DNA of 64,000 bases from Patescibacteria group bacterium (GTDB lineage: Bacteria > Patescibacteriota > Doudnabacteria > UBA920), in assembly GCA_013387205.1 (NCBI GenBank), contig WARV01000019.1, forward strand, positions 3,642 through 67,641, given 5' to 3'. The translations under genes were made by a program, and so were the position numbers. Within the stretch, counting starts at the first letter, position 1. Each line of letters opens with the position of its first letter. Shown in pieces: positions 1 through 64,000 of this stretch. The notes under the pieces were generated by a model that did not search any database, was not told the origin of the DNA, and was given only the letters and a program-made list of their open reading frames with translations.

Positions 1-1
1 C

Positions 2-682
2 AACTTCCTGCAGCTCGGAGCAGGAGAGTATGCTACGGCAGTGGTCTCGTTGCCAAAGAAAGATTCGGTCAAATTCCTGGTAATGTCCACCAGAAACGGC
101 ATGATTAAAAAAGTGCCCCGCGAAGAATTTGCCAAAGTCAGAAGGTCCGGCATGATAGCCATTTCCTTAAAAGGGGATGATGAACTAGATTGGGTGGAAG
201 CCAGCTTCGGCGATGACCAAATCATGCTTTCTACCGAAAACGGCCAAGCAATTCGCTTTAGCGAAAAAGACGTGCGCCCAATGGGCAGGACTGCCGGCGG
301 CGTAACCGGCATGCGGCTGAAGAAAGGCGACAGGATAATCAGCATGGATGTGATTAGCAAATCGTGTGATGCAAAAAAACTGGCTGTATTAGTAATTACG
401 GAAAACGGTTTGGGCAAAAAGACTGAATTGTCTTATTACAAAATACAGAGGCGCGCCGGATCGGGCATTAAAACCTTAAAAGTCACGCCCAAAACCGGCA
501 AAATCGTTTCCATGTATATCTTAAGCACCGAAGAAGAACATGACTTAGTCATAATCTCCAGAAGCGGACAAACCATAAGGACGCCGCTTAACGCCGTATC
601 AATGCTCGGACGCGCCACCCAAGGCGTCAGAGTCATGCGCCTGGACGAAAGCGACAAAGTAGCCAGCGCAACTATTATTTAA
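2..682 (+). CDS. gyrA: DNA gyrase subunit A, C-terminal beta-pinwheel domain (5'-truncated by window edge)
   Basis: Translation shows GyrA CTD-like repeated blades (GRTAGGVTGMRL, GRATQGVRVMRL); the ORF runs in frame from the window start. Confidence 0.75.
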   Translation, partial: NFLQLGAGEYATAVVSLPKKDSVKFLVMSTRNGMIKKVPREEFAKVRRSGMIAISLKGDDELDWVEASFGDDQIMLSTENGQAIRFSEKDVRPMGRTAGGVTGMRLKKGDRIISMDVISKSCDAKKLAVLVITENGLGKKTELSYYKIQRRAGSGIKTLKVTPKTGKIVSMYILSTEEEHDLVIISRSGQTIRTPLNAVSMLGRATQGVRVMRLDESDKVASATII

Positions 683-707
683 TCTTTCGAAATAAAAAAC
701 GGCTAAA

Positions 708-744
708 ACCTAAATTTTCTAGGTTTTAGCCGTTTATGTTATGC
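708..744 (+). terminator. Hairpin terminator after gyrA (stem AACGGCTAAAACCTA / TAGGTTTTAGCCGTT, loop AATTTTC, flanked by A-run and T-run)
   Basis: Perfect 15-bp stem. The stem sequence belongs to a conserved hairpin family also seen at 43359 and 48029. Confidence 0.6.
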
Positions 745-1020
745 TACATTGCGGAGACTGTTTTGGATGTAAATCCGCATCCCAAGTCCACCACTGGCCG
801 GCTTCTTCAACAAGCTCTTTTCCGCAATGGATGCACATGGTTACTCCATGGGCGCCGGGAAATGCGGCACATCGTCCAGAAATGTCACAAGGCAAATCTT
901 CGCAAAGCCAATCCATATTTTACACTCCTTATAAAGTTAGGAATATTTTATAACAATCTGGGCAGAAAAGCAAAATCCTGCTTCCTAAAAAATTTGAAGT
1001 AAAACTGAAATAATAAAAAG

Positions 1021-1046
1021 ACCGTCTAATATTAGACGGTCTTTTT
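1021..1046. terminator. Bidirectional hairpin terminator ACCGTCTAAT/ATTAGACGGT with flanking A/T runs
   Basis: 20-bp perfect palindrome followed by CTTTTTAT on the plus strand and a T-run on the minus strand (after the tRNA). Confidence 0.6.
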
Positions 1047-1047
1047 A

Positions 1048-1124
1048 TGGTGGGCGTGCTAGGATTCGAACCTAGGACCCTCAAGGTATAAGCTTGATGC
1101 TCTAACCAGCTGAGCTACACGCCC
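1048..1124 (-). tRNA. tRNA-Ile with anticodon UAU (CCA encoded)
   Basis: Reverse complement folds as a canonical cloverleaf. Acceptor stem GGGCGTG/CACGCCC, D stem GCTC/GAGC, anticodon stem TCAAG/CTTGA with loop CTTATAC (anticodon TAT), T arm CTAGG-TTCGAAT-CCTAG, 3' ACCA. Confidence 0.8.
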
Positions 1125-1198
1125 TATCTAAATATTTTTAATGCCTACATATTATAATAAAAAACCAGAAAGCTATCAATAGCTAAATATTTGGCAAA

Positions 1199-2863
1199 AT
1201 GGCTGTTGTAGTTTATATTATAGATACAATGGACAATAAGGAAACCAAACCACTTTCAAACAGAAAAAAAATAGTTTATATTTCACTTCTCGGTTTGGCG
1301 CTGATTGCTTCAGCGGTTTTTGGTTTGCGCCAATACCAAAACCCCAATAACAATACGGACTTAACCCAGGAAGAACTGGCTACTTTGGTTAAACCTTCGG
1401 TTGTCAGGATAATCCAGCACGTCAGTGGAGAAATTTTTATACCGGCTTTCAGCATTGACCTGGCTTCTTTAAAAATCACCATCGAACCGAATAAGCCAGC
1501 TGTTAAACAAAAGATAGACGAATATTTGACCGGCGGCGGCGTAGTTATTAATACTGACGGTTATATTTTGACCAATTCCCATGTTATTTCCACGCAAACC
1601 ATAAAATATTTATATTTTGAAGAGGCCATAAAAGCAGTTTTGGAAGAAAAAATTAAAAACCTTCCCCAGGAAGATTTAGCGGGCGTATTAAAAAACGAGC
1701 AAAGGATCCTGGATTTATTGGAACAAAACAGGGAAGTGTTGGAACAACAAGGCAATTCCAAATTATCAGGATCCGTATTTGTACTAAAGCCATCCAGCAC
1801 TTCGGAAAGCCTGGAAAGCTTGCTTAACGAAGCCTACCAGGCGGAAATTATAAGCGCCAATGATAATTTTTTACAAGACGAAATTGATGTCGGAATTATA
1901 AAAATTAAGGCAAGCGGACTGCCTTCGTTGCCTCTTGGTGATTCTAAAAACATCAGTTCCGGCAGCAAAATTTTCGTTGCAGGCTTTCCTGCCACGGCGG
2001 AATTTAATTCCAGGAACCCGTTAGAGCCATCTTTTACCCAAGGGGTAATTAGTGCGGTAAAATATTCCCAAAGCAAAGATTTCAGCATATTGCAGACTGA
2101 CGCCAAAATCTCCCAAGGCTCCAGCGGCGGCCCGCTGTTTAATACCAAAGGGGAAGTGGTGGGAATCATTACTTTCCAAACCGACCAATCCATTGTCAAC
2201 CAGGGCGACAATTTTGCCTTTGCCATCCCTTCACAAGTTGCCAAAAATATCCTTTCTGGTAAAAATATTGCCAATACCCAAGGAAATTATTACGTGCATT
2301 TGGCTAGCGGACTGGAATTTATGAATGGACTGCACTGCCAAAAAGCCTTGGCAGAATTCAGCCTCAGCCAAACCAATTCTGATTTTGCCACGGAAAAATA
2401 TTTAAACCCCCTTAAAGACAAGTGCAACCAGCAAATAACGGACGGAAACTCTGTTGATGGAAATTTTCAGGAATTTTTGTCCCAAATTAAAAACGTAAAC
2501 GGCTTTGCCTGGTTTGTAGTCGTAGGGAGAATGGTGCTAATTGTTGCGGGGGTGTGTATTTTATGGCTTACCTTTAATCGCTTTAAAGATGACGAGTATG
2601 TATTAACCAACCTGTCAAAAAGTTTTCACGAGCAGCAGCTTTTATTCGAAGCTTTGGAAAAAAAGGGAATCATATTGCCCGAACCCGAACAAGAACTCCA
2701 TTCCGAAAAACGCCTAAACCTTTCCATTCCTCATCCGCATATAATTGACTACGTTAAAGAGGCGAGGGAAGTGGGATTAAAAGATTCCGACATTTCTGCA
2801 GAGCTTCTAAAAGCCGGCTGGAGCCACGAAGAAATTTCCCATGCTTTAAACTACAAAGAATAA
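1199..2863 (+). CDS. Membrane-anchored trypsin-like (S1 family) serine protease with an extended C-terminal region containing a second TM segment
   Basis: Catalytic triad context: TNSHV (His), DVGIIKI (Asp), GSSGGPLF (Ser). N-terminal TM helix. An alternative start at 1229 (MDNKETKP) is possible. Confidence 0.8.
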   Translation: MAVVVYIIDTMDNKETKPLSNRKKIVYISLLGLALIASAVFGLRQYQNPNNNTDLTQEELATLVKPSVVRIIQHVSGEIFIPAFSIDLASLKITIEPNKPAVKQKIDEYLTGGGVVINTDGYILTNSHVISTQTIKYLYFEEAIKAVLEEKIKNLPQEDLAGVLKNEQRILDLLEQNREVLEQQGNSKLSGSVFVLKPSSTSESLESLLNEAYQAEIISANDNFLQDEIDVGIIKIKASGLPSLPLGDSKNISSGSKIFVAGFPATAEFNSRNPLEPSFTQGVISAVKYSQSKDFSILQTDAKISQGSSGGPLFNTKGEVVGIITFQTDQSIVNQGDNFAFAIPSQVAKNILSGKNIANTQGNYYVHLASGLEFMNGLHCQKALAEFSLSQTNSDFATEKYLNPLKDKCNQQITDGNSVDGNFQEFLSQIKNVNGFAWFVVVGRMVLIVAGVCILWLTFNRFKDDEYVLTNLSKSFHEQQLLFEALEKKGIILPEPEQELHSEKRLNLSIPHPHIIDYVKEAREVGLKDSDISAELLKAGWSHEEISHALNYKE

Positions 2864-2893
2864 TTTGCGTCATATATTATACGTAAAACTAAA

Positions 2894-2933
2894 CCTAGGA
2901 CCAATTTTAACGGCCGTTAAAATTGGTCCTAGG
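2894..2933. repeat. 40-bp perfect palindrome CCTAGGACCAATTTTAACGG/CCGTTAAAATTGGTCCTAGG (ACGGCCGT-centred family)
   Basis: Exact reverse-complement symmetry. Lies between the convergent protease gene and the PaaX-like gene. Confidence 0.9.
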
Positions 2934-2942
2934 TCGCAATTA

Positions 2943-3524
2943 CTACTTTAGATTGTAGCGCTTTTTTAAATCAGCGTCGTCATCAATTTCATCAACTTTA
3001 ATAATTCTGATGTAATATATTAGCCTGGATTGTTTTAAGTATTCAACAGCCTCTCTGTTTAAAGGAAACGGGTTAATATACACGCTTGCCTGTAATTTAT
3101 AAAAACTATTCCGTTTTAGCAAATCTCGTAGCTGATTTCTCTTTTCTTTGCAGTCTTCCGGAATGTCGAATACTATCATTCTCCACTTTTTATCCCATTG
3201 TTGGGGAGCGGGCAGCCTGGCTTTTACAAGCAACGCCTCAAGTTCTCCATTTTTTGTTAATTTAATAAATCTTTCTGCGTCTTTATTGACAAACTTTATC
3301 CAGCCGCGCTTTTGCCATTTATACAAAGTCCTTCTATAACTTCCCTGATTGCCAAATAAAGCACGATTCCTTAATTTGTAAGGATTCATTAGAGGAATCA
3401 ATGTGTCTTCAGCAGCTAAAAGGGATAACAAAAGTTTGCTGGACATGGTTAGTTCCTTTTTTCCCATATGTTTTTTGTTAATGGTCTGTTGTGACCATTT
3501 TTTACGGCCGTTTAAAACGGTCAC
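2943..3524 (-). CDS. PaaX-family-like winged-helix transcriptional regulator
   Basis: Central motif WDKKWRMIVFDIPEDCKEKRNQLRDLLKRNSFYKLQASVYINPFP resembles the PaaX middle domain. The true start is probably an internal Met (MGKKELT or MSSKLL). Confidence 0.5.
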   Translation of the reverse strand: MTVLNGRKKWSQQTINKKHMGKKELTMSSKLLLSLLAAEDTLIPLMNPYKLRNRALFGNQGSYRRTLYKWQKRGWIKFVNKDAERFIKLTKNGELEALLVKARLPAPQQWDKKWRMIVFDIPEDCKEKRNQLRDLLKRNSFYKLQASVYINPFPLNREAVEYLKQSRLIYYIRIIKVDEIDDDADLKKRYNLK

Positions 3525-3526
3525 AA
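3489..3526. repeat. Imperfect palindrome TTGTGACCATTTTTTACGGCCGTTTAAAACGGTCACAA (ACGGCCGT family) in the promoter/5' region of the PaaX-like gene
   Basis: Centre ACGGCCGT with ~12/16 matching arms. Confidence 0.7.
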
Positions 3527-3576
3527 TAATATTTTAGCAAACTGTTAATGTGAAATAAAATTGCAGAAAAAGACTA

Positions 3577-3605
3577 GACAAAAATCCTAAAATCTGCTAT
3601 AATAC
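3577..3605 (+). promoter_or_regulatory. Near-consensus sigma70 promoter TAGACA-17-TGcTATAAT (extended -10)
   Basis: Hexamers and 17-nt spacing read directly. Points away from the PaaX-like gene. Confidence 0.55.
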
Positions 3606-3611
3606 CTATAG

Positions 3612-3800
3612 AAAAGTTAGTTCTTCATTTAGAAGAAACAAAAATAAAAAATAATTAAATATAAAAATCCAGGCAAGGACTCTTGCCTATCACCATCCTT
3701 ATTTTTTGGATGTTCGGCTGCAAGGTGATTCTTGCAGCTAACCCTAGCTTCTTCTAGCTTTTCTTAAAAACCCCTAAAATCACTTTCTAGGGGTTTTTAT
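3612..3800 (+). ncRNA. Candidate small RNA (~190 nt) between the consensus promoter and a hairpin terminator (AAAAACCCCTA...TAGGGGTTTTT)
   Basis: No ORF. Contains internal hairpins (GGCAAGGACTCTTGCC; CTGCAAGGTGATTCTTGCAG). Strong terminator at 3766-3800. Confidence 0.25.
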
Positions 3801-3842
3801 TTTGCGGAATTTAAGGTAAAATGTTTAAGAAAGCAATAAATA

Positions 3843-3934
3843 TAATCCGAATTACCCGAATAATATCCAAATGACCCGAATAGGGAAGGAATCATTTGGG
3901 GCATTCGGATACTAATTCGGGGCATTAGGATTAC
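3843..3934 (+). repeat. CCGAAT-rich ~90-bp inverted-repeat leader element, copy A (ends 6 nt before the ATG at 3941)
   Basis: TAATCCGAATTACCCGAAT...CCAAATGACCCGAATAGGGAA...TTTGGGGCATTCGGAT...ATTCGGGGCATTAGGATTAC. One of five homologous copies. Confidence 0.9.
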
Positions 3935-3940
3935 ATCTTT

Positions 3941-4219
3941 ATGGATAACGAAGAAATAAAGTCACTTTTTGAGGAAAAATACCAGGATAATTTAGGTATG
4001 TCTTTTGATCAGTGGCAGGAAAAAGGCCCGAAGACAGAAGAGCAAGCCTACGCCCGCTGCATGGAAATAGACCGCGAGCTCAACCGCACTTATGACGAAT
4101 GGTTCGAGGCCAAAGGAGATAAAAGGGACCAGCTCCAGGACCACCGCGACAAGCTAAAAGCAGAATATGATTTAATAGAAGACATTTACCATTTAGAAGC
4201 AAACGATCGCAACTGGTAA
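3941..4219 (+). CDS. Hypothetical acidic protein (92 aa)
   Basis: ORF directly downstream of leader-element copy A. No recognisable domain. Confidence 0.5.
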   Translation: MDNEEIKSLFEEKYQDNLGMSFDQWQEKGPKTEEQAYARCMEIDRELNRTYDEWFEAKGDKRDQLQDHRDKLKAEYDLIEDIYHLEANDRNW

Positions 4220-4307
4220 CACCTCTACGAAATACTAAATTATACGAAAGGTACGAAACTACAGATTTAGTATATTTAGTATTTATTAGTATTTAGTAGA
4301 AACATTT

Positions 4308-5075
4308 ATGAAGACTTTTATCACAAACCGCAAAGGGCAAAAAATTGCAGTGATTGTTGAAGAAATACCAAACGCCAAAGGTCTGGCTTTTGTCATGCAT
4401 GGGTTGAGTGGCAACAAAGAACAGGCTCATATTCAAACCTTTGCCAAAAGCTTTGTTGATTCCGGCTATACCACTGTACTATTTGATACCACCAACACTT
4501 TTGGAGAAAGCGATGGTAATTACGAAGATGCTACAGCTACCAATTATTACGAAGACCTGGAAGATGTGATTTCTTGGTCGAAAACCCAAAGCTGGTATCA
4601 AGAGCCGTTTTGTTTAGCAGGACACAGTTTGGGAGGATTATGCGTAGCGCTTTACGCCGAAAAGCATCCCGAACAAATAAAAGCGTTGGCACCAGCAGCC
4701 ACTGTGGTATCGGGTGAACTCAGCGAACAAAATAAGATGAGCAAAGGGGAACTGGAAAACTGGAAAAAAACCGGATGGAGAACAGAAACAAGTACCAACA
4801 TGCCAGGTTTAATCAAAAAATTAAAATGGTCGCATATGGAAGATCGTTTAAAATACGATCTGCTGCCGGAAGCCCGTAAGTTAACAATGCCTGTTTTGAT
4901 GATTGTCGGCAGCGAAGATAACAGCACTCCCCCAAAACACCAACAAATCCTTTTTGACGCTTTGCCGGGGAAAAAAGAATTGCATATCATTAAAGGCGCT
5001 CCGCATACTTTTAGGGAAGAAAACCATCTTAAAGAAATCAAAACCATTTTCAATGAATGGATTAAAAAAATATGA
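4308..5075 (+). CDS. Alpha/beta hydrolase (esterase/dienelactone-hydrolase-like)
   Basis: Nucleophile elbow GHSLGG, plus a C-terminal HTF motif likely carrying the catalytic His. Confidence 0.7.
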   Translation: MKTFITNRKGQKIAVIVEEIPNAKGLAFVMHGLSGNKEQAHIQTFAKSFVDSGYTTVLFDTTNTFGESDGNYEDATATNYYEDLEDVISWSKTQSWYQEPFCLAGHSLGGLCVALYAEKHPEQIKALAPAATVVSGELSEQNKMSKGELENWKKTGWRTETSTNMPGLIKKLKWSHMEDRLKYDLLPEARKLTMPVLMIVGSEDNSTPPKHQQILFDALPGKKELHIIKGAPHTFREENHLKEIKTIFNEWIKKI

Positions 5076-5428
5076 ACCAAGTTCTATATAAAATACTATC
5101 AATTGCGGTTTTGTTTTGCGGGGAGTTTTTAGCTATTTACGCCGAGCTTTATGCAGCCAGAGCATATGCCGACCAAAACCGGTTAGCTTCTGGCTTTGCC
5201 ATTAAAGCGGCAATTATTGCTACTGTCGCGGGCTTTTTTCTGGTAACAGGATACTTAACCGGATACAAACTATTTAAAAATATTTGGGTTGTCAGTGTTA
5301 TTTCTGTCACCTCGATTTTAATACTGGAACCGATAATGAACGTAACCATGTTCCATCAAACCCCAACCAAAGGAGCCGCAGTGGGTTTTGTTTTGGGAGT
5401 CTTAGGATTAATCGCGGCCATGCTTTAA
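5072..5428 (+). CDS. Small integral membrane protein (3 predicted TM helices)
   Basis: ATGA overlap with the upstream hydrolase stop. Hydrophobic segments. Confidence 0.5.
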   Translation: MNQVLYKILSIAVLFCGEFLAIYAELYAARAYADQNRLASGFAIKAAIIATVAGFFLVTGYLTGYKLFKNIWVVSVISVTSILILEPIMNVTMFHQTPTKGAAVGFVLGVLGLIAAML

Positions 5429-5430
5429 CT

Positions 5431-6099
5431 ATGCTTTACGTTGTAGCTACGCCTATCGGCAATTTAAAAGATATTACTTTGCGCGCCATAGAAACACTAA
5501 GGTCTTGCGATTTTGTGATTGCGGAAAACCCTGGGTACTCCAAACGGCTTTTGCAGCATATTGATGCCTGGCCTAAAGAAATTGTCCAGTTTGCGGAGTT
5601 TAACGAGCAGCAAGTGGTAAAAGAACTGGCGCGCAGGATGGTAAAAGGAGAAGGCTGCTTGATTACCGATGCAGGCACGCCGGGAATTTCTGACCCTGGT
5701 TTCAGACTGGTAAGGGAATGTGTGAAAGAAGGCGTTCAGGTCGTGCCAATACCTGGCGCTTCCGCGGCAGTTGCCGCGCTTTCGGCTTCCGGCCTGCCTA
5801 CTGACAGGTTTTTATTCTTAGGCTTCCTGCAAAAGACCGCTGCCAAAACCATTGGCGCTTTGCAAGCCGCGGCAGACACCGAAGCTACGGCAATATTTTA
5901 CGAATCACCGGAAAGAATTTACAAAACCATGGGTTATGTTGCCAATGCGTTTCCGGCCAGCCAAGTCGTAATAGCGCGCGAACTGACTAAAATGCACGAA
6001 GAATTTATCCGCGGCACAGCCGGAGAAGTCCTGGAAAAGCTTAAAGAAAAAACATCCATCAAAGGCGAATTTACCGTTCTGATTAGCTTCAAATCTTAA
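5431..6099 (+). CDS. rsmI: 16S rRNA (cytidine1402-2'-O)-methyltransferase RsmI (tetrapyrrole-methylase fold)
   Basis: MLYVVATPIGNLKDITLRAIETL...ENPGYSKRLL N-terminus typical of RsmI. Start chosen at the internal ATG of the 5284 ORF. Confidence 0.8.
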   Translation: MLYVVATPIGNLKDITLRAIETLRSCDFVIAENPGYSKRLLQHIDAWPKEIVQFAEFNEQQVVKELARRMVKGEGCLITDAGTPGISDPGFRLVRECVKEGVQVVPIPGASAAVAALSASGLPTDRFLFLGFLQKTAAKTIGALQAAADTEATAIFYESPERIYKTMGYVANAFPASQVVIARELTKMHEEFIRGTAGEVLEKLKEKTSIKGEFTVLISFKS

Positions 6100-6128
6100 T
6101 TCATAATTCTAAATTCTTAATTCTATTT

Positions 6129-6842
6129 ATGTCTGGACATTCAAAGTGGGCGCAAATTAAAAGAACCAAGGGAGTCCTTGACCAAAAGCGGGGGCTGTTG
6201 TTTTCAAAATTATCAAAAAAGATTTCCATAGCCGTCAAAGAAGGGGGGAGCGGAGATCCTTCCACTAACTACAAACTAAAATCCGCGGTGGAATACGCCA
6301 AAGACCAGGGAATGCCAAACGATAACATTGAGCGCGCCATTAAAAATACGGCCAATGCCGGGGAAATCAAGGAAGTGGTTTACGAAGGCTACGGGCCTTT
6401 TGGCACGGCTTTTTTAGTTGAAGCGGCAACAGACAACCCCAATCGCACCACCAACAACATTAAGCATATTTTTTCCAAAGCCGGCGGCAATATGGGCAGC
6501 CAGGGAAGCGTGGCCTGGCAGTTCATCACCAAAGGACAAATTCTTGTAGAAAGAGATAGGGAAGACTTGTCGGATTTGGAACTGGCAGCAATTGATGCCG
6601 GCGCAGAAGACGTGAGAGAATCGGAAGAAGGCCTGGAAGTATACACCTTGCCTTTAGACGTACAAAAAATCAAACAAGCTTTAATTACAGCCGGAGCAAA
6701 AATTGCCCGAGCGGATATAATTAAGGAGTCGTCGCAAGGAACGGATTTAACGGAAGAACAAAAACCGAAAGTAGACACGCTATTTGCTGAACTGGAAAAC
6801 GACGAAGACGTAATTGCGGTACACACCTCCGCAAACCTTTAA
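6129..6842 (+). CDS. YebC/PmpR-family transcriptional regulator
   Basis: MSGHSKWAQIKRTKG N-terminus is a YebC signature. Confidence 0.85.
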   Translation: MSGHSKWAQIKRTKGVLDQKRGLLFSKLSKKISIAVKEGGSGDPSTNYKLKSAVEYAKDQGMPNDNIERAIKNTANAGEIKEVVYEGYGPFGTAFLVEAATDNPNRTTNNIKHIFSKAGGNMGSQGSVAWQFITKGQILVERDREDLSDLELAAIDAGAEDVRESEEGLEVYTLPLDVQKIKQALITAGAKIARADIIKESSQGTDLTEEQKPKVDTLFAELENDEDVIAVHTSANL

Positions 6843-6915
6843 TTTTAAACATTCAAACATCTAAACATTTAAGCATTTTGCTGATGTTTATATGTTTACA
6901 TGCTTATATGTTTTT

Positions 6916-7422
6916 ATGATTATACTAGGTATTGACCCGGGAACAGCCACAACCGGATACGGAATTATCAAGCCAGCCAAAAGGCAAGGGGAGTTTGAAT
7001 TGGTGGATTTTGGCGTAATAACAACCAAAAAAGACTTGAGCGATGCCGCGAGGCTAGAAATTTTAGCAGGAGATTTGGAAAGCATTATAAAAAAATTCAA
7101 GCCAGATGCCGTGGGGGTGGAAAAACTTTTTCTAACCACCAACCAAAAAACCGTAATGACCGTGTCCCAAGCCAGGGGAGTGGTGCTGTTTATCTGCCAA
7201 AAGCATAAACTGCCAATTGCAGAATTCACGCCGCTGCAGGTAAAAAATTTCATTTGCGGTTATGGCAAAGCCGACAAAAAACAAGTGCAATACATCATTC
7301 AAAAAACTTTCAAACTAAAATCCGTCCCAAAGCCGGATGACGCGGCAGACGCTTTGGCTATTGCGGTCTGCACCGCTTACCGCCAGCAAAGAGAAAACAA
7401 TTTATCCACTAGACGAAGATAA
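6916..7422 (+). CDS. ruvC: Holliday junction resolvase RuvC
   Basis: MIILGIDPGTATTGYGII N-terminus and catalytic acidic residues. Start chosen at the internal ATG. Confidence 0.85.
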   Translation: MIILGIDPGTATTGYGIIKPAKRQGEFELVDFGVITTKKDLSDAARLEILAGDLESIIKKFKPDAVGVEKLFLTTNQKTVMTVSQARGVVLFICQKHKLPIAEFTPLQVKNFICGYGKADKKQVQYIIQKTFKLKSVPKPDDAADALAIAVCTAYRQQRENNLSTRRR

Positions 7423-7561
7423 ATGCGGCTGTTATAATTGGCCTAAGTCAAGCTCCTAATCAATTTAATCCCGGTTAGATACATCTAACAGGAAAGTTCC
7501 CCTAAAATTTGAGCCTGATAAACGGCCAAGGATTTTACGGAACTCAAGGAGAAACATAAAA

Positions 7562-7666
7562 ATGTTTTTTGATGACGAACAAACCACAACGCCAGCCGAT
7601 GACACAATGGCCGACACGCCAGAAGAAACACAGGAAGAAGAAACTGCTGGCGAAGAGCAAGTATAA
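7562..7666 (+). CDS. Possible small acidic protein (34 aa, MFFDDEQTTTPADDTMADTPEETQEEETAGEEQV)
   Basis: AGGAGA RBS 9 nt upstream. Followed immediately by a hairpin terminator. Not in the ORF track because it is under 60 aa. Confidence 0.25.
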   Translation: MFFDDEQTTTPADDTMADTPEETQEEETAGEEQV

Positions 7667-7670
7667 ACAA

Positions 7671-7700
7671 AAACCCTCCCGACCCCGGGAGGGTTTTATA
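7671..7700. terminator. Bidirectional terminator AAAACCCTCCCGACCCCGGGAGGGTTTT
   Basis: GC-rich stem CCCTCCCG/CGGGAGGG flanked by A and T runs. Lies between the small ORF and the tyrS 3' end. Confidence 0.7.
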
Positions 7701-7701
7701 A

Positions 7702-8883
7702 TTATAATATTTTTACAAACTTTCTTTTTCCAACCTGCAAGAGCAGGTTGTTTTTTTGCCCAATGTCCATCTTTTGTTCGTCTGCCGCCTGCTGGTTAAT
7801 TTTAACTCCTTTTTGGGCGATTAACCTTCTGGCTTCTGTTTTGCTGCCAGCTAATCCTGCTATAAAAACCAGTTCCGACAGCTGGTACTGCCCGGGTTTA
7901 ATTTTCATACTGGGGATTTCGGAAGGAAGCTCTCCTTTGGAAAACTGAGAAATAAAAGCCTGCTTGGCTTCTTCCGCTTTTTTATCCCCGTGATATAAAG
8001 CGGTAATGGCAAAAGCTAAGGCTATTTTTTGGTCCCTGGGATTCGGCAATTTCATAATTTTGCCGATTTCTTCCGTTTCCAGCCTGGTAGCCATAATAAA
8101 ATATTTTTCAATCAAGCTGTCATGTACAGACATGACTTTTCCGAACATATCCTTGTGCTCGTCCATGATATTTATGACATTGCCCCAGGAAGAGGACATC
8201 TTCCTGCCATCAGTTCCTTCTAAAAGCTTTGTTGTGATGATATCCTGCGGCTGCTGCCCGTAATTCGGCTGAATAGTTCTGCCAGCGAGCAAATTAAAGC
8301 GCTGGTCCGTGCCGCCAATTTCTACATCCGCCTTAACCGCCACGCTGTCATAGCCCTGCATCAACGGATAAAGCAGCTCGCGCAGGCTCACTCTTTTTCC
8401 CGCTTTGAGCCTTTTGGCAATGTTTTCCCTGGCTTCAAACTCGTGCAGTCCGAACAAGTCAGCCAACTTGCCGATTTCATGGAAGCCTAATTTTTTCAGC
8501 CACTTGGAATTATAATATGTCTCGGTTTTGCTTTTATCCAAAATTTTCAAAGCCTGGGAAAAATACGTTTTCAAATTGGCTTTCACCTGGGCTTCGGTCT
8601 GCATCGGCCTTTCTGCTTCTTTGTCCGAAGTATCGCCTATAAGTCCCGTAAAATCTCCGACAATAAACACCACCTTGTGGCCCATCTCCTGGAAAGCCTT
8701 AAGCTTCCACAAAACCACCGCCCTGCCAATATGGATATTCGGGCTGGTAGGGTCTATCCCAAGTTTTATTCGCAACTTTTTTCCGGAATTCAGCAAGGAC
8801 TCCAAATGCTCCCTGTCAATCACTTCTTCCACTCCTCGCGTTAAAAGTTCGTTAATTTTCGCCTGGTTTTTAGAAACGTTCAT
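7702..8883 (-). CDS. tyrS: Tyrosine--tRNA ligase
   Basis: Class I HIGH-like motif (HIGR), KMSSS (KMSKS) motif, C-terminal S4 domain. Confidence 0.8.
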   Translation of the reverse strand: MNVSKNQAKINELLTRGVEEVIDREHLESLLNSGKKLRIKLGIDPTSPNIHIGRAVVLWKLKAFQEMGHKVVFIVGDFTGLIGDTSDKEAERPMQTEAQVKANLKTYFSQALKILDKSKTETYYNSKWLKKLGFHEIGKLADLFGLHEFEARENIAKRLKAGKRVSLRELLYPLMQGYDSVAVKADVEIGGTDQRFNLLAGRTIQPNYGQQPQDIITTKLLEGTDGRKMSSSWGNVINIMDEHKDMFGKVMSVHDSLIEKYFIMATRLETEEIGKIMKLPNPRDQKIALAFAITALYHGDKKAEEAKQAFISQFSKGELPSEIPSMKIKPGQYQLSELVFIAGLAGSKTEARRLIAQKGVKINQQAADEQKMDIGQKNNLLLQVGKRKFVKIL

Positions 8884-9210
8884 AAATATGGCTGTTTTTT
8901 AAGTAAGAAGTAGTCTTGAAAAGCTGCTTTTCAGGCGATATTCCAGAATTTTGTGCCAAGATGCCAAAAATCTGGAATTGCAGCCAAAATGAGGTTTTGA
9001 GATTACTTCTAAAGCAACAGTGCTTACTGTTACCAAAAAATTACAATTTCGTCTTTTATATTATAGCACTTTTACTGTTGCGCCAGAATAATAACAACAA
9101 AAATTCGCTTATTTGCAAATTTTTTGAGGGGGTTTATCTATCCGGCTAAAAAAGCTATAATTAAATAGCAGTTTCTTATTATCAAACGTGTTTTTGTTAA
9201 TCCATAAACA

Positions 9211-12078
9211 ATGAAAATTTATAGCTACCAAAACAAGAATTCAACAGAAAGAAAACCTCCGGCAAAAAAAATTGGAAAATTCTGGAAAAAAATTGATGCA
9301 AAAACTTTTTTCACCTGGCTTTTTCGCTTGACAGCGCTTGGTGTTATTTTAATTGCCATTCTTTTTATTTACTACAGTAAAGACTTGCCTGATCCGAACA
9401 AGCTGATGGAGCGGAACGTGGTGGAGTCTACGAAAATTTTTGCCCGCGACAACTCGCTGCTTTACGAAATCCACGGCGAAACCAAACGCACCATGGTCAA
9501 TTTGGACCAGATAAACGACAACGTCAAACACGCCACAGTTGCGGTTGAAGACAAAAATTTTTACAGGCATGGCGGTATCTCCATAACCGGAATCGCCAGG
9601 GCGGTAATTGTCGACGTGCTGACCGGCAAAAAAAGCCAAGGCGGCAGCACCATTACCCAGCAATTCGTAAAAAACGCGATTCTATCGCGCGATAAATCTT
9701 TCGACAGGAAAATCCGCGAGGTAATTTTAGCCATGGCCATTGAAGCCAGGTTTTCCAAAGATGACATATTAAAACTTTATTTAAACGAGATCCCTTATGG
9801 CCGCAACGCTTACGGAATAGAAGCGGCCAGCCAATCCTATTTTGGCAAATCAGCTAAAGATTTAGATTTAGCCGAAAGCGCGTACCTGGCTTCCATCCCG
9901 CAAGCCCCAACTTACTACAACCCGTTTGGACCAAACCGCGCTGCTTTGGACAAAAGGAAAAATTTTGTTTTGCAGCAGATGAGGGAACAGGGATATATTA
10001 CCGCTGACCAGGAAAAAACCGCTGCCGCTGAAGAAGTGCAGTTTGAAAAAATCAAGACGGCAATAACCGCGCCGCACTTTGTCATGATGGTCCAGGATTA
10101 CCTGGCTCAAAAATACGGTGAAAAAACTTTGGAAGAAGGCGGACTGAAGGTGTATACAACCCTTGATCCGCGTTTACAGGAAATTGCGGAGCGAGCGGTA
10201 AAAGAGGGCGTGGACAAAGAAAGCACAAAATACAACGCAAACAACGCAGCTTTGGTAGCGATAGACCCAAAAACCGGCCAAATACTTGCCATGGTGGGCA
10301 GTAAAGATTATTTCGGCGAGCCCAGTCCGGCCGGTTGCACTCCCGGAAAAAATTGCTTGTTTGAACCAAATGTCAACGTGGCTTTATCCCAGCGCCAGCC
10401 GGGAAGCAGCTTTAAGCCTTACGTGTATGTCACAGCTTTTAAACCGGAATTCAAATACAGCCCGGCGAGTATGCTAATAGACGTAACCACAAATTTTGGC
10501 ACCTACGGCGGCAAAGATTACATCCCGCACAACTACAGCGGAACCAGTTACGGAGCCGTTTCCATGAGACAAGCCTTGGCCGGCAGCCTTAACGTGCCTG
10601 CGGTAAAAACTTTGGCCTTGGTTGGAGTGGATAACGCTGTCCAAACTGCCAGGAATTTAGGAATTACCAGCCCCTTGTCCGACTGCGGACTGTCTTTGGT
10701 TTTGGGCGGATGCGAAGTCAGGCTACTTGACCACGTTGCGGCTTTTAGCGCCATTGCCAATGAAGGTGTAAAAAATGCAGAAACTCCGATATTAAAAATT
10801 GAAGACCGCGGCGGTAATGTTTTGGAAGAATTCAAAGATGACCCCAAGCAAGTTTTAGACCCGCAGGCTGCTTACGAACTTATCAGCATTATGACTGATA
10901 ATAACGCCAGAAGCTTTGTTTTTGGCTCCAAATCACCGTTAATCTTGCCGGATAGGGTTGTGGCGGCAAAAACCGGCACCACCCAAAACTGGCACGACGG
11001 CTGGACAATTGGCTTTACTCCCAGCTTGACTGCCGGCGTCTGGGCAGGAAACAACGACGGTACGCTGCTGAAAAAAGGAGCGGACGGCGTTTTTGTCGCA
11101 GCTCCCATTTGGAACGCGTTTATGCAAGAAGCTTTGAAAAATACGCCGGCCGAAGATTTCAAAATTCCTGATGGAATACAAAATGTCACGGTAGATTCCG
11201 TTTCCGGAAAACTGCCAACAGACGTCACCCCATCGACCAAGACAGAAGTATTTGCCGACTATTCCGCGCCGACCGATTACGACAATGTCCATGTCAAAGT
11301 CGCCATAGACAGCACCACCGGACAGCCGGCAACTTCCTTAACCCCGCCGGATAAAATCACTTACCAAGTTTATACGGTCTATCACAGCGAAAAGAGAGAT
11401 AACCCCAACTGGGAAAGCCCGGTGGTAGCGTGGGCGCAGTCGCAAGGATATAGTTATCCTCCGAATGACAGCATCCAAATAACCGGCCAGGGCAATAACA
11501 ATAATACCACAAACAACAACGGCGAATTTTACGTTAACATAGTCGAACCCAACGATAACGCGACCATCTCGCGCCTGCCTTTTAGGCTGACTGCCTCTGC
11601 TGTGTCGGCAAACCAGATTTCCCGCATGGATTTATACATTGACGGGCAATTTGCATTAAGCACCCAATCCAACCCGCACACTTTTGACATTTACCAAAAC
11701 CTAAGCGACGGACTGCACACTTTTGCCATTAAAGCGGTGGATACGCAAGGTTCTTCTACAGACACTTCCGTTACTGTAAATTATTCCTTATCCACGCCAA
11801 TAAACATGGTCGAGCCGCAATCACAAAGCGCGCTTTCATTCCCTCAAAGCCTGATTGCCGAAAGCAGTAATTTTTACAACCAGGTAAATTTTTACTACCA
11901 AAACGATAAGGGTACGATAAAACTGATTGGCACGGCTTCCAACATCAACAGGCTTGGCGACAAATACCAATTTTCTTTCGATTGGGTTTTAGGTAGCTTG
12001 CCCAAGGGAACTTATAAAATTTACGCGCAAACCGACACTGGCGCCGTCACACCAAAAATAAAAGTGATTATACCTTAA
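9211..12078 (+). CDS. Class A penicillin-binding protein (glycosyltransferase + transpeptidase) with C-terminal extension
   Basis: N-terminal TM. GT51 motifs (EDKNFYRHGG, GGSTITQQ). Transpeptidase SxxK (GSSFKP), SxN-like and KTGT motifs. Confidence 0.85.
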   Translation: MKIYSYQNKNSTERKPPAKKIGKFWKKIDAKTFFTWLFRLTALGVILIAILFIYYSKDLPDPNKLMERNVVESTKIFARDNSLLYEIHGETKRTMVNLDQINDNVKHATVAVEDKNFYRHGGISITGIARAVIVDVLTGKKSQGGSTITQQFVKNAILSRDKSFDRKIREVILAMAIEARFSKDDILKLYLNEIPYGRNAYGIEAASQSYFGKSAKDLDLAESAYLASIPQAPTYYNPFGPNRAALDKRKNFVLQQMREQGYITADQEKTAAAEEVQFEKIKTAITAPHFVMMVQDYLAQKYGEKTLEEGGLKVYTTLDPRLQEIAERAVKEGVDKESTKYNANNAALVAIDPKTGQILAMVGSKDYFGEPSPAGCTPGKNCLFEPNVNVALSQRQPGSSFKPYVYVTAFKPEFKYSPASMLIDVTTNFGTYGGKDYIPHNYSGTSYGAVSMRQALAGSLNVPAVKTLALVGVDNAVQTARNLGITSPLSDCGLSLVLGGCEVRLLDHVAAFSAIANEGVKNAETPILKIEDRGGNVLEEFKDDPKQVLDPQAAYELISIMTDNNARSFVFGSKSPLILPDRVVAAKTGTTQNWHDGWTIGFTPSLTAGVWAGNNDGTLLKKGADGVFVAAPIWNAFMQEALKNTPAEDFKIPDGIQNVTVDSVSGKLPTDVTPSTKTEVFADYSAPTDYDNVHVKVAIDSTTGQPATSLTPPDKITYQVYTVYHSEKRDNPNWESPVVAWAQSQGYSYPPNDSIQITGQGNNNNTTNNNGEFYVNIVEPNDNATISRLPFRLTASAVSANQISRMDLYIDGQFALSTQSNPHTFDIYQNLSDGLHTFAIKAVDTQGSSTDTSVTVNYSLSTPINMVEPQSQSALSFPQSLIAESSNFYNQVNFYYQNDKGTIKLIGTASNINRLGDKYQFSFDWVLGSLPKGTYKIYAQTDTGAVTPKIKVIIP

Positions 12079-12255
12079 TTTATACATAGAATAATCATTC
12101 TGAGCGACCGTAAAATAAATTCCTAATTCCTAATTCTCAAGCTCTAAACAATTTCTAATTTCCCAATTTCTTAATTTCAAATAATTTAGGCATTGGGTCA
12201 TTGGGATTTATTTAAAATAATTAGGTTAATTAAAAATTAGGTTAATTTTATATTA

Positions 12256-13650
12256 ATGCCCTATCTTCTCGCTCTCACTCTTCTCCTCACCCCAGCCTAC
12301 GCTATTAGGTTAAGTCTTTTTGGCCTTCCAACCAACTTTTTTATGGTTTGGGTATTTTTGTTCTGGATAATATTCTTTGCTTACTTAATAGCAAAAAAAC
12401 GTGTGTTAATATTTTTAACGGCCGTTAAAAATATTGATAAAAAAGTTTTAATTTTAACATCTTTATTTTTACTGTCGGGATTAATTTCTTTGTCTGCCAA
12501 AGGAATTGCCCAGAAAAAAATCGGCCAGTTTATTGTCTTATTCTTGCAGCCGATAAGCATATTTTTAATTTCAATTTTCATCATCAAGCAGCAACCCAAG
12601 ACAAAATCCTTACTGCTTGCCACATGCTACTTGCTACTAGCCGCAAGCGGCCTGTATGCCATTTTCCAATATTTCACTCTTGTAGGACTGCCACCAGAAT
12701 GGTGGGGAAACAGCGTTGAGCCTAAGAGAGCAATAAGTTTTTTCAGCCACCCAAACTTTTATGCTCTTTTCACCGCACCTCTTTTGGCATTATTGATTCC
12801 GCATTTGTCCGGCGTCATTCTGAGCCGAAATGCATCCGCCAGTTCGACAAGCTCATGGCGCCCTGAGCAAAGTCGAATGGGCGACGGCGAAGAATCTCAA
12901 GCCAAGAAAGAGATCCTTTGCTCCGCTTCCCCCTCAGCTAAAACTACCGGGGACAAGCAGGATGACGCCAAATTTAAATACTTATTTCTGATTAGCTGGT
13001 CGGTCGGCGCTATCGGCCTGCTCTTGTCCATGTCGCGCGCCGGATGGCTTGGCCTGGCCGCTGCAATTGCGGTTTATGCTTTTGTGGCAGCAGATAAAGA
13101 AATCAGGAAGATAGTAATAGGAGCGGCCGCAATTCTTTTTATAATAGTCGCTATTGTCCCTAACTTGCGCTACAGAGTAACTTTGCCATTTTACGGGGAA
13201 AAGTCTACAGTCTCGCGCCTGTCTTTATGGAATACAGGAATTAAAGGAATAAAAGAATCGCCAATAACCGGCCTTGGCTTAACCGGCTTTGCCAACAACT
13301 GGCAAAAATTAAATACCGATCCAAACTTAGATACCCATAACTTTCCGCATAATATCTTTTTGGATCTTTGGGTGGAAACAGGAATCTTAGGACTTATAAG
13401 CCTTATAGGACTAATAGGACTAATAATCTACCGCGGCCTGCGGCATTCTCTCCTCCTGTCCCAGGAGGAGTACCCAGCTTCGCTGGGGGAGGTGGTAGAA
13501 GTTAAGGATAAAGGATTAAAAATTAAAGATTTACCTCTTGCCGTCTCCCTTTTCCTCATCGCCCTAATTTTCCAAGGCCTCATCGACAACCCGTACTTCA
13601 AAAATGACCTGGCGATGGTGTTTTGGATAATACTTTCTTTGGCAGTTTAA
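12256..13650 (+). CDS. O-antigen ligase (Wzy_C) family membrane protein carrying an in-frame repeat insertion
   Basis: Multiple TM helices. SRAGWLG signature. Residues ~186-238 are encoded by an RPE-like element. Confidence 0.65.
   Translation: MPYLLALTLLLTPAYAIRLSLFGLPTNFFMVWVFLFWIIFFAYLIAKKRVLIFLTAVKNIDKKVLILTSLFLLSGLISLSAKGIAQKKIGQFIVLFLQPISIFLISIFIIKQQPKTKSLLLATCYLLLAASGLYAIFQYFTLVGLPPEWWGNSVEPKRAISFFSHPNFYALFTAPLLALLIPHLSGVILSRNASASSTSSWRPEQSRMGDGEESQAKKEILCSASPSAKTTGDKQDDAKFKYLFLISWSVGAIGLLLSMSRAGWLGLAAAIAVYAFVAADKEIRKIVIGAAAILFIIVAIVPNLRYRVTLPFYGEKSTVSRLSLWNTGIKGIKESPITGLGLTGFANNWQKLNTDPNLDTHNFPHNIFLDLWVETGILGLISLIGLIGLIIYRGLRHSLLLSQEEYPASLGEVVEVKDKGLKIKDLPLAVSLFLIALIFQGLIDNPYFKNDLAMVFWIILSLAV
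12409..12434. repeat. 26-bp perfect palindrome ATATTTTTAACGG/CCGTTAAAAATAT inside the O-antigen ligase CDS
   Basis: Exact symmetry. Encodes IFLTAVKNI on both strands. Confidence 0.9.
12811..12969 (+). mobile_element. RPE-like MITE copy (159 bp, 53 codons) inserted in-frame in the O-antigen ligase gene
   Basis: Terminal inverted repeats GGCGTCATTCTGAGC / GCAGGATGACGCC. Near-identical to the GGCGTCATCCTGAACCCGAATGCATC segment at 51245. Confidence 0.6.
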
Positions 13651-13656
13651 AGACTA

Positions 13657-13682
13657 CACTTTTTCACGGCCGTGAAAAAGTG
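13657..13682. repeat. 26-bp perfect palindrome CACTTTTTCACGG/CCGTGAAAAAGTG (ACGGCCGT family; terminator position)
   Basis: Lies between the O-antigen ligase stop and the SDR gene start. Confidence 0.85.
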
Positions 13683-13744
13683 CGGTATTATCTGCAAAAT
13701 AAATAGGACGGTAGATTTTTAAATAACATTAATCAACTCTTAAA

Positions 13745-14473
13745 ATGCTACGAAATAAAACAATTTTCATTACTGGATCATCTAGGGGGATTGGAGCGGC
13801 AACTGCTAGGCTTGCAAAACAATACGGCGCTAAAGTAATCTTGCATGGGAAGGATAAAAGTGAAAGTTTGGAAAAGTTGGCACAAGAATTAGGAACTAAA
13901 TATTATCCATGTGACGTAATTGACTCGAAAATGGTGCAACAGACGGTTAATAATGCTATTGGAGATTACGGAAAAATCGATGCCTTAATCAACTGTGCTG
14001 GCATTGCACTACGGACAACCATTATGGATAATTCCGACGAACCCTGGCTAGATATGTTTAAAATCAACATATTAGGAACTTTGCATTTTTGCCAAGCAGT
14101 TTTCCCCCACATGCAAAAAGCGGGAAGTGGCCGTATAGTAAACACATCTTCCATTCGAGGCTTTACTGCAACCGCTGGCAAACCTGCTTATTCCGTATCA
14201 AAAGCAGGAATCGTCAACCTTACCGCAACCATGGCTAAAGAGTTTGCTCCATTCATTACGGTTAACGCTGTCGCCCCAGGTTTTACCGAAACGGATATGA
14301 GCAAAACCTGGGATGAACCAACACGAAAATTAGCAGAAAGTTGCTTGCTTAAAAGGACGGCGGATCCTAAAGAAATAGCCGAAGCATTGCTGTTTTTAGC
14401 TAGCGATAGAGCGAGTTTTATCACAGGACAAACATTTTTAGTTGACGGTGGTTATAGTATTTCAAACAAATAA
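13745..14473 (+). CDS. SDR-family oxidoreductase (3-oxoacyl-ACP reductase-like)
   Basis: TGSSRGIG cofactor motif. YxxxK active site (YSVSK). Confidence 0.8.
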   Translation: MLRNKTIFITGSSRGIGAATARLAKQYGAKVILHGKDKSESLEKLAQELGTKYYPCDVIDSKMVQQTVNNAIGDYGKIDALINCAGIALRTTIMDNSDEPWLDMFKINILGTLHFCQAVFPHMQKAGSGRIVNTSSIRGFTATAGKPAYSVSKAGIVNLTATMAKEFAPFITVNAVAPGFTETDMSKTWDEPTRKLAESCLLKRTADPKEIAEALLFLASDRASFITGQTFLVDGGYSISNK

Positions 14474-14486
14474 ATAACAGACTATA

Positions 14487-14512
14487 AAACCGCCCGTTTT
14501 GGGCGGTTTTTT
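14487..14512. terminator. Bidirectional terminator AAAACCGCCCGTTTTGGGCGGTTTTTT
   Basis: Lies between the convergent SDR and jag genes. Confidence 0.75.
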
Positions 14513-14523
14513 ATTTATAGATA

Positions 14524-14994
14524 CTATTTCTTGAGTTTTATTATTATTTTGCGGTGGGGTTCTTGGCCGATGCTTTCGGTGTAAACTTCCGGGCTGTGTT
14601 CCTGTAAATAAGCATGGACAAACCTGCGTTCGTAATTGGGCATTGGCTCTAAAGCCACCGGGCGGCCAGTGCGTTTTATCTGTTCCACCGCGCCTTTGGC
14701 GGTTTCTTTCAAAAACCATTCCCTTTTCCTTTTATAATCATCCACGTCAACAGTAAACCAGAAAGGTTCTGCAGATTGCAATTTCTTAGCAGCTAGGGCT
14801 TGGATTAATATCTGCAAAGAATGCAAAGTCGCGCCCTGCCGGCCAATAAGCAAATAAGAATCCTGGGAACTGATGTTAAAAATTAACCCCTTTGTAATAC
14901 TCTCCTCAAACTCCACACTGGCTTTAATCCCGCACTTATCCAGCAGCTCAATAATAATATTTTTTACTGTCTCGATTTTTTCGTAATCAGTCAT
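14524..14994 (-). CDS. jag: Jag/SpoIIIJ-associated RNA-binding protein (KH + R3H domains)
   Basis: IGRQGATL KH motif. R3H-like RRFVHAYLQEH. Downstream of yidC. Confidence 0.75.
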   Translation of the reverse strand: MTDYEKIETVKNIIIELLDKCGIKASVEFEESITKGLIFNISSQDSYLLIGRQGATLHSLQILIQALAAKKLQSAEPFWFTVDVDDYKRKREWFLKETAKGAVEQIKRTGRPVALEPMPNYERRFVHAYLQEHSPEVYTESIGQEPHRKIIIKLKK

Positions 14995-15058
14995 AACGTT
15001 AGAATTAAGAATTATGAATTAAGAATTATGAATTTTCATAATTCCTGATTCCTGCTTC

Positions 15059-15763
15059 CTAATTAGCAGGAGCGGACTGTTTGCGCATAATGTAATATTG
15101 CTGGGCGATGGCAAAAAGGGTGGTTACTATCCAGTATAAAGGAAGACCGGCCGGAAGCCTTATGGCTACAATTATACTAACGACTGGCAAAACATAAGTA
15201 GTTTGCAGGCTCATGGCTTTAGCCGTAGCATCCTGCTGCTGGCTGGCTTTTGGCATCATCATCTTTGACTGCCAGAATTGCGCCAAACCGGCCAAAACCC
15301 CTAAAACAATGCTAGGCTTGGCAAGGTTGATAAGGTTTAAAAAGTAAGGATCAATTGATCCGGGGTTATGGACAAAATTATACAAACCATTTAAGTTTCC
15401 TGCCAAAGCTTTATTAAAAACCTGGTAAAGAGCGATTAAAATCGGCAACTGGATCAGCAAAGGCAAGCAAGAAGACAGGGGATTAATTTTATATTCCCGG
15501 TATAAATCCATCATGGCCCTGGCCTGGCCTTCTTTGTCGTCTTTGTATTTTTCCCTGAGTTCGTTAAGCTTCGGCTGCAAATCGTTCATAGCCTTTTGGC
15601 TTTTAAGCGACTTGTGAAAGCTTGGAGCTAAAATGAGCCTGATAAGAATAGTTAGCAAAATAATCACAACTCCAATGTCATGCCCAGGAAGAATGTTGTA
15701 AAACATCACCAGCAAGTTCAGTAGAGGCCTGTAAATAATATCGTAATAAATAAAATGAAGCAT
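15059..15763 (-). CDS. yidC: Membrane protein insertase YidC (short form)
   Basis: YidC/Oxa1 core TM helices. Synteny rpmH-rnpA-yidD-yidC-jag. Confidence 0.85.
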   Translation of the reverse strand: MLHFIYYDIIYRPLLNLLVMFYNILPGHDIGVVIILLTILIRLILAPSFHKSLKSQKAMNDLQPKLNELREKYKDDKEGQARAMMDLYREYKINPLSSCLPLLIQLPILIALYQVFNKALAGNLNGLYNFVHNPGSIDPYFLNLINLAKPSIVLGVLAGLAQFWQSKMMMPKASQQQDATAKAMSLQTTYVLPVVSIIVAIRLPAGLPLYWIVTTLFAIAQQYYIMRKQSAPAN

Positions 15764-15786
15764 TAATTAATATGTTAATTTTATAT

Positions 15787-16062
15787 TTACTTGTTAGGGA
15801 CCAAGTCCACTCGCGGCTGAGCCCAAGGATTACATCTTGCAATTCTCTTGCCAGCTAAAAGACCGCCTTTTATCACACCATGTTTTTCTATGGCTTGTTT
15901 GCCGTATTCACTGCAAGAAGGATAATACTGGCAATAACCGTATGGATACCTGGCTTTAAACCAGCCGTGGTCAGGGGAAAGGGTTGCCTGGTAAAAACGG
16001 ATCAATAAAATTATTGACCTTTTAGGCAAGTTAACAATTATTTTATAAAACTTATTATCCAT
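15787..16062 (-). CDS. yidD: Membrane protein insertion efficiency factor YidD
   Basis: Conserved CxxxPxCSxY motif (CQYYPSCSEY). Synteny. Confidence 0.8.
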   Translation of the reverse strand: MDNKFYKIIVNLPKRSIILLIRFYQATLSPDHGWFKARYPYGYCQYYPSCSEYGKQAIEKHGVIKGGLLAGKRIARCNPWAQPRVDLVPNK

Positions 16063-16080
16063 ACTGGTATTATAACATTT

Positions 16081-16419
16081 TTAGATGCTAAATAACCGTG
16101 TCTTTTGGCCTAATTCTTTAAATTTTTCAACCAATTCTTTGTTTGGAAGCTTAGCAGCCTGCGGTTTTACCACAACCGCGTAGTCCCCAGGATGAAAAAT
16201 GCCTAAATTAAGCCTAATTGTTTCCCTTAACACCCTTTTCATCCTGTTTCTCTCAACTGCTTTTTTGGACACCTTTGTTGACACTACTACTGTAAAACGG
16301 ACACCTTCCGGCTTTTTCAGGTATTTAACAGTGAAATAAGGGTTAAAAAAAGGCCGTCCCCGCATGAAGACCAATTCAACATCTTTGGTTTTAGCGAGAC
16401 GGTTAGTTTTTTTAAACAT
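16081..16419 (-). CDS. rnpA: Ribonuclease P protein component
   Basis: Basic protein with KKAVERNRMKR RNR motif. Downstream of rpmH. Confidence 0.85.
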   Translation of the reverse strand: MFKKTNRLAKTKDVELVFMRGRPFFNPYFTVKYLKKPEGVRFTVVVSTKVSKKAVERNRMKRVLRETIRLNLGIFHPGDYAVVVKPQAAKLPNKELVEKFKELGQKTRLFSI

Positions 16420-16462
16420 AAATGATAATGGCGGCTGCGCAATTAAGGCAGCCGCCGCCTTT

Positions 16463-16600
16463 TTACACTACTGTTAATCTCTTGCGGCCCTTAGCTCTCC
16501 TGCTGGCCAGAACTTTTCTACCGGTTCTGGTTTGCATCCGCTTTAAGAACCCATGGCGTCTTTTTCTTCTTTTCACTTTTGGCTGGTATGTTCTCTTCAT
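16463..16600 (-). CDS. rpmH: 50S ribosomal protein L34
   Basis: Manual minus-strand translation gives [45 protein letters not shown]. Absent from the ORF track, which only lists ORFs of 60 aa or more. Confidence 0.9.
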
Positions 16601-16605
16601 TATAA

Positions 16606-16693
16606 AATCCTAATGCCCCGAATCAGCATCCGAATGCCCCAAACAATTCCCTTTCGGGTCATTTGGGTAAGAATTCGGGTAATTCGGATTATA
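16606..16693 (-). repeat. CCGAAT-rich leader element copy B (ends 5 nt before the rpmH ATG)
   Basis: Reverse complement is GTATAATCCGAATTACCCGAAT...CCAAATGACCCGAAAGGGAA...TTTGGGGCATTCGGATGCTGATTCGGGGCATTAGGATT. Confidence 0.9.
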
Positions 16694-16699
16694 CTTTTT

Positions 16700-16911
16700 A
16701 ATTTCTTGGTATATTATAAAGAAAAATAGAGGATTGGTCAATATTTCCCCTGACTTTTCTTTAATTTTCGCTAAGCACACTTTTTCCACAGCATATTCAC
16801 AGTATGTTAAAATTACCTTATAAACAAGCCTTAATTTTACTTGTTTACATGTTGATAACTCCCTGTTAAAATAAAAAAACACTGACAAACACAGATAAAA
16901 ACTAATTTTTT
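16700..16911. other. Candidate oriC part 1: DnaA-box-like motifs upstream of dnaA (TTTTCCACA at 16782; TTATCAACA reverse complement at 16852) in an AT-rich spacer
   Basis: 8/9 matches to TTATCCACA, read directly. Position between rpmH and dnaA. Confidence 0.4.
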
Positions 16912-18264
16912 ATGAACAACCAACAACTTTGGCAAGCTATCTTGGGAAGCCTGGAAGTATCACTAAGCAAAGCTAATTTTAACACTTGGTTTAAAAACAC
17001 CTCAATTGTAGAAAAAGGTGGGGATTTTATTATTGTCGGCGTCCCCAGCGCCTTTAACCGGGACTGGATCGCGGCAAAATACCACCAGGAAATGCTCAAA
17101 GCGTTAAAAACGCTGGCACCGGAAATTAAAGAAATAAAATACCAACTTGGAAACACTCCTTCGCCAGCACCCCAAAACACTCTTTCGCGCAATTCAGCCA
17201 AGCAGGAAGCCGTGAATTACAGCTATAAAGAAGTCCAGACCCTGCCAAATTCAGGCTTGAACCCCAAATACACTTTTGAAACCTTAATTATCGGGAAAAA
17301 TAACGAACTGGCGCACGCTGCCGCAATCGCTGTGGCAAAAAACCCAGGGGCCCAATATAACCCTTTGTTTATTTATGGGGGTGTTGGGCTTGGAAAAACC
17401 CACTTAATGCACGCGGTTGGCCACAAACTTCTGCAAAACAGCTATAAAAAGATTTTATACGTTACCAGCGAAAAATTCACCAACGATTACATAAACGCCA
17501 TCAGCCAAAAGAGGATGGAGGATTTTAAAAAGATCTACCGGGAAGTGGATGCGCTTTTGATTGACGACATCCAGTTTTTGGCCGGCAAAGAAGGGACACA
17601 GGAAGAATTTTTTCACACCTTCAATGAATTAAGGGATAAAGGAAAGCAGATAATTATAACTTCTGACAGGCCGCCAAAAGAAATCCCGGCTATTGAACAA
17701 AGGCTAATCTCCAGGTTTGAATGGGGGATGATAGCTGATATCCAGGCCCCGGATTTGGAAACCAGGATGGCGATTTTGCGCACCAAAATGGAAAAGCGGG
17801 GAGTGATGATTTCTGAAGAAATCCTGTTTTATATTGCGGAAAATATCCAAAGCAATGTCAGAGAATTAGAAGGTGCGCTTAACAGGCTGGCGGTTTACCA
17901 GCAAATGGAAAATAAAGGATTAATGCTCGAGCAGGCCAAAAGCATCCTTGCCAGTATTATCGGGGTAAAAAAGCGTGTGACTTCCATTAAGAAAATCGCC
18001 GAATCAGTCGCGGAGTTTTACAACATCACTGTAGACGACTTGCTTAAACAGTCGCGAAAAAAAGAATTTGTTAAACCCAGACAGATTGCCATGTATTTAA
18101 TCAGGAAAGAATTGGATAATTCTTTCCCTTCAATCGGGGAGTTTTTCGGCGGCCGCGACCACACCACCGTCATGCACGCTGTGGAGAAAGTGGAAAACAT
18201 GATTAGTGAAAAGGATAATTTTAAACAAGAAGTGGATTTAATTCTGGATAAGTTGTTTATATAA
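16912..18264 (+). CDS. dnaA: Chromosomal replication initiator DnaA
   Basis: Walker A GGVGLGKTHL, AAA+ domain, C-terminal DnaA-box-binding HTH. Confidence 0.95.
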   Translation: MNNQQLWQAILGSLEVSLSKANFNTWFKNTSIVEKGGDFIIVGVPSAFNRDWIAAKYHQEMLKALKTLAPEIKEIKYQLGNTPSPAPQNTLSRNSAKQEAVNYSYKEVQTLPNSGLNPKYTFETLIIGKNNELAHAAAIAVAKNPGAQYNPLFIYGGVGLGKTHLMHAVGHKLLQNSYKKILYVTSEKFTNDYINAISQKRMEDFKKIYREVDALLIDDIQFLAGKEGTQEEFFHTFNELRDKGKQIIITSDRPPKEIPAIEQRLISRFEWGMIADIQAPDLETRMAILRTKMEKRGVMISEEILFYIAENIQSNVRELEGALNRLAVYQQMENKGLMLEQAKSILASIIGVKKRVTSIKKIAESVAEFYNITVDDLLKQSRKKEFVKPRQIAMYLIRKELDNSFPSIGEFFGGRDHTTVMHAVEKVENMISEKDNFKQEVDLILDKLFI

Positions 18265-18517
18265 AGCTGGTGGTTTGTGGAAATTTTTAGTTTTGGATTT
18301 TTGGTTGGTGTTTGTGTTATAGTTACCAACTTAATAAACACATTGGTTTTAATAATAAATCCACAACTGAAAATTTCAAATATTGTTGATTTTATTACTG
18401 AATCAAACACCATCCACAAATCAACAAGTATTATTATAATTACTGATTATATAAATATATTTATATTAATAAAGAACAATAAGGCTTGAAAAAATTTCAA
18501 GCCAAAAGGCAAGGTTT
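18265..18517. other. Candidate oriC part 2: DnaA-box-like motifs (TTGTGGAAA at 18274, ATCCACAA at 18360 and 18413) plus an AT-rich unwinding-element-like stretch between dnaA and dnaN
   Basis: Motifs read directly. Classic dnaA-dnaN intergenic origin position. Confidence 0.45.
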
Positions 18518-19618
18518 ATGAAAGTAATATGCACCCAAGAAAATTTAAAATCCGGACTGGCCGCGGTGGGAAGAATAATTTCCTCTAACAGCAGTTTGCC
18601 GATTTTAAACAACATATTAATCAAAACCGAAAACGGGCTGCTTAAAATTTCTTCAACAAACCTGGAGATAGCCATTACCACACATATTAGATGCAAGGTT
18701 GAAGAAGAAGGTGAGACAACAGTGTTATCCAAAACAATAACCGATTTAATAAACAACCTGCCTAATAAAAACGTAGTTTTAACTGCAAAAGGCCCACAAA
18801 TGGATATTGAGGCGGAAAACTACCACACATCCATTAAAACACTTCCTGCCGAAGAGTTCCCATTAATCCCCAGTGTGGAAAATTCAGAAACTATATTAAT
18901 AGATTCCCAAAAAATAAAAGAAGCTATGGATCAGGTTGCTTTTGCGGCGTCAACCAACCAAACCCAGCCGGAAATTTCAGGAATCTTATTCAGCATTACC
19001 GGTGATGAAATGAAGGTTGTGGCTACTGACAGGTATAGGCTAGCGGAAAAAAAGACTAAGCTTTTAGAAAAACCCCACAAATCTTACGAGGTGATAGTTC
19101 CGCACAAAACCATCCAGGAATTATCAAGAATAATCGGCAGTCAAAAAGGTGTTGTGAATATGGTGTTCAGTGAAACCCAGGTGTCCATGTTCTTTAATGA
19201 CACGCAAATCATAAGCAGGTTGGTAGACGGCCAGTATCCGCCATACCAACAAATCATACCAACCGAGTTTATAACAACGGTTGTTGCCGATAAACAGGCG
19301 TTTATAAATGCCTTAAGGGCTGGAGGGGTGTTTAGCCAAGGAAGTAATAGTGTTAATTTAAGCTATGACAGCCAGAAGCAGATATTGACAGTGACATCTG
19401 AATCAAACGAGCTTGGTAAAAGCGTGGTGGAAGTACCGTCGCAGATCAAGGGGGACGCGGGAAGTTTGATACTTAACTACCATTACATCATTGATTGCCT
19501 GCAGAGCATTGAAACCCCGCAGGTAAAAATGGAAATTATAGACGACAGTTCTCCAAGCCTGATAGTGCCGATAGGTAAAAATGATTATACTTATTTAGTA
19601 ATGCCGATTAAAAGTTAA
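18518..19618 (+). CDS. dnaN: DNA polymerase III beta sliding clamp
   Basis: 366 aa. Three-domain beta-clamp pattern. Synteny after dnaA. Confidence 0.9.
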   Translation: MKVICTQENLKSGLAAVGRIISSNSSLPILNNILIKTENGLLKISSTNLEIAITTHIRCKVEEEGETTVLSKTITDLINNLPNKNVVLTAKGPQMDIEAENYHTSIKTLPAEEFPLIPSVENSETILIDSQKIKEAMDQVAFAASTNQTQPEISGILFSITGDEMKVVATDRYRLAEKKTKLLEKPHKSYEVIVPHKTIQELSRIIGSQKGVVNMVFSETQVSMFFNDTQIISRLVDGQYPPYQQIIPTEFITTVVADKQAFINALRAGGVFSQGSNSVNLSYDSQKQILTVTSESNELGKSVVEVPSQIKGDAGSLILNYHYIIDCLQSIETPQVKMEIIDDSSPSLIVPIGKNDYTYLVMPIKS

Positions 19619-19627
19619 ACAATAATA

Positions 19628-19719
19628 TAATCCGAATTATCCGAATATTGCAATCCAAATGCCCCGAATAGGGAACATTTGGGGTATTCGGGTAGTAATT
19701 CGGAGTATTAGGATTATAC
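19628..19719 (+). repeat. CCGAAT-rich leader element copy C (ends 3 nt before the recF ATG)
   Basis: TAATCCGAATTATCCGAAT...CCAAATGCCCCGAATAGGGAACATTTGGGGTATTCGGG...ATTCGGAGTATTAGGATTATAC. Confidence 0.9.
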
Positions 19720-19722
19720 TTC

Positions 19723-20808
19723 ATGAAAATAAGAAACATCCAAATTAAAAACTTCCGCAATTATCCAAGCTTAAACATAAGCATTAATAATGACGTGGTG
19801 GTTTTAAGCGGGCCAAACGCGGTTGGAAAAACCAACCTACTTGAATCCGTATATTTCGCCTCGTTATTTAAATCGTTCAGGGACGACACGGAATTCATCT
19901 TTTTGAAGGGCTGCGACAGTCTGGAATTGAAAATGACCGTTGAAAAAGAAGATGAAGAACATTTGCTGGAAGTTTTCTTGGAAAAAAGGGATAAGGTTTA
20001 TGCAAATTTCCTGATTGACGGAGTTAAAAAGAAGCGTAAAGAAGCACAGGGGTTTATGAGTGTTGTTATTTTCGACCCGACTGACGTGGATATGTTCAGT
20101 AAATCCCCGGATTCCAGAAGAAAATATTTGAACATGGTTTTGTCCCAGAAAAACTTAAACTACCTGGACGCTTTGGCAAATTATAAAAAAGCGTTATTCC
20201 AAAAAAACAAACTCCTTGCTGACATTAGAGCAGGAAGGGTGCAGAACACCGGCCTGGAAGAATGGAACGAGCAGCTTGTATCTTTTGGCAGCCAGATAAT
20301 TTTAGAAAGAAAGAAATTCATTAATTACCTGAATAACAGTATTGCGGATGTTTATACCACGATTTCCGGGTTCCATAGGCCGGTAGAAGTGTCTTACGAG
20401 ACATTGCCGGGAGATATTTTGGAAGAAATCCAGGACAGTTTCAGGCAGAAACTTGAAGCCTTAAAGAGTAAAGAAGCGATTTTAGCCAATTGCCTTGTCG
20501 GACCCCATCGAGACGACTTTTTCCTTAAGAGCGAAGGCTTGTTCTTGTCTCCATTTTCTTCCAGGGGAGAACTAAGGAGCCAGGTGTTGGCTTTAAAAGT
20601 CCTGGAGCTTGAATACTTAAGCAGGGAAAACAACAAGCCGATTCTGCTGCTTGATGATGTTTTGTCCGAGTTGGATGAAACCAGAAGGACCTTTTTACTG
20701 AAATATTTGCAAGGGAAATTCCAGACGTTTATAACCACCACACATCCTTTGGAAATGCCGGCACAGCACATCACCTTGACGCCGGCAACCCAGGAAGAAG
20801 AAGCTTGA
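19723..20808 (+). CDS. recF: DNA replication and repair protein RecF
   Basis: Walker A GPNAVGKTN and ABC-type signature region. Synteny dnaA-dnaN-recF. Confidence 0.9.
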   Translation: MKIRNIQIKNFRNYPSLNISINNDVVVLSGPNAVGKTNLLESVYFASLFKSFRDDTEFIFLKGCDSLELKMTVEKEDEEHLLEVFLEKRDKVYANFLIDGVKKKRKEAQGFMSVVIFDPTDVDMFSKSPDSRRKYLNMVLSQKNLNYLDALANYKKALFQKNKLLADIRAGRVQNTGLEEWNEQLVSFGSQIILERKKFINYLNNSIADVYTTISGFHRPVEVSYETLPGDILEEIQDSFRQKLEALKSKEAILANCLVGPHRDDFFLKSEGLFLSPFSSRGELRSQVLALKVLELEYLSRENNKPILLLDDVLSELDETRRTFLLKYLQGKFQTFITTTHPLEMPAQHITLTPATQEEEA

Positions 20809-20943
20809 TATCTACTAAATACTAAAAGGTACTAAATGTACTAAATATCATCAAATAGACTTAATTGATATCAGTACTGGTATATTACTTTAGTACCTTT
20901 CGTATATTTTAGTATTTAGTAGAAGAATTAGTAGAAAAACAAA

Positions 20944-21246
20944 ATGTACAAAAATTATTCTAAAATTGATAAGATTTTATCACTCGCTGCCAAACAATAT
21001 AAGCTTGAGCCTGCTTTGCACAAATACCAGGCAAGTAAACATTGGGAAAGCGTGCTGGTTGGATTTTTCAGCGAGGGCTCAAAAGGTAAAACCAAAGTAA
21101 TTGATTTAAAAGACGGCTTATTGGTAGTGGCCTGCCTTTGCAGGGATTTGGCTTACCAGATAAAATTATTGGCGCAAAAGATAATTCAGGCTTTAAACGA
21201 ATTGGTTGGTAGGAAGATAGTGTTTGCAATAAAAATAGAGTACTAA
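20944..21246 (+). CDS. DUF721 (DciA/YaaB-like) protein
   Basis: 100-aa protein after recF with the conserved DLKDGLLVVACLCRDLAYQIKLL pattern typical of DUF721. Confidence 0.5.
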   Translation: MYKNYSKIDKILSLAAKQYKLEPALHKYQASKHWESVLVGFFSEGSKGKTKVIDLKDGLLVVACLCRDLAYQIKLLAQKIIQALNELVGRKIVFAIKIEY

Positions 21247-21251
21247 ACAAA

Positions 21252-21285
21252 ACTACGATAAATGACGGCCGTCATTTATCGTAGT
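21252..21285. repeat. 34-bp perfect palindrome ACTACGATAAATGACGG/CCGTCATTTATCGTAGT (ACGGCCGT family)
   Basis: Shares a 22-bp core ATAAATGACGGCCGTCATTTAT with the palindrome at 42464. Confidence 0.9.
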
Positions 21286-21293
21286 ATATTAAT

Positions 21294-22022
21294 ATGTCGT
21301 ATTTTTTAAGCGGACAAAAATTACAGGCAGACAAGGAATATAAATTAGAAGGCGAAGAAGCCGGGCATGTTTTGCTTTCACGCCGTATTAAAAAAGGGGA
21401 GAAGGTGAACCTGCAAGGAGTCGATGAAAAAAGATATCTTGTCGAAGTGGTGCAGGTGGGGAAAAAAGATTTAGTTGTTAATGTCTTGGAAGAAATTCCG
21501 ACGCCGCAAGAGTTAAAAGCTGAACTGGTGTTATTGCAGTCAGCGGTTTCGGAAAAAGCTTTGGATTTTATTTTTCAAAAAAGCACGGAGTTGCAAGCGT
21601 CAAAAATTATTTTGTTCAATTCCCAAAACACTGCCACCAGGCTCACAAAGGAGCAGTTTGAAAAGAAATACCAGCGCTGGAATAAAATCCTTTGGGAGGC
21701 GGCAAAACAATCTGACCGCGTCCGTCCTCCAAAGCTGGAGTTTTTGGAAGGAGTTAGAGAAGTTTTGTCTGCGGCGTCAGGTTTTAATAAATTTATCCTG
21801 TTAGATCCGGAAGGTGATAGTTTTCGAAATTCAAAATTTGAAATTCAAAATTCCAATTCCTTCGGGATCGTCATTGGTCCCGAAGGCGGTTTTACCAGCC
21901 AGGAAGTTAGTCAATTCAAGAAATTGCCCAATTGCCAATTAGTATCTCTAGGTCCCATTCTCCTGCGCGCCGAAACCGCAGCCATTGCCAGTTTGGCAAT
22001 ATGCAAAACAATTCTTGAATAA
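21294..22022 (+). CDS. rsmE: 16S rRNA (uracil1498-N3)-methyltransferase RsmE
   Basis: GPEGGFT motif. PUA-like N-terminus. Confidence 0.75.
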   Translation: MSYFLSGQKLQADKEYKLEGEEAGHVLLSRRIKKGEKVNLQGVDEKRYLVEVVQVGKKDLVVNVLEEIPTPQELKAELVLLQSAVSEKALDFIFQKSTELQASKIILFNSQNTATRLTKEQFEKKYQRWNKILWEAAKQSDRVRPPKLEFLEGVREVLSAASGFNKFILLDPEGDSFRNSKFEIQNSNSFGIVIGPEGGFTSQEVSQFKKLPNCQLVSLGPILLRAETAAIASLAICKTILE

Positions 22023-22049
22023 TTACAAAACAATCTTATCAGGTGTTTT

Positions 22050-22079
22050 AAATGGCTCAACCGTACGGTTGAGCCATTT
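22050..22079. terminator. Bidirectional hairpin terminator AAATGGCTCAACC-GTAC-GGTTGAGCCATTT followed by a T-run (GAATGGCTCAACC hairpin family)
   Basis: 13-bp perfect stem between convergent genes. Confidence 0.75.
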
Positions 22080-22080
22080 T

Positions 22081-22530
22081 TTATCTTGCTTTTTCCAGCT
22101 TGGCTTCTTTAACTTTTTTTACTAATTCGCTTGAACTTTGGATCTTGCCACTTTTTCCTATATTGTAAACCATTTCAATTCCAAGCTTTTCACAAACCAT
22201 TACTTCCGGCACCGGGTCGCCGTCCGGTTTTCTGTCACCGCCGTTGGCAAAGACATCAGGTTTTAAAATTTCAAGCTCAGCGCTGACCGACATATCCTTA
22301 GGCTCTTCCGCGTGGTTGGTAATTAAAACCTCGTCAACATACTTAATAGCTTCAATTACCGCCTTGCGCTCCTTTTCATTCATGAACGCAAAGCCTTTTT
22401 TCTTTTTCAACCAGTTATCGTTATTTAAAATGACTACCAAGCGATCCCCTAACTCTTTAGCTTCCTTCATCATCTCGATATGGCCGATGTGTACCGGATC
22501 AAAGCCTCCGGAAATTGCGATTATTTTCAT
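22081..22530 (-). CDS. Cytidylyltransferase-like nucleotidyltransferase (HIGH-motif family)
   Basis: MKIIAISGGFDPVHIGHIEMM N-terminus. The track ORF extends to 22653, but the true start is at 22530, directly after the repeat element. Confidence 0.7.
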   Translation of the reverse strand: MKIIAISGGFDPVHIGHIEMMKEAKELGDRLVVILNNDNWLKKKKGFAFMNEKERKAVIEAIKYVDEVLITNHAEEPKDMSVSAELEILKPDVFANGGDRKPDGDPVPEVMVCEKLGIEMVYNIGKSGKIQSSSELVKKVKEAKLEKAR

Positions 22531-22534
22531 ATAT

Positions 22535-22612
22535 GTAATCCTAATGCCCCGAATTAGCATCCAATGTCCCAATAATATCCCTAAATTATTCGGGTCATTT
22601 GGATAATATTCA
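22535..22612 (-). repeat. CCGAAT-rich leader element copy D (partly degenerate at the distal end; ends 4 nt before the ATG at 22530)
   Basis: Proximal end ATTCGGGGCATTAGGATTACATAT-ATG on the minus strand. Confidence 0.8.
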
Positions 22613-22671
22613 GGGAAGATAACTGTTAGGTACAGCTTTTGACGTATCAGCAAACAAAAAATTGCTGTTTT

Positions 22672-23220
22672 TTAAACTTGTTTCCCTTCCTTGACGAAAT
22701 TGGAGTTCGATTCGTACAGGTCCAAAATAAGTTTTTCAATACTTGCCGGGTTGGGGACGTTGCAAAATTCAAATCTTTCCACTGTGCCTGCTGTCTGTAC
22801 GAACACTTCCCCGTAATTAAAAATAGTGCCTAAAATTCCCGTGGTTTGGCTGGTTACGTCCTCGATCTTATCGATATGCAGCTCGGATACGGTATGGGAG
22901 AAAAGTCCTACCTGGCTAATGTCCACAATGCGGATACTGGTGATGATCTGGATATTTAAATAATGGATGACCCAGATTAAAAACAGGCTTAATGCCAAAA
23001 ATAGGGTGTAGAGCTGGGTAAATAAGGTCGTGATTTGCCCGTAGCGGCCTTCGAACAGTAGGGGCAAGACTTCTTTCGCGTAGCGGTTAAACAAAATCAG
23101 GGCAGCGGCAAAGAACAGCCAGACAACCAGTTTTAGGGATAAATAAACCCAATGTTCGCGGACTACCAAATAAATGGTTTCGTCGGATAATTGGCTGGGG
23201 AACAATCTTTTTGTGAGCAT
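22672..23220 (-). CDS. Membrane protein with bacterial PH (YdbS/YdbT-like) domain
   Basis: Two N-terminal TM helices followed by a soluble domain. Weak family call. Confidence 0.4.
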   Translation of the reverse strand: MLTKRLFPSQLSDETIYLVVREHWVYLSLKLVVWLFFAAALILFNRYAKEVLPLLFEGRYGQITTLFTQLYTLFLALSLFLIWVIHYLNIQIITSIRIVDISQVGLFSHTVSELHIDKIEDVTSQTTGILGTIFNYGEVFVQTAGTVERFEFCNVPNPASIEKLILDLYESNSNFVKEGKQV

Positions 23221-23225
23221 GGGGT

Positions 23226-23450
23226 TTATAATATTGTTTTTAGGGTGGTATAGCTGTCAGCTAAAATTTTCAGGAAAAAAATGCTGTAAAACACGGCAAC
23301 AGAGAGCGATAACAGGGAATTTTTTCCATACCTTATTAAAGTATATAACCCAAACAGTGAGAAAAAAGTCAAAAAGCCGGCCAGTACATAATAAACACCG
23401 GCAATTAACAGGTTGGCGGGAGTAGAAAAGTCCATAAGTTTAATGAACAA
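23226..23450 (-). CDS. Small hydrophobic membrane protein (2 TM)
   Basis: ORF with two hydrophobic helices. Forms an operon with the upstream PH-domain protein. Confidence 0.4.
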   Translation of the reverse strand: MFIKLMDFSTPANLLIAGVYYVLAGFLTFFSLFGLYTLIRYGKNSLLSLSVAVFYSIFFLKILADSYTTLKTIL

Positions 23451-23460
23451 AAATAATAAA

Positions 23461-23543
23461 AATTAAAAAAATGACAAAAATGTAAAAATCGCCGCTAAGC
23501 AAGTATTTTTGATCATTTTTGTCATTTTCGTCGTTTTTGTCAT
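23461..23543. repeat. Tandem AATGACAAAAA / TTTTTGTCATT repeats in the spacer between ruvB and the small membrane gene
   Basis: The motif TTTTTGTCATTT occurs three times in one orientation and TGACAAAAATG occurs on the opposite strand. Confidence 0.6.
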
Positions 23544-24584
23544 TTATAATAATGTTTTTTGTTGCGCGGCTGGAGGAGTAAGTCCTAAATGCTTGTAAGC
23601 CGCTTCGGTGGCTTGTCTGCCTTTTGGTGTCCTGGATAATAATCCTGTTCGGATTAGAAACGGTTCGTGGACATCCGTGATAGTGTCTTCTTCCTCGCCG
23701 GTTGCAGCTGCCAGGGTAGAAAGCCCCACTGGCCCCCCGGAGAATTTGTTTACCAAAGCATCCAGGATGCGGCGGTCATTTTTATCCAAGCCTAAATTAT
23801 CAACTTCCAAAAGTTTCAGCGCTTCGTTCACTACATCTAAAGTAATTGTATCATGGCCGTGGACCTGGGCAAAATCCCTGACTCGCTTTAAAAGCCGGTT
23901 AGCAATGCGCGGGGTAAAGCGGCTGCGCTTGGCCAATTCCATGCTGGCAGAGTCTTCTATGGGTGCATTTAAAATTTTGGCCGAGCGACTGATTATTTTT
24001 TTTAATTCTTCAGCTGTGTAATATTCCAAACGGTACGTGGCGCCAAAGCGGTCTCGCAAAGGGGAAGAAATTAGGCCGATTCTGGTAGTGGCGCCAATGA
24101 GCGTAAATTTCGGCAAATCCATCCTAATGCTTCTGGCTCCGGGGCCCTTGCCCAAAACAATATCCAAAACATAATCTTCCATAGCCGGATACAAAACCTC
24201 TTCCACAACCTTATTTAAGCGGTGGATTTCATCCACGAATAAAACGTCGCCTTCGGCCAAATTGGTCAGTAGTGATGCCAAGTCTCCTGCCCTCTCAATT
24301 GCCGGACCGGATGTGACTTTAATATTTACGCCCATTTCCTTGGCCACAATGAATGCCAGCGTGGTTTTGCCCAGCCCAGGCGGCCCGTAAAACAGCAAGT
24401 GCTCGATGCGCTCTTTCCTTTTTTTTGCCGCTTCCATGACAATCTTTAAATTTTCCTTGACCGCGGTTTGGCCGACGTATTCGTCCAAAGACGACGGGCG
24501 GAGATTTTGTTCAATGACAATTTCTTCGTCATCCATGGAAGCGGAATCCAGCGGGGAAAGGTTTTCTTTTTTGGAGTCGATCAT
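23544..24584 (-). CDS. ruvB: Holliday junction branch migration ATPase RuvB
   Basis: Walker [12 protein letters not shown] and the RuvB AAA+ / winged-helix architecture. Confidence 0.95.
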
Positions 24585-24591
24585 ATAAATA

Positions 24592-24686
24592 TAATCCTAA
24601 TGACCCGAATAATATCCGAATTATCCAAATGTGCCAAAAGGGAGTTTTCGGGTCATTAGGATGCCGATTCGGGGTATTCGGATTAC
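24592..24686 (-). repeat. CCGAAT-rich leader element copy E (ends 7 nt before the ruvB ATG)
   Basis: Reverse complement GTAATCCGAATACCCCGAAT...CCTAATGACCCGAAAA...ATTCGGGTCATTAGGATTAT. Confidence 0.9.
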
Positions 24687-24692
24687 AATATC

Positions 24693-25892
24693 TTAATTAG
24701 TTTGTGAAGGAATTGGTGGTATAGCTGTCGGGGTTGTGGTGGAAACGAATTTTTCTTCCTTATGGAACAAGGCCGGCGGCTGGTAGATGGATTTAAACGT
24801 GGAAGTTGACGTCTCCCCGTCTTTGGTAACTACCCTGGTCCATAAGGCTTTCATGGATCCGTCTGTTTTTTTGTCATACTGGACCGGGTTTTCCAAAATG
24901 ACTTGCCTGCTGTCTTTGGTGCCGTAAAGTTCGAAAATCAATTTATACTTGTTTTCAAAATGCGGCCAGATAAGCAGATAGGACGGGGTGTCGTTTTTAA
25001 ATTTTAAATCCACTACTCCAGGGTAAATTGTCGCATCCGTGCCCTGGGGCGCGTAATATTGCACGGCGTAAGCGTGGTTGCGGCGCTCTCGTATGGGCAG
25101 GCCGGCTTGCATGGCCGCGCGAAAAACCGTGGATGACACTTGGCATAACCCGCCGCCGAATTCAGGTATGGTGCCTTCTTTTTTTATGACGAGCTCGGGC
25201 AAAAAACCATGTTTGCCGTCAACCGGCCCTAAATATTTATTAAAGCTGAATTCTTCGTTCGGCGCTACAATAATGCCTTTCATCCGTTCTACGCCGACTT
25301 CAATATTATGGATGCGGTTTTTTGGGCTGCCTGAAAAACTTGATTCGCCTTTGGCAACAAGTTCTTTTATTCCCAGTTCATTGGTGTCTGACAGCGTTGT
25401 TTGCGGGTGGGTTACATAAACCGGCAAGTCCATGGACTGCCTGCCTGAAGATAGGGCTGAGATGAGATTAAGGGAAGACTTGTAGATATCAACCTTAATT
25501 CCGTTTTGCGGCTGGATGAATTCCGTAGCAATGTTGTCCTTTATGGTCAGGCGCGGCTGGGTAACCGGCACGTCAATATTCTTTGCCGCCTCTTTCAAAT
25601 AGGAATAAACTTTATCCAGCCGGTACTGGTAGGTAATTATTTTTTCAGGCTTAACCTGCGGCTTGCCGAAAGACCTGAGCAGGGAAGCTTTTAAAGTCTC
25701 CTGGGTCGGGACAAAAATTTTACTTTGGCGGATTTTGGTTTGTCCCTTAAAAGAATTTACGGTTTCCTGGTCCAGCGTGATTTTTTGTTCCCCGTAAACC
25801 AAAGACATAGCCGGCTCACCGGCCGCTTTGATAACCTTTGGAGAGAAAGCCAAAAGTAACATGATAAGAATGGCAGCGTTTTTATGTCTCAT
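24693..25892 (-). CDS. VanW-family secreted protein
   Basis: Signal peptide. Conserved FSFNKYLGP...GGGLCQVSSTVFRAAMQAGL...ERRNHAYA VanW signature. Confidence 0.7.
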   Translation of the reverse strand: MRHKNAAILIMLLLAFSPKVIKAAGEPAMSLVYGEQKITLDQETVNSFKGQTKIRQSKIFVPTQETLKASLLRSFGKPQVKPEKIITYQYRLDKVYSYLKEAAKNIDVPVTQPRLTIKDNIATEFIQPQNGIKVDIYKSSLNLISALSSGRQSMDLPVYVTHPQTTLSDTNELGIKELVAKGESSFSGSPKNRIHNIEVGVERMKGIIVAPNEEFSFNKYLGPVDGKHGFLPELVIKKEGTIPEFGGGLCQVSSTVFRAAMQAGLPIRERRNHAYAVQYYAPQGTDATIYPGVVDLKFKNDTPSYLLIWPHFENKYKLIFELYGTKDSRQVILENPVQYDKKTDGSMKALWTRVVTKDGETSTSTFKSIYQPPALFHKEEKFVSTTTPTAIPPIPSQTN

Positions 25893-26302
25893 TAATGTTG
25901 GAATTCAATGATTCGGGTTTTTTTTGGAAGATGGCGCTTGATTTTATCAGCCCACTCAATGACTGTTACGGTGTCTTTTTTGCCCCAGAATTCGTGCAGT
26001 CCCAACTGATCGGCTTCGGCAAAACTTTTGGTCCTGTAAAGATCCAGATGGTAAAGCAGTATCGGTTTTTTTCCGCTTCCTGTTTTTGGCAGGCTGGCTT
26101 TGTAAAAATGCATTAAGGCAAAAGTCGGGCTGGGCATGTTTTTTTTAATTCCCAAACGCCTACCGAGCGCTTTTGTAAATGTGGTTTTGCCAGAGCCCAA
26201 GGGCCCGATTAAAGCCAAAACCTCGCCGCCTTTTAAGCCTTCGGCAACCTGCCTGGCAAAAGTCCTTGCATTTTTTAATTTAAGAATTTGATGCTTCTTC
26301 AT
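25892..26302 (-). CDS. tsaE: tRNA threonylcarbamoyladenosine biosynthesis ATPase TsaE
   Basis: P-loop GPLGSGKTTF and the HLDLYR motif. 1-nt overlap with the vanW-like start. Confidence 0.8.
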   Translation of the reverse strand: MKKHQILKLKNARTFARQVAEGLKGGEVLALIGPLGSGKTTFTKALGRRLGIKKNMPSPTFALMHFYKASLPKTGSGKKPILLYHLDLYRTKSFAEADQLGLHEFWGKKDTVTVIEWADKIKRHLPKKTRIIEFQH

Positions 26303-26420
26303 AAAACTAATGCGAATGATGCGAAATAGTATGCGAAAATCGCGAAATCTGCTGCAAACACTTTAATGTATTTTTCGCGTAATTCGCATAGCCTTTTGCG
26401 ATATTCGCATTATATATATT
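26303..26420. repeat. ~110-bp imperfect palindrome rich in TGCGAA(A/T) repeats in the divergent tsaE / DHH-gene spacer
   Basis: GCGAA repeated 5 times on the left half and TTCGC 5 times on the right half. The halves are approximately reverse complementary. Confidence 0.6.
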
Positions 26421-26432
26421 ATTTTACCCGGA

Positions 26433-26461
26433 TTGACGGATTAAGTAAAATTTTATATACT
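26433..26461 (+). promoter_or_regulatory. Sigma70-like promoter TTGACG-17-TATACT upstream of the DHH phosphoesterase gene
   Basis: Hexamers and 17-nt spacer read directly. Confidence 0.5.
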
Positions 26462-26480
26462 TTGGAATCGGACCCTTTAT

Positions 26481-27653
26481 ATGGAACAAAATATCGAGCA
26501 GCAAATTTTTGAGCAGTTCTCAAAAGCCAATAAAATTTTAATCGCTTTACCGGAAGCTGTCACCGCGGACGCCCTGGCCAGTTCTTTGGCTTTGGCGCTG
26601 TTTTTAAAACGTCTGGACAAGGATGTTGAAGTGCTGACTTCCGGGGTGTTGCCGGAAAATTTAAGCTTCCTTCCCGGCTACCAACTGATAAAATCCGACA
26701 TTAGCAGCGGCAAAAGCTTGGTTGTGACAGTGGATACCTCAGTTAAGAAATTGGATGAAATTAGCTATCAAGTACATGACGGCAAAGTCAGTATTTATCT
26801 TAAGCCCAAAGACGGAAGCTTTACCCCGGAGGACGTGTCTTTTTCCACGGAAAAATTTCCGGTAGATTTGCTGGTGGCCGTCGAGTGCCGGTCTTTGGAA
26901 TCCTTGGGGCAGCTTTTCGAGAAGCACGCGGACCTGCTGTTTGGAATCCCTAAGATAAATATAGACAACAAGGCCGGCAATGAGTATTTCGGCGCCATCA
27001 ATTTAATTGACATTAACGCCAGCTCGGTCGCGGAAATAATTTCTTCGCTGTTTGAAAAATACGAAACCCAGCTGGTCAACGAAGATATTGCCACCTGTTT
27101 GCTTACCGGAATTATTACCAAAACCGACAGTTTCCAGCATGTCCAAACCACGCCCAAGGCTTTTGTAAAAGCCTCTGAGCTGATAAGCTTGGGCGGCAGG
27201 CAGCAGGAAGTCATTAAGAATATTTATAAAACCAAATCCTTGCCCATGCTGAAATTGTGGGGCCGGGCCTTGGCCAGACTGAAAGTCAACGATAATTTGC
27301 AGGCCGCCTACTCGGCTTTAAATCTCGGCGATTTTGAAAAAGCCGGAGCCAGTGAAAAAGATTTGCCTGAAGTGCTAAAAGAACTTTTAGATAACATTTC
27401 CGGTTATCGTCTTGTCGCGCTTTTCAGTGAAAGGCCGGACGGAGGAGTTTCGGGTATACTTGCAGTCCATCCTCAAATTGACATGGATGTTTTGGTCCAG
27501 CAAATCCATGGATTGGATTTGTCTAAAGATGGAAACCTCGGGGCGTTTAAAGTCTGCCGGCTTGTTTTGCCAAAAACTTCCCTTCTTGAAGCCGAAACCA
27601 AGCTCGTTGACGCCTTAAGCAAAACCCATTCCGGATTTTTGCCGGAGATATAA
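26481..27653 (+). CDS. DHH-family phosphoesterase (NrnA-like, DHH + DHHA1)
   Basis: N-terminal DHH region and a C-terminal DHHA1-like region with a GGH-type motif. Confidence 0.65.
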   Translation: MEQNIEQQIFEQFSKANKILIALPEAVTADALASSLALALFLKRLDKDVEVLTSGVLPENLSFLPGYQLIKSDISSGKSLVVTVDTSVKKLDEISYQVHDGKVSIYLKPKDGSFTPEDVSFSTEKFPVDLLVAVECRSLESLGQLFEKHADLLFGIPKINIDNKAGNEYFGAINLIDINASSVAEIISSLFEKYETQLVNEDIATCLLTGIITKTDSFQHVQTTPKAFVKASELISLGGRQQEVIKNIYKTKSLPMLKLWGRALARLKVNDNLQAAYSALNLGDFEKAGASEKDLPEVLKELLDNISGYRLVALFSERPDGGVSGILAVHPQIDMDVLVQQIHGLDLSKDGNLGAFKVCRLVLPKTSLLEAETKLVDALSKTHSGFLPEI

Positions 27654-27672
27654 AATTATTCGATTAAATTAA

Positions 27673-27713
27673 TACAAGGATGCCCCCTGCGCAGCGCAGG
27701 GGGCATCCTTGTA
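27673..27713. terminator. Hairpin terminator TACAAGGATGCCCCCTGCG-CAG-CGCAGGGGGCATCCTTGTA followed by a T-run (AAGGATGCCCC hairpin family)
   Basis: 19-bp perfect stem. Confidence 0.8.
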
Positions 27714-27807
27714 TTTTAAGATTTTAATTTTTTGATGCCTATCCCAAAAAAATGTTATAATAAATGCACGCTTTGAGTAGAATCATTTTTTAGAAACCAA
27801 AAAACAA

Positions 27808-29460
27808 ATGTCCGTTCATAATTTTTTGCCAGGAACTGAAAAAGACCTTCAAAGGTCTTTGGATGACTTAAGCCGCAGGATGCAGGAAGACGAAGCTAAG
27901 GCTAAGGCTTCGGGTTTAGGCTTGCCTTACGTGGACTTGCATAATTTTCCCATAGATTTGAATGTGCTCGGGTTGTTTACCAAAGAAGAAGCGGAAAGCA
28001 GCGGAGCCGTGCCGTTTTTCAAGGATTTGACCGATTTAAGGATTGGCGCGACCGATCCGGAGAATCCGCTGCTTTTGGAGAAAATCGACGAGTTTTCCAA
28101 AAAACACAAAATCAGTTTGTACTTGATTTCCAAACCAAGCCTTGCCCAAGTCATGAAGTTTTACAGCAAAGTCCTGCGGCCTAAGCCTGGGCACGACGAG
28201 ACTGTTAGGGTAGAAACACAGGAAGAATATGGAAAAATACTCAAGCTGCTTGGGTCCGAAGAAGAGCAGGCAAAAAAAAGCGCCTCTGAACTTTTGGGGA
28301 TAATTTTCGGGGCCAGTATTTTTTTCAGCTCTTCCGATATCCATTTGGAGCCGGAAGATCATTTCGTCAAACTGCGCTACCGCATTGACGGCGTGTTACA
28401 GGACATGCTGCATTTTTCCAAAAGCCTGCAGCGCTCCATTGTTACCCGCATTAAAATAATTTCCAAGCTCAAGCTGAACGTGGAAAATGTTCCGCAAGAC
28501 GGCCGCATTACGTTTTATTATTTGGGAAAGCCCATAGATGTCCGCGTTTCAATTTTGCCGAGCGCTTACGGGGAGGAAATTGTCATGCGACTTTTGGGAA
28601 CCGGCGCGGTTAGCTTGAAACTTTCGGACTTAGGCCTGAGCCAGGATGACCAGGAAATCATAAACAGGCAGCTGGCCAAACCCAATGGCATGATAGTCAC
28701 CACCGGCCCGACCGGCAGCGGCAAGACCACGACTTTGTACGCGTTTATAAACGAACTCAACGAGCCTGGCGTAAAAATTATCACTTTGGAAGATCCGGTG
28801 GAATACAAGCTGGAAGGAATTGTGCAGACGCCAATCGACCATGGCGTGGATTTTGATTTTGCCAAAGGCCTGCGCGCAATTTTAAGGCAGGACCCTGACA
28901 TTGTCATGGTCGGCGAAATCCGCGACCAGGAAACTGCGGAAACTGCCATGCAGGCGGCATTGACCGGCCACTTGGTTTTGTCGACTTTGCACACCAATGA
29001 TGCGGCTGGCGCCATCCCGCGCTTGCTTAACATGGGAGTTAAGCCGTTTGTCATCGGTCCGGCGCTTTCGGCAGTTATTGCCCAAAGGCTGGTACGGAAA
29101 ATCTGCCAGAACTGCAAAACCAAAGCCGCGCTATCGCCGGCTGTAATGGAAAAAATCACTTTCCTGCTAAAGCAATTGCCAAAAAATAAAAAAGAAAAAT
29201 TGCCGAAAGCTTTGCAGTTTTACCATTCAACCGGCTGTGAGCAGTGTCATCATTTGGGATATAAAGGCAGGGTTGGCATTTACGAAGTTTTGGAAATTAC
29301 GCAAAAAGTACAGGATTTGATTATGAAAGATTCTGTCATGAGCGCGTACAAACAGGCTGGTGTTGGGCAAGGCATGATAACCATGGTCCAGGACGGGTTA
29401 CTTAAAGCCTTGGACGGAATTACGGATGTGGAAGAAGTGTTCAGGGTGGCAGGGGAGTGA
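27808..29460 (+). CDS. Type II secretion / type IV pilus assembly ATPase (GspE/PilB family)
   Basis: N-terminal GSPII_E_N-like domains, Walker A GPTGSGKTTTLYA, a Walker B region and a tetracysteine motif (CQNC...CEQC). Confidence 0.9.
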   Translation: MSVHNFLPGTEKDLQRSLDDLSRRMQEDEAKAKASGLGLPYVDLHNFPIDLNVLGLFTKEEAESSGAVPFFKDLTDLRIGATDPENPLLLEKIDEFSKKHKISLYLISKPSLAQVMKFYSKVLRPKPGHDETVRVETQEEYGKILKLLGSEEEQAKKSASELLGIIFGASIFFSSSDIHLEPEDHFVKLRYRIDGVLQDMLHFSKSLQRSIVTRIKIISKLKLNVENVPQDGRITFYYLGKPIDVRVSILPSAYGEEIVMRLLGTGAVSLKLSDLGLSQDDQEIINRQLAKPNGMIVTTGPTGSGKTTTLYAFINELNEPGVKIITLEDPVEYKLEGIVQTPIDHGVDFDFAKGLRAILRQDPDIVMVGEIRDQETAETAMQAALTGHLVLSTLHTNDAAGAIPRLLNMGVKPFVIGPALSAVIAQRLVRKICQNCKTKAALSPAVMEKITFLLKQLPKNKKEKLPKALQFYHSTGCEQCHHLGYKGRVGIYEVLEITQKVQDLIMKDSVMSAYKQAGVGQGMITMVQDGLLKALDGITDVEEVFRVAGE

Positions 29461-29499
29461 TTTCTACTAAATACTAAAAGATACGAAAAATACTAAATT

Positions 29500-29527
29500 A
29501 AAATACCGCTTGTTCAAGCGGTATTTT
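29500..29527 (+). terminator. Hairpin terminator AAAATACCGCTTG-TT-CAAGCGGTATTTT
   Basis: 13-bp stem followed by a T-run after the pilB-like gene. Confidence 0.75.
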
Positions 29528-29538
29528 AATTGTTACCC

Positions 29539-29567
29539 TTGACAAAATGGGCAAAAAGGTGTATAAT
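29539..29567 (+). promoter_or_regulatory. Perfect-consensus sigma70 promoter TTGACA-17-TATAAT
   Basis: Both hexamers match the consensus exactly and the spacer is 17 nt. ~175 nt upstream of the GC-rich gene at 29745. Confidence 0.65.
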
Positions 29568-29642
29568 AGCAAAACTATTATGCCAATGGCGTAGTAGTTG
29601 GTTTTTTGCCAAATTTAAGGGGGATATTAAAGAAGGAAAAAT

Positions 29643-29697
29643 ACTTTGGGCGGAAAAGCGCAGGGGTTAAATTGTCTTGCGCTTTTCCGCCCAAAGT
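29643..29697 (+). promoter_or_regulatory. 20-bp-stem hairpin in the 5' leader of the 29745 gene (ACTTTGGGCGGAAAAGCGCA...TGCGCTTTTCCGCCCAAAGT)
   Basis: Perfect 20-bp stem with a 15-nt loop. No T-run on the plus strand, so not a plain terminator. Confidence 0.55.
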
Positions 29698-29744
29698 AGC
29701 GGGCGCGAAGTTAACCGGGCAGCCCCCGGTAAAGGTGAAAGAAG

Positions 29745-30926
29745 ATGAAAAAGTATTTCTCAATCGTGCTTTTTGTGGTGGTTTTTACAGCCATCGCCGT
29801 AGCCCAGGAGACCACGGAACAGCGCCTTATGGCATTGGCGCGTAATGAAGCGGTGGTTTCGCAGATGGCTACTCGCGCCGCTAAAACGGCGCAGCCGCAA
29901 CCGCAGGCTATTAGCGTAACTTGCGACCAGCCACTGTTTTACGCGTCGCGTAGCACCGGCGACATCCGCACCTTGTGCGATGTTAACGGTGACGGCAAAG
30001 CCGACTTTGTCGGCAAGTTCTTCGACATTCCAAACGGAAGCGGGTATTTTGTGAGCGCCCTGTCATCGAATCGCGGCGGAAACCAGTTGTTTGCCGCAAC
30101 CGATGCCGGCAGCGTGTTTACACTTACAGATACGGATCGGAACGGTGTCGCGGACCCGCAATTCGTCCGGGAAAACCCTGGCCTGTCATACACCGAACGG
30201 TTGTTGCCGCTTTTTGACGGAACGATGAGTTACGTTTACACAGAGAACTCATCAACCGGCCGGTTTAATTTGTATAGGCTGGAGTCCACGCAGACCAGCG
30301 TGTCGTCAGGCGACGTGCCTAGGTACGCGCAACGCATTGCCGGATCTGTTATGGCCCGGGACGGCGTTTACACCATCGACACAGGAATGGATGCGGTGCG
30401 CAAAATCGGCTTCAATGGTGTTGGCTATCTTGACAACAAGAATAGCAGCAACGAAGTTTTATACAAAGGCGGCAGGATTACCAGCATTGCGCTGGACGAG
30501 AAGTTGGGATTGATGTTTGTCCTGCATGCTGGCGACTGTAACGACCAGCTGATTCCATCGGTTTCCGCCACTCCAGCGCCTTGCGCCGCCGCATCTGTGG
30601 TTGTGGTGAATTTGAACAAAGGTGTAATGGGGTCTGCAAGGGTTCTGGCAAACGGCCCGGAATTGAACGTGTATTATAGCTTCACCGCCCATTCAATGGT
30701 CGCGCGCAATGGCAAGTTGTATGTCGTCGTCAATAGCCCAGGAAACAACGGCCATTGCATTCTGGAATATCGGTATGACCAATTCAAAGGCCAGCCGGTA
30801 AACCCGGCGGTATTTGCGGATGCTGACCTGCTCGGAGAATGGGAATTTGTTGGCGCACTGTCGTTTTTCGACGGCGGGCCGATAAATAACAACGTTGCGG
30901 TTCCGGTAAATCCAGTAAATCCGTAG
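29745..30926 (+). CDS. Secreted protein with FG-GAP/Ca-binding-like DxNGDG repeats (GC-rich, probably horizontally acquired)
   Basis: Signal peptide. Repeats DVNGDGKAD and DTDRNGVAD. Local GC is visibly higher than in flanking genes. Confidence 0.55.
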   Translation: MKKYFSIVLFVVVFTAIAVAQETTEQRLMALARNEAVVSQMATRAAKTAQPQPQAISVTCDQPLFYASRSTGDIRTLCDVNGDGKADFVGKFFDIPNGSGYFVSALSSNRGGNQLFAATDAGSVFTLTDTDRNGVADPQFVRENPGLSYTERLLPLFDGTMSYVYTENSSTGRFNLYRLESTQTSVSSGDVPRYAQRIAGSVMARDGVYTIDTGMDAVRKIGFNGVGYLDNKNSSNEVLYKGGRITSIALDEKLGLMFVLHAGDCNDQLIPSVSATPAPCAAASVVVVNLNKGVMGSARVLANGPELNVYYSFTAHSMVARNGKLYVVVNSPGNNGHCILEYRYDQFKGQPVNPAVFADADLLGEWEFVGALSFFDGGPINNNVAVPVNPVNP

Positions 30927-30943
30927 TTTTCCTTCTTCTCGCG

Positions 30944-30979
30944 CGGGCGGTGATCGCAAGATTGCCGCCCGTGTTTTTT
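30944..30979 (+). terminator. Hairpin terminator CGGGCGG...CCGCCCG followed by a T-run
   Basis: 7-bp GC stem, TGTTTTTTA tail. Confidence 0.6.
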
Positions 30980-30995
30980 ATGATTGAAATTTTGG

Positions 30996-31038
30996 CAACA
31001 AGGGGCATCCTTGATCAGATCAAGGATGCCCCTTGTTG
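30996..31038. repeat. 43-bp near-perfect palindrome CAACAAGGGGCATCCTTGATC-A-GATCAAGGATGCCCCTTGTTG (AAGGATGCCCC family)
   Basis: Exact 21-bp arms. Shares the GGATGCCCC core with the hairpin at 27673. Confidence 0.85.
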
Positions 31039-31069
31039 AGTTGAAGTTTGTGTCGTAATAAAAATTTTA

Positions 31070-31098
31070 TGGACAAAAGCTGCAAAATTTGCTATAAT
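31070..31098 (+). promoter_or_regulatory. Sigma70 promoter TGGACA-17-TGcTATAAT (extended -10)
   Basis: Read directly. Upstream of the 31154 gene. Confidence 0.55.
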
Positions 31099-31153
31099 AT
31101 ATTTACACAATTAAATTTTTGAAACAAAAAAGAAAAATTTAAGAGGGAAAAAT

Positions 31154-31909
31154 ATGAATCCTTATACTTATCAGAGAAAAAGCCATCCAAAAAAGAAAAT
31201 GGCCAAAAGTGTTGCGCCCGGGTCTGCGATGTCTTTTATCAAGCATGTTGCCAATTACAATATCAGTCCGGCTATTGCTTTTTCATTCATTTTATTCGCG
31301 GCTTTTTCTTCCGTCTCTTTGACATTCGTGCTGTGGGCAGAAGCGCCTACCGTATATGATTCGCCAGTAACAGCGGTAAACGCCGTAAAATCATTTGCCA
31401 AAGCCGAAGGCGCAGTTTTAGGGCAAACAACGAAAGCTGATTTGAACAAAGTAGAATACCTGACTGTTCCGGGTAATAAGAAGCTTAAGTTAAAAATTCA
31501 AGCATCAAATTTTACGGACGGCAAATGGAGCTATAACGTATTTTGGAGCAAACCGGACGGACAAGGCGGCTCAATTTACATTAGGCCGTCTTACGATAAG
31601 AACAAAAACGTTTACAGTTTGGACAGTACTCAGGCTTTGGAAAAATATGGCAGCGGCAACATTACGACCGATGCGGTATTTATCCCAAGTACCAAATACG
31701 TTTTGGAGTTTTATTCCAAAGCTGATGGCAAAGGCAAGCTTCTCTTAAGGAAGTATTTTACAGCGGAAAAATCTCCTGTTGTTGAGGAGACGCCAAAAGA
31801 AAACATGGTTTTTTGCACCCAGGACGCAAAAATTTGCCCGGATGGGACAGCAGTCGGCAGGACTGGCCCCAAGTGCGAATTCGCCCCATGTCCGTCTACA
31901 ACAAAATAA
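31154..31909 (+). CDS. Membrane-anchored/secreted hypothetical protein with a Cys-rich C-terminus
   Basis: N-terminal TM/signal segment. C-terminal CTQDAKICPDG...CEFAPC. Confidence 0.5.
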   Translation: MNPYTYQRKSHPKKKMAKSVAPGSAMSFIKHVANYNISPAIAFSFILFAAFSSVSLTFVLWAEAPTVYDSPVTAVNAVKSFAKAEGAVLGQTTKADLNKVEYLTVPGNKKLKLKIQASNFTDGKWSYNVFWSKPDGQGGSIYIRPSYDKNKNVYSLDSTQALEKYGSGNITTDAVFIPSTKYVLEFYSKADGKGKLLLRKYFTAEKSPVVEETPKENMVFCTQDAKICPDGTAVGRTGPKCEFAPCPSTTK

Positions 31910-31924
31910 CATTAGATGAAATTT

Positions 31925-31957
31925 AACCCCGCCTTTCGCGAAGGGCGGGGTTTTTAG
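31925..31957 (+). terminator. Hairpin terminator AACCCCGCCCTT-TCGCG-AAGGGCGGGGTTTTT
   Basis: GC-rich stem plus T-run. Confidence 0.8.
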
Positions 31958-32044
31958 TCGACTATATAAAGGTTTTTGTTTATAATTAAACTAGTCCTAT
32001 ATGGTCAAAGAGCACCTTTGGCCAACATCAATAACACTATTTTT

Positions 32045-34864
32045 ATGGCCAAAACAGAAACACCAAAATACATGTTAGTTGACGGCAACGCGCTTATTCA
32101 TCGCGGTTATCACGCCATGCCCAATTTGTCCACGAAGAACGGCGAATTGACCGGCGCGGTCTACGGCTTTAGTTTGATATTGCTGCGTGCCATAGCCGAC
32201 ATTAAACCTACGCACATTGCCGTGACTTTCGATTTGGCTGCCCCGACTTTCAGGCATGTGGCTTACGCGGAATACAAAGCCACCAGGGTAAAAGCCGACC
32301 AGGAACTTTATGACCAGATCCCCCGGGTCAAAGAAGTGGTTAAGGCTTTAAACATCCCTATTTTTGAAAAAGAAGGCTACGAGGCCGATGACTTGCTGGG
32401 GACACTCGCTACGGATATTTGTAAGCACTGCAAAGGGCAGTGCGAAGTATTTATCGTTACCGGTGATTTGGATACTTTGCAACTGGTTAACGATTGCGTT
32501 AAAGTTTACACTCTTAAAAAAGGACTGGCTGACACTTTGGTTTACGATGAGCAGGCAGTAGTTAACCGCTATGGATTAAACCCTAACCAGATGGTGGATT
32601 ACCGCGCGCTTAAAGGCGATCCTTCCGACAACATCATTGGCGTAAAAGGAATTGGCGAAAAAACCGCGGCTGAACTGATAAGGAGATTTGGTAGCCTTGA
32701 TGAGTTATATAAGTTCGTTCACAAAGCTGCGAAGTCCCGTACCGAACCGCCAGGTTCTGGTACTGGGATTAAAGCCAAAAATAAACCAGAGGACATCAGG
32801 CCGAGAATTTTAGAGCTTTTGGAAAAACAGGAAGCTTCTGCCCGCCAGTCTTTTGAGTTATCCAGGATTATGTGCGAAGTGCCCGTAGAAACTAGTTTGC
32901 CCAAATACGAATTCGGCCAGGAAAATTTTGAAGCGGCTTTCAAGATGTTCCAGGATTTGGAATTTAAAAGCTTGATTGCCAAACTGCCGAAAACTTTTGC
33001 GCCAACGGTCAAGCCCGAAGAGTTTGAAGCGGCAGGCAGTACGGCAGAGCCTTTGCATAAAAAGCCGAGCAAGCAGAAATATATTTTGGTGGAATCGGAA
33101 AACCAGCTTAAAGAAGCATTGAAAGATTTCCATAAACAGCCGGAAATTGCCATTGATACGGAAACGGACAATGTGAATCCCATTGACGCCAAAGTCATAG
33201 GCGTATCTTTGTGCTGCATTGACGGCAGTGCTTACTATATTCCTGCGCCGCTGGCTTTGGAAAATCCTGAACTAAAAAAAATAATTGAAGGACATGCCAA
33301 AAAAGTAGGGCATAATTTGAAGTTTGATTATCTGGCTTTAGAAAATGCCAAGATTAATTTAGCCAGTTTGTCTTTCGATACCATGGTGGCTTCGTATCTT
33401 TTAAATCCCGGAACACGCCAGCACAATTTGGACGCTTTGGCTTTTAGCGAACTTGGCTACCATATGGAGCCGATTGAGGAACTGATTGGTAAAGGCAAAA
33501 AGCAGATAACTATGGACCAGGTGCCGCTGGATCGCGTGGCGCATCATGCCTGCGAAGACGTGGATATGACTTACCGCCTTAAGAGCCTTTATGAGCCGGA
33601 ACTGAAAAAATCCGGCTTGAGCGGGATCTTTTACAATATTGAAATGCCGCTCGTAGAAGTTTTAGCCAACATGGAAAGGTGGGGAATTGAACTCGATGTG
33701 GAGTTTTTGGCTGAACTGTCAGGCCAGGCTGAAAAAGAAATTAACAAACTGGAAAAAGAAATCCACGACTTGACCGGCGAGCCGGAATTGAATATAAATT
33801 CACCTTTGCAGCTAAAAAAAGTTTTGTTTGAAAAGTTAAAATTGGAGCCTGTTAATAACAGAAAAACGAAAACCGGCTTGTCCACTGCCGCTTCGGAACT
33901 GGAAAAAATTATTGGACAGCACCCGGTTATTGAAAAACTTTTGGATTACCGCGAGCTTTCCAAACTGCAGTCCACATACTTGTTGGCCATGTCCGAGCTG
34001 GTCAATAATAAAACCGGCCGACTGCACACTAGCTTTAATCAAACCGTGACAGCGACAGGAAGATTATCGTCATCTGACCCCAACTTGCAGAACATTCCAG
34101 TCAGGGGTACGGGTTTGGGCAGCCAAATTCGCAAGGCTTTTAAGCCGGCCAAAGGCTTTAAGCTTTTGTCTTTGGATTATTCCCAAATCGAGCTAAGGAT
34201 TGTGGCGCATTTGGCCCAAGACCAAAAAATGATGGCCGTGTTTAAGAACGAAGAAGATATCCATACCAAAACTGCCATGGAAATTTTTGGCGTTAAGGAA
34301 GAAGATGTAACCAAAGACATGAGGCGCGATGCCAAAACCATCAATTTTGGAATTTTATACGGCTTGTCGAGTTTTGGGTTGTCTAACCGGATTGGGCAGG
34401 TAAGCCGAGCCGAGGCTAAAGAGTTCATTAATAAATACTTTGCCGCGTATCCGAGAATTAACGATTATATAGAAAACATCGTCAAGGTCGCGCACGAACA
34501 GGGGTTTGTCACCAATGAGCTGGGCCGGGTCAGGAAGTTCCCCGAAATCCATGCTAGGCAGTGGGCGGTCCGGGCAGCGGCTGAGCGCGCAGCTATAAAT
34601 TTTCCCATACAGTCTTTGGCAGCCGACGTAATCAAGGTGGCCATGGTTGATATATATAAAGAAGTTAGAAGCAAGAATCAAGAAGTTAGGATGTTATTGC
34701 AAGTACATGACGAATTAGTTTTCGAAGTACGTGAAGATTTGGTGGAGTTTTACGCGAAGAAATTTATTCCTTTAATGGAGAACTCTATAAAATTATCAGT
34801 TCCTGTTAGAGTGGAAGCCAAGGCAGGGGATAATTGGGGAGAGATGGATCAGGTTAGTTTATAG
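32045..34864 (+). CDS. polA: DNA polymerase I (5'-3' exonuclease, 3'-5' exo-like domain, polymerase)
   Basis: N-terminal MLVDGNALIHRGYHAM FEN domain. Polymerase motif A (LSLDYSQIELR), motif B (RRDAKTINFGILYG) and motif C (QVHDELVFE). Start chosen at the internal ATG. Confidence 0.95.
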   Translation: MAKTETPKYMLVDGNALIHRGYHAMPNLSTKNGELTGAVYGFSLILLRAIADIKPTHIAVTFDLAAPTFRHVAYAEYKATRVKADQELYDQIPRVKEVVKALNIPIFEKEGYEADDLLGTLATDICKHCKGQCEVFIVTGDLDTLQLVNDCVKVYTLKKGLADTLVYDEQAVVNRYGLNPNQMVDYRALKGDPSDNIIGVKGIGEKTAAELIRRFGSLDELYKFVHKAAKSRTEPPGSGTGIKAKNKPEDIRPRILELLEKQEASARQSFELSRIMCEVPVETSLPKYEFGQENFEAAFKMFQDLEFKSLIAKLPKTFAPTVKPEEFEAAGSTAEPLHKKPSKQKYILVESENQLKEALKDFHKQPEIAIDTETDNVNPIDAKVIGVSLCCIDGSAYYIPAPLALENPELKKIIEGHAKKVGHNLKFDYLALENAKINLASLSFDTMVASYLLNPGTRQHNLDALAFSELGYHMEPIEELIGKGKKQITMDQVPLDRVAHHACEDVDMTYRLKSLYEPELKKSGLSGIFYNIEMPLVEVLANMERWGIELDVEFLAELSGQAEKEINKLEKEIHDLTGEPELNINSPLQLKKVLFEKLKLEPVNNRKTKTGLSTAASELEKIIGQHPVIEKLLDYRELSKLQSTYLLAMSELVNNKTGRLHTSFNQTVTATGRLSSSDPNLQNIPVRGTGLGSQIRKAFKPAKGFKLLSLDYSQIELRIVAHLAQDQKMMAVFKNEEDIHTKTAMEIFGVKEEDVTKDMRRDAKTINFGILYGLSSFGLSNRIGQVSRAEAKEFINKYFAAYPRINDYIENIVKVAHEQGFVTNELGRVRKFPEIHARQWAVRAAAERAAINFPIQSLAADVIKVAMVDIYKEVRSKNQEVRMLLQVHDELVFEVREDLVEFYAKKFIPLMENSIKLSVPVRVEAKAGDNWGEMDQVSL

Positions 34865-34955
34865 CTTTTAGTATTCAAAAAATCGGCAAAAGGCCTTCGC
34901 CAGCTGGCGAATTTTTGCTATGATATAGGAAAGGCAAACTTAAGACTTTAAAGTT

Positions 34956-35558
34956 ATGGCATTATCTACTTTTCATCAAAAACAAAAGAATTTAACGAGC
35001 GAAGAAATCCAAAGCCTTATTAGCAGGAGAGAGTTTGAGTTGGAGCAGGTGTTCCAGCAGGTCGAGGTTAAGTCGCCGAACACTCCGTTAAGGATTGCAG
35101 TGCTAGGCTGCGGGGATATTAGGATTGTCGACCCGTACAGGAAAATATTCGCCGGGCTTTTAAACAGGCAGGTCAGTATAAATATTTTTGACATTACGAT
35201 TGAACATTTAAAAGGCGAGAGCAATGTTTATGAATTTGACGCAACCCAGCCGGTGCCCGAAGGCCCTTATGATATTGCTTATGCCAACGAACTGTTAAAG
35301 TTCATTGAGACAGAAAGGCAGTGGTATGCCATTGAAAATTCCTACGGAGCGTTAAACGACAACGGCGTGGCTATCCATATTTTAGACAACCAGGATTTTG
35401 ACGAATCTATTCCTGCCGCAGAAGGGTTTTATAAAGTGCCTCTGGAAATGTGGAAGAGGAACATGTATATGCAGGGTATTCAATTTTACGAAATTCCGCT
35501 GTTTACCGGTCCCAAGAGAAAGGTGGAAGAAGCTTTGGCTTTAGTGCTGGTTAAATAA
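34956..35558 (+). CDS. Small class I SAM-dependent methyltransferase-like protein
   Basis: Motif I-like IAVLGCGD, then acidic FDIT, then YDIAYANELL, then LNDNGVAIHIL, in the order expected for a Rossmann methyltransferase. Confidence 0.4.
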   Translation: MALSTFHQKQKNLTSEEIQSLISRREFELEQVFQQVEVKSPNTPLRIAVLGCGDIRIVDPYRKIFAGLLNRQVSINIFDITIEHLKGESNVYEFDATQPVPEGPYDIAYANELLKFIETERQWYAIENSYGALNDNGVAIHILDNQDFDESIPAAEGFYKVPLEMWKRNMYMQGIQFYEIPLFTGPKRKVEEALALVLVK

Positions 35559-35642
35559 TATTTTAATTTTATCCACAATTGTTGACAAAAGGTGGACAAA
35601 CGTATACCATAATATTATAGATAATACTTAAAGTATACGCAT

Positions 35643-36656
35643 ATGCCAGAAACAAATATCAACGAACAAATAAAAGGCGAGATAATAATTTACAAAGCTG
35701 CCGAAGGCCCGGAAGTCTTAGTTAATTTTGATAATGATGATGTTTGGGTAACTCAAGCAGATATTGCCAATCTGTTTCAAACAGAACGAAGCGTCATAAC
35801 CAAACACGTCGGCAATATTTTTAAATCCGCAGAACTAAGCGAGAATTCAGTATGTGCAAATTTTGCACATACTGCCGCTGACGGAAAAACATATAAAGTT
35901 AAGTATTATAATCTTGATGTAGTAATTTCTGTTGGGTATAGGGTAAATTCAAAAAAAGCCACGTTATTCAGGAAATGGGCAACTCAGAAACTAAAAGAAT
36001 TGATGGTAAAAGGCTATACTGTCCAAGCAAAAACTTTGAAAGAGCAGCATAATTTCCAGTTAAAGGAATTACAACAGACGGTTAAGTTGTTCCAGAATGT
36101 TTTAGACCAGCAAAGGGCCGAGGGATACGAAAAGGATTTGCTGAATATTATTACGGACTACGCTGGAACGTGGGCGATTTTAAACAAGTATGACGAAGGC
36201 GAGCTGCGGATAGAAGATGTCACCAAAAAGACTGCCAAAAAAATCGGCCATGAAGAAATTGGGAAAATTATTGAAAAATTCCGGGCGCGGTTAGTTGCCA
36301 AAGGCCAGGCCAGCGGGTTTTTCGGACAGCAGTCCCCGGGCAAACTCCAAGCGGTTTTGGGTAGTATTTTCCAAACTTACGAAGGAAAAGAATTGTATCC
36401 GTCCTTGGAAGAGAAAGCGGCTCACTTGTTTTATTTCTTGATTAAAGACCATCCTTTTGTGGACGGTAACAAGCGGATTGCCTCTTTGGTGTTTTTGCTG
36501 TTCTTAGTTGAAAACCGGTTTTTAATAAACAGGAAAGGCGAGCGCAAAGTCAACGACAGCGCCTTGGCGGCGTTGGCATTGCTGGTGGCTGAAAGCAAGC
36601 CGGAGCAAAAGGATGTCATGGTCAAACTGGTAGTGAACATGATAAATAAAAAATAA
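35643..36656 (+). CDS. RhuM-family N-terminal domain fused to a Doc/Fic-family toxin domain
   Basis: N-terminal region resembles RhuM/KilA-N-like proteins (YKVKYYNLDVVISVGYRVNSKKATLFRKWA). C-terminal HPFVDGNKRIASLVF Doc-type motif. Confidence 0.65.
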   Translation: MPETNINEQIKGEIIIYKAAEGPEVLVNFDNDDVWVTQADIANLFQTERSVITKHVGNIFKSAELSENSVCANFAHTAADGKTYKVKYYNLDVVISVGYRVNSKKATLFRKWATQKLKELMVKGYTVQAKTLKEQHNFQLKELQQTVKLFQNVLDQQRAEGYEKDLLNIITDYAGTWAILNKYDEGELRIEDVTKKTAKKIGHEEIGKIIEKFRARLVAKGQASGFFGQQSPGKLQAVLGSIFQTYEGKELYPSLEEKAAHLFYFLIKDHPFVDGNKRIASLVFLLFLVENRFLINRKGERKVNDSALAALALLVAESKPEQKDVMVKLVVNMINKK

Positions 36657-36669
36657 TAAAATAATATTT

Positions 36670-36758
36670 AAAACCCGCCCTTCGACCTGTTCGGGTTTGC
36701 TCAGGGTCGCCTCGAGTGAAATCGAGACGGCGACAAGCTTGAGGGCGGGTTTTGTTTT
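36670..36758 (+). terminator. Extended nested stem-loop (AAAACCCGCCC...GGGCGGGTTTT enclosing GTCGCC...GGCGAC) plus T-run
   Basis: 11-bp outer stem with an internal hairpin, after the Doc-like gene. Confidence 0.6.
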
Positions 36759-36843
36759 GCCCTTGAAAAATACCTGTTTTTTTGGTAAACTCAAGCATCA
36801 GCCGTGTAAGCTGTTATTTTTATACCAACTTTTGGGAGGATTA

Positions 36844-37206
36844 ATGGCAAGCTTGCAGTATACATTTGAGTCTGTTCTGTTGGAGTTGCAGGACTGGTGC
36901 GATAAAATAAGGCAGATTGAGAAAGGTCTGCCAACTGGCGTACCAAGAAACCAAAGAACTGGGAAGCAAAAAAAGAAAATGAAACTGGGGCTGGATAAAA
37001 TCCGCAACCACATGCCTGAGTTCAATAAGATTTGCTTAAAGATAGAAACCCTGGCCAGAAACGGAGAAAATCCGTGCAGGATGGCGAGTGCTCTGGTGGA
37101 GTTTCGCGAAAAGCAGCGCGTGTTGGCCATGAACGGGGGAGATTCCAATCCTTTGACTAGATTCATCAACAGGCATTATTTCTCTCGGGAAACCGTTGCT
37201 GTATAG
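36844..37206 (+). CDS. Hypothetical protein (121 aa)
   Basis: ORF with a plausible start MASLQYT. No recognisable domain. Confidence 0.4.
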   Translation: MASLQYTFESVLLELQDWCDKIRQIEKGLPTGVPRNQRTGKQKKKMKLGLDKIRNHMPEFNKICLKIETLARNGENPCRMASALVEFREKQRVLAMNGGDSNPLTRFINRHYFSRETVAV

Positions 37207-37207
37207 C

Positions 37208-37262
37208 GCGGCGGCGCAAAGCTTGAAAGCGAGCGGTGGCTATTTGGGCCGCCGCTTTTTTT
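37208..37262 (+). terminator. Hairpin terminator GCGGCGGC...GCCGCCGC followed by T7
   Basis: 8-bp GC stem, long loop, T-run. Confidence 0.6.
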
Positions 37263-37556
37263 GTGGATAATGTTTTGTTATTGCTGTTTTTGCTTTTAGG
37301 AATAAGGGAAAATATTTTTTTGGTATTTAAAAATTACTGCTATAATAAATTAAAGAAACGTTTCAAAAAACAACCTAAATCTAAATAAAGATAAAATTTC
37401 GATGGCGGCCATAGCTACAAAAAGTTATGGCCGTTTAAGTTAACCTAATTATGGATAAAATTGCAAAAAAGATTGAAATTGGACTAAGCTGGTTTGTTCA
37501 CACTGTTGCCAAGCTGTTTTTGGAATGAGAAGCGCTTTAAATAACAACAATTATCT

Positions 37557-37592
37557 CCGCCTTACAGCATTGCTGTAAGGCGGGATTTTTTT
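37557..37592 (+). terminator. Hairpin terminator CCGCCTTACAGCA-T-TGCTGTAAGGCGG followed by T7
   Basis: 13-bp perfect stem plus T-run. Ends a short transcript from the extended -10 TGcTATAAT at 37338-37346. Confidence 0.7.
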
Positions 37593-37704
37593 AAGTTTAC
37601 AGCAATATTTTAGTCAATTAATATGCTTTTTGGGGCAGTCTCTTGTTTTTGGGGAAATTAACCCTGATATTTAAGGCGGCCTTTTTGGCAGAGGAGAGTA
37701 TTTT

Positions 37705-40700
37705 ATGTCCAAAATCAGTATACTTAAATTTTTAATTTTTGGATTTTTTTTGTTTTTTGGTTTATTTCCTATAAAGCATGCGCTGGCCGCGCCCTTTTTA
37801 ACTTTGAGTCCGTTTAGCGGGCACGCGGGCGCAATCAGCGTGAGTGGCGGCGGGTTTTCCTCCGGGGAAGAAGTAAAAATCTTTTTAAGAGATTCAGCAG
37901 GATTGCCAGCTGCTACGGTCAAGGCCAAGGCCAACTCGCTGTTCGGTCCGGTAACGGTTAATATTCCCGGCGATACCACCCAGGGCAATATTATGGTTAC
38001 TGCCGTAGGTTCCACGAGCGGTACGACAGCCTCTAATACTTATTATGTTGTGCCTTTTGCTCCGGTGCTTGATGTAAAATCTAGCGGGAACACGCCAGGG
38101 ACGGTTATTACTTTGTCTGGTACAGGTTTTGCTCCGGGAGAACAAGTAAATTTCTTTATGGGCGGGGCTGGCGGCGGATCGACAAAGGCTGACGGCAAGG
38201 GAAATTTTTCCAAATTTTCTTTTACCATCCCGAGCCTCACTCCCGACACTTACCAGATAGAAGCCAAAGGCGAAACTTCTGGCAGCACGGCAAAAAATTA
38301 TTTTTATGTCGGTACTTTCTATCCCGTAGCATCGCCTTCTTCGTATTATGTCATGCCAGGCCAGGCAATAACGTTTAACGGTTACAATTTTGTACCGGGC
38401 GAACAGGTTAGTGTGGTGATGGGGGAAGGGCAGCAGCCGGTGGGCACTATAACTGTGTCAGGCAAAGGTGATTTTAAAAATGCCGGCAGCTTTACGCCTT
38501 CGGTTGACTTAGCCGGGCAAATATTGTCATTCCATTTAAAGAGTTCCAAGTCGGCAGCTGATATTCCGGCCACGGTATCCATCGGCCAGTTTAATTCTTT
38601 GGTCACTCCTTCGGCTTATTACTTAATTCCGGGGCAAACTTTGGATTTTTACGGCAAGGGCTTTGCCCCTAACGAAACCATCCAAATATACCAAGGTTCT
38701 GCTGCTGACAGCTTGAGCCCGACAAATACCATCACTGCCGATAAAAATGGCGGCTTTACCAAAGCGGGCAGCCTGGTTATTCCGTATTCGGCTGCAAATT
38801 CCAGTTTGGTTTTTAAGTTTGTCGGACAGAGCAGTAATACTTCTTCCAGTTTGTCAGTTTCGGTCGGTGCGTTTATTCCGGAAATCCACCCTTCGGAATA
38901 CTACCTGACGCCGGGCAAAACTTTTACAGTTTGGGGCAAGGGCTTTGCCGCGGGTGAAAAAGTTACAGTTACGGCCGGGCAGGAATCGGTTACGGTCGCT
39001 ACGGACAAGTTTGGCGTGTTTAAAACCGCCGGGCCGTTTACCGCGCCATATGAGCCAGGTACTAAAGTCGTGGTTACCGCCACAGGGCAAAGTAGCAGTG
39101 CTAGCATCAGCGTAACTTTGGGAGTCGGCAGTTTGCACCCGAATATTATCCCGGACAGTTACTATATAACTCCCGGAGACCAGGTTAAATTGTCCGGATA
39201 CGGGTTTGCGCCAGGCGAAGATGTTTTGCTGCAAAACGGTCAGCAAGAAACTTTGGCAACCATAAAGACCGACAAATACGGAAACTTCACGAACTATTCG
39301 GTATCCACGCCTTTTAGCGGTGTAAAAACTTTGGGCTTTAATTTTGTCGGCGCCAAGAGCGGAGCTGTGGGTACGGTTTCAGTCAGTATTGCCACGCTCC
39401 ATCCTTTGGTAATTCCTGATACTTATTACGTTGTGCCGGGTTCAACTATTAGGGTGATGGGTACCGGCTTTTCCAGAGGCGAGCCTATTACCATAACTGG
39501 CGGCACTACGGCTTTGACAGTCAATGCCACCAAAGACGGCTATACCCCCTGGATGCCGGTGACTTTGCCGATGGATTTGCTGGCCAAGGAAATTACCATT
39601 ACGTTTACGGGCAATGCCACGGGAGCGAGTAATTCCGCGGTTATCGGACTGGCTCCGTTTTTGCCTCAAATTTATCCGAGCACGTATTACACCGCTCCGG
39701 GAAGCCTTATAAACCTTAAAGGTACGGGTTTTGCCGCCGGAGAAAAAATAAATATTTTGTTCAACAAGGAAAACGCCACATCCACGACAGCGGATTTGAG
39801 CGGCGCGTTTTCCATCCAAGGGTTTAAAATTCCCATTACGTCTGATACTGCCTATTTTAATTTTGCAGGCGTCAGGAGCCAGGCTAGCGCATCTTTGAAT
39901 ATCGCCTTAGCTCCGTTTAACCCGCAAATCTACCCGAGTACGTATTACGCGGCGCCGGGCCAGACCGTGGATTTCTCCGGCGTCGGGTTTGCCCCGGGGG
40001 AGTCGGTTGATATTGCCATGAACAGCCAGCCGGTTGAATCCGATGCGGTAAATGACCAGGGCCGGTTTGCCACCAAGAAAATCACCATCCCGATAGACGC
40101 TACCAAGGCAGCTGTATTCACGTTCACCAGCCCAATCTCACACGCCAGCGCAACCATTACAGTAGCCTTGTCCGCGTTCCAGCCGCAAATCTACCCGAGC
40201 CAATATTTCTCGTCTCCAGGCACGCCTTTGTCGTTTAAAGGTTTTGGCTTTGCGCCGGGCGAAAAAATATCCATCATTTATAACGAACAAGAAGTGGCCA
40301 CAGCCACAGCCGATGCCAAGGGCAACTTCCTGTCAGATAAAATTAATTTGCCGATGGGCGTAACCAAGGCGCACTTTACTTTTGACAGCTCGATTTCCCA
40401 TTACAGCAATCCGATTGATGTTTCTGTGGGTGCCTTAAGTCCGGTGGTGACTTTGAGCAGTTATTACGAAGCCGGCGGCAAGCCGCTGACAGTTTACGGT
40501 ATGGGCTTTGCTTCCAAAGAGCAGGTTGCAATAACGTTTGATAATAACCAGCTCGGGACAGTTACCGCGGACCAGTATGGAAGTTTTTCTTTTAAAACCA
40601 CAGTGCCGTTTGTCGAAGCCGGAGAAAAACAGGTCCAAGCCACAGGACAGACAAGCGGTGTCAGTTCTTCAGCCACGTTTGGCTTGCCGCAAGCGTTCAC

Positions 40701-40974
40701 TAACGTGCAGCTTAAAGCTTACGCCGGAGCGCCGGGCAGTGCGGTAACTTTTGTTGGCAGCGGTTTTTCGCCATCGGAAACCGTAAATATCACCACTGAC
40801 AAGACAGGGGAGGCGGCAGTTTACAGTTTTAAGGCGGACGCCAAAGGAAACTTTAATAATTCCGGGTTTGTCATTCCGGCTAACTTTAAAGGCGGGCAGT
40901 TAATCATTACCCTAAAAGGCGAACACAGCCTGGCAGCGAGCAAGATTACTTATTATGTGACAGGAGCACAATAG
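37705..40974 (+). CDS. Large cell-surface protein (1089 aa) with ~12 tandem ~85-aa Ig-like repeats
   Basis: N-terminal signal/TM. The periodic motif P-S-YY-(V/L)-x-PG-x-x-(I/L)-x-x-x-G-x-GF-A-PGE-x-V recurs about every 85-90 aa. Confidence 0.8.
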   Translation: MSKISILKFLIFGFFLFFGLFPIKHALAAPFLTLSPFSGHAGAISVSGGGFSSGEEVKIFLRDSAGLPAATVKAKANSLFGPVTVNIPGDTTQGNIMVTAVGSTSGTTASNTYYVVPFAPVLDVKSSGNTPGTVITLSGTGFAPGEQVNFFMGGAGGGSTKADGKGNFSKFSFTIPSLTPDTYQIEAKGETSGSTAKNYFYVGTFYPVASPSSYYVMPGQAITFNGYNFVPGEQVSVVMGEGQQPVGTITVSGKGDFKNAGSFTPSVDLAGQILSFHLKSSKSAADIPATVSIGQFNSLVTPSAYYLIPGQTLDFYGKGFAPNETIQIYQGSAADSLSPTNTITADKNGGFTKAGSLVIPYSAANSSLVFKFVGQSSNTSSSLSVSVGAFIPEIHPSEYYLTPGKTFTVWGKGFAAGEKVTVTAGQESVTVATDKFGVFKTAGPFTAPYEPGTKVVVTATGQSSSASISVTLGVGSLHPNIIPDSYYITPGDQVKLSGYGFAPGEDVLLQNGQQETLATIKTDKYGNFTNYSVSTPFSGVKTLGFNFVGAKSGAVGTVSVSIATLHPLVIPDTYYVVPGSTIRVMGTGFSRGEPITITGGTTALTVNATKDGYTPWMPVTLPMDLLAKEITITFTGNATGASNSAVIGLAPFLPQIYPSTYYTAPGSLINLKGTGFAAGEKINILFNKENATSTTADLSGAFSIQGFKIPITSDTAYFNFAGVRSQASASLNIALAPFNPQIYPSTYYAAPGQTVDFSGVGFAPGESVDIAMNSQPVESDAVNDQGRFATKKITIPIDATKAAVFTFTSPISHASATITVALSAFQPQIYPSQYFSSPGTPLSFKGFGFAPGEKISIIYNEQEVATATADAKGNFLSDKINLPMGVTKAHFTFDSSISHYSNPIDVSVGALSPVVTLSSYYEAGGKPLTVYGMGFASKEQVAITFDNNQLGTVTADQYGSFSFKTTVPFVEAGEKQVQATGQTSGVSSSATFGLPQAFTNVQLKAYAGAPGSAVTFVGSGFSPSETVNITTDKTGEAAVYSFKADAKGNFNNSGFVIPANFKGGQLIITLKGEHSLAASKITYYVTGAQ

Positions 40975-41016
40975 GAATTAAGAATTTAGAATTATGAATT
41001 AAGAATTTGGCAGTAA

Positions 41017-41058
41017 CAATTCCCGGATTTCGAGCGATCGCTCGAAATCCGGGAATTG
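41017..41058. repeat. 42-bp perfect palindrome CAATTCCCGGATTTCGAGCGA/TCGCTCGAAATCCGGGAATTG
   Basis: Exact reverse-complement symmetry, centre CGATCG. Downstream of the giant surface-protein gene. Confidence 0.9.
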
Positions 41059-41083
41059 ATAAAAGTTAATAAATATAGGTTTT

Positions 41084-41113
41084 TGAATGGCTCAATCGGG
41101 GTTGAGCCATTCA
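41084..41113. repeat. Hairpin TGAATGGCTCAA-TCGGGG-TTGAGCCATTCA (GAATGGCTCAACC family)
   Basis: 12-bp stem. Same stem sequence as the hairpins at 22050 and 56296. Confidence 0.8.
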
Positions 41114-41121
41114 GGGCATTT

Positions 41122-41150
41122 AAAAACCCCCGTTAACGGGGGTTTTATAA
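41122..41150. terminator. Bidirectional terminator AAAACCCCCGTTAACGGGGGTTTT
   Basis: 24-bp perfect GC-rich palindrome flanked by A and T runs. Immediately downstream of rpsT on the minus strand. Confidence 0.85.
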
Positions 41151-41151
41151 T

Positions 41152-41415
41152 TTATTTGATTTTAGCGATTGCTAAAGCCAGACGGGATTTCTTCCTGGAG
41201 GCGGTGTTTTTCTTGATTACGTTCTTTTTGGCGGCTTTGTCCAAGGCTGACATGACTTTTTTCATGGCTTCCATGGCTTCGTTTTTTTTGCCTTCGGCAA
41301 TCAGCTTCTTGACTTTTTTGACTTCGGACTTAAAAGCATCTTTGGATTTGATGTTTCTGGCTTTGCGGCGGAGAGACTGTCTCATGGCTTTGGCCGCGGA
41401 CTTGGTGTTTGGCAT
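41152..41415 (-). CDS. rpsT: 30S ribosomal protein S20
   Basis: MPNTKSAAKAMRQSLRRKARN N-terminus typical of S20. 87 aa, basic. Confidence 0.9.
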   Translation of the reverse strand: MPNTKSAAKAMRQSLRRKARNIKSKDAFKSEVKKVKKLIAEGKKNEAMEAMKKVMSALDKAAKKNVIKKNTASRKKSRLALAIAKIK

Positions 41416-41422
41416 TTATTAA

Positions 41423-41510
41423 ACCTTTGACATTTGACCTTTGACTTTAGGATGTCAATTGTCAGATGTTAATTGTCAATTGTAATGAAATTAATTTGAC
41501 ACGGCCTTGA
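41423..41510 (-). promoter_or_regulatory. rpsT 5' region with three tandem GTCAAAGG repeats and several TTGACA boxes
   Basis: Minus strand reads CAATTGACAATTAACATCTGACAATTGACATCCTAAAGTCAAAGGTCAAATGTCAAAGGTTTAATAA-ATG. Confidence 0.5.
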
Positions 41511-41574
41511 TAGATTTTTGCAGCAGGTTCTATTAAGGTAAAATTATTTTATCAAAATTCGGGGGAAAAAGCAA

Positions 41575-41604
41575 GGGGCGGAATTGCTTAAGCAATTCCG
41601 CCCC
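41575..41604. terminator. 30-bp perfect palindrome GGGGCGGAATTGCTT/AAGCAATTCCGCCCC, terminator of the minus-strand gene ending at 41612
   Basis: GC-rich stem flanked by A and T runs. Confidence 0.75.
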
Positions 41605-41611
41605 AAAGATT

Positions 41612-42355
41612 TCATCGAGAGTAAAATAGTCCAGCGCGGTATTCCGGCTTGCCGTGCAACAGTAACATGGCCGCAATGCCAAAACCTTTTTTGAATTTGA
41701 TTGCCAGCCGCGGTCCGCCTTTGCGCTCTTCTTCCAGGCCGTGGTTGGCTAAAGCTAAGGCGGCACCGAACTCTACCCGGCCGGTTTTGATGCTGGCGTG
41801 GGAGCCGTCGGAATAAAAATTCCTCCGGCCGTTGGTGGCTAGCAGGGTTTGCAGAAAAGCCCCTTCGCTGACAAGTCCCACGCCTTCTTCGCCGAGTTCA
41901 AGCTTCCAGCGGATGCTGTAGGCCGGCTCGAGCACGCGGTATTTTTCTGTCTCGTTTTTGGCGTGAACCGCCTCTTTGGTGGCTGGTTCGCTTTCGTGCC
42001 CGCCGATGCTGTCGATGAACGCGGCATTCAGTCCAGGAGATATCCGCAAAATGTGCTTGTAGCGGAAGTTCTTGGCTACGCCAAATGCCCCCACCCGGTA
42101 AGTTTCGGAGCCGTAATACAAGGCGCCGATGCCGGCCCTGCCTCGGGCAACGCCCAAATCCAGCGAAGCGCTATGCACCCTTTCGGAAAAAACAAGTTCC
42201 GTGCTTTCCAGTTCCGCTGCAGCTTTTCTTTCTGCCACAGCCTCATGCCTGCCGCTGGTTTTGTCGACAGGTTCACTGTCACTTGCCAGAAGCGCCGGTA
42301 AGCCAATTAGGCATAAAAAAAATACTCTCTTTCCCATCATTCCTCCCTTTTTCAA
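41612..42355 (-). CDS. GC-rich secreted protein, possibly beta-rich/porin-like (probably horizontally acquired)
   Basis: Signal peptide. GC clearly above the window background. No confident family assignment. Confidence 0.45.
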   Translation of the reverse strand: MKKGGMMGKRVFFLCLIGLPALLASDSEPVDKTSGRHEAVAERKAAAELESTELVFSERVHSASLDLGVARGRAGIGALYYGSETYRVGAFGVAKNFRYKHILRISPGLNAAFIDSIGGHESEPATKEAVHAKNETEKYRVLEPAYSIRWKLELGEEGVGLVSEGAFLQTLLATNGRRNFYSDGSHASIKTGRVEFGAALALANHGLEEERKGGPRLAIKFKKGFGIAAMLLLHGKPEYRAGLFYSR

Positions 42356-42463
42356 TCTTATCGAGACTACAAAACAGCCCCAAGATTTCCAGTAAAATTT
42401 ACACTATTTTACTGCTTTGGTCAAGATTTTAGATAATTGCTATTATAAGTTACGTAATAAAAA

Positions 42464-42505
42464 TTACTCCTCTATAAATGACGGCCGTCATTTATAGAGG
42501 AGTAA
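42464..42505. repeat. 42-bp perfect palindrome TTACTCCTCTATAAATGACGG/CCGTCATTTATAGAGGAGTAA (ACGGCCGT family)
   Basis: Exact symmetry. 22-bp core identical to the palindrome at 21252. Confidence 0.9.
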
Positions 42506-42703
42506 CAAAACGTTATATTTTCAACTCTTCAAAGATTTTGTAAATTAAAACGCCTGTCGTAGAGTAAGGGTTTTGCTCCTCCTATTCGCGCGAATAAGAG
42601 AATGGTTAGGATTTTTATAACGTGGCTTAAGCCCTAGAAATTATACAAAATCAAAGAATAAAAAAAAGGCGGGACGCGTGATTGCGTCCCGCTTTCGCGG
42701 TTG

Positions 42704-43048
42704 CTATAAGAGCTTTTTCATCCAGTCTGGACAGGTAAGAATCTGAGCGTTGCGGCCGTCGCTGAATTCGACTCTGATTTCCTCCTTGTTGGCTGTGACC
42801 CTTCTTGCCCCTAGCCGATCCAGAAGAAATGCCCCCACATACTCGCTGTTGGAAAACAGGGGCTGTTTGAGCTGGGAGACGAAATCCCGAAAATCCGCTT
42901 GGACAACAGGGCTGGATAAATCAGGCAAATCTTGAACCAAAGTTCTTCCAGGATGAAGTCCTGAAACTTCAATGTTCATCTCAAAATGCGGTATCATAAG
43001 TCCCTCCTTAACCTTTCTCCTTTCCCAGCGATTATAGCAGATGGCCAT
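42704..43048 (-). CDS. Hypothetical protein (~97-114 aa)
   Basis: ORF followed by the hairpin terminator GCGGGACGC...GCGTCCCGC at 42669-42694. No recognisable domain. Confidence 0.4.
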   Translation of the reverse strand: MAICYNRWERRKVKEGLMIPHFEMNIEVSGLHPGRTLVQDLPDLSSPVVQADFRDFVSQLKQPLFSNSEYVGAFLLDRLGARRVTANKEEIRVEFSDGRNAQILTCPDWMKKLL

Positions 43049-43154
43049 AAAAAAACAAGAGAGAGTAATTAGGAAGCTCTTAAGAATAATCTCTCCATTA
43101 ATTTGTGAGACTCTTCGTTGTTCGACTCCTTAAGAATGACGCCTGGATATATAA

Positions 43155-43305
43155 GATTGCTTCGGAAACAAGCCAAAGCCCTTGTTTCCTCGCAATGACA
43201 TCCTTTGTTTCCTGTCATCGCGAGGAGCCCGCAGGGCGACGTGGCGATCCTTAACCAAGGAAAGATTGCTTCGTCGTCAGATGCATTCCTCCTCGCAATG
43301 ACAAG
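43155..43305. mobile_element. RPE-like MITE, ~1.5 tandem copies (intergenic)
   Basis: TGTCATCGCGAGGAGC...AGATTGCTTCG...CCTCGCAATGACA with an extra upstream right-end fragment AGATTGCTTCGG...CCTCGCAATGACA. Confidence 0.6.
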
Positions 43306-43358
43306 ATGTGATCGATATTGGCCAAAGTTACTCTTTGACCATAAAAATAACGGCTAAA

Positions 43359-43395
43359 TCCTAGGAAATTCAGGATTTAGCCGTTAAAAATATAT
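43359..43395. repeat. Hairpin AACGGCTAAATCCT-AGGAAATTC-AGGATTTAGCCGTT (AACGGCTAAAWCCTA family), downstream of uvrB
   Basis: 14-bp perfect stem flanked by A and T runs. Confidence 0.8.
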
Positions 43396-43509
43396 TAATT
43401 TATCTTTGTTTGGTTTTTAATCTTTTCAACTGCTATCCTATCACGTAAGCGCGCGGCAACCTCGCCCCAGTAGTAGAACCTTCGGTTCACTACGGGGCTT
43501 CGCCCAAAG

Positions 43510-45591
43510 TTAACTTTTTACAAGACGCTTAATTTTTTTAATTTCATTAAGCCTGTCCCGAAGTTTTGCAGCCAGCTCGAATTCCAGGTTCTTTGCAGCC
43601 AGTTCCATTTGTTCATCAAGCTCGTCCATGTAAAACTTCAGTTCATTTTTATCCATCTTGGTTATGTCGGCATTAAACCGGCTTTCTGCTTCGGTGATAG
43701 ATTCGGCAGATCTTTGTCCTGCCAAGCGCGTATCGGCAATGGCTTTCTTTATAGATTGAGGAGTGATGCCGTGGGTCTTGTTGTATTTTTCCTGTATGGC
43801 TCTCCTTCTATTGGTTTCATCAATTGCCCGTTTCATTGATCCGGTAATTTTGTCCGCGTATAACACAGTGTGCCCGTTTAAGTGGCGGGCGGCGCGGCCC
43901 ATCATTTGCATGAAAAAAGTTTCTGATCTTAAAAATCCTTCCTTGTCAGCATCCAAAATTGTCACCAAAGAAACTTCGGGCAAATCCAATCCTTCGCGCA
44001 ACAGGTTAATGCCAACCAGCACGTCGTAAACGCCAAGGCGCAAGTCGCGCAGAGTTTCCAAGCGGTCAAAAGTATCCACGTCAGAATGCACGTAGTGCAC
44101 CTTAATGCCGTTTTCTTTCAGGTATTCACTCAGTTCTTCTGCCATGCGCTTGGTTAAGGTGGCAACTAAAACGCGCTCTTTGGCGGATATTCTTTCTTTG
44201 ATTCTTTCTATCAAGTCATCAACTTGGTTTTTTATTGGTTTAATTTCTATGGTTGGATCTATTAATCCCGTGGGGCGGATGATTTGTTCTATTATAGCCT
44301 CTTCATTTTTCCCTCTCCCTTGAGGGAGAGGGGGAGGGGTGAGGGGGATTAATCTTTTCGGTTTAAAATCTGCTTTTTGGTTCAGGCTGGCTTCAATTTC
44401 AAAATTGGCCGGCGTGGCGGAAACGAACACGGCCTGGCTGATTTTCTTTTCGAACTCGGCAAATTTTAACGGGCGGTTGTCGAGCGCAGAAGGCAGCCTA
44501 AAACCATAATCCACCAAAGTGGTTTTGCGCGACTTGTCGCCTTCGAACATGGCGCCGATTTGCGGTATGGTCTGGTGTGATTCGTCAATAAACAGCAAAA
44601 AGTCATCCGGAAAATAATCAATCAGCGTGGAAGGCGGTTCGCCCGCGCTGCGGCCGTCCAAATGCCTGGAGTAGTTTTCTATGCCGCTGACAAAACCGGT
44701 GTTGGTCAGCATTTCCAAATCAAAATTCGTGCGCTGCTCAAGGCGCTGGGCTTCCAAAAGCTTGCCCTGGGCTTTTAATTCTTTCAGCCTTTCCGCCAGT
44801 TCCAGCCGAACATTTTCCATGGCTTTTTGCAACTGGTCTTCGGGCGTGACAAAGTGCTTGGCCGGGAAAATAGTAAAGCTTTCCAAATTTTCCAGCTTTT
44901 CGCCAGTCAACGCGTCGAGTCTTTCTATTTTTTCAATTTCGTCGCCGAAAAAATCCATGCGGACGATGGTGTCTTCGGAAGACAGGATGATATCTAAAAT
45001 ATCTCCTTGCACCCTGAACGTGCCGCGCTGCAAATCGTAATCATTGCGGTGGTATTGCAAATCAGTCAGGCGGCGCAGCAGCTTGTCGCGCTTAAAGCCC
45101 ATGCCTTTTTTAATTTCCAAAGACAGTTCCAAATAATTGCCCGGGTTACCCAAGCCGTAAATGCAGGATACCGATGCGACTATTAATACGTCTTTGCGCG
45201 ACAGCAAAGATTGCGTGGCAGCGTTGCGCAAGCGGTCGATTTCTTCGTTTATTTGGGTTTCTTTTTCTATATAGGTATCGGAGCGGGGGATGTAAGCTTC
45301 GGGCTGGTAGTAATCGTAATAGGAAACGAAATAGTGGACCGCATTGTTTGGGAAAAATTCCTGGAATTCGCTGGCCAGCTGCGCTGCCAAAGTTTTGTTG
45401 TGGGAGATGACCAGGGTCGGTTTTTGCAAAGTTTCAACAACATTAGCCATGGTAAAAGTTTTGCCTGATCCGGTCACGCCCAAAAGCGTCTGGTATTTGC
45501 GTCCAGTTTGCAAAGATTTAATCAAGCCTTCAATTGCTGCAGGCTGGTCACCTGCTGGCTTAAATTTTGAATTTAAAATAAATTTTTCCAT
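43510..45591 (-). CDS. uvrB: Excinuclease ABC subunit B
   Basis: Walker A GVTGSGKTFT, helicase motifs, the beta-hairpin region and a C-terminal UvrB/UvrC-interaction domain. 693 aa. Confidence 0.95.
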   Translation of the reverse strand: MEKFILNSKFKPAGDQPAAIEGLIKSLQTGRKYQTLLGVTGSGKTFTMANVVETLQKPTLVISHNKTLAAQLASEFQEFFPNNAVHYFVSYYDYYQPEAYIPRSDTYIEKETQINEEIDRLRNAATQSLLSRKDVLIVASVSCIYGLGNPGNYLELSLEIKKGMGFKRDKLLRRLTDLQYHRNDYDLQRGTFRVQGDILDIILSSEDTIVRMDFFGDEIEKIERLDALTGEKLENLESFTIFPAKHFVTPEDQLQKAMENVRLELAERLKELKAQGKLLEAQRLEQRTNFDLEMLTNTGFVSGIENYSRHLDGRSAGEPPSTLIDYFPDDFLLFIDESHQTIPQIGAMFEGDKSRKTTLVDYGFRLPSALDNRPLKFAEFEKKISQAVFVSATPANFEIEASLNQKADFKPKRLIPLTPPPLPQGRGKNEEAIIEQIIRPTGLIDPTIEIKPIKNQVDDLIERIKERISAKERVLVATLTKRMAEELSEYLKENGIKVHYVHSDVDTFDRLETLRDLRLGVYDVLVGINLLREGLDLPEVSLVTILDADKEGFLRSETFFMQMMGRAARHLNGHTVLYADKITGSMKRAIDETNRRRAIQEKYNKTHGITPQSIKKAIADTRLAGQRSAESITEAESRFNADITKMDKNELKFYMDELDEQMELAAKNLEFELAAKLRDRLNEIKKIKRLVKS

Positions 45592-45687
45592 AAAATATAG
45601 GACTAATAGGGCAGATACGACTTATTAGCCATCTTTAATCATAACAGATTTATTTTTACCTTGTCTATACATTAAGATATGAAAAAA

Positions 45688-46110
45688 GCCACGGATGCAT
45701 CCCAAGTCCGTGGCTTCTTTGGAGAATCATCCGTTTGGCCAACGAATGAAATTTTTGAGGAGGGCAGCCAGGCGGCTGCCCCTGCCGTTATTACCAGAAT
45801 GCCGATTGGAATTCTGGTTTTTGCTGGTCCTTAAGGAAAGGACGCGCGCTTGCGGGAGCGGCAACTAAAAATCGCTTCAAGAAGGTTTGCGGATATTTTG
45901 TAGGATAGTCCACGCGCGTTCTTTGGCAATCTTTAGTCCTCGAACTTAAAAATCCTCTTTATTATTGCTGGTGGGTGAAAACGCTGCTGAGGCTTTCTTC
46001 ATCAGAGGAACAGAATTGGCCAAGGACTGGCCTTGTGGACTGCCAGGGGTTTTGTGTTGCGGATCCAGCGTTTTCACCCATTTGAGTTAAATTCAGATTA
46101 CTTAATTAAG
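45688..46110. other. GC-rich, highly structured ~420-bp non-coding region between uvrB and ruvA
   Basis: No ORF. Hairpin GCCACGGAT...CCGTGGC at 45690-45722 with a T6 run on the minus strand. A 14-bp inverted repeat GGGTGAAAACGCTG / CAGCGTTTTCACCC encloses ~95 nt with internal hairpins. Candidate ncRNA or MITE. Confidence 0.35.
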
Positions 46111-46116
46111 GTTTTT

Positions 46117-46145
46117 TTGTCAATAAGCGCGAGAATTGGTAAAAT
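46117..46145 (+). promoter_or_regulatory. Sigma70-like promoter TTGTCA-17-TAAAAT for ruvA, followed by a ~100-nt leader with ACGCGGA direct repeats and TTATC(T/C)GCG motifs
   Basis: Read directly. A TTGACA on the opposite strand shares the same -35 position. Confidence 0.45.
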
Positions 46146-46248
46146 ATAAATGCCGCGGAACAGACGCGGATAGCAACGCGGATTCCTCGCTGACAACCGC
46201 TTTCTGCGTGTTATCTGCGTAGTTATCCGCGAATAATCAGCGGTATAT

Positions 46249-46809
46249 ATGATTGCATTTTTAAAAGGCACAATTTTAGAGAAGGGGCTGACTTATATCA
46301 TCCTGGAAAACAACGGGATTGGGTATAAGGTTTTTGTCACGCCGGAAACTTTGGAATTAAAACAGGGAGACGAGGCAGCGCTTTACACGTACTTAAAGGT
46401 TTCCGACGACGGGCAATCTTTGTTCGGGCTTTCCGATTTTGCCACGCTGCAGTTTTTTGAAATGCTGATAACGGTTTCCGGAGTCGGGCCCAAAGTGGCT
46501 TTGGCAATTTTGTCCGCAGCTAAAGTTGATACAATCAAACAGGCCATAGCCAACCAGGACGCGGGCGTGTTCACGCGCATTTCCGGCGTGGGCAATAAAA
46601 CAGCGGAAAGGATAATATTGGAGCTCAAAAACAAAGTGGGAACCATTGAAGTTTCCGCAGGTGTGGCTGGCAGCAGCGAAGTGTTTGAAGCTTTGGTATC
46701 TTTGGGTTATAACCAAAAAGAAGTCAGGGAAGCGCTAAAGCGGGTGAATACCACTTTGCCGGTGCAGGAACAATTGAAGCAGGCATTGCAAGTTTTAGGC
46801 AAGGCTTAA
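46249..46809 (+). CDS. ruvA: Holliday junction DNA helicase RuvA
   Basis: MIAFLKGTI N-terminus, OB fold, and two HhH motifs (GVGPKVA and GVGNKTA). Confidence 0.9.
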   Translation: MIAFLKGTILEKGLTYIILENNGIGYKVFVTPETLELKQGDEAALYTYLKVSDDGQSLFGLSDFATLQFFEMLITVSGVGPKVALAILSAAKVDTIKQAIANQDAGVFTRISGVGNKTAERIILELKNKVGTIEVSAGVAGSSEVFEALVSLGYNQKEVREALKRVNTTLPVQEQLKQALQVLGKA

Positions 46810-46936
46810 AATTAAATTGATCTAATTATTTTAATTTCTAATTGACCTAAATAAACCCCAATCCCTAAATCCCAATTAGACATTAGATATTATTTAAAAT
46901 AATTAGATCAATTAGGTTAATTAGGAATTTGCAAAC

Positions 46937-47974
46937 GTGAAATTAATTGAGATTAAAGACAATCAGAAAAGTGATTACAACCGTTTCGTAATGAATTGTG
47001 AAACGGGTTCTTTTTTGCAGTCCTGGGAATGGGGGAAGTGGCAGGAGAAAATAGGCCGGGAGGTTTACAGGTTTTTTTGCGAAGATGGCGATAAGGTTGT
47101 CGCATCGCTGCAACTAGAACAAAGGCCTCTGCCAATGGGGCAGTATTATTTGTATTGTCCGTATGGACCAGTGGTAGATTTAGGATTTAAGATCGAAGAT
47201 TTAAGAATTATCTTAGAACAATTAAGGCAAAAATTTCCTAAAGCAATATTTATCCGCATTGAGCCAAAAAATCTTAGCAACTTACAACTTACAACTCACA
47301 ACTCGCCTATAATTAAATCGGCAAATATACAACCGGCAAAGACGCTTATTGTCGATTTAACCAGACCTGAAGAACAGGTGCTTTCCGAAATGCACCATAA
47401 GACGCGTTACAACATCAGGCTTGCCCAAAAACACGGAGTAAAAATCCAGGACGAATTCTGTATTAGCATTGGCAACGGCTTGTTTTTTAAGGAAGCGGTT
47501 GATTTAATTTTGCAAACTGCGCAAAGGCAAAGCTTTAATACTTATCCGGCAAAATATTACGACGGCTTGATTAATGCCTTGGCTTTGAATAATCGCAACG
47601 GCGATTTAAGGCTTCATGTTTATAAGGCAGTTTACAAAAACCAGCTTTTGTCCGCAGCGATAATGCTGGATTTTGGCAAAACCAGGACATTTTTGTTTGG
47701 CGGTTCGTCGATGGAGCACAAAAATGTCATGGCTCCGTACTTACTCCACTTCCAAGCCATGGCTGACGCAAAAAAGCAGGGGATGGAGCAGTATGATTTT
47801 TGGGGGATTGAGACATCCAGCGGCGAGACTCCGGGTTTTGTCAGGTTCAAGCTTGGTTTTGGCGGAAAAGCCGTAGAATATCCTGGAGCTTATGATATTG
47901 TACAAAATAAATTTGTATACGAATTGTATAAAGTTTTCAGAAAAATCCATCGGCTGGCAAATCGAGCTAAATAA
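46937..47974 (+). CDS. FemAB-family peptidoglycan peptide-bridge aminoacyltransferase (GTG start)
   Basis: FemAB/FemX-like duplicated GNAT fold. Motifs YLLHFQAM and FWGIE. Confidence 0.7.
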   Translation: MKLIEIKDNQKSDYNRFVMNCETGSFLQSWEWGKWQEKIGREVYRFFCEDGDKVVASLQLEQRPLPMGQYYLYCPYGPVVDLGFKIEDLRIILEQLRQKFPKAIFIRIEPKNLSNLQLTTHNSPIIKSANIQPAKTLIVDLTRPEEQVLSEMHHKTRYNIRLAQKHGVKIQDEFCISIGNGLFFKEAVDLILQTAQRQSFNTYPAKYYDGLINALALNNRNGDLRLHVYKAVYKNQLLSAAIMLDFGKTRTFLFGGSSMEHKNVMAPYLLHFQAMADAKKQGMEQYDFWGIETSSGETPGFVRFKLGFGGKAVEYPGAYDIVQNKFVYELYKVFRKIHRLANRAK

Positions 47975-47977
47975 TAA

Positions 47978-48012
47978 AGAGACCCTTTGCTTAGAGCAAA
48001 GGGTCTCTTTGG
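47978..48012 (+). terminator. Hairpin terminator AAAGAGACCCTTTGC-TTAGA-GCAAAGGGTCTCTTT
   Basis: 15-bp perfect stem. Confidence 0.8.
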
Positions 48013-48028
48013 TTATAATGGAGATTTT

Positions 48029-48065
48029 AACGGCTAAATCCTAGATATTTTAGGATTTAGCCGTT
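48029..48065. repeat. Hairpin AACGGCTAAATCCTA-GATATTT-TAGGATTTAGCCGTT (AACGGCTAAAWCCTA family)
   Basis: 15-bp perfect stem between the convergent FemAB and Clp genes. Confidence 0.8.
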
Positions 48066-48079
48066 TAATTTATAGTTTA

Positions 48080-50740
48080 TTACTTAACCACTAATTCACC
48101 GTCAACTAAATCTATTGTGACATTGGAACCCCTTGGAAGTTTTTGGCCGAGCAGGAGCTTGGAGATGAATCCTTCCACATGGTCTTGGATATAGCGGCGG
48201 ATGGGGCGGGCGCCGAGCAGGGGATCGTAAGCATTTTTTGAAATATCATCAATGATATTTTGGGAGAATTCCAGTTTGATTCCTTTTTCTTTAAGTTTTT
48301 CCCGCAAATATTCCAGTTGCAGGAAAGAGATGCGTTGGACTTCTTCCCTGCTTAACGGATTGAACAGGATTATGCTGTCAAAACGATTTAATAGTTCTGG
48401 CGGGAAAATTGACGTTAGGGTCTGGTTAAAAAGCCGGGTCTTTATCTGGTCTAAGGTCAGTCCCGTTCTTATCCCTTCCTGGATTTCCTTGGTGCCGGCG
48501 TTGGACGTGGCGATAATTAGCGCGTGGGTGACGTCCAGCGTTTCACCCTTTCCCGTCGTCAACCTGCCGTCTTCCAAAACCTCCAAAAAGATATTTAAAA
48601 TTTCCGGGCTGGCTTTTTCGAATTCATCCAGCAAAAGCAGGCAGAACGGGTAATTTTTTAAGTGTTTTACTAAAGCCGTATCAACACTGCTTCCGGCGTT
48701 TCCTAAAAGCTTGCCTAAGCCTTCCTGGCCGCGATATTCAGACATATCCAAACGCAGCAGGTATTGTTCGCCTTTGGCGCTGTCTTGTCCAAAGTAAACC
48801 CTGGCTAAAGTTTTGGCAATTTCGGTCTTGCCAACGCCGGTTGGGCCCAAAAACAGAAACGATGCCAGCGGCCTGGTGGACGCGGTAAGCCCGCTGCGCG
48901 AGCGCCTTAAGCCTTCTGCTATGGCTTTGACCGCCTGGCTTTGGCCGACAATGTATTTGGCCATGGTCTGTTCAAGATTTAGCAGTTTCTCCGCTTCGGT
49001 TTTATTGAAAGCCTGGGAAGGGATATGCGTCCTTTCGCTGACTATTTTTTGGATTAATTCTTCGCCGATAATTTTTATTTTGAAATTTTTTGCCCGTGTC
49101 GCGGCTTCCACCAAAACGCTTATGGCCTTTTGCGGCTGGTCAGCGCCTTTTACGTACAAGTCCGTAGTTTCGACCGCTTGTTTAATGGCCTGGTATTTAT
49201 AGAAGCACTGGCTTTTTCCTTCCAGCAAGGTGGCTTTAACGCAGCAAGCCAGCATAATCCCTTCGTGGCTCAAGTGGCTTAATTCGTAAGATACGAAAGT
49301 GCTGTCAAAATTGGCGGTGTCGCGCAAGTATTCGGTATAATCTTCCAGAGTCGTGGTGCCAATGGCCAGTAGGTGGCTGTTTTCCAAAAAATTAACCAGC
49401 AGTTCCAGAAGGCTTAATCCCGAAGATGAAGAGGTGCGGGCTAAGTCGTGCATATCTTCAATCACCAAAATAATGTTCCCGGAATTCTCCGCTTCCTTGA
49501 GCGCCTGTACTAGCACGTTTTCCGCTTTTCCGCTGTTGCCTAAAATGGCCGAAGTTTCCAGCTTGACCAAACGCTTGTCCTGCAAAACTTCGGGAACCTG
49601 TTCCGTAGCCATTTTGTAAGCCAGTTCGTTTACGACAGTGGTGCGTCCGGATCCCTTTGGCCCTTTAATGATGATATTTTTTCCGCCGTCGCTTACTAGC
49701 GAAAAAATTTCGTGCAAATCCAAACCCCTGCCCAAAGCCAGAGGCAACGCGCCGTTCTTGGCCAAAAATGTCAGGTCCTGGCTGAAGTGGTCAAGATAGG
49801 GAGAAGGCAGGGAGGTTAGCCCTTTGTTTATTTCGTTGTCCGGTTTGAGTTTGGAAAGCTTTTTAAAAACCCGCAAGTCTTCCCGCAGCAAACGGATGTT
49901 AAACACCCAAGCGGCAATTATTTCCAAATCTTCCAAAGACAAATTGATGTTAAAGAAAATTGCCTGGATAAAATGATCCTGGGGCAACGCAATTGCCAGC
50001 GCGCACAGCAGCATTAGCGGGTCAAGCTGCCGGTTGTGGAGCTTGACGCTTTCCGAAAACGCCACAAAAGGGATTTGCAGGAGTTCGCCTTTTAAAGCTA
50101 TTGTGTTGACTATGGCATATTCTGACAAAAGCGTTTTAATATCCTCGATATTTATACCAAGCCGCATGAATACCAAAATCACTTCCTTGTCTTCAAGCAA
50201 AGCCGAGAGTAAATCTAAGGCCGTAACAGAGCCGTTACTTTTCCCGTCCAAATTTAATTTTTCCCGCTGCCTGCTTCTTTGTTTGGCCAGTTCAAAAGAT
50301 TTGTTCCAGCATCTTTTGGCTTCGGGGCTGAAAAATTCGTAAATGTCCAGGCTGGCCTTTTTTCCTTCGGCTGCCTGCTGCTGGCTCCAGTTGAGCAGGT
50401 TTATCTTGTCGCGGTCCAATTCCTGCTGTTTGCGTTTGGCCCATAAATAGCAGCAGCTGAATGCGGCTACCCAGACAGAAAGGGACAAGTATGACCTGTC
50501 GAAAATATCAGGAAGCGTGCCGGTATTTAAAGACATCCAGACCACAAAAGCCAAAGAAAAAAAACCCAGCGCCACGAAGACCCATAGCGCTAAATTGACA
50601 GCCTTATCGGCAAATAATTCTATGTTTTCATTGCTTATCCTGTCCTCGGAAAAGCTGCCGGAGAAGGTTAGTTCCACTCCGTCTGCTTGCGATTTTACCG
50701 GCCATTCGTTTTTTGTTTTTTTGTATTCGTGGTTGATCAT
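48080..50740 (-). CDS. ClpA/ClpB/ClpC-family double-AAA+ ATPase with an N-terminal membrane anchor (2 TM helices)
   Basis: Two Walker A motifs (GPKGSGRTTV and GPTGVGKTEIAK). Sensor-2 GARPIRRYIQ. N-terminal hydrophobic helices LALWVFVALGFFSLAFVVWM and LSVWVAAFSCCYLW. Confidence 0.8.
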   Translation of the reverse strand: MINHEYKKTKNEWPVKSQADGVELTFSGSFSEDRISNENIELFADKAVNLALWVFVALGFFSLAFVVWMSLNTGTLPDIFDRSYLSLSVWVAAFSCCYLWAKRKQQELDRDKINLLNWSQQQAAEGKKASLDIYEFFSPEAKRCWNKSFELAKQRSRQREKLNLDGKSNGSVTALDLLSALLEDKEVILVFMRLGINIEDIKTLLSEYAIVNTIALKGELLQIPFVAFSESVKLHNRQLDPLMLLCALAIALPQDHFIQAIFFNINLSLEDLEIIAAWVFNIRLLREDLRVFKKLSKLKPDNEINKGLTSLPSPYLDHFSQDLTFLAKNGALPLALGRGLDLHEIFSLVSDGGKNIIIKGPKGSGRTTVVNELAYKMATEQVPEVLQDKRLVKLETSAILGNSGKAENVLVQALKEAENSGNIILVIEDMHDLARTSSSSGLSLLELLVNFLENSHLLAIGTTTLEDYTEYLRDTANFDSTFVSYELSHLSHEGIMLACCVKATLLEGKSQCFYKYQAIKQAVETTDLYVKGADQPQKAISVLVEAATRAKNFKIKIIGEELIQKIVSERTHIPSQAFNKTEAEKLLNLEQTMAKYIVGQSQAVKAIAEGLRRSRSGLTASTRPLASFLFLGPTGVGKTEIAKTLARVYFGQDSAKGEQYLLRLDMSEYRGQEGLGKLLGNAGSSVDTALVKHLKNYPFCLLLLDEFEKASPEILNIFLEVLEDGRLTTGKGETLDVTHALIIATSNAGTKEIQEGIRTGLTLDQIKTRLFNQTLTSIFPPELLNRFDSIILFNPLSREEVQRISFLQLEYLREKLKEKGIKLEFSQNIIDDISKNAYDPLLGARPIRRYIQDHVEGFISKLLLGQKLPRGSNVTIDLVDGELVVK

Positions 50741-50753
50741 TTTAAAAATAAAG

Positions 50754-51083
50754 TTACGGCAGCAGCTGGAAAATTATCATGGCGACAATAAAAGGGAGGA
50801 TAAAAAAGTAAAACAAATCAAATATTGCCAAAAATAAAAGTTTTACGGCAAAGATTACGGACTTCGCTGCCAGCAGAAATATCCTAATGAAAAAACTGAT
50901 AACCATTCCCGAGCGGGTGTAATCTTTGTATAATGGTTCGCCGAAGTGGCGGGCCAAAGCGACCAGGCCGGTTTTTTGCAGGTAGTAATGGTATTTTCTT
51001 TTGTTCCAGGAAAACAAGATGGCCGCACCCGTGGTGTACCACCAGTAAGGCAGGGTTAAAAGGTTTAGGGGAAAGTTTTGCAT
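50754..51083 (-). CDS. Small polytopic membrane protein, co-directional and 13 bp upstream of the Clp ATPase
   Basis: 109 aa with 3 hydrophobic segments. Confidence 0.45.
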   Translation of the reverse strand: MQNFPLNLLTLPYWWYTTGAAILFSWNKRKYHYYLQKTGLVALARHFGEPLYKDYTRSGMVISFFIRIFLLAAKSVIFAVKLLFLAIFDLFYFFILPFIVAMIIFQLLP

Positions 51084-51177
51084 TGTCTAGATGTTTTTGT
51101 TTCTTGTAGTGCTTTGATAATTTTATTATACAATATTTTTCTAAGATTTGCTATTTTTGTAGAATGGTCAATGTACA

Positions 51178-51385
51178 ATGTCATTGCGAACGAGTGCCTC
51201 AAAGAGGCCTCTTTGGGGCATCCGAGCGCGGCAATCTTAACGCCTTTAGGCGTCATCCTGAACCCGAATGCATCTGAGGGTGAAGGATCTTTAAATAGAT
51301 TGCTTCCCCCTTCGCCAAGGCTTCCGAACTTCGCTAAAGCTACGTCGGACAAGTCGGAGGACAGGTCGGATGCACTCGCAATGAC
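51178..51385. mobile_element. RPE-like MITE, largest copy (~208 bp) with TIRs GTCATTGCGAACGAGTGC / GCACTCGCAATGAC
   Basis: Contains the AGATTGCTTCCCCCTTCGCCAAGGCTTC block shared with the copy at 55724 and the GGCGTCATCCTGAACCCGAATGCATC block shared with 12811. Confidence 0.7.
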
Positions 51386-51453
51386 GATACTTGTGGTCAA
51401 AGGCGCTCTTTAACCAGGACTGTTTTCAACAGCTTTTATCCTGTATAATAGGT

Positions 51454-52809
51454 ATGATGAATTCGATTAAAATTTTAATTAAAAAATATTTAATTCCGGA
51501 AAGCCTGCTTAAAGTACTGCGCCCCTTTTACCATGGCGCTATAGCTTTGGCCGGGCATTGGTGTTTTGGCAAACCGAGCGAAAAAATGGTCGTGATTGGC
51601 GTAACCGGCACTAACGGCAAATCAACCACGGTTAATTTGATCGCGCGGATTTTGCAGGAAGCCGGAAATAAAGTTGGCTACACTTCCACGGTTACGGTTA
51701 ATTTCGGGAGCTTGGAGAGTTTGAATAAGTTAAAAATGACCATGCCCAGTGGCTGGCTTTTGCATAAATGGATGAAGCAGATGGTAAATGCAGGGTGCAA
51801 GTATGCGGTTTTGGAAGTGTCCAGCGAAGGCTTGGCGCAGAACCGTCATTTGGGGATAAATTTTGACGTTGCGGTTTTTACCAACCTTACGCCTGAGCAT
51901 TTGGATTCGCATGGCGGGTTTGAGCCGTACAAATTGGCCAAAGCAAGGCTTTTTAAAGCAATTTCCAAGAACCAAGAAACAAGAGCCAAACAAATAATAA
52001 ATTCCAAATTACAAAAAACAATTATTGTTAATGCAGACGACAAGTCATCGGAATATTACAGAAACCTCAAGGCTGATAAATATTTTTCTTATGGCGTAAA
52101 GGATCGGTCCACGGACTTTGCCGCGAAAGATATCAAATACTCTCCAAGCGGGATAGGCTATACGCTGAACGCTTTACGCTATACGCTCAAACTCAAAGGG
52201 CAATTTGACGTTTATAATTCCTTGGCTGCAATTGCCACGGCGCAATCGCAAAACATTTCTTTGGAAGTTTGCAAAGCCGCTTTGGAAAAGGTGGAAGTGG
52301 TGCCTGGCCGCGTGGAAGTAATTAAACAAGAGCCTTTTACAGTTGTGGTAGATTACGCGTATGAGCCTGAGGAAATGAGGCAGCTTTACGAAACAATCTC
52401 CCGCTGGCCGCATAACAAGATTATCCAGGTAATGGGCGCAACCGGAGGCGGCAGGGATAAGAACAGGATTTTTACATTAGGGGAAATGGCCGGCAAATTC
52501 GCATCCGCGGTTTTTATTACCACCGATGACCCTTACGATGACGATCCGAAAATTTTAAGCCAGCCCATGGTGGAAGGCGCAGAAAAAAGCGGCAAGCAAT
52601 TGGAACAAAATTTGTTTTGCGAATACGGCCGCCGCGCTGCCATCGGCCGCGCTGTTTGCATGGCGCAAACCGGGGATTTGGTTTTAATTACCGGCAAAGG
52701 TGCGGACCAAAAAATGGCTTTGGCCAATGGGCAATATATTGATTGGGATGATAGAGTAGTAGTGAAAGAAGAATTAGCTAAGTTGCCATCCTTGATTCAT
52801 AATTCTTAA
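51454..52809 (+). CDS. Mur ligase family protein (MurE-like UDP-MurNAc-tripeptide synthetase)
   Basis: P-loop GVTGTNGKSTT and the Mur ligase middle/C-terminal domain pattern (DYAYEPEE). Start chosen at ATG 51454, 5 nt after the TGtTATAAT at 51442-51449. Confidence 0.75.
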   Translation: MMNSIKILIKKYLIPESLLKVLRPFYHGAIALAGHWCFGKPSEKMVVIGVTGTNGKSTTVNLIARILQEAGNKVGYTSTVTVNFGSLESLNKLKMTMPSGWLLHKWMKQMVNAGCKYAVLEVSSEGLAQNRHLGINFDVAVFTNLTPEHLDSHGGFEPYKLAKARLFKAISKNQETRAKQIINSKLQKTIIVNADDKSSEYYRNLKADKYFSYGVKDRSTDFAAKDIKYSPSGIGYTLNALRYTLKLKGQFDVYNSLAAIATAQSQNISLEVCKAALEKVEVVPGRVEVIKQEPFTVVVDYAYEPEEMRQLYETISRWPHNKIIQVMGATGGGRDKNRIFTLGEMAGKFASAVFITTDDPYDDDPKILSQPMVEGAEKSGKQLEQNLFCEYGRRAAIGRAVCMAQTGDLVLITGKGADQKMALANGQYIDWDDRVVVKEELAKLPSLIHNS

Positions 52810-52812
52810 TTC

Positions 52813-53157
52813 ATGATTTTATTCATCGATACATCTGATTTTAATAAAGTGACTTTTGCTCTGGTTGGCAAAAAAGTTTTAAAGAAGTCTTACCGTATCA
52901 ATCCGCGCGAGAGCCACGAGACTTTAAAAAAACTGGACGAGTTTTTAAAGTCGGTTAAATGTCAAAGGTCAGATGTCAAAGGTGTTTATGTTTGCAGCGG
53001 GCCGGGCAGTTATACGGGCGTCAGGATTGGCGTGACTGCGGCGCAGGCTTTGGGCTTTGCTTGGCAAATACCGGTTACAGCTTTGGAAAAAGAAAAAGTT
53101 CCAGTCAGCCTTTTGGATCTAGCTAAGGTTAAAGGAAAGAGGTTGTATAGGCCGTAA
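52813..53157 (+). CDS. tsaB: Truncated TsaB (YeaZ)-like protein, N-terminal half only (114 aa)
   Basis: MILFIDTSDFNKVTFAL...GPGSYTGVRIGVTAAQALGF matches the TsaB N-terminal core. Contains the 23-nt GTCAAAGGTCAGATGTCAAAGGT motif at 52961-52983. Confidence 0.55.
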   Translation: MILFIDTSDFNKVTFALVGKKVLKKSYRINPRESHETLKKLDEFLKSVKCQRSDVKGVYVCSGPGSYTGVRIGVTAAQALGFAWQIPVTALEKEKVPVSLLDLAKVKGKRLYRP

Positions 53158-53319
53158 AAGTTAGAGTTAAGAAATAAGTCGCCTCGTCGGCGATCCGCCG
53201 CTTGTCTGCCTAGAGGTGGGGAGAGGCGGGGGTAAGATTGTAGGGGCGGCTTTGAAAGCCACCCTTTAATTATCTGATAAGGCTTATAGGTCATATGGGG
53301 TTTATTGGACTTGTAGGAC

Positions 53320-53348
53320 GAATAACTCAACCTATGGTTGAGTTATTC
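53320..53348. repeat. Hairpin GAATAACTCAACC-TATG-GGTTGAGTTATTC (variant of the GAATGGCTCAACC family), followed by a second small hairpin and T7
   Basis: 12-bp perfect stem. Confidence 0.7.
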
Positions 53349-53403
53349 AAAACTGCTTAAATAAGCGGTATTTTTTTGTCCATTTTTCACATGTTATAAT
53401 AAA

Positions 53404-53997
53404 ATGGCTATGACAAAAAACAAAAAAATATATTTCATCACATTTATTATCATATTTATAGCTGCCGCTGCCGGGTTTGGGTTGTATCTGAAAAATAATA
53501 AAAAAGTTATTCAGGATCCGGAAAGCGATATTAGCGGAATGTCCGCAAGCCCTGAACAAGCAAAAGAAAACAACAGGATAATCAACGAGCCGTTGAAGGA
53601 AGCGGAGGTTTACAGGAATCTCGATCCGCTGTTTTCTTTTTCTTATCCTAAAGGCTTGAAAGTCGGGGAATTTGAAGAAGGGGAGAGCGGCCAGACAATC
53701 TTAATCCAAAAACCGGGAACGAAAATCGGCATCCAAATTTATTACAGCCCGTTTGATGAAGATGTCACTTTAACTGCCGACCGCATCAAAAAAGATTTGC
53801 CGGATACTAAGATGGATAGTGTGGAAACCTGGAACGTGGGAGCCCTGCAGGCTGTTTCTTTTGTCAGCGAAAATTCTTCTTTCGGCAAAACCCGCGAGGT
53901 TTGGTTTGTTTACGACAAAAACCTTTATCAGATTACGACCTATTTCGAACTCAGCGATTTTTTGAAACAAATTTTGGCAACTTGGAAGTTTGATTAA
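53404..53997 (+). CDS. Membrane-anchored hypothetical protein (197 aa)
   Basis: N-terminal TM helix. No recognisable domain. Confidence 0.45.
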   Translation: MAMTKNKKIYFITFIIIFIAAAAGFGLYLKNNKKVIQDPESDISGMSASPEQAKENNRIINEPLKEAEVYRNLDPLFSFSYPKGLKVGEFEEGESGQTILIQKPGTKIGIQIYYSPFDEDVTLTADRIKKDLPDTKMDSVETWNVGALQAVSFVSENSSFGKTREVWFVYDKNLYQITTYFELSDFLKQILATWKFD

Positions 53998-54017
53998 AAC
54001 AACGGATTCACACTAAT

Positions 54018-54046
54018 AAAGCCCCAGGCCGAAGGCCTGGGGCTTT
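54018..54046. terminator. Bidirectional terminator AAAGCCCCAGGCC-GAA-GGCCTGGGGCTTT
   Basis: 13-bp GC-rich stem between convergent genes. Confidence 0.8.
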
Positions 54047-54093
54047 TAAAATCCGTGTTTATCAGTTCTTAATCCGTGTCTATCCGTTTGTTT

Positions 54094-54837
54094 TTACTCT
54101 TTTAACTTAAACACTTTAAAAGTAATTATCAGTATAGCAATGAGCCAGAGGCCTAAAAATAAAATATCAATTCCAATAGCGTGAAAATTGAACGGGAACA
54201 AATAAGCTTGGCGCAAACCGTCAGCCAAATAAGTAATTGGCAAGACTTTGGCGATTTTTTGTATTGGCTCGGGCAAAACGCTTAAAGGATAAAAAACATT
54301 GCTTAAAAAGGTTAAGGGCAAGCCGACCGCCGAAGTAATCGGCGCGGCTGCGTCGTAGCTTTTGGCATAGTTGGAAATGAGCAGGCCTATAGTCAAAAAA
54401 ATCGCTCCGCCGAGCAGTACCAGCGCAAAGGTGGAAATAATATTGCCGGAGAATTGCGCTTTAAAAACAAATATTCCAAGCAGGGTTAAAATTACGGCTT
54501 GGATGACTACAATCACCAGTCTGGCCAAAACCAAACTTGATACCAATTGCCATTGCTTAAGCGGCGTGGCCAGCATCCTTTTGGTAATGCCGCGCGCTTT
54601 TAAGTCAACCATCCAGTAGGCCAGCGAATAAATGCCGCCCTGCATAATGGTTAAGGCTATAATGCCAGGCAGGACAAAGCTGGAATAAATGGTTGTGGAA
54701 TTGGTTATTTTGCCTACCGGAATAATAGACAGGGCAATGTAAATCATGGCCGGCATCAGCACGGTCCAATAAAACCCTTCCTTTTCCCGGTAGAACATTT
54801 TAAAATTTGCGAGGAACAATTGATAGAAACTGTTCAT
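54094..54837 (-). CDS. ABC-2 type transporter permease
   Basis: Six hydrophobic helices. Downstream of the ABC ATPase gene. Confidence 0.75.
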   Translation of the reverse strand: MNSFYQLFLANFKMFYREKEGFYWTVLMPAMIYIALSIIPVGKITNSTTIYSSFVLPGIIALTIMQGGIYSLAYWMVDLKARGITKRMLATPLKQWQLVSSLVLARLVIVVIQAVILTLLGIFVFKAQFSGNIISTFALVLLGGAIFLTIGLLISNYAKSYDAAAPITSAVGLPLTFLSNVFYPLSVLPEPIQKIAKVLPITYLADGLRQAYLFPFNFHAIGIDILFLGLWLIAILIITFKVFKLKE

Positions 54838-55085
54838 AATTTATTTAAATATTATTTAAAAAACATGGTTGTAAATTGACCTAATTAACCTAATTAACCT
54901 AATTTCCGCCAGCTGGCGGACTAAACAAACCCCAATTCCCAATTCCTAATACTAACTCCCTCTGTCTCCCTCTTTAGAAAAGAGGGAGAACATGCTAAGA
55001 AAGGCTATAGCCTTGCTTAGCTGGTTCCTTCTCTTTTTCTAAAGAGAAGGGCAGGATGAGTTAATAATAATTAGAATAATTTTTT

Positions 55086-56111
55086 CTACTCTTCTTCAAA
55101 CTCATGCCCCGTTAAGTCCAAATATACGTCTTCGAGCGTTGCGGTTTTGACCATAAAGCCGTAAAAGACAATATTGTTTTGTTTAAGCAGGCTAATTACC
55201 GCGCTGACTTTATCTAAATTGGTAATTTCTAAAATCACCTTGGGATAGCTGGCGTGGATTTTTTTTATTTCCGGCAAAGTTTTAAAGAGTTCCTGGTTTA
55301 TCTGGCTTTCCGTAAAAAAGGAAATCTGCGTAGTTTCAGACAAGCGGTCAATTAATTTTTTCGGTTCATCGATTTCCAAAATTTTTCCCGAATCCATTAT
55401 GGCAACGCGATTGCACAAAAATTCCGCCTCTTCCATGTAGTGGGTGGTTAAAATAATGGTTATGCCCTGCTTGTTGATGTTTTTTACTAATTGCCAAAGG
55501 TTCCTGCGGGCGGAAGGGTCAAGGCCGGTAGTCGGTTCGTCCAAAAATAAAATGTCGGGATTATGGACCAAAGAGGTGGCTATGGTAAAGCGCTGTTTTT
55601 GCCCGCCGGAAAGCTTGCTGACCAATTCATGCTCTTTGTCTTCCAGGTTGACGAGTTTAAGGAGGGCTTTTCTTCTGTCATCGCGAGGGAGCGCATCCGA
55701 CCGTGGCGATCTGTTTATAGATTGCTTCCCCCTTCGCCAAGGCTTCGGAGGACAGGTCGGCTGCACTCGCAATGACATCGGGTAAAGTGATGCGAATAAA
55801 TCCAGCAGTTCTCCCAGAGTCAAGTGATGCAAATATTCGCTCGATTGCAGCTGAATGCCAATGCGCTCTTTGACCTTGTCGGCATTTTCTAGATTATCAA
55901 ACCCCAAAACATTGATTGTGCCCGAGGTTTGTGCCCGGAGGCCTTCAATGATTTCCAAAGTCGTGGTTTTACCAGCCCCGTTGGGCCCGAGTATTCCAAA
56001 AATCTCGCCTTTTTGCACGGAAAAGCTAACCCCATTAACCGCTTCAAAGGCGTTTTTCTTACCCTGGTTATAAGTTTTCTTTAAGTCTTTGACTTCAATA
56101 ACATTTTGCAT
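55086..56111 (-). CDS. ABC transporter ATP-binding protein carrying a 36-aa in-frame insertion derived from an RPE-like element
   Basis: Walker A GPNGAGKTT, signature LSGGQKQR, Walker B ILFLDEPT. The Pro/Arg-rich insert LRVQPTCPPKPWRRGKQSINRSPRSDALPRDDRRKA lies between the Q-loop and the signature motif. Confidence 0.85.
   Translation of the reverse strand: MQNVIEVKDLKKTYNQGKKNAFEAVNGVSFSVQKGEIFGILGPNGAGKTTTLEIIEGLRAQTSGTINVLGFDNLENADKVKERIGIQLQSSEYLHHLTLGELLDLFASLYPMSLRVQPTCPPKPWRRGKQSINRSPRSDALPRDDRRKALLKLVNLEDKEHELVSKLSGGQKQRFTIATSLVHNPDILFLDEPTTGLDPSARRNLWQLVKNINKQGITIILTTHYMEEAEFLCNRVAIMDSGKILEIDEPKKLIDRLSETTQISFFTESQINQELFKTLPEIKKIHASYPKVILEITNLDKVSAVISLLKQNNIVFYGFMVKTATLEDVYLDLTGHEFEEE
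55677..55777. mobile_element. RPE-like MITE copy inserted in-frame in the ABC ATPase gene
   Basis: TIRs TGTCATCGCGAGGGAGCGCATCCGACC / GGTCGGCTGCACTCGCAATGACA. Internal AGATTGCTTCCCCCTTCGCCAAGGCTTCGGAGGACAGGTCGG matches the copy at 51296. Confidence 0.7.
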
Positions 56112-56173
56112 GGTTTAATTATATCACGATTTTCCCTTATTTTAAGAGGTGTTTAAAAACAGGCTTATTTATA

Positions 56174-56287
56174 CCCTTAATACAAAATTCGATATGGCCA
56201 GCTAATCAAAACATCGATTTTTAACCTAGTTTAAGCTGTTTTTTAGAGCTTTGCAATCTGACAGAATCGAATGTTGTTTTGCGGGGT
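56174..56287. repeat. ~115-bp inverted-repeat element upstream of rpoB (CCCTTAATACAAAATTCGATATGG ... CAGAATCGAATGTTG...CGGGGTA)
   Basis: Homologous to the element at 60367-60482 upstream of rpoC. Confidence 0.7.
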
Positions 56288-56295
56288 ATGCGGAA

Positions 56296-56329
56296 TTGAA
56301 TGGCTTGAGCCTTAGGTTGAGCCATTCAA
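56296..56329. repeat. Imperfect hairpin TTGAATGGCTTGAGCC-TTAG-GTTGAGCCATTCAA (GAATGGCTCAACC family)
   Basis: Conserved stem with a few mismatches. Confidence 0.65.
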
Positions 56330-56522
56330 AATATCTAATTTTATGGGTATTTTCAAGGGGGGCACCTTGAATTAATCAAAGGTGTGAATAAAAAAGAAAG
56401 AAGTCAAAAAAATCCGCTTATTTTAGGGGATTTTGATTAATTTTGTAAGTATATGCTATTTGTGCTATCATCAGTATATAATCAAGACTTTGGGAGGATT
56501 CGCATATTAGTGGATTTAGGAC

Positions 56523-56550
56523 TTGACAAAAATATCTTGACAGGTATAAT
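56523..56550 (+). promoter_or_regulatory. Sigma70 promoter TTGACA-16-TATAAT upstream of rpoB (~235-nt leader)
   Basis: Hexamers read directly. A second TTGACA overlaps the spacer. Confidence 0.5.
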
Positions 56551-56787
56551 CCAAATATGCACAATTTTATAAGATTTTAAGCCTAAAGCTAAACGGCCTT
56601 TTTTGCGTATGCGGAAAAGGGTGATGTTTTATGCTCTGCTATCACGAATTTGGGGAGATCGTGGGCAAAAAACATCATTTTAGTCGAGCAGCGGCTTAAC
56701 TTGAGGTCTGTAATTTGAGTTTACAGGCCTGATAAGGTTTATCATTAACAGCCTTTAAAGCAGATTTAAAGGTAAGGATCTTGTTTA

Positions 56788-59700
56788 ATGCAAACTAAAG
56801 CCAAGTCCATAAGTATCGCCGCAGCGCACAGCGCCAAGGCACAAGTCGCGCAGAGGAAATTTTTCAACAAATTCCACGAAGTTTCCCTGGTGCCGAACTT
56901 AATAGAGATCCAGCTGAATTCCTACCGCTGGTTTTTGGAAAAAGGACTCAAGGAACTGCTTGGGGAAATAAACCCCATCCGTGATTTCACGGGAAAGAAT
57001 TTGGAACTGTATTTTGGCGATTATTTTTTTGATAAAGCCAAGTACGACGAATTCACATCGCGCGAGCGCAATACCACTTTCGAAGCTCCGCTGTACGTGT
57101 CCGCCAAACTGGTCAACAAGGTAACCGGCAAGACCAAAACCCAAGATGTCTATTTTGGGGATTTCCCTTTGATGACTCCACGCGGCACGTTCATTATTAA
57201 CGGCGTGGAGCGCGTGGTGGTTAACCAGCTCATTAAGTCTCCGGGCGTGTTCTTTACCGCGGAAAATATCCGCGGCAAAAAGCTCTACGGCGCCAAAATT
57301 ATCCCAAACCGCGGCGCGTGGCTGGAACTGGATACTGACGCAGCCGGCGTGATTGGCGTTAAAATCGACCGCAAGAGAAGGATACCGATTACGGCTTTGC
57401 TTCGCGTGTTCGGGCTGTCTTCCAACGAAGAAATTTTGGCAAAGTTTTCTGATGTCGACACTGACCCGGACACCAAATTCATCCAGAACACTTTGGAAAA
57501 AGACGCATCCACCAATTCCGACGAAGGCTACAAAGAAGTTTACAAGAGAATCCGCCCCGGCGATTTGGCCACTGTAGACAACGCCAAGTCCTTGATTTCC
57601 GGCATGTTCTTTAACGCCGAGCGCTACGATTTGTCCGATGTCGGCCGCTACAAGTTCAACCAGAGAATGAATGTTACTGAAAAGAGCCAGATTTTAACTG
57701 TTGATGATTTGGCCCGGGTTGTTAAGGAAGTTATCCGCTTGAACAATACTCAGGAAATGGAAGATGATATTGACCACTTGGCCAACCGCCGCGTACGCGC
57801 TGTCGGGGAATTAATCCAAACCCGCTTCCGCGTGGGCTTAGCCCGCATGGCCAGGATTGCCAAGGACCGTATGAGCCTTGCTGATTTAGACACTGTTACC
57901 CCGGCCCAGCTTATCCATGTCCGCCCGATTGTTGCTACCATGCAGGAATTTTTCTCCTCTTCCCAATTGTCCCAGTTCATGGACCAGACCAATCCTTTGG
58001 CCGAACTCGAACACAAGAGAAGGCTTAGCGCCATGGGTCCCGGCGGGTTGTCCCGCGAGCGCGCGGGCTTTGAAGTTCGCGACGTGCACCGCTCCCACTA
58101 CGGACGCTTGTGTCCGATTACCACTCCGGAAGGCCCGAACATCGGTTTGGTTGCCCACTTGTCCACTTACGCCAGAGTCAACGATTTCGGATTCATTGAA
58201 ACCCCTTACCGCTTAGTCAAAAAGTTTGCCAAGAATAATGGCAAAGACGGTGTTGGAGAAATTCCGCTGTTTGACGTTAAAGGCGCAGATGGCAAAACAT
58301 TAGCCAAAGCCGGCGAAGTCATTTCCGAAAAACAGGCTAAGGATTTATCCAAAGACGACCAGGTTTTAGAATTCAGGATAAAGCCGCGCGTGACTGACGA
58401 AATTATCAGCCTGGACGCTTATGAAGAAGAAAGGCTGGTCATCGGCCAGTCTAATATAGAGATAGACGAAAACGGCTACTTTACCGAAGCCCGCTCTTCG
58501 GTTAGGGTGCATTCTTCCCCGAGCATTGCCGATACCAATGACATTGACTGTTTGGACGTCTCGCCCAAGCAGATTATTTCCGTTACCACTTCCTTAATTC
58601 CGTTTTTGGAACACGACGACGCTAACCGCGCTTTGATGGGATCCAACATGCAACGCCAGGCCGTGTCCTGCATCAGGCCGGACGCGCCGATTGTCGGCAC
58701 CGGCATGGAAATGAAATCCGCCAGGGATTCCGGGCAGGTGGTTATTGCCGAAGAAGACGGCGAAGTCACTTCTGTTTCCGGCGACAAAATTGTCGTGGTT
58801 GGCGACAAAGGCAAGAAGAAAGAATACCATTTGTTGAAATTCCTGCGCACCAACAGCGCCACTTCCATTAACCAGATTGCGCGCGTTAACAAGGGTGCAA
58901 AAGTCAAAAAAGGCGATCTTTTAGCCGATGGCGCGTCCACGCAGAACGGCGAACTGGCACTCGGCCAAAACGTTTTGGTGGCATTTATGTCCTGGGAAGG
59001 CGGCAACTACGAAGACGCCGTGCTGGTTTCCGAACGCGTGGTGCAGAGAGATTTATATTCCTCCATCCACATTGATGATTTTAAAATAGATGTGCGCGAC
59101 ACCAAGCTCGGGGCCGAGCAGATTACCCGTGACATCCCGAATGTCGGCGAAGAAAAACTTAAAGACTTGGACGATAGCGGAATTATCCGCATCGGCGCGC
59201 AGGTCAAAGCTGGCGATATTTTAGTAGGTAAAATTACGCCTAAAGGCGAAACCGATTTGACTGCGGAAGAAAAACTTTTGCGCGTGATATTCGGCGAAAA
59301 GTCCCGCGACGTTAAAGATACTTCCTTAACTTTGCCTCACGGCGAATACGGGAAAGTCGTTAACATCCGCCAGTTCACCAGGGAGGCCGGCGATAAGTTG
59401 CCCTCGGGCGTTATCCGTTCCATCCAGGTTTCAGTAGCAGTTTTGCGCAAAATCCAGGTTGGCGACAAGATGGCCGGCAGGCACGGGAACAAAGGTGTTA
59501 TCTCTAAAATTATTCCAGTTGAAGATTTGCCATTTATGGCAGACGGTACCCCGGTGGATATTGTACTGAATCCTTTGGGTGTCGTGTCCCGTATGAACTT
59601 GGGTCAGATTTTAGAAACCCACTTGGGCATGGCAGCTTTCAAACAAGGTTTCCGCGTTGCCACGCCAGTGCTCGACGGTGTTACGGAAAAACAAATTAAA

Positions 59701-60288
59701 GAAGAATTGACCAAGGCAGAAATCCCGACAGATGGCAAGGTTGTGCTTTATGACGGCAAGACCGGCGAACAGTTTGACGAGAAAGTCACTGTAGGTATTA
59801 TGTACTTCTTAAAACTGCACCACTTGGTTGATGACAAGATGCATGCCCGCTCCACTGGTCCGTACTCGCTTATCACCCAGCAGCCACTCGGCGGTAAAGC
59901 CCAGTTCGGCGGACAGAGATTCGGGGAAATGGAAGTTTGGGCCCTTGAAGGTTACGGCGCTGCCCACACTTTGCAGGAAATGCTGACCATCAAGTCCGAT
60001 GACGTGGTCGGCAGAAGCAAGACCTACGAAGCCATTGTCAAAGGCGAGCCGATTAAGAAGCCGAATGTTCCGGAATCTTTCCGCGTGTTGGTCAAGGAAT
60101 TGCAGTCGCTTTGCCTTGACGTTGAGCTGCTCGGCGCCGGCGGAGAAATTACCAGCGCCTCGCAGGAATCTGACGTGACTGCCGGAATGGATTTGCCTAA
60201 AGAGCCGGTAGCTGTGCCGGATGCCGCATCGTTATTTGCCGACGAACCGAAGAAAGAGAAGAAAAAGAAGGATAAAAAGTCGAAGTAA
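56788..60288 (+). CDS. rpoB: DNA-directed RNA polymerase subunit beta
   Basis: 1166 aa. Conserved RpoB blocks ([36 protein letters not shown]). Confidence 0.97.
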
Positions 60289-60366
60289 ATCTATATAAAA
60301 ATCTTTTAAAATTCAACTTTTTATCATTCAAAAATTAACCTAATTCCTAATTAACCTAATTTCTAA

Positions 60367-60482
60367 ACCCCGTAATACAACATTCGATATGGTTAGTAAT
60401 ATCAATATGTTGATAATATTAAAGGCTTAGTGGTTATCAATACTTGGTAAAGCAACAGAATCAAATGTTGATATACGGGGTA
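60367..60482. repeat. ~115-bp inverted-repeat element upstream of rpoC (CCCCGTAATACAACATTCGATATGG ... CAGAATCAAATGTTGATATACGGGG)
   Basis: Terminal inverted repeats CCCCGTAATACAACATTCGAT / ATCAAATGTTGATATACGGGG. Copy of the element at 56174. Confidence 0.7.
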
Positions 60483-60581
60483 AACAAACCCCAAATCCTA
60501 ATATCTAAACATTAGAAATTGGGAATTAGACATTATTTAGGTCAATTAGAGCAATTAGAATAATTAGAATAATTTATCTCT

Positions 60582-63500
60582 ATGTTAACCCAAACTGAGG
60601 ATTTCAAAGGCGTAAGGCTGAAACTGGCTAGCCCGGACACCATCTTAAACTGGTCCCATGGCGAAGTCACCAAGCCTGAAACCATCAACTATCGCACCCA
60701 GCGTCCGGAAAAGGACGGCTTGTTCGACGAAAAGATTTTCGGGCCTATTAAGGACTGGGAATGCTATTGCGGCAAATACAAGCGTATCCGCTACAAGGGG
60801 ATTGTCTGCGACAAGTGCGGCGTGGAAGTGACTAAGTCTTCCGTCCGCCGCGAGCGCATGGGTCATATTAAATTGTCCGTGCCCGTAGCCCATATTTGGT
60901 TTTTGCGCGGCGTACCGTCCAGACTTGGTCTTATGCTCGATTTAGGCGTGCAGGAACTGGAAAAAGTCGTCTACTTTGCCGCTTATATCATTTCCCATGT
61001 GGATGAAGAAGCCAGGACTAATACGGTTGACCAGATTGAACGCGAATTCAAAGCCAAGAAGAAAGCTATTGAAGAAAAATACGAAACTTTAATCGGCAAA
61101 ACCAAGTCTGCTTTGCAGCAAAAGAGCGGCAAAGTTGACGAGGATGTTTTGCAGGCGGAAATCGACGCGGAAATTACCAGGTTGAAAGACGCTTGGAGCA
61201 AGGAACTCGATGCGCTGGAATCCATCCGCGACCAGGCCAGGAGCGAACTTAAGTCTATCAAGAAATTGCAGATTATTTCCGAACTCCAATACCGCGATTT
61301 GTCCTTAAAGTACGGACCGGTTTTCACTGCGGGAATCGGCGCTGAAGCCTTAAAAGGATTGCTTGAAGAAGTTAATCTGGAAGAAATAGCTAAAGAGCTT
61401 GAAACCGAACTGCCGGATTTGGAAGGCCAGGCCGAGAGGAAAGTTTTAAAGCGCTTAAAGCTTATCAAGTCCTTAATTTTATCAGGTCTTCGCCCTGAAT
61501 GGATGCTTATTACCCATTTGCCGGTTATTCCTCCGGATTTGCGCCCTATGGTCCAGCTCGATGGTGGCCGCTTTGCCGCGTCTGACTTGAACGACTTGTA
61601 CCGCCGCGTGATTAACCGCAACAACCGCTTAAAGAAGCTTTTGGAAATCAAGGCTCCCGAAGTCATTACCAGGAACGAAAAGCGCATGCTGCAGGAAGCT
61701 GTTGATGCGTTAATTGACAATTCCATTCGCCACGGCAAGGAAGTCACCGCTTCCACCGGGCAAAAGAGAAAACTGCGCAGCTTGGCCGATATGCTCAAAG
61801 GCAAACAGGGCAGGTTCCGCCAGAACTTGCTCGGTAAGCGCGTGGACTACTCCGGCCGCTCCGTCATTGTCGTCGGCCCGCACTTGAAATTGCACCAGTG
61901 CGGTTTGCCGAAATTCATGGCGCTTGAATTGTTCAAGCCGTTCGTGATTTCCAAACTCATTGGCCGTGAGTATGCCCATAACGTCCGCAGCGCTAACCGT
62001 CTTATTGAACAAGGCCGCACCGAAGTTTATGATATTTTGGAAGAAGTCACCAAAGACCATTATGTTTTGCTTAACCGCGCCCCGACTTTGCACCGCTTGG
62101 GCTTCCAGGCTTTCCAGCCGGTATTGATAGAAGGAAAAGCCATCCAGTTGCATCCCATGGTTTGCGCCGCGTTTAACGCAGACTTTGACGGTGACCAGAT
62201 GGCTGTGCACGTGCCTTTGACCGAAGCCGCCCAAAAAGAAGCGCGCGAAATAATGGTCTCCGCCCACAACCTGCTTAAGCCGGCATCCGGCGATCCGGTT
62301 ATGACCCCGGACAAAGACGTGGTGGTCGGCTGCTACTACATCACCAAAATCCGCTCTGGCCTCAAAGGCGAAGGCAAGGTGTTTGCCAGCCCTCAGGAAG
62401 CCATTTTGGCTTACAATAACAAGTTCGTTAACATCCAGGCTAAAATTAAAGTCCGCTTGGACAATGGCGAAATTGTGGAAACATCCGTGGGCCGTTTGAT
62501 TTTCAACCGCATCGTTCCAAAAGAGTTCGGCTACAGAAACGAGCATTTTGACAAAAAGAAATTACAGGCTCTGGTCCGCGAAGCGCACCGCTTGTTCGGC
62601 AATAAGCAGACCGCCGAACTTATCGACGAAATCAAGCGCGTCGGCTACACCTATATGAAGCAATCGGGAATTTCCTGGGGTATGGATGACTTGCGCGTAC
62701 CGGACAGCAAGTACGAATTGTTCGGTCAAGCTGACAAGGAAGTGGAAACCACTTACCAGCAATACCGCGAAGGTTTGTTGACCGATGAAGAACGCAAGAA
62801 CCGCATTGTGGAAATTTGGGCAGACACCGGCGAAAAATTAGCTAAAGACGTGGCCCAGACAGTGGAAGACCACAGCTCAGTCAACTACATCTTTACTTCC
62901 GGAGGCAGGGGATCCATGTCGCAGATAAACCAGATGTCAGGTATGAAGGGCTTGGTGGTTAACCCGGCCGGTGACGTTATTGAATTGCCGGTTCGCGGCA
63001 GCTTTAAGGAAGGCTTGGCAGTTTTGGAATATTTCATTTCCACTCACGGCTCCCGTAAAGGTATGTCCGATACCGCTTTAAGGACCGCTGACGCCGGATA
63101 TTTGACCCGCCGCCTTGTCGACGTGGCCCAGGATATCGTGATTAACGCCGAAGATTGCGGCACTGAAGATTATGACATTGTGACTTTGGCTGACAGCCAG
63201 AGGATGAACAAGCCGTTGGACCGCAGGCTGTTCGGCCGCGTGGCCGCCGAAGACGTTAAAGGCAAAGACGGCAAAGTGATTGTCGAGAAAAATTCCGGCA
63301 TTAACGACGAGCAGGCCAAGATGATTATGGATGCCGGCGTGACCGAAGTTAAATGCAGGAGCGTATTAAAGTGCAAACTGTCGCGCGGCATTTGCCGTTT
63401 GTGCTACGGTTACGATTTGGGCTTTAACGATATGGTTAAGCTCGGCGCCGCTGTCGGGATTGTGGCCGCTCAGGCCATTGGTGAGCCGGGAACCCAGCTG

Positions 63501-64000
63501 ACCATGAGAACCTTCCACACCGGAGGTTCAGCGTCCGTTAAGGATATTACCCAAGGTTTGCCCAGAGTCGAAGAATTGTTTGAAGCCAGGGAACCTAAAG
63601 GGCAGGCGACCGTGGCCGAAGCGGACGGGCAAATTTACATTTCAAAGCCCAACAACAAGGAATACGTGGTCCGCATCCAAAGCCAGGACGTGGCTAAGGA
63701 TGTTTACCATTTAGGCAACGCCCGCTCTGCCATCAAAGACGGCAGTGCCGTGAATTCCGGCGACACCTTGTATATCGACGAGTCCGGCCAGAACATAAAA
63801 GCCAAGAGCAACGGCATTGTCAAAGTGGAAAAAGACAAAATCACTGTTATCCACGAAAGCGAAGACATGAAGGAATACGTCATCCCGGCTTCGTTCTCTT
63901 TGCTCGTTAAAGACGGCGACCTGGTGGTTAAAGGCCAGCAGCTGACCGAAGGTAACCTGAACCCGGGCCAGATTATGAATTTGAGGGGATTGGAACCAGC
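60582..64000 (+). CDS. rpoC: DNA-directed RNA polymerase subunit beta' (3'-truncated by window edge)
   Basis: Manual translation gives MLTQTEDFKGVRLKLASPDTILNWSHGEV...CYCGKYKRIRYKGIVCDKCGVEV (zinc finger), NADFDGDQMAVH (catalytic motif). The frame is open to the end of the window. Confidence 0.95.
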   Translation, partial: MLTQTEDFKGVRLKLASPDTILNWSHGEVTKPETINYRTQRPEKDGLFDEKIFGPIKDWECYCGKYKRIRYKGIVCDKCGVEVTKSSVRRERMGHIKLSVPVAHIWFLRGVPSRLGLMLDLGVQELEKVVYFAAYIISHVDEEARTNTVDQIEREFKAKKKAIEEKYETLIGKTKSALQQKSGKVDEDVLQAEIDAEITRLKDAWSKELDALESIRDQARSELKSIKKLQIISELQYRDLSLKYGPVFTAGIGAEALKGLLEEVNLEEIAKELETELPDLEGQAERKVLKRLKLIKSLILSGLRPEWMLITHLPVIPPDLRPMVQLDGGRFAASDLNDLYRRVINRNNRLKKLLEIKAPEVITRNEKRMLQEAVDALIDNSIRHGKEVTASTGQKRKLRSLADMLKGKQGRFRQNLLGKRVDYSGRSVIVVGPHLKLHQCGLPKFMALELFKPFVISKLIGREYAHNVRSANRLIEQGRTEVYDILEEVTKDHYVLLNRAPTLHRLGFQAFQPVLIEGKAIQLHPMVCAAFNADFDGDQMAVHVPLTEAAQKEAREIMVSAHNLLKPASGDPVMTPDKDVVVGCYYITKIRSGLKGEGKVFASPQEAILAYNNKFVNIQAKIKVRLDNGEIVETSVGRLIFNRIVPKEFGYRNEHFDKKKLQALVREAHRLFGNKQTAELIDEIKRVGYTYMKQSGISWGMDDLRVPDSKYELFGQADKEVETTYQQYREGLLTDEERKNRIVEIWADTGEKLAKDVAQTVEDHSSVNYIFTSGGRGSMSQINQMSGMKGLVVNPAGDVIELPVRGSFKEGLAVLEYFISTHGSRKGMSDTALRTADAGYLTRRLVDVAQDIVINAEDCGTEDYDIVTLADSQRMNKPLDRRLFGRVAAEDVKGKDGKVIVEKNSGINDEQAKMIMDAGVTEVKCRSVLKCKLSRGICRLCYGYDLGFNDMVKLGAAVGIVAAQAIGEPGTQLTMRTFHTGGSASVKDITQGLPRVEELFEAREPKGQATVAEADGQIYISKPNNKEYVVRIQSQDVAKDVYHLGNARSAIKDGSAVNSGDTLYIDESGQNIKAKSNGIVKVEKDKITVIHESEDMKEYVIPASFSLLVKDGDLVVKGQQLTEGNLNPGQIMNLRGLEP

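Follow-up and report, generated by a model that had tools for sequence, protein, structure and literature searches.

A palindromic 36-bp site brackets the genes of small PaaX-like proteins in Patescibacteria

The mini-PaaX locus and the palindromes of the window

The window, the whole 64-kb stretch of DNA that was analysed, harbors a single PaaX-like gene, termed mini-PaaX, in the neighborhood of a protease gene, tRNA-Ile and gyrA. The gene is bracketed by two palindromes centred on the octamer ACGGCCGT. The features of the locus are:

1199-2863, plus strand: protease gene
2893-2934, no strand: downstream site, a 42-bp perfect palindrome (ACCTAGGACCAATTTTAACGG/CCGTTAAAATTGGTCCTAGGT), 8 nt past the mini-PaaX stop codon
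2943-3467, minus strand: mini-PaaX gene, wHTH and Cas2-like domain, 174 aa from the ATG at 3467
3489-3526, no strand: upstream site, palindromic but imperfect, with its 36-bp core spanning 3490-3525 (TGTGACCATTTTTTACGG/CCGTTTAAAACGGTCACA), 22 nt ahead of the mini-PaaX ATG (3467)
3526-3554, minus strand: promoter-like site of the mini-PaaX gene, TTCACA-17-TATTAT, a consensus match with the -10 abutting the palindrome
3539-3531, minus strand: alternative extended -10, TGCTAAAAT, 5 nt from the upstream palindrome

The corresponding database entry (P0001) starts at 3446 and has 167 aa. The two sites have a GACC box at positions 12-15 in common. The downstream site lies between convergent genes, protease and mini-PaaX, and therefore is no promoter operator at that place. 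In the related loci L001/L006 and L004/L007, a perfect palindrome is likewise present after the orthologous gene. Upstream, the orthologues L006 and L007 carry an imperfect ACGGCCGT-centred palindrome at the equivalent position, directly after the -10 and before the ATG. Their extended -10 elements, TGCTATAAT and TGTTATAAT, are 3 nt from the palindromes. A link to the PaaX-like protein, considered in a preliminary description of this DNA, is strongly supported, as two of the six copies of the palindrome bracket its gene.

The six copies of ACGGCCGT start at 2910, 3504, 12418, 13666, 21265 and 42481. Dinucleotide shuffles yielded a mean of 0.83 copies and a maximum of four; six were reached in none of 100, in agreement with the earlier estimate of about one. 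A stricter 7-mer Markov model predicts 3.1 copies, CGGCCG itself being common (26 copies), so that the octamer count alone is only mildly unusual. The strong part of the observation is the embedding of the octamer in long palindromes. Five copies are located in perfect zero-loop palindromes of 26-42 bp, far beyond chance, as stems in the shuffles reach at most 10 bp. The preliminary description of six perfect palindromes thus holds for five, while the copy at 3489-3526 is imperfect. Two sites were placed correctly with limits that were too narrow: 2894-2933 (40 bp) extends to 2893-2934, and 12409-12434 (26 bp) to 12408-12435. The limits of the other three perfect copies were reproduced, and the identical 22-bp core of two copies, ATAAATGACGGCCGTCATTTAT, is exact at 21258 and 42474. 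The assignment of all six to one family does not hold, since the set is not homogeneous. Arms are common only to the pair at the mini-PaaX gene, and the outer arms of the four other copies are unrelated. A connection to restriction-modification is unsupported, as there is no sign that CGGCCG or GGCC is avoided; both occur often in the window (GGCC as a raw count only). Overall, the window is rich in long hairpins, 40 having stems of at least 9 bp compared to 1-5 in shuffles. The rest are mostly terminators of the ordinary type, in which GC-rich stems come with A/T tracts, an architecture that differs from the ACGGCCGT palindromes.

The four orphan copies are:

12408-12435, no strand: 28 bp, without outer box, within a Wzy_C-like coding sequence (12256-13650), as described before
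13657-13682, no strand: 26 bp, between the Wzy_C-like stop codon (7 nt away) and an SDR gene (63 nt away)
21252-21285, no strand: 34 bp, most of the 47-bp gap from a DUF721/DciA-like gene to rsmE
42464-42505, no strand: 42 bp, situated 165 bp past a canonical terminator (42669-42692, minus strand), with gene 41612-42355 (minus strand) 109 bp downstream of it

The GACC box of the mini-PaaX gene is missing from all four orphan ACGGCCGT palindromes. The copy at 12408-12435 encodes L-I-F-L-T-A-V-K-N-I. The orthologue in L088 keeps the palindrome as TTTTTCACGGCCGTGAAAAA; a single synonymous substitution disrupts the centre in L086 and L087. Because the peptide FLTAVKN is conserved in the orthologues, this copy is not an insertion. 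It is probably a coding coincidence, possibly also under selection. The copy at 13657-13682 overlaps the -35 and the spacer of a promoter-like TTCACG-17-TATTAT (13663-13691); orthologous loci contain ordinary GC-stem terminators instead. The copy at 21252-21285 was gained in the lineage of the window (approximately 40 bp), because the DUF721/DciA-like/rsmE junction of the relatives L089 and L090 comprises only 1-5 bp and is free of palindromes. Its half-site differs in 2 of 18 positions from the sites flanking the paralogue of L033. The genes adjoining 42464-42505 are unrelated to mini-PaaX. The best reading of the four orphans is that they are sites of paralogues whose genes would lie elsewhere in the genome, or else relics or solo sites.

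Conservation and anatomy of the site

A 36-bp palindromic site brackets mini-PaaX genes, upstream and downstream, throughout Patescibacteria. Palindromes were present on both flanks in 62 of 80 related loci and in none of 369 control ORFs. The central hexamer was identical on both flanks in 48 of the 80 loci (controls, 0/369). In 1.24 Mb of sampled loci, 103 palindromes of the family type were counted, 82 of them within 260 bp of a mini-PaaX-type gene, a zone that represents about 7% of the sampled sequence; the remaining 21 are orphans. Genomes of about 1 Mb encode several mini-PaaX paralogues, and the arms are distinct between the paralogues of one genome. Among syntenic orthologues, the centre is kept at 0.95, the arms at 0.61 and 0.51, and the flanks at 0.37. 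The neighbors of the related genes include kef, cysS, macB, ndh, rfbB/D and ftsA. The median distance from the stop codon to the downstream copy is 5 bp. Convergent genes flank this copy in the window as well as in 14 of 58 scored related loci, where it cannot serve as a promoter operator, a point against the operator reading. A description of palindromes bracketing mini-PaaX genes was not found in the literature searched.

The length of the element is fixed at 2 x 18 bp. Three zones are distinguished in it, namely a centre that is conserved, a spacer of A/T and an outer box that is specific to the paralogue. The centre is mostly CGGCCG, replaced by CGATCG or CTATAG in distant relatives. When the four half-sites of a locus are compared, positions 1-5 agree to at least 0.85, positions 6-11, which are almost purely A/T, to 0.65-0.77, and positions 13-16 to 0.84-0.87; at position 19 the agreement falls to about 0.3, the background. 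In L036, L052 and L054, the box ATCACA is present in 12 of 12 half-sites even with the symmetry of the spacer lost. Upstream palindromes overlap promoters in several arrangements. In L008, L016 and L013 the palindrome is enclosed by -35 and -10; the window, L006 and L007 have it directly downstream of an extended -10, and L082 and L083 have it ahead of the -10.

Centres diverge in step with the Cas2-like domain (partial Mantel, r=0.46, p=5e-4, phylogeny uncorrected), and outer boxes, weakly, in step with the N-terminal domain (Mantel, r=0.08, p=0.03, phylogeny uncorrected). An assignment of the Cas2-like domain to the centre and of the N-terminal domain to the outer box would be consistent with these correlations. 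The proteins of L017 and L022 are 73% identical and almost identical in their wHTH regions, while their arms are unrelated; hence, the outer box is not read by a simple helix code. Of 169 positions that differ between the two copies of a locus, 59 (35%) are internally symmetric in each copy. This points to arm-to-arm homogenisation, either by selection on structure or by quasi-palindrome correction. Such homogenisation is not required by a plain operator and counts against an operator reading.

The mini-PaaX protein and known systems

Mini-PaaX matches PaaX_M (PF20803) with an E-value of 2.8e-19 and 69.4 bits (cut-off 24), and CRISPR_Cas2 with 6.8e-6. Other Pfam matches are weak HTH hits; PF07848 gave no match at E<=0.01. 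No match to PaaX_C was obtained in Pfam, and the protein stops after the Cas2-like domain. With NCBIfam models, it scores 33.5 bits for PaaX (TIGR02277), below the cut-off of 264.55, and 29.1 bits for Cas2 (TIGR01573), above the cut-off of 24.5. PADLOC reports a Cas2 match (2e-7), and PDB profiles match Cas2 (6qxf and 5xvn). An AlphaFold2 model (mean pLDDT 79) has the order H-H-H-beta-hairpin-H, followed by a ferredoxin fold. Its top Foldseek match is E. coli PaaX (8a39, E=8e-5, 170 aligned columns). Relatives have 170-200 aa. The Cas2-like half retains the motifs F-D-[IM]-P in beta1 and Q-x-S-V-[YF]; FDIPE is conserved, and the Asp of the Cas2 catalytic type hardly varies. Databases call such proteins 'CRISPR-associated endonuclease Cas2', which is almost certainly a misannotation. 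The likeness to Cas2/VapD-type ferredoxin-fold nucleases is confined to the C-terminal half, here fused to a wHTH. The window lacks a CRISPR array (no 20-mer occurs three times or more), and no Cas1 domain was detected in 20 window ORFs scanned against Pfam. Mini-PaaX genes are bracketed by palindromes and adjoined by housekeeping genes, not by repeat-spacer arrays.

The E. coli PaaX operator is TGATTC-N27-GAATCA (39 bp), and PaaX represses its own promoter (review PMC9493321). PaaX of E. coli and Pseudomonas, acting on Pa, Pz, Px and pac promoters, has the same order of an N-terminal wHTH and a Cas2-like middle domain. The span of its split inverted repeat (6+27+6) is similar to the 36 bp found here, and repression of the own promoter by overlap is proposed likewise for mini-PaaX. 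In contrast to PaaX, mini-PaaX is without the C-terminal effector domain PaaX_C, which senses phenylacetyl-CoA, and has 174 aa, compared with a reported 305-316 residues for the chain of E. coli PaaX in 8a39. Genes for phenylacetate catabolism (paa) were absent near mini-PaaX in the window and among the neighbors of its relatives. Moreover, the whole 36 bp are palindromic with a conserved GC-rich dyad centre, the gene is bracketed by two sites, and several orthogonal paralogues coexist in a genome of about 1 Mb.

REP/REPIN-RAYT systems resemble the present one in that a single-copy gene has its cognate palindromic element on either flank, that the paralogues of a genome pair with different element families, and that extra copies are scattered between genes. 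However, mini-PaaX is not an HUH/Y1 transposase according to Pfam, and orphans are a minority (21 versus 82 gene-adjacent palindromes in the 1.24 Mb). The palindromes are perfect, zero-loop and of fixed length, and are without a GTAG-type head. The suggestion of a REP-like element fails on protein type and is disfavored by the copy number in the sampled loci. Bidirectional intrinsic terminators are likewise long intergenic palindromes, often after stop codons and between convergent genes. They have the reverse architecture, as the palindromes here combine AT-rich stems with a GC-rich apex, are free of flanking A/T tracts and, in the upstream position, overlap promoters. Usual terminators coexist in the window, e.g. 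at 7670-7697, 14486-14510 and 42669-42692. The preliminary statement that the palindromes are not generic terminators holds: a U-tract is missing, stems are AT-rich and upstream copies overlap promoters.

Acinetobacter plasmids carry pdif modules, genes or gene pairs bracketed by two palindromic Xer recombinase sites of about 28 bp in varied contexts. The likeness is a short gene between two palindromic sites. Unlike in pdif modules, evidence for recent movement of mini-PaaX units was not obtained, the site of 2 x 18 bp has a symmetric centre in place of XerC-6-XerD, and it co-varies with the enclosed protein.

Operator model and alternative explanations

The palindromes are probably operators of autoregulated mini-PaaX dimers, which would form a family of small PaaX-like repressors throughout Patescibacteria. 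The earlier proposal of a site for a dimeric protein is strongly supported by the paired palindromes conserved at approximately 80 Patescibacteria loci. We infer that one dimer covers one 36-bp site (2 x 18 bp). The dyad centre R-C-G-R/Y-C-G-Y (ACGG/CCGT in the window) and the A/T-rich spacer would be the parts common to the family, and the box at positions 12-18 would distinguish paralogues. Each gene would have two cognate sites; the window gene 2943-3467 would pair with 3489-3526 and 2893-2934. At the upstream site, which overlaps the own core promoter, binding would occlude RNA polymerase and result in autorepression, as for PaaX at Px. The second site, a few bp past the stop codon, may serve as a looping anchor or as a roadblock that insulates the gene from its neighbors. 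For the four orphans of the window, a cognate protein was not found, which counts against the operator model.

Very unlikely is an action as RNA-level hairpins, which would stabilise or terminate at the 5' and 3' ends of the mRNA and might be bound by the Cas2-like (RNase-fold) domain. The position of the downstream copies close to the stop codon fits, as does that of the upstream copy in L006, L007 and the window, a 5' UTR covering the ribosome-binding region. On the minus strand, the copies at 2893 and 42464 are called terminators by a simple scan. The tail of the 21252 copy, however, is on the wrong strand, and only 13% of the downstream copies have a T-rich tail (at least five T in the 8 nt after the stem). 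Sense-strand G·U bias is absent, the ratio of G·U to A·C mismatches being 35:38 for the upstream copies and 32:21 for the downstream ones (p=0.17). The centre lies between -35 and -10 in L008, L016 and L013 and so is not part of a transcribed hairpin there; in addition, RNA hairpins need no self-complementary loops. Chance or composition, e.g. codon-driven palindromes, is hardly credible for the six copies of the window. The Markov expectation of 3.1 rather than 0.8 and the intrinsically near-palindromic codons of the conserved FLTAVKN speak for it, but it leaves the 26-42 bp perfect palindromes and a gene-flanking pattern repeated in dozens of genomes unaccounted for. For the gene-flanking pair, a chance origin is refuted.

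Two further explanations treat the gene and its palindromes as a cassette. The palindromes may be structure-forming boundary elements, cruciforms or hairpins recognised by the protein or a host factor together with the apex instead of the arm sequence, the two copies being the ends of an inserted cassette. Symmetry perfect through the centre, the compensation of 35% of the differences within each copy, the unrelated arms of L017 and L022 with the same wHTH, and compact cassettes at tight housekeeping-gene junctions (e.g. rfbB/rfbD and kef/cysS) agree with this unlikely reading. The symmetry does not demand selection on structure, since template-switch (quasi-palindrome) correction can maintain it neutrally. 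The fixed length differs from variable stems, and box and centre are kept where spacer symmetry is lost (L036/L052/L054 and upstream of L006). It is quite improbable that the palindromes are recombination sites of a mobile palindrome-gene-palindrome module, comparable to pdif modules or integron cassettes, with orphans as solo footprints or entry sites and a Cas2-like domain (FDIPE) that may nick the centre. Such mobility would accommodate several paralogues per genome inserted between unrelated housekeeping genes, the near-identical flanking copies, which are direct as well as inverted repeats, the gain of 21252-21285, third cognate copies that bracket neighboring genes in L045, L077 and L015, and the nearly invariant Asp. 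It is opposed by the conserved syntenic positions of the paralogues across species, which leave no sign of recent movement, and by the lack of any cassette pair above 80% nucleotide identity. Pfam detected no recombinase or transposase domain in the protein, no mini-PaaX units were found on viral contigs, and a symmetric centre gives no directionality to recombination.

Doubtful, yet conceivable, is a self-contained module of a new kind. The wHTH-Cas2-like protein would read the conserved CGGCCG dyad of its own two flanking palindromes, and perhaps nick it by means of the acidic Cas2-type motif that it retains, and the module would have colonised housekeeping junctions of Patescibacteria; solo palindromes such as 21252-21285 would be footprints or landing sites. 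If so, mini-PaaX would also be an extant form linking nucleases of the Cas2/VapD type to regulators of the PaaX type.

One additional palindrome of the window is a possible relative:

41017-41058, no strand: 42-bp perfect zero-loop palindrome with the centre GCGATCGC

Centres of the GCGATCGC type are used by more distant mini-PaaX relatives; a cognate gene is absent from the window. Alternatively, this palindrome could be the ordinary terminator of gene 37705-40974.

GC-centred palindromes in the window

In the window, part of a Patescibacteria genome, six copies of the GC-rich octamer ACGGCCGT are present, at 2910, 3504, 12418, 13666, 21265 and 42481. The excess claimed for it in the preliminary description stands against dinucleotide shuffles (mean 0.83 copies; six reached in 0 of 100). 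It is weaker against a Markov background, where the 7-mer expectation is as high as 3.1 because CGGCCG itself is frequent (26 copies in the window), and the count by itself is therefore only modestly unusual. The standout feature is the embedding of ACGGCCGT in long palindromes, not the number of octamers.

Palindromes centred on ACGGCCGT, delimited by extension outward from the centre
2893-2934, perfect, zero-loop, 42 bp
3489-3526, imperfect
12408-12435, perfect, zero-loop, 28 bp
13657-13682, perfect, zero-loop, 26 bp
21252-21285, perfect, zero-loop, 34 bp
42464-42505, perfect, zero-loop, 42 bp

The coordinates first assigned to these palindromes proved correct within one base, and the 22-bp core common to two copies is exact. 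A suggested link to restriction-modification was dropped, since site avoidance is not apparent: CGGCCG is frequent, as is GGCC with a raw count of 266 in the window. Uptake sequences were likewise rejected; a Haemophilus-type USS adjoins 13657, but USS and DUS motifs occur at background level in the window. The window is hairpin-rich overall: 40 stems reach 9 bp or more, versus 1-5 in shuffles. Outside the ACGGCCGT class these mostly resemble ordinary bidirectional terminators, a GC-rich stem standing between A and T tracts, whereas the ACGGCCGT class is reversed, with a GC-rich apex and AT-rich arms. In an Rfam search of the window only tRNA reached the gathering threshold, with nothing credible in 3500-3960, and neither a CRISPR array nor a parS-like site is present in the window.

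The mini-PaaX gene and its flanking sites

The palindromes 2893-2934 (downstream copy) and 3489-3526 (upstream copy) bracket one gene (2943-3467, minus strand), the only PaaX_M/Cas2-type gene in the window. Its product belongs to the small PaaX-like proteins here called mini-PaaX. It matches Pfam PaaX_M (Cas2-like) with E=2.8e-19, besides a weak Cas2 match. An AlphaFold2 model (mean pLDDT 79) displays the fold, a winged helix-turn-helix (wHTH) followed by a beta-alpha-beta-beta-alpha-beta ferredoxin fold. The best structural match, over 170 aligned columns, is E. coli PaaX (8a39, E=8e-5); the other leading ones are a PaaX-like protein of Jannaschia and Rv0674, and Cas2 structures rank lower. 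The C-terminal effector domain of PaaX is absent. The NCBIfam PaaX model is failed (33.5 bits vs a cut-off of 264.6), while the Cas2 model TIGR01573 is passed (29.1 vs 24.5 bits), and family members therefore carry the name 'CRISPR-associated endonuclease Cas2' at NCBI and JGI. In the window and at two related loci (L001, L004), the flanking genes that were checked are housekeeping genes, and the window protein is not a CRISPR-type Cas2. In genomes of Patescibacteria (Candidate Phyla Radiation, CPR) the Cas2 name has probably been misapplied systematically, and CRISPR surveys of these genomes can be distorted by it.

The same layout recurs with two orthologues (62-65% identity) in other genomes. 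Both carry an imperfect ACGGCCGT palindrome between the extended -10 and the ATG, and a perfect palindrome of 36-40 bp shortly 3' of the stop codon. The orthologous sites keep the core TAACGGCCGTTA; the outer arms vary from genome to genome and are common to both copies inside one genome. Scanning one genome per species with the protein's alignment yielded more than 586 relatives, of which 80 loci were kept. Nearly all derive from Patescibacteria lineages (one is labelled Fimivivens, two Gammaproteobacteria). The sampling picked up at least 2-5 paralogues per genome, e.g. five loci in Doudnabacteria bin-7426. Centres are NCGGCCGN in closer relatives and ACGATCGT, GCTATAGC, CCTAGG and others in more distant ones.

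The association of gene and palindrome is directly observed. At 62/80 loci both flanks carry a palindrome (score >=8), at 48/80 the central hexamer is the same on the two flanks, and the arrangement occurs in 0/369 control ORFs drawn from these loci at comparable size. In 1.24 Mb of sampled loci, 126 long zero-loop palindromes were found, centred on CGGCCG (76), CGATCG (15), CTATAG (9) or other sequences. Family-type centres occur in 103 of them, and 82 of these are no more than 260 bp from a mini-PaaX gene, a zone comprising only ~7% of the sequence. The loci were picked via the protein, and this palindrome-first test covers the flanks within them plus ~32 kb of unrelated loci, with simple ORF calls as genes. 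A conserved partner gene was not found beside the cassette, where the neighbours are functionally unrelated housekeeping genes. A phage origin was rejected, no relatives having turned up on viral contigs. Patescibacteria are mostly uncultivated and, to our knowledge, their gene regulation is essentially uncharted. A profile search returned 3,048 clusters (50% identity) at E<=1e-10; because of this number and the paralogues in each genome, mini-PaaX may rank among the main transcription-factor families of these ~1-Mb genomes. Each member has a predicted binding site beside its gene, so that regulator-site pairs become testable without cultivation.

Site anatomy and proposed function

Comparison of the four half-sites per locus, with positions counted from the dyad, reveals a footprint-like anatomy. 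Half-sites agree at >=0.85 at positions 1-5, at 0.65-0.77 at positions 6-11 and at 0.84-0.87 at positions 13-16. From position 19 on, agreement is at background (~0.3), and the element therefore measures 2 x 18 = 36 bp in three zones. The centre has C at position 3 in 49/49 loci and G at position 2 in 44/49. The spacer (positions 6-11) is nearly pure A/T. The outer box (positions 12-18) is mixed in composition and locus-specific: the orthologue trio L036/L052/L054 has an ATCACA box in 12/12 half-sites, even with spacer symmetry lost, and the window pair has GACC in both copies at positions 12-15. The median distance is 5 bp from the stop codon to the start of the downstream copy, and 25 bp from the end of the upstream copy to the ATG.

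An autoregulated mini-PaaX dimer acting on 36-bp bipartite palindromic operators is the reading we hold to be rather probable. The dimer would bind the 36-bp element; one site overlaps the gene's own promoter and would provide autoregulation, and the second, at the 3' end, might act in looping or as an insulating roadblock. For E. coli PaaX, the review PMC9493321 gives a 39-bp operator, TGATTC-N27-GAATCA, and autorepression of the Px promoter through hindrance of RNA polymerase. Span and autorepression logic match the window system, whereas several features of canonical PaaX are missing: the effector domain, paa genes in the vicinity and a score above the equivalog cut-off. Likeness to REP/RAYT is limited to architecture. 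The two-site bracket with a conserved GC dyad is unusual among PaaX-type regulators and raises the question of the role of the Cas2-like domain on DNA. In the literature searched, no paper joins PaaX with Patescibacteria or with Cas2, CPR palindromic operators are not described, and palindromes are never linked to Patescibacteria PaaX-like or Cas2-like proteins.

Chance as the origin of the palindromes is hardly credible. RNA hairpins, among them intrinsic terminators, are very unlikely. The upstream copy overlaps the core promoter, called by consensus match only, in a register that differs among loci. The palindrome lies directly 3' of the extended -10 in the window (TGCTAAAAT), L006 (TGCTATAAT) and L007 (TGTTATAAT), and immediately ahead of the -10 in L082, L083 and L055. 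In L008, L016 and L013 it lies between the TTGACA -35 and the -10, and therefore cannot be transcribed as a hairpin. A T-rich tail follows only 13% of downstream copies. In imperfect copies, sense-strand G·U vs A·C counts are 35:38 upstream and 32:21 downstream, giving no G·U excess. Together, promoter register, scarce tails and the lack of a G·U excess point to a function as duplex DNA, away from terminators.

Recombination or mobility sites of the cassette are quite unlikely. Paralogues hold conserved syntenic positions between housekeeping genes, which we take from sequence to be kef/cysS, macB/ndh, rfbB/rfbD and ftsA. Nucleotide identity between any two cassettes never exceeds 80%, so that recent mobility is not indicated. 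Structure-dependent boundary elements are unlikely as well, though less so. A plain operator model is at odds with two observations: at 59/169 positions differing between the two copies of a locus each copy is still internally symmetric, and L017 and L022 combine unrelated arms with almost identical wHTH regions. Because of this misfit, arm-to-arm homogenisation is concluded to be at work. Two sources are conceivable: selection for extrudable structure, or the known mutational process by which template switching corrects quasi-palindromes. Returning to the operator reading, syntenic orthologue pairs have an identity of 0.95 at the centre, 0.61 at positions 6-11, 0.51 at positions 12-18 and 0.37 (background) in the flanks. 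Without phylogenetic correction, divergence of the centre correlates with that of the Cas2-like domain (r=0.56, partial r=0.46, p=5e-4), and that of the outer box weakly with that of the N-terminal domain (partial r=0.08, p=0.03). Any assignment of protein domains to parts of the site is provisional.

Orphan palindromes and further features

The GACC box of the resident gene is present in 0/4 orphans, the window palindromes that are not beside the mini-PaaX gene. The copy at 12408-12435 lies inside a Wzy_C-like CDS. A mobile insertion was ruled out here, as orthologues have the same residues without a gap (FLTAVKN peptide). At the same codons, L088 (3157-3176) keeps a 20-bp ACGGCCGT palindrome, TTTTTCACGGCCGTGAAAAA, through the paired changes TTA to TTC and GTT to GTG, while in L086 and L087 the centre is broken by one synonymous change each. 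The copy is partly a coding coincidence; because L088 keeps its palindrome through a paired change, it may also be under DNA-level selection within the CDS.

The copy at 13657-13682 overlaps a promoter-like TTCACG-17-TATTAT upstream of an SDR gene; orthologues have ordinary terminators at this place. That at 21252-21285 occupies a 47-bp gap between a DUF721/DciA-like gene and rsmE. In L089 and L090 this gap is only 1-5 bp and the palindrome is absent, which implies a gain of ~40 bp. Its half-site has only 2/18 mismatches to the sites that flank the L033 paralogue, a suggestive likeness that is not significant after multiple testing. The copy at 42464-42505 lies 165 bp past a canonical terminator, and 109 bp separate it from the next gene downstream. 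Its adjoining genes are unrelated to mini-PaaX, and hidden mini-PaaX genes beside it were rejected (hhalign probabilities <1%). Orphans in other loci are typically full-length and occur in tandem (12), intragenic (3), convergent (4) and divergent (2) contexts. L045, L077 and L015 each have a third cognate copy, which brackets a neighbouring gene of unrelated function.

The replication-origin neighbourhood spans 14524-21246, with jag/khpB, yidC, yidD and rnpA on the minus strand (yidD and rnpA named by synteny with L087) and dnaA, dnaN, recF and the DUF721/DciA-like gene on the plus strand. The cumulative GC skew has its minimum at ~12-20 kb of the window. In this single genome all six ACGGCCGT palindromes lie at most ~25 kb from dnaA. 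A tRNA-Ile with anticodon TAT (UAU) is located at 1048-1124, minus strand; such a tRNA for decoding AUA is uncommon in bacteria.

A strong promoter-like TAGACA-17-TATAAT with an upstream TG is found at 3575-3603 on the plus strand, followed by ~200 nt without an ORF, with many hairpins and a terminator-like hairpin at 3770-3800. The region 3560-3810 (plus strand), where all Rfam families stay below threshold, may encode a small RNA. Repeats rich in CCGAAT/ATTCGG (3820-3935) lie upstream of the ORF 3941-4219 and have inverted matches of 20-25 nt at 16673-16693, just upstream of dnaA, and at 22533-22557.

A second hairpin family (697-735, 43348-43386, 48029-48065) has the conserved stem ACGGCTAAAWCCT and a non-palindromic loop of 7-9 nt. 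Six stem arms occur vs 0.16 expected. All are intergenic, one between convergent genes, and unlike the ACGGCCGT class the family keeps the stem sequence itself. It could be the site of another regulator or a REP-like element. Two near-perfect palindromes of 43-45 bp with 1-nt loops and a common motif (AAGGATGCCCC / GGGGCATCCTT), at 27671-27715 and 30996-31038, flank the genes 27808-29460 and 29745-30926. An exact 30-bp direct repeat, ATAGATTGCTTCCCCCTTCGCCAAGGCTTC, occurs at 51295-51324 and 55717-55746, 4.4 kb apart. AT-rich intergenic repeats of the GAATTATGAATTAAGAATT type are present on both strands at 6094-6123, 15008-15033, 40975-41007 and 52795-52814, and also in 12100-12250.

Follow-up and report, generated by a model that had tools for sequence, protein, structure and literature searches.

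A probable REP/RPE-like family of tagged hairpins with in-frame copies inside genes of a Patescibacteria genome

We analyzed a 64,000-nucleotide stretch of DNA (the window) from a Patescibacteria (Doudnabacteria-like) genome, in which elements of a repeat family occupy intergenic sites as well as in-frame positions within housekeeping genes. The host genes and elements are as follows.

12095..12110, + strand: putative solitary fragment TCATTCTGAGCGACCG, an 11-nt exact match to element A
12256..13650, + strand: first host gene, for an O-antigen-ligase-like membrane protein (PF04932 in Pfam; 464 aa)
12811..12969, + strand: locus A, an in-frame dimer within the ligase-like gene, made of two CGTC-tagged units
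12813-12898: left unit of A, stem ATTCT/AGAAT, tail CTC
12837..12883: nested palindrome (CGCCAGTTCGACAAGCTC...GAGCAAAGTCGAATGGGCG) in the loop of the left unit of A, from the fold of 12809-12895
12910-12967: right unit of A, stem ATCCT/AGGAT
~13444..13536, + strand: second insert in the ligase-like gene (hot spot 2), with an AT-rich repeat (VKDKGLKIKDL) and two small GC hairpins, CTCCTCCTGTCCCAGGAGGAG and CCCAGCTTCGCTGGG
43131-43303: locus B, with the next three features
43131..43143, - strand: terminal fragment of a CTGA-type unit (GGCGTCATTCTTA), 1 mismatch
43153..43200, - strand: B1, a single intergenic unit with tag TGTC, stem ATTGC...GCAAT and tail CTT (fold z = -3.1)
43213..43303: B2, a full intergenic heterodimer with stems ATCGC and ATTGC
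51179..51386: locus C, an intergenic composite upstream of a Mur-ligase-like ORF
51179-51238, 51251-51291 and 51296-51386: left unit, inner CGTC unit and right unit of C, the last with two nested modules
55086..56111, - strand: second host gene, for an ABC-2-type transporter ATPase (ABC_tran; 341 aa)
55676..55777, - strand: locus D, an in-frame heterodimer within the ABC ATPase gene
55676-55713 and 55718-55777: ATCGC unit and ATTGC unit of D, the latter with a 29-nt nested module

An initial annotation of this DNA had described a repeat family with inverted termini, and a census of tagged termini in the window bears this out. All 10 matches to a broad tag pattern (YGTCATY[GC]Y[GC][AC]) in the window fall within loci A to D, each with CGTC or TGTC as the tag, and the window together with six orthologous loci (177 kb) holds 32 matches against 4.1 expected (maximum of 12 in 100 shuffles). 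GTCATYGCGA occurs exactly seven times in the window, always in inverted pairs (43190-43303, 51180-51385, and 55677-55776). Termini of the GGCGTCATYCTGA type lie at 12811, 12957 (- strand), 43131 (- strand), and 51249; the window search for them gave six matches against 1.5 expected, a number reached by no shuffle. Element A ends in GGCGTCATTCTGA and its inverted copy, and an Rfam search of the window returned no match. Some of the initial readings required revision. Locus C, listed earlier as a 208-bp copy, is a composite of three units with nested modules. Locus B, read earlier as ~1.5 tandem copies at 43155-43305, resolves into a full dimer (43213-43303), a single unit (43153-43200), and a fragment (43131-43143) for which a closing stem was looked for and none found. 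The solitary terminal fragment placed at 12089 sits at 12095-12110 and is at chance level, because the 11-nt match has E = 2.3 and neither a YGTC tag nor a closing complement was found there; a chance match or a strongly degenerated remnant is the probable explanation.

The repeated unit consists of an unpaired YGTC tag, a 5-bp AT-led stem, a conserved loop (GAGTGCATCCGA; loop core GAG..TGCATCCGA), and a CYN tail. The first stem pair is A-T and the second T-A, while the three inner pairs covary (ATTGC/GCAAT, ATTCT/AGAAT, ATCCC/GGGAT, ATCGC/GCGAT, and ATCCT/AGGAT), and the exact stem of 5 bp is followed by G-A/A-G mismatches. Across the window and related loci, 28 of the 32 tagged termini have the exact 5-nt closing complement followed by the CYN tail, and 28/32 units fit ATNNN...N'N'N'AT, with complementary A-T residues in the first two stem positions. 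The smallest unit (TGTCATTGCGAGTGCATCCGAAGCAATCTT) leaves ~12 unpaired nucleotides in the loop, and the majority are longer. A typical element is formed by two units with tags outward, spans 80-210 nt, and frequently holds nested palindromes in its loops; whole elements fold into long hairpins (z = -2.4 to -4.0), as in B2 (-22.3 kcal/mol, z = -4.0). Inverted dimers of this kind are A, B2, D, L207, and nine pairs that passed the pair-scan threshold in related loci; C comprises three units. Single units with full tag, stem, loop, and tail also stand alone (B1, L081 at 14868, and L085 at 7342).

Copies inside the genome are near-identical in part: C and D have 30 nt at 100% and 32 nt at 97% identity in common (62 nt, ~98%), including the nested 29-nt module, which is missing in the same-type element at the same site of L208. 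The right unit of C equals the ATTGC unit of D with an additional ~30-nt insert. A and C have a 26-nt block in common (85% identity), a weaker 40-nt module recurs in A, C, and D (63%-70% identity; repeat family D10), and B has only the 12-14-nt termini and the unit architecture in common with the other loci. The nested palindrome of A is missing in the otherwise similar unit at 51251-51291. The proposal that the four loci are copies of one family stands as regards shared blocks and termini, but they are mosaics with different covarying stems and nested modules rather than simple copies.

The unit recurs in many metagenome contigs. With a scan pattern that leaves the closing arm unspecified, exact closure was found in 44 of 88 metagenome matches, versus 3% when the complement of another stem type was used instead. 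Y precedes GTC in 75/88 of these matches, and closure is associated with this Y (45/75 versus 1/13 without Y; Fisher p = 5e-4). The 3-nt tail in this sample is CTC (13), CCC (12), CTT (11), or, once, CCA. In the metagenome contigs, 13 of 59 units lie in frame inside seven genes; in-frame units occur in gatB-, acetyl-CoA-synthetase-, mnmA-, recJ-, atpG-, and purL-like genes and in an ADH-like gene of L086 (all named by eye from translations). The environmental contigs with in-frame inserts, which are characterized by G+C alone, have values of 0.40-0.45, similar to the host genome.

The family had been called a MITE, and small size (80-210 nt), terminal inverted repeats (10-13 nt), multiple copies, and the lack of a protein of their own do fit a classic MITE, that is, a deletion derivative of an insertion sequence (IS) whose movement depends on a DDE transposase, with binding to the terminal repeats and duplication of the target site. 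Other features of such elements were not found: flanking direct repeats were seen at none of the 15 elements inspected, no IS with ends matching the family was found in the 64-kb window, and a Pfam scan of 40 window ORFs revealed no transposase or HUH domain, Y1_Tnp included. Since neither target-site duplication nor, in the window, a related transposase was found, the repeats are very probably not a classic transposon-derived MITE. Moreover, the lone full units fit REP-like hairpins rather than half-MITEs, and the loop is conserved while the stems covary. We regard a MITE origin as very improbable; the window repeats are probably a non-autonomous REP/RPE-like tagged-hairpin family with translated in-frame copies.

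As first described, two copies lie in frame and both host ORFs (12256-13650 and 55086-56111) are intact. Element A (159 nt, 53 codons) encodes G186-A238 (GVILSRNAS...KQDDA) of the ligase-like protein and has one of six frames open, the one used by the gene; orthologue P0122 carries the same nested peptide (RPEQSR..). Element D encodes M112-D145 (MSLRVQPTCPPKPWRRGKQSINRSPRSDALPRDD) of the ATPase, 34 residues instead of the 36 given earlier, at the confirmed position between the Q-loop and LSGGQ, with two of six frames open, including that of the gene. Alignments show that both inserts are missing from many orthologues, as had been expected. Ligase orthologues measure 364-495 aa (typically 390-395 aa), and ATPase orthologues without the insert 304-315 aa. 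Relatives carry ATPase orthologues in a syntenic setting (rpoB, ATPase, permease, TsaD-like, and Mur ligase). AlphaFold models agree with the earlier suggestion of a surface loop in the ATPase and extend it to the ligase: translation through the inserts is predicted to give disordered loops, at the surface or between helices, with pLDDT <50 for residues 113-141 of the ATPase (between helices 99-108 and 143-153), residues 194-230 of the ligase (insert A), and residues 409-421 of the ligase (second insert). This second repeat-derived ligase insert, at ~13444-13536, had been overlooked in the initial annotation. Its AT-rich copy is a member of repeat family D1, and the same site in aligned orthologues is empty or filled with VIP...GRDD elements. 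The ligase gene thus has two insertion hot spots.

The ATPase loop seems to have been filled many times. It is 8-9 residues long without an insert in 58 of 109 orthologues, typically GQKADKxx, and short in all outgroups from other phyla; the inserts are the derived state. About one-quarter of the orthologues carry inserts at this same 8-residue loop, all of them in frame (26/26 insert-bearing), although gene callers list only intact ORFs and orthologues disrupted by out-of-frame copies therefore escape the count. The inserts belong to at least five repeat types, with ~20 gains by parsimony, and only one further internal insert (P0052) was found among 30 aligned orthologues. The initial proposal of a lineage-specific insert is therefore not supported; the sites are recurrent hot spots, three in two genes, holding different repeats in different lineages. 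The recurrent filling of one ATPase loop by different repeat types is the new point of this analysis.

The long hairpin, which brings the element ends together, would suit intron-like removal from the mRNA, and the fact that the inserts are loops would suit a long-standing, lineage-specific loop of the protein that has nothing to do with mobile DNA. However, removal predicts no selection for frame, yet the host frame is open through both A and D and in every insert-bearing ATPase orthologue, and an old loop would not share its DNA units with intergenic regions and unrelated genes or be missing in outgroups and most orthologues. Both ideas are extremely unlikely.

The unit architecture is conserved well above neutral expectation, within and between genomes: the 36-nt right unit of the window matches that of L208 and that of L086 at 33/36 positions each, versus just 45%-46% identity at host-gene third-codon positions in the same comparisons. 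Such conservation could reflect co-option of the intragenic copies as a selected linker or interaction peptide, or as an mRNA hairpin regulating translation or stability. The right units of the window and L086 differ at three sites, all synonymous third positions of SPRSDALPRDD (chance ~0.04), and the terminal Asp lies where an ancestral Asp precedes a helix, both in line with this idea. Nonetheless, intergenic copies conserve the same units, which places the constraint on the DNA or RNA hairpin and not the peptide, and in close relatives the site is empty or filled with an unrelated insert, which means that it needs no specific peptide. Disorder is also predicted for the inserts, and, by our own reading, heterodimers do not agree in how their G-U and C-A mismatches are oriented with respect to transcription. 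Co-option is thus considered quite improbable.

Conservation of the hairpin across unrelated assemblies implies a conserved recognition partner. We tentatively favor a spread of trans-mobilized hairpins that are filtered by selection, with inserts serving as landing pads. A trans-acting enzyme encoded elsewhere than in the window would recognize and copy the folded tag-plus-hairpin, for which HUH/Y1 enzymes acting on REP hairpins offer the best analogy; copying in trans by such an enzyme is put forward tentatively. Alternatively, copies could be spread and homogenized through gene conversion or through template switching from one hairpin to another. Insertions into genes would persist only when in frame, stop-free, and in permissive loops, and a loop once filled would become a landing pad, where further modules nest in or replace earlier ones. 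Recurrent hot spots across orthologues would come from such loops, an account to which we give slightly better than even chances.

A purely passive landing pad fits poorly with fixed junctions that enclose differing stems: G|TGTCAT (left) and ATGACA|CA (right) are identical in L082, L085, and L207, with stems ATTGC/ATTGC, ATCCC/ATCCC, and ATCCC/ATTCC, respectively. An enzyme reading the YGTC tag and hairpin might instead insert at a preferred target or swap interiors, and the hot spots would then follow from a junction kept fixed by insertion or exchange rather than from tolerance alone. Also in keeping with this are the unrelated inserts in orthologues that are 94% (P0008 and P0016) or 90% (P0009 and P0019) identical, the concentration of the ~20 gains within one 24-nt loop with P0052 as the sole other internal insert, a junction at ligase hot spot 2 common to six orthologues (xx|VIP...(G/R)(D/N)D|(T/M/I)IKL), and a terminal GAC codon at an ancestral Asp or Asn position in both genes. 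However, junctions overall are not nucleotide-precise (1-4 residues from the conserved Tyr to the element), the insertion phase differs among the window, L208, and L209, and ligase hot spot 1 has several different junctions. The ATPase loop is also used by untagged repeat types (CCCCTCC/GGGAGGG palindromes and the RKDAE-type), and unrelated repeats without the YGTC tag in the same loop point to tolerance rather than tag-specific targeting, while common descent of three neighboring lineages could explain the shared junctions. We consider directed insertion or exchange unlikely, and slightly more so its integron-like form, in which repeats are actively directed to, or exchanged at, resident tag sites and a few codon-level positions in essential genes act as cassette sites. 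If true, the content of these sites would be replaced before the host protein had diverged by 6%, and translated hairpin cassettes would generate fast-evolving disordered loops in housekeeping proteins.

Protein-coding palindromes have been described as a peculiarity of Rickettsia. The phenomenon is now seen in a Patescibacteria genome, through a well-defined hairpin unit. The repeated filling of the same loops offers a natural experiment on the insertion tolerance of proteins and on site choice by repeats. Such repeats inflate and diversify the proteins predicted from metagenomes and account for the VIARS.., SLRG.., ..LAMT, and ..RDD peptides that are common in hypothetical proteins.

The closest known systems are REPs and RPEs. 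CGTC-tagged REPs form families CGTC-1 to -4, including Rickettsia conorii RPE-6 and RPE-4 and Neisseria dRS3 (Di Nocera, De Gregorio & Rocco 2013, PMC3733652), and the RPE comparison made in the initial annotation is apt, as the units carry a YGTC tag and AT-led stem as in the RPE-4/RPE-6 class. In these REPs the tag is often TGTC (CCTC is also accepted), most copies are inverted dimers with frequent heterodimers, some lie in frame in genes, and no dedicated transposase was found (PMC3733652). The window repeat likewise has an unpaired YGTC tag, an A-T-led stem, and a short unpaired tail, occurs mostly as inverted, often heteromeric dimers (here with the tags outward), is partly in frame, and has no known dedicated transposase. 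It differs from the published families in its exact stem of 5 bp before the G-A mismatches (versus 8-9 bp), its loop of at least 12 nt with the conserved core and often nested palindromes (versus 4-5 nt), its CTC, CCC, or CTT tail (versus mostly CCA), and its host, as CGTC REPs were reported in five phyla, mainly Alphaproteobacteria (PMC3733652).

In R. felis, 85 of 728 RPEs lie in ORFs (PMC1166351). By description, the window family resembles the RPE-1 type (Ogata et al. 2000 and 2002, as summarized in PMC10969869) in being palindromic (RPEs measure ~100-150 bp), in frame in unrelated housekeeping genes of a reduced genome, and compatible with the protein fold. It departs from the single sites per gene of that summary in that the loop is refilled repeatedly by different repeat types across orthologues. 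REPINs are REP doublets mobilized by REP-associated tyrosine transposases (RAYTs; bioRxiv 10.1101/2021.07.10.451892, PMC8266576) and share with the window family an inverted pair of tagged hairpins that forms a larger hairpin, long-term conservation of hairpin and tag, and non-autonomy. Unlike REPINs, which carry a GTAG or GTGG tag and are essentially extragenic, the window repeat has a YGTC tag and also lies inside genes, and no RAYT gene was seen in the 64-kb window. A precedent for recurrent filling is recB of Xanthomonas campestris and X. oryzae, where different REPs occupy about the same coding site (PMC3733652). That is a single case in two species, whereas the family described here shows ~20 inferred gains at one loop and three hot spots in two genes.

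The repeat family that the initial annotation placed at four loci (A to D) is real and well-defined. The 10-mer GTCATYGCGA occurs exactly seven times in the window, always in inverted pairs, at three loci, and GGCGTCATYCTGA adds the fourth locus and two further ends (6 matches versus 1.5 expected, 0 shuffles reaching 6). All 10 window matches to the tag pattern YGTCATY[GC]Y[GC][AC] are confined to these four loci, and across the window and six orthologous loci (177 kb) the same pattern is matched 32 times, against 4.1 expected and a shuffle maximum of 12. Two of the copies lie within genes, and both reading frames run open through the insert, as had been claimed:

12811-12969: copy A, 159 nt (53 codons), inside the ligase-like ORF 12256-13650, which stays open
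55676-55777: copy D, encoding 34 residues, inside the ABC ATPase ORF 55086-56111 (minus strand), which stays open

The intergenic copy B is flanked by two minus-strand ORFs and adjoins a terminator-like hairpin, and copy C lies directly upstream of a Mur-ligase-like ORF. Alignment between the loci holds in part: C and D have 30 identical nt in common and a further 32 nt that are 97% identical, A and C are alike over 26 nt (85%), and a weaker nested module (family D10) is common to A, C and D, but B is joined to the others by termini and architecture only. A solitary fragment reported upstream of A was located at 12095-12110; it is an 11-nt match with neither tag nor stem (E = 2.3) and was treated as chance.

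A unit plan was derived from all copies of the window and of related genomes, and directly shows a conserved tagged hairpin. Each unit runs from a YGTC tag through a stem-loop to a tail CYN; the closing stem reads ATNNN...N'N'N'AT, and its loop opens with GA(G) and contains the core TGCATCCGA (or GCAGCCGA). The minimal unit is 30 nt (TGTCATTGCGAGTGCATCCGAAGCAATCTT). The exact 5-nt closing complement is present for 28 of 32 tagged termini, and the variable stem pairs (n = 3) covary (TGC/GCA, TCT/AGA, CCC/GGG, CGC/GCG, CCT/AGG) while the loop core is unchanged. Loop lengths differ too much for covariation to be counted formally in an alignment, and it was judged by testing closure against a control with mismatched stems. 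In a non-circular version, public metagenome contigs were scanned with GTCATNNNGAG-N(0-10)-TGCATCCGA, leaving the closing arm unspecified (at least 120 stretches matched; 88 matches in the 80 loci listed were analysed). Among the matches listed, exact closure within 25 nt was found for 44 of 88, versus 3% for a mismatched complement taken from another stem type, and closure within 45 nt was tied to a pyrimidine before GTC (45/75 versus 1/13, p = 5e-4). The same pattern gave 8 matches in 2.9 million viral contigs (IMG/VR), 7 of them chance matches that lack a closing stem; this serves as a specificity control for the pattern and argues against phage carriage.

Elements are dimers of two units with tags outward, and entire elements fold into long imperfect hairpins (z -2.4 to -4.0). 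In larger elements, further small palindromes are nested in the unit loops, such as a 47-nt palindrome in the left unit of A and a 29-nt module in the ATTGC unit of D (units being named by stem arm), while C carries the module of D plus ~30 nt more. A candidate RNA-level signal, in which heterodimers would show G-U as against C-A mismatches, differed from locus to locus and was dropped. Rfam holds no family matching any of the elements, and a Pfam scan of 40 window ORFs revealed neither a transposase nor a HUH domain.

Comparison with orthologous proteins and structural models indicate that the inserts are derived and located in loops. Orthologues of the ABC ATPase are 304 to 378 aa long, and in 58 of 109 LFASLY is still followed by a short loop of 8-9 residues (typically G/N-Q-K-A-D-K-x-x). 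The same short loop, with no insert, is found in ATPases of other phyla (distant ABC ATPases L001-L080, retrieved by generic Walker motifs as the outgroup set), and the window protein has its 34 element-encoded residues at this position. Modelling of the ATPase, which the initial annotation had proposed, gave a low-confidence coil: residues 113-141 have pLDDT <50 and are flanked by helices 99-108 and 143-153 in the helical subdomain (AlphaFold, mean pLDDT 81). Ligase-like orthologues are mostly 390-395 aa (range 364-495); insert A corresponds to residues 186-238, of which 194-230 are likewise modelled at pLDDT <50 between two helices. The inserts show in-frame survival in loops predicted to be disordered. 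Only 1/6 frames of A and 2/6 of D are open, no better than in shuffled sequence, which rules out elements that are stop-free in all frames; openness is therefore not inherent in the repeat but arises because selection decides which insertions survive. It also speaks for translation of the inserts, since removal from the mRNA would give no reason to keep the frame.

The same ATPase loop is occupied repeatedly. Inserts of at least 26 residues fill this one 8-residue loop in 26 of 109 orthologues, and shorter inserts in 25 more, with at least five repeat types represented:

VSLR...PR(D/N)D: from GTCATTGCGAG units
VSSR...GRDD: from GTCATCCCGA units
VIP...RGND
PLP/GEG: from CCCCTCC/GGGAGGG palindromes
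RKDAE...GRG

DNA of syntenic orthologues (L081-L086, L207-L209) confirms the varied contents. The loop is empty in L083 (TAT AAT CAA AAA GCG GAT AAG), holds tagged dimers with differing stems in L082, L085, L086, L207, L208 and L209, and holds untagged GC palindromes in L081 and L084. The latter (L081 10001-11032; L084 10001-11137) belong to a GC-rich family, CCCCTCCC...GGGAGGGG, encoding PLPNPPPPGEG and SPLRGEA. On a neighbour-joining tree computed without the insert, filled taxa are interspersed among empty ones, with ~20 changes by parsimony, a rough count as the tree has no bootstrap. Independently of the tree, P0004 has 90% identity with P0026, whose loop is empty, and the inserts of P0008 and P0016 are unrelated in spite of 94% identity between the two proteins. 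In the nearest relative of the window (P0002/L209), with 79-80% identity in the core, the element is another one and its left junction is in another phase. The initial annotation was right in kind and the insert is absent from many orthologues, but "lineage-specific" understates a loop that is filled by different repeats across lineages, and "MITE" is too specific, a strict MITE being unlikely as no target-site duplications were found.

The window and L208 share one heterodimer at the loop (ATTGC then ATCGC), to which the window has added the 29-nt module. Because this module is identical in intergenic copy C, it directly shows recent copying or conversion between loci within the window lineage. 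Over the 36 nt of the right unit, the window matches L208 at 33/36 positions, and L086 likewise, versus only 45-46% identity at third-codon positions of the host gene, so that the unit is constrained or recently re-acquired and not in neutral decay. Either transposition or hairpin-mediated conversion may account for the spread.

A trans-acting enzyme would recognise the folded tag, stem and loop, as the covarying stem and invariant loop form a structure-plus-sequence pattern; recognition of REP hairpins by HUH/Y1 enzymes is analogous (PMC8266576, PMC6006769). Selection would then remove all copies except those that are in frame, free of stops and placed in permissive loops; since no target would be more permissive than a loop already holding an insert, content would accumulate and turn over there. 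The main alternative, active targeting or exchange of interiors at resident tags, is favoured by the fast turnover of inserts and the identical junctions despite different stems in L082, L085 and L207; we consider it unlikely, given that junctions vary elsewhere and untagged repeats occupy the same loop.

The ligase shows the same hot-spot pattern at two loops, one after LLALLIP(D/H)L with varied junctions (hot spot 1) and one after YRGLR (hot spot 2). In the window, hot spot 2 is filled by a different, repeat-derived insert (13444-13536), absent from the initial annotation and composed of two small GC hairpins and an AT-rich repeat. Repeated occupation of the same loops is directly shown, and it is this turnover across orthologues that merits follow-up, the basic phenomenon being already of a known kind. 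The AT-rich repeat is also found intergenically, a related in-frame ligase copy reads KDKGLKIKDL, and similar KIKDLR or KNWKLKI peptides occur at hot spot 1 in many ligase orthologues. Other ligase orthologues have the untagged GC-rich family of the ATPase loop at their hot spot 2 (SPPPLARGGDGGEVER). The AT-rich repeat and other repeats of the window are as follows:

13499-13532 (ligase gene), 15002-15035, 40975-41022, 6091-6130: AT-rich repeat GAATTAAGAATTATGAATT
2893-2934, 3487-3528, 12404-12439, 13653-13686, 21250-21287, 42464-42505: palindromes centred on ACGGCCGT (e.g., TTTTAACGGCCGTTAAAA)
3827-3936, 16606-16707, 19624-19721, 22529-22617, 24585-24685: second AT-rich inverted-repeat family, ~100 nt (families D2-D6, I1-I4)
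4217-4302, 20806-20930, 29458-29507: third intergenic repeat family (TCTACTAAATACTAAAAGGTACTAAAT), inverted arrangement (D7, I5, I8, I11, I13)
697-743, 43348-43394, 48028-48074: 17-bp-stem hairpin (AACGGCTAAATCCTAG...CTAGGATTTAGCCGTT) followed by T runs, three copies

Most of the six ACGGCCGT palindromes lie at gene ends and are terminator-like; one lies within the ligase ORF and codes for the conserved FLTAVKN. The second AT-rich family has ATCCGAAT/ATTCGGAT-like heptamers in five intergenic copies, one between rnpA and dnaA. The 17-bp-stem hairpins resemble bidirectional terminators, and one is 45 nt from element B.

The closest named homologues, on whose names the taxonomic placement rests, are from Candidatus Doudnabacteria and other Patescibacteria, and the window's genes also include rnpA-yidC-jag, dnaA-dnaN-recF, polA, uvrB, ruvABC, rpoB and rpoC. 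Three further features stand at its left end:

1048-1124 (minus strand): tRNA-Ile, anticodon TAT (UAU), the sole tRNA of the window
1199-2863 (plus strand): trypsin-like protease
2943-3524 (minus strand): small protein with a PaaX central Cas2-like domain (PF20803)

The usual form of this tRNA-Ile has a CAU anticodon modified by TilS. The 144-position Trypsin_2 profile is stretched over 212 residues of the protease (112-323), which suggests a further internal insertion; the tag-pattern scan found no tagged unit within this gene. A PF20803 small protein occurs again near TsaD-like and Mur-ligase genes in a relative (L208 4627-5157). At the intergenic TsaD-like/Mur-ligase junction of two other relatives, a CTGA-type dimer (L081 12246-12327; L085 4785-4873) overlaps the ends of both called genes; element C of the window sits at the opposite end of the Mur-ligase gene.

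Among the metagenome matches listed, 59 units could be examined for their frame, and 13 of them are in one that is stop-free for at least 60 codons on each side, versus 53% of random positions; the repeats are therefore depleted in genes, though far from excluded. Among the loci listed, intragenic units were found in seven genes, identified by reading their translations as gatB-, acetyl-CoA-synthetase-, mnmA- (two loci), recJ-, atpG- and purL-like, on contigs of G+C 0.40-0.45. An unnamed ORF neighbouring the atpG-like gene also carries a copy, and L086 has a dimer in an ADH-like gene.

In the literature library searched, we found no account of such repeats in Patescibacteria, no relevant context for the terminus sequence, no MITE-CPR link among top-ranked papers, and no later work on a CGTC enzyme. 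A REPIN/RAYT reading fails, as the GTAG tag is missing. The closest likeness is to CGTC-tagged REPs (Di Nocera et al. 2013, PMC3733652), which have a CGTC (frequently TGTC) tag, 8-9-bp stems starting with A-T residues, 4-5-nt loops and mostly CCA tails, form chiefly head-to-head dimers, many of them heterodimers, and have no dedicated transposase; some are intragenic, above all in R. conorii, where they equal RPE-4 and RPE-6. The present units resemble them in tag, AT-led stem, tail position, dimer organisation and intragenic habit but differ in stem and loop length, and we therefore describe them as a variant that is related to the CGTC superfamily but falls outside its families CGTC-1 to -4. 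In behaviour they match classic RPEs, whose in-frame insertions are found in housekeeping genes where the genome is reduced (PMC10969869, PMC1166351).

Follow-up and report, generated by a model that had tools for sequence, protein, structure and literature searches.

The three genes that lie between polA and a surface-protein gene in this Patescibacteria genome are independent genes, not a cassette, and their order is accidental. The best overall explanation, which we hold with somewhat better than even confidence, is that the second of these independent genes, ORF2, encodes a LexA-repressed, Doc-like growth-arresting protein that functions without an antitoxin. The analysis covered a stretch of 64,000 nucleotides, called the window here, in which polA (31976-34864) and the gene for a 1089-aa surface protein (37705-40974) flank the three open reading frames, all on the + strand. 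The three were found where the preliminary description had placed them, and the region is laid out as follows.

34896..34911, + strand: terminator-like hairpin 3' of polA, from a consensus scan and reading of the sequence
34897-34924, + strand: promoter-like site upstream of ORF1, overlapping the post-polA hairpin, from the consensus scan
34956..35558, + strand: ORF1, 200 aa, predicted class I SAM-methyltransferase fold
35643..36656, + strand: ORF2, 337 aa, RhuM/Fic/DOC family protein (PADLOC PDC-S23)
36669..36754, + strand: long compound hairpin, then a T-rich tract, 3' of ORF2, terminator-like
36844..37206, + strand: ORF3, 120-aa near-orphan with its own GGAGG ribosome-binding site
37231..37257, + strand: intrinsic-terminator-like hairpin and T-run 3' of ORF3, from the consensus scan

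The hairpin 3' of ORF2 has a minimum free energy of -41.5 kcal/mol (z -3.4) and 12-nt perfect arms, and it makes a terminator-like end to the ORF2 transcription unit. An Rfam search of 34700-37800 at E<=1 returned nothing real.

The preliminary description had read the trio as one toxin-immunity or defence cassette, in which the methyltransferase or the small protein would neutralise or partner a Doc-like kinase. The genes are indeed adjacent on the same strand, the consensus scan found no terminator between ORF1 and ORF2, and an ORF1 homologue lies upstream of an ORF2 homologue in two relatives, directly so in L090 and two genes away in L095. However, these two close relatives share the whole polA neighbourhood with the window and are the only exceptions among about 90 loci with an ORF2 homologue; the syntenic relatives L089, L092 and L009 lack ORF1, and so do about 85 further loci. 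ORF1 homologues are found without ORF2 in four other contexts (L001-L006), no ORF3 relative stands beside an ORF2 homologue at any locus examined, and the trio was never found together elsewhere, an outcome that the preliminary description had itself named as refuting. The cassette reading is unsupported because ORF1 and ORF2 occur separately and ORF3 is without relatives at ORF2 loci. The expression signals also count against it, with ORF2 having its own promoter, operator and terminator-like hairpin and ORF3 its own Shine-Dalgarno sequence and terminator. The co-occurrence data have already largely refuted the cassette, which we now regard as very improbable.

The description of ORF1 as methyltransferase-like is borne out by its structure model. 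With 14.2 bits against a cutoff of 21.2 (E 0.073), the match to Pfam Methyltransf_11 does not reach threshold. The AlphaFold2 model (pLDDT 90) gave 945 PDB matches in Foldseek at E<=1e-3, with TM 0.55-0.65, and the top 50 listed of these 945 are all methyltransferases. ORF1 is modeled with the Rossmann-like, seven-strand fold of a class I SAM methyltransferase and carries the hallmarks of that class: across 13 homologues, A48, V49, G51 and D54 of the glycine-rich motif I (VLGCGD) never vary, nor does D79, the acidic residue after strand 2. The start at ATG 34956 is favoured over the public 172-aa call because the N-terminus is conserved in homologues. The family is rare and is found in candidate-phyla bacteria. 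The folds that ORF1 matches best belong to methyltransferases of small molecules and tRNA rather than to DNA methylases, a further point against the cassette. ORF1 is probably a small-molecule or RNA methyltransferase unrelated to ORF2, and the suggested pairing of a methyltransferase with a kinase for toxin immunity is unsupported, the two genes occurring independently. A DNA methyltransferase co-inherited with an effector, as in restriction-modification or methylase immunity, was not found in ORF1-ORF2.

ORF3 is a small protein as first described, but its length is 120 aa, not 121 aa, when read from ATG 36844 with GGAGG upstream. An alternative longer start, TTG 36697, falls within the hairpin. 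A single distant relative (P0135) was found among 1.84 billion representatives, and ORF3 is a lineage-specific small protein. A hit on P0136, a eukaryotic repeat protein of 799 aa, was set aside as spurious.

In ORF2, an N-terminal helix-turn-helix/RhuM module is joined by a long helical linker to a Doc-type Fic domain at the C-terminus.

35673..36056, + strand: N-terminal helix-turn-helix/RhuM module, aa 11-138, from PADLOC PDC-S05 and Pfam RhuM
36285..36653, + strand: C-terminal Doc-type Fic domain, aa 215-337, from Pfam, TIGR01550, PHROG and PDB relatives
36450..36476, + strand: catalytic motif HPFVDGNKR, aa 270-278, of the Doc type

The fusion of RhuM with a Doc-type Fic domain had been proposed from the outset, and both parts are matched in Pfam. 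Virulence_RhuM (PF13310) is hit at 2.6e-23 over aa 69-138 (83 bits against a cutoff of 33.7), a match that spans model positions 1-72 of 252 only, and PADLOC PDC-S05 profiles cover aa 11-150 and reach 7e-59 over aa 12-215. A resemblance to KilA-N had been suggested as well; it is weak, with Bro-N at E 0.0089 and under cutoff. At the other end, Fic (PF02661) is matched at 4.9e-14 over aa 215-288 (53.4 bits against a cutoff of 24) and a PHROG Doc-like toxin profile at 2e-18. TIGR01550 DOC_P1 of NCBIfam falls 0.05 bits short of its cutoff (38.6 against 38.65), and the best PDB relatives are the Doc proteins 9vzc and 3k33. Degeneracy of the Doc motif was checked: the Fic core HxFx(D/E/N)(A/G)N(G/K)R is intact, and 29 homologues show no variation at H270, P271, F272, D274, G275, N276, K277 and R278. 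K277 is a Lys where AMPylating Fic proteins have Gly, which is the Doc (kinase-type) form of the motif. The Fic inhibitory motif [ST]xxxE[GN] is absent from ORF2.

These matches identify ORF2 as a full-length, stand-alone member of the widespread and poorly understood RhuM/Fic/DOC family. More than 7,995 homologues have the same two domains under the NCBI name 'virulence protein RhuM/Fic/DOC family protein', and the PADLOC profile PDC-S23 is matched at E 7.6e-116, aa 11-336 against profile positions 4-325 of 327. The match is collinear over the full length; both Pfam domains are present, and the catalytic motif is identical. Nothing structural sets ORF2 apart from the family; the difference is in its place, syntenic beside polA and not in a restriction-modification operon, an island or a plasmid. 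With thousands of members and a standing in defence of "candidate" only, the family is among the commonest uncharacterised toxin-like families in bacteria. No paper mentioning the name PDC-S23 was found in the literature.

The mechanistic analogy is with Doc of the phage P1 Phd/Doc system, an EF-Tu kinase. The two share the Fic fold and the Lys that replaces the second Gly (HxFx[DN][AG]NKR). In contrast to P1 Doc, ORF2 has no Phd gene and carries an extra 210-aa N-terminal RhuM/helical region, and sequence similarity is confined to about 50-70 residues around the motif. Any kinase activity and target of ORF2 would be assigned purely by analogy.

A different view of the same architecture is that ORF2 is mainly a DNA-binding regulator, with the Fic domain attached as a regulatory or sensing part and not as a growth-arresting toxin. 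The helix-turn-helix N-terminus is predicted with moderate confidence, with weak hints of a winged-helix fold. The AlphaFold2 model built from 29 sequences is poor overall (pLDDT 66.8, pTM 0.43); local pLDDT is 76-89 at aa 31-110, and Foldseek found no PDB match for the model at E<=0.001. Strong purifying selection and a stable chromosomal position would also suit a regulator. The invariance of all Doc-motif catalytic residues argues instead for enzymatic activity, as does the match to the Doc-like toxin profile, and a role mainly in regulation appears improbable.

Patescibacteria are often episymbionts, and this general knowledge lends some appeal to the idea that ORF2 is a secreted or host-directed effector. 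The precedent would be BifA of Streptococcus equi subsp. zooepidemicus, a protein with the same order of N-terminal RhuM and C-terminal Fic domains that reportedly enters host cells and promotes the phosphorylation of moesin, an activity that needs the Fic-motif histidine and has protein phosphorylation as its outcome (PMC6529018). BifA differs in being described as a virulence factor that targets moesin of mammals, in a wholly different ecological setting, and was compared with ORF2 on its published description. No signal peptide or secretion-system context was seen for ORF2 in its sequence or in the neighbouring genes examined, the family occurs in thousands of free-living or environmental bacteria and inside restriction-modification loci, and the helix-turn-helix N-terminus with a repressible promoter points to an intracellular role. 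The effector explanation is the least probable of those considered here.

The preferred reading, of ORF2 as a LexA-repressed growth-arresting protein, draws on its promoter.

35582..35610, + strand: ORF2 promoter, TTGACA, 17-nt spacer, TACCAT, 10/12 consensus matches
35592..35607, + strand: quasi-palindromic operator GTGGACAAACGTATAC in the promoter spacer and -10 region, a putative LexA (SOS) box

The operator, GTGGAC-N4-GTATAC, sits between -35 and -10 as a LexA-type palindrome overlapping the promoter, and no other strong site occurs in the 64 kb window (PSSM 20.6, against 13.7 for the next best). It deviates from a perfect palindrome at 3/12 positions. Five relatives keep the promoter architecture upstream of their ORF2 homologues. 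Four of these (L089, L093, L095 and L097) have TTGAC-N4-GGTGAAC-N4-GT(A/T)TAC; the fifth, L009, has a one-mismatch variant of the operator, GGTGTAC, and an 88-aa ORF between the promoter and the ORF2 homologue. The same promoter-operator precedes lexA-containing operons in L099 and L001, and in L001 the operator is a perfect GTGAAC-N4-GTTCAC. A zero-mismatch search for the 16-nt core GTGAAC-N4-GTWTAC in 768 kb found every match in the promoter of an ORF2 homologue or a lexA operon. The operator is absent upstream of the ORF2 copy of the close relatives L090, L092 and L099, and a Gram-positive-type LexA box (GAAC-N4-GTTC) is not enriched upstream of non-CPR ORF2 homologues (8/90 against 6% in controls).

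Since related contigs carry this promoter-operator ahead of lexA operons, we infer that ORF2 is under LexA/SOS control and probably switched on by DNA damage. Neither lexA nor recA is present in the window, and the assignment to LexA comes from comparison with the two lexA operons on other contigs. E. coli DinD, which we take to be RhuM-related and SOS-induced, had been considered as a link; it was dropped since DinD has no meaningful BLASTP similarity to ORF2. [quoted passage not shown] 2014, PMC3998124). There, too, a RhuM/Doc gene follows a LexA-type palindrome with a GAAC-N4-GTTC-like core; binding of the gut site was shown in vitro, whereas the ORF2 site is assigned from the lexA-operon comparison only (PMC3998124).

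In the proposed mechanism, LexA would occupy the ORF2 promoter and restrict synthesis of the protein to cells that have suffered DNA damage or met some other SOS trigger, for instance phage or foreign DNA. The Fic domain may then phosphorylate a translation factor and halt growth, by analogy with Doc of phage P1 and EF-Tu. Self-poisoning would be avoided through transcriptional repression and not through a Phd-type antitoxin, and the N-terminal module possibly adds inhibition in cis. The resulting arrest could serve phage defence or a damage checkpoint. The operator common to ORF2 and the lexA operons would give ORF2 a concrete trigger, the SOS response, and such SOS-triggered control would account for a Doc-type toxin that lacks an antitoxin. 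That no Phd-type antitoxin accompanies the gene had been remarked on early and holds up: the window has no ORF for an adjacent upstream Phd/YefM-type antitoxin, no Phd-like neighbour is conserved at about 80 related loci, and 79 ORF2 loci share no conserved small neighbour.

A single-protein query of genome contigs gave two ORF2 loci, and an alignment query of metagenomes gave the wider set. Neighbourhood conservation, proposed earlier as a check, yielded no partner shared across the 79 loci; the only recurrent neighbours are type I restriction-modification HsdR, HsdS and HsdM, at about seven loci. RhuM-DOC fusions in such loci have been proposed as toxins (Anantharaman et al. 2013, PMC3710099), and the ORF2 homologues at these few loci resemble the PrrC/RloC, Fic/DOC and RhuM toxins of type I operons in adjoining the Hsd genes (PMC3710099). 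The window differs in having no restriction-modification genes near ORF2, and ORF1 is not a DNA methylase. Homologues are also found on plasmids, phages and phage satellites. The early link of the family to defence is sustained by the PDC-S23 match and by its recurrence inside type I restriction-modification loci (PMC3710099).

These settings and the PDC-S23 match lend some support to the alternative that ORF2 is a single-gene abortive-infection system in which the RhuM module senses a phage cue independently of LexA, with the promoter element being a lineage feature or the site of another repressor. PDC-S23 is only a 'candidate', though, for which no published test was found, and the promoter element is common to two lexA operons. 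The history of the gene in this Patescibacteria lineage is also at odds with an anti-phage system, as it keeps a fixed place among housekeeping genes, between polA and rpsT/uvrB. An ORF2 homologue adjoins polA in seven other genomes, with the following identities to the window for polA/ORF2: L090 71/64%, L009 65/63%, L089 63/66%, L095 63/65%, L092 61/67%, L072 about 41/39% and L039 41/42%. Among these syntenic relatives the divergence of ORF2 keeps pace with that of polA. ORF2 in this lineage is a stably inherited chromosomal gene without a conserved partner, and defence genes are not typically so deeply syntenic or so slow to evolve. In small-genome Patescibacteria it behaves as a stable core-like gene beside polA, recA or rpoBC, not as a mobile-island gene. 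An abortive-infection system of this kind is judged unlikely, at roughly one chance in four, and LexA-repressed growth arrest remains preferred.

A further feature was found inside the ORF2 coding sequence.

35848..35874, no strand assigned: perfect 13+1+13 palindrome CAGTATGTGCAAA-T-TTTGCACATACTG, ORF2 codons 69-77

There is no second copy within the 64 kb window, and a literature search turned up no account of such a palindrome, hairpin or inverted repeat in RhuM genes. A role for the palindrome and its homopolymer centre as a frameshift or phase-variation site was considered and is unsupported, all 90 homologues being single-frame matches. The palindrome is kept through compensatory changes in 88 of the 90, across phyla, as covariation in the RhuM family, and its range extends from Patescibacteria as far as phage satellites of streptococci and plasmids of Pseudomonas. 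These changes would override the peptide, and there is no G-T wobble bias. It is tentatively suggested, as a proposal falling just short of an even call, that a palindrome of 10-16 bp, A/T-rich at its centre, is under selection at a fixed coding position in RhuM genes of many bacterial phyla and is an undescribed cis-acting element, more likely of DNA than of RNA, that may control or trigger this toxin family; with LexA-repressed expression in addition, the gene may act in Patescibacteria as a DNA-damage growth checkpoint. The palindrome is a defined element, open to synonymous mutation, for asking what controls or activates RhuM proteins.

The interval between polA and the surface-protein gene is laid out as follows.

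31976-34864: polA, the upstream border of the three-ORF interval
34956-35558, forward strand: ORF1, a methyltransferase-like protein of 200 aa
35643-36656, forward strand: ORF2, a RhuM and Doc-type Fic fusion (RhuM-Doc) of 337 aa
36844-37206, forward strand: ORF3, a small protein of 120 aa with an ATG start
37705-40974: the surface-protein gene (1089 aa), the downstream border of the interval

The three ORFs are as the preliminary description had them, except for the start and length of ORF3. The mechanical TTG start at 36697 falls within a long hairpin, and a GGAGG precedes the ATG at 36844, so the product has 120 aa. The interpretation of the trio as a single accessory toxin-immunity or defence cassette is not confirmed. 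The added value of the analysis lies with ORF2, which has a stable syntenic position, probable SOS control, and a conserved intragenic palindrome.

Pfam places Virulence_RhuM at aa 69-138 of ORF2 (2.6e-23) and Fic at aa 215-288 (4.9e-14), and H270, P271, F272, D274, G275, N276, K277, and R278 are invariant in 29 of 29 aligned homologues, which bears out the proposed RhuM–Doc fusion. By what is established for Fic and Doc enzymes, the motif, HPFVDGNKR, is of the Doc (kinase) type and not the AMPylating HxFx(D/E)GNGR type. The N terminus had been likened to both RhuM and KilA-N; the RhuM match is strong, while the match to Bro-N is weak (E 0.0089). PDC-S23, a PADLOC candidate-system profile for RhuM/Fic/DOC proteins, covers the full length (aa 11-336, 7.6e-116), numerous PDC-S05 (RhuM) profiles align to the N-terminal half, PHROGs returns a "Doc-like toxin" (2e-18), and NCBIfam DOC_P1, at 38.6 bits, falls just short of its cutoff of 38.65. 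By sequence, the closest proteins of solved structure are the Doc proteins 9vzc and 3k33; the AlphaFold2 model is moderate (pLDDT 67), and a fold search with it gave no significant match. The protein database holds at least 7,995 homologues, named "virulence protein RhuM/Fic/DOC family protein" or "death-on-curing family protein" by their sources; the best 120 of these are equal in length, carry both domains, and come mostly from Patescibacteria and Doudnabacteria. ORF2 is a new member of a known family of toxin-like proteins.

Conservation of the neighborhood was assessed in 82 loci with ORF2 homologues and then in 11 loci around seven close homologues, and the trio co-occurs in none of them. 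A tblastn search of the first 82 loci with ORF1 and ORF3 found nothing, and ORF3 and its relative P0135 are absent from all 82 + 11. ORF1 homologues occur in just two of the collected ORF2 neighborhoods, immediately upstream of the ORF2 homologue in one (L090/L091, 43% identity) and separated from it by an HD-domain gene in the other (L095/L096, 36%). These are close relatives with the whole polA neighborhood in common; three members of the same clade (L089, L092, and L009) keep ORF2 and are missing ORF1. Elsewhere (L001-L006), ORF1 homologues lie between unrelated genes of ~575-590 aa without a RhuM or Fic gene nearby. The transcription signals read in the sequence are also separate: a terminator-like hairpin lies 3' of polA, ORF2 has its own promoter (TTGACA-17-TACCAT) and is followed by a hairpin of -41.5 kcal/mol with a T-rich tail, and ORF3 comes with a ribosome-binding site and a terminator of its own. 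The cassette reading is thus unsupported.

The closest ORF2 homologues share one chromosomal site, with the order polA, zero to three variable genes, RhuM-Doc, variable genes, and finally, on the opposite strand, rpsT and uvrB. The arrangements found, with those of two other candidate-phyla genomes, are these.

L092: polA directly before RhuM-Doc, then rpsT, uvrB
L089: HD-domain gene between polA and RhuM-Doc; MscL and ABC1 genes downstream
L095: 237-aa gene, ORF1 homologue, and HD-domain gene between polA and RhuM-Doc
L090: 220-aa gene and ORF1 homologue between polA and RhuM-Doc; giant surface-protein homologue downstream
L009, as well as L072 and L039 (both far more distant): polA adjoins RhuM-Doc
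L093 (other candidate phyla): RhuM-Doc after rpoBC
L099 (other candidate phyla): RhuM-Doc between ftsK and a rodZ-like gene, then recA

This synteny makes ORF2 the conserved element of the interval, with ORF1, ORF3, and the surface-protein gene variable. Percent identities of polA and ORF2 to the window run in parallel (71/64, 65/63, 63/66, 63/65, 61/67, ~41/39, and 41/42), as predicted by vertical inheritance under purifying selection. RhuM-Doc lies near recA in two candidate-phyla contigs (L099 7001-10052 and L007 1509-4361), and in L099 lexA is ~5 kb downstream. Taken together, the recA, polA, and uvrB linkages associate RhuM-Doc recurrently with DNA-repair genes.

The repeat-rich 1089-aa surface protein (37705-40974) has homologues in the same place downstream of RhuM-Doc in L090 (7707-10712, 45%) and L097 (9038-12154, ~38-40% identity). 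Upstream of its gene, a ~25-aa ORF (MDKIAKKIEIGLSWFVHTVAKLFLE, 37451-37528) precedes a strong terminator (37556-37584), and two similar peptides with a LSW(L/F)(V/I)H motif occupy the equivalent place in L090 (~7378-7452 and 7502-7606). The ORF may encode a leader or a small membrane peptide.

ORF1 has 13 homologues and matches no Pfam family above threshold. An AlphaFold2 model built from the alignment of its homologues is confident (pLDDT 90), and among the matches listed from the PDB it finds class I SAM methyltransferases only (TM 0.55-0.65, 12-17% identity), of small-molecule, O-/N-, and tRNA methyltransferase types. With these matches, and with the glycine-rich loop VLGCGD and D79 invariant across the 13 homologues, the label "methyltransferase-like" is correct at the level of fold, with no hint of a DNA methylase. 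The public gene call (P0121) is 172 aa; residues 1-28 are conserved in 12 homologues, which favors the 200-aa form with an ATG start. Homologues elsewhere (L001 2107-6216, L005 1968-7143, and the P0127 contig) are flanked tightly by same-strand runs of genes with products of 553-590 aa and no Pfam match, one context also having an aminoglycoside-2''-adenylyltransferase-like gene; such runs may be the native context of the family. ORF3 has no family match in Pfam, NCBIfam, PADLOC, or PHROGs and matched itself only in a word-indexed search. Among 1.84 billion representatives, an exhaustive phmmer search found a single genuine relative, P0135 (37% identity, E 2e-13); its other match, to a eukaryotic repeat protein, was spurious.

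Clustering of three genes per side across 79 ORF2-homologue loci gave recurrent groups limited to proteins of ~1000-1170, 500-800, and 380-470 aa, which Pfam identifies as type I restriction-modification HsdR, HsdM, and HsdS, in roughly 7 of the 79. The result agrees with published work in which RhuM and DOC genes, frequently as fusions, were found in restriction-modification operons and proposed to be toxins of layered defence (PMC3710099; PMC9881135). The window's own lineage differs in that the gene occupies a stable site at polA. Full-length homologues are found on plasmids of Vibrio, Legionella, Aeromonas, and Pseudomonas, and RhuM-only relatives in streptococcal phage satellites and Wolbachia phage WO. 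No conserved small antitoxin-like neighbor was seen in the 79 loci, in agreement with the original remark that none is evident. One locus (L014 2397-3891) has a full RhuM-Doc gene followed, in a different frame, by a partial second RhuM N-terminal module (aa 12-148).

The ORF2 promoter region (TTGACAaaagGTGGACAAACGTATACcataat, 35582-35613) contains a 16-nt quasi-palindromic operator (35592-35607). The pattern TTGAC-N4-GGTGAAC-N4-GT(A/T)TACC recurs upstream of ORF2 homologues in L089, L093, L095, and L097, its right arm overlapping the -10 region; in L009 a one-mismatch variant (GGTGTAC) drives an 88-aa ORF followed by RhuM-Doc. Zero-mismatch matches to the core in 768 kb of collected sequence all fall in such promoters with one exception, in L099, where the core precedes an operon whose last gene is lexA (GGTGAACGATCGTTTACC). 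In L001 the lexA operon likewise has a perfect palindrome, GTGAACGCTCGTTCAC, ahead of it. Scanned with a weight matrix built from the operator sites, the 64 kb window gives only one strong site, which lies before ORF2 and scores 20.6; the runner-up, inside polA, scores 13.7. LexA is typically a repressor of its own gene, and GAAC-N4-GTTC is the core of the Gram-positive LexA box. The operator common to ORF2 and lexA operons, read with this background, suggests that ORF2 is repressed by LexA. The window has no lexA gene, the operator is missing upstream of the ORF2 homologues in L090, L092, and L099, and a GAAC-N4-GTTC-type box is not enriched upstream of homologues from other phyla. [quoted passage not shown] The L009 operator promoter and 88-aa ORF (4456-4818), the latter with a "PGVYVLGS" stretch, and a second L097 operator promoter at 5503, before 91-aa and 99-aa ORFs, point to possible further members of the regulon.

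ORF2 has the Doc-type catalytic motif intact, with a module of DNA-binding type at its N terminus and an operator in its promoter, and no partner gene. LexA would keep the gene silent until DNA damage or invading DNA relieved repression; the Doc domain would then phosphorylate a translation factor, as P1 Doc does EF-Tu, arresting growth until repression returned. Such control would account for the survival of a toxin domain that has no antitoxin. As to benefit, the stable position by repair genes leans slightly toward a damage checkpoint over abortive infection. The only characterized protein of the same domain architecture, BifA of Streptococcus equi zooepidemicus, was studied as a host-directed virulence factor; it requires the motif histidine, and the outcome is protein phosphorylation (PMC6529018).

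A repeat scan found one further feature inside the ORF2 coding sequence.

35848-35874: perfect 13+1+13 palindrome (27 bp), ORF2 codons 69-77, at the start of the Pfam RhuM match

The window copy reads CAGTATGTGCAAA-T-TTTGCACATACTG and folds at -19.7 kcal/mol (z -4.6). A near-perfect palindrome of 10-16 bp with an A/T-rich center lies at the homologous position in 88 of 90 distinct homologues from many phyla (36-67% protein identity), and it is retained despite differing DNA and peptide, e.g., CAGTTGTCAAGGA-T-TCCTTGACAACTG (SVVKDSLTTA) and CAACTATCCGGAA-A-TTCCGGATAGTTC (STIRKFRIVR). In the 90-sequence alignment, pairing over 11 pairs reaches 80.5%, compared with 50.9% in shuffles, and none of 500 shuffles attains the observed value; both sides have changed in all 11, and the palindrome is kept by compensatory changes. 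Covariation scores 0.723, compared with 0.221 for shuffles and 0.08-0.23 for slid partners; Watson-Crick cells number 888 of 979 once a 1-nt center shift is allowed in 17 sequences. Columns 36-48, both third-codon positions, are 98% paired with four pair types, so the constraint is on nucleic acid and not protein. RNAalifold recovers the same stem, and a comparable score arises in 1.6% of random 60-nt windows. Mismatches are rare and fall equally to G-T (15) and A-C (17), with no sign of wobble tolerance of the RNA type, which fits a palindrome at the level of DNA, or a hairpin restricted to Watson-Crick pairs, better than typical RNA structure. The element may be a hairpin or cruciform that regulates in cis, a site bound by a protein, or a palindrome that template-switch repair keeps in place. 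Phase variation was considered and is unsupported because all copies are in frame. The palindrome has no second copy in the 64 kb window and no match in Rfam, and a literature search found no description of it in RhuM. Genes with RhuM alone, from a streptococcal phage, a phage satellite, and a Pseudomonas plasmid, carry it too.

Other perfect palindromes in the window, 30-44 bp and all centered on ACGGC/GCCGT, lie at 2893-2934 (between convergent genes), 12408-12435, 13650-13689, 21252-21285, and 42464-42505. These may be bidirectional terminators or a repeated element.
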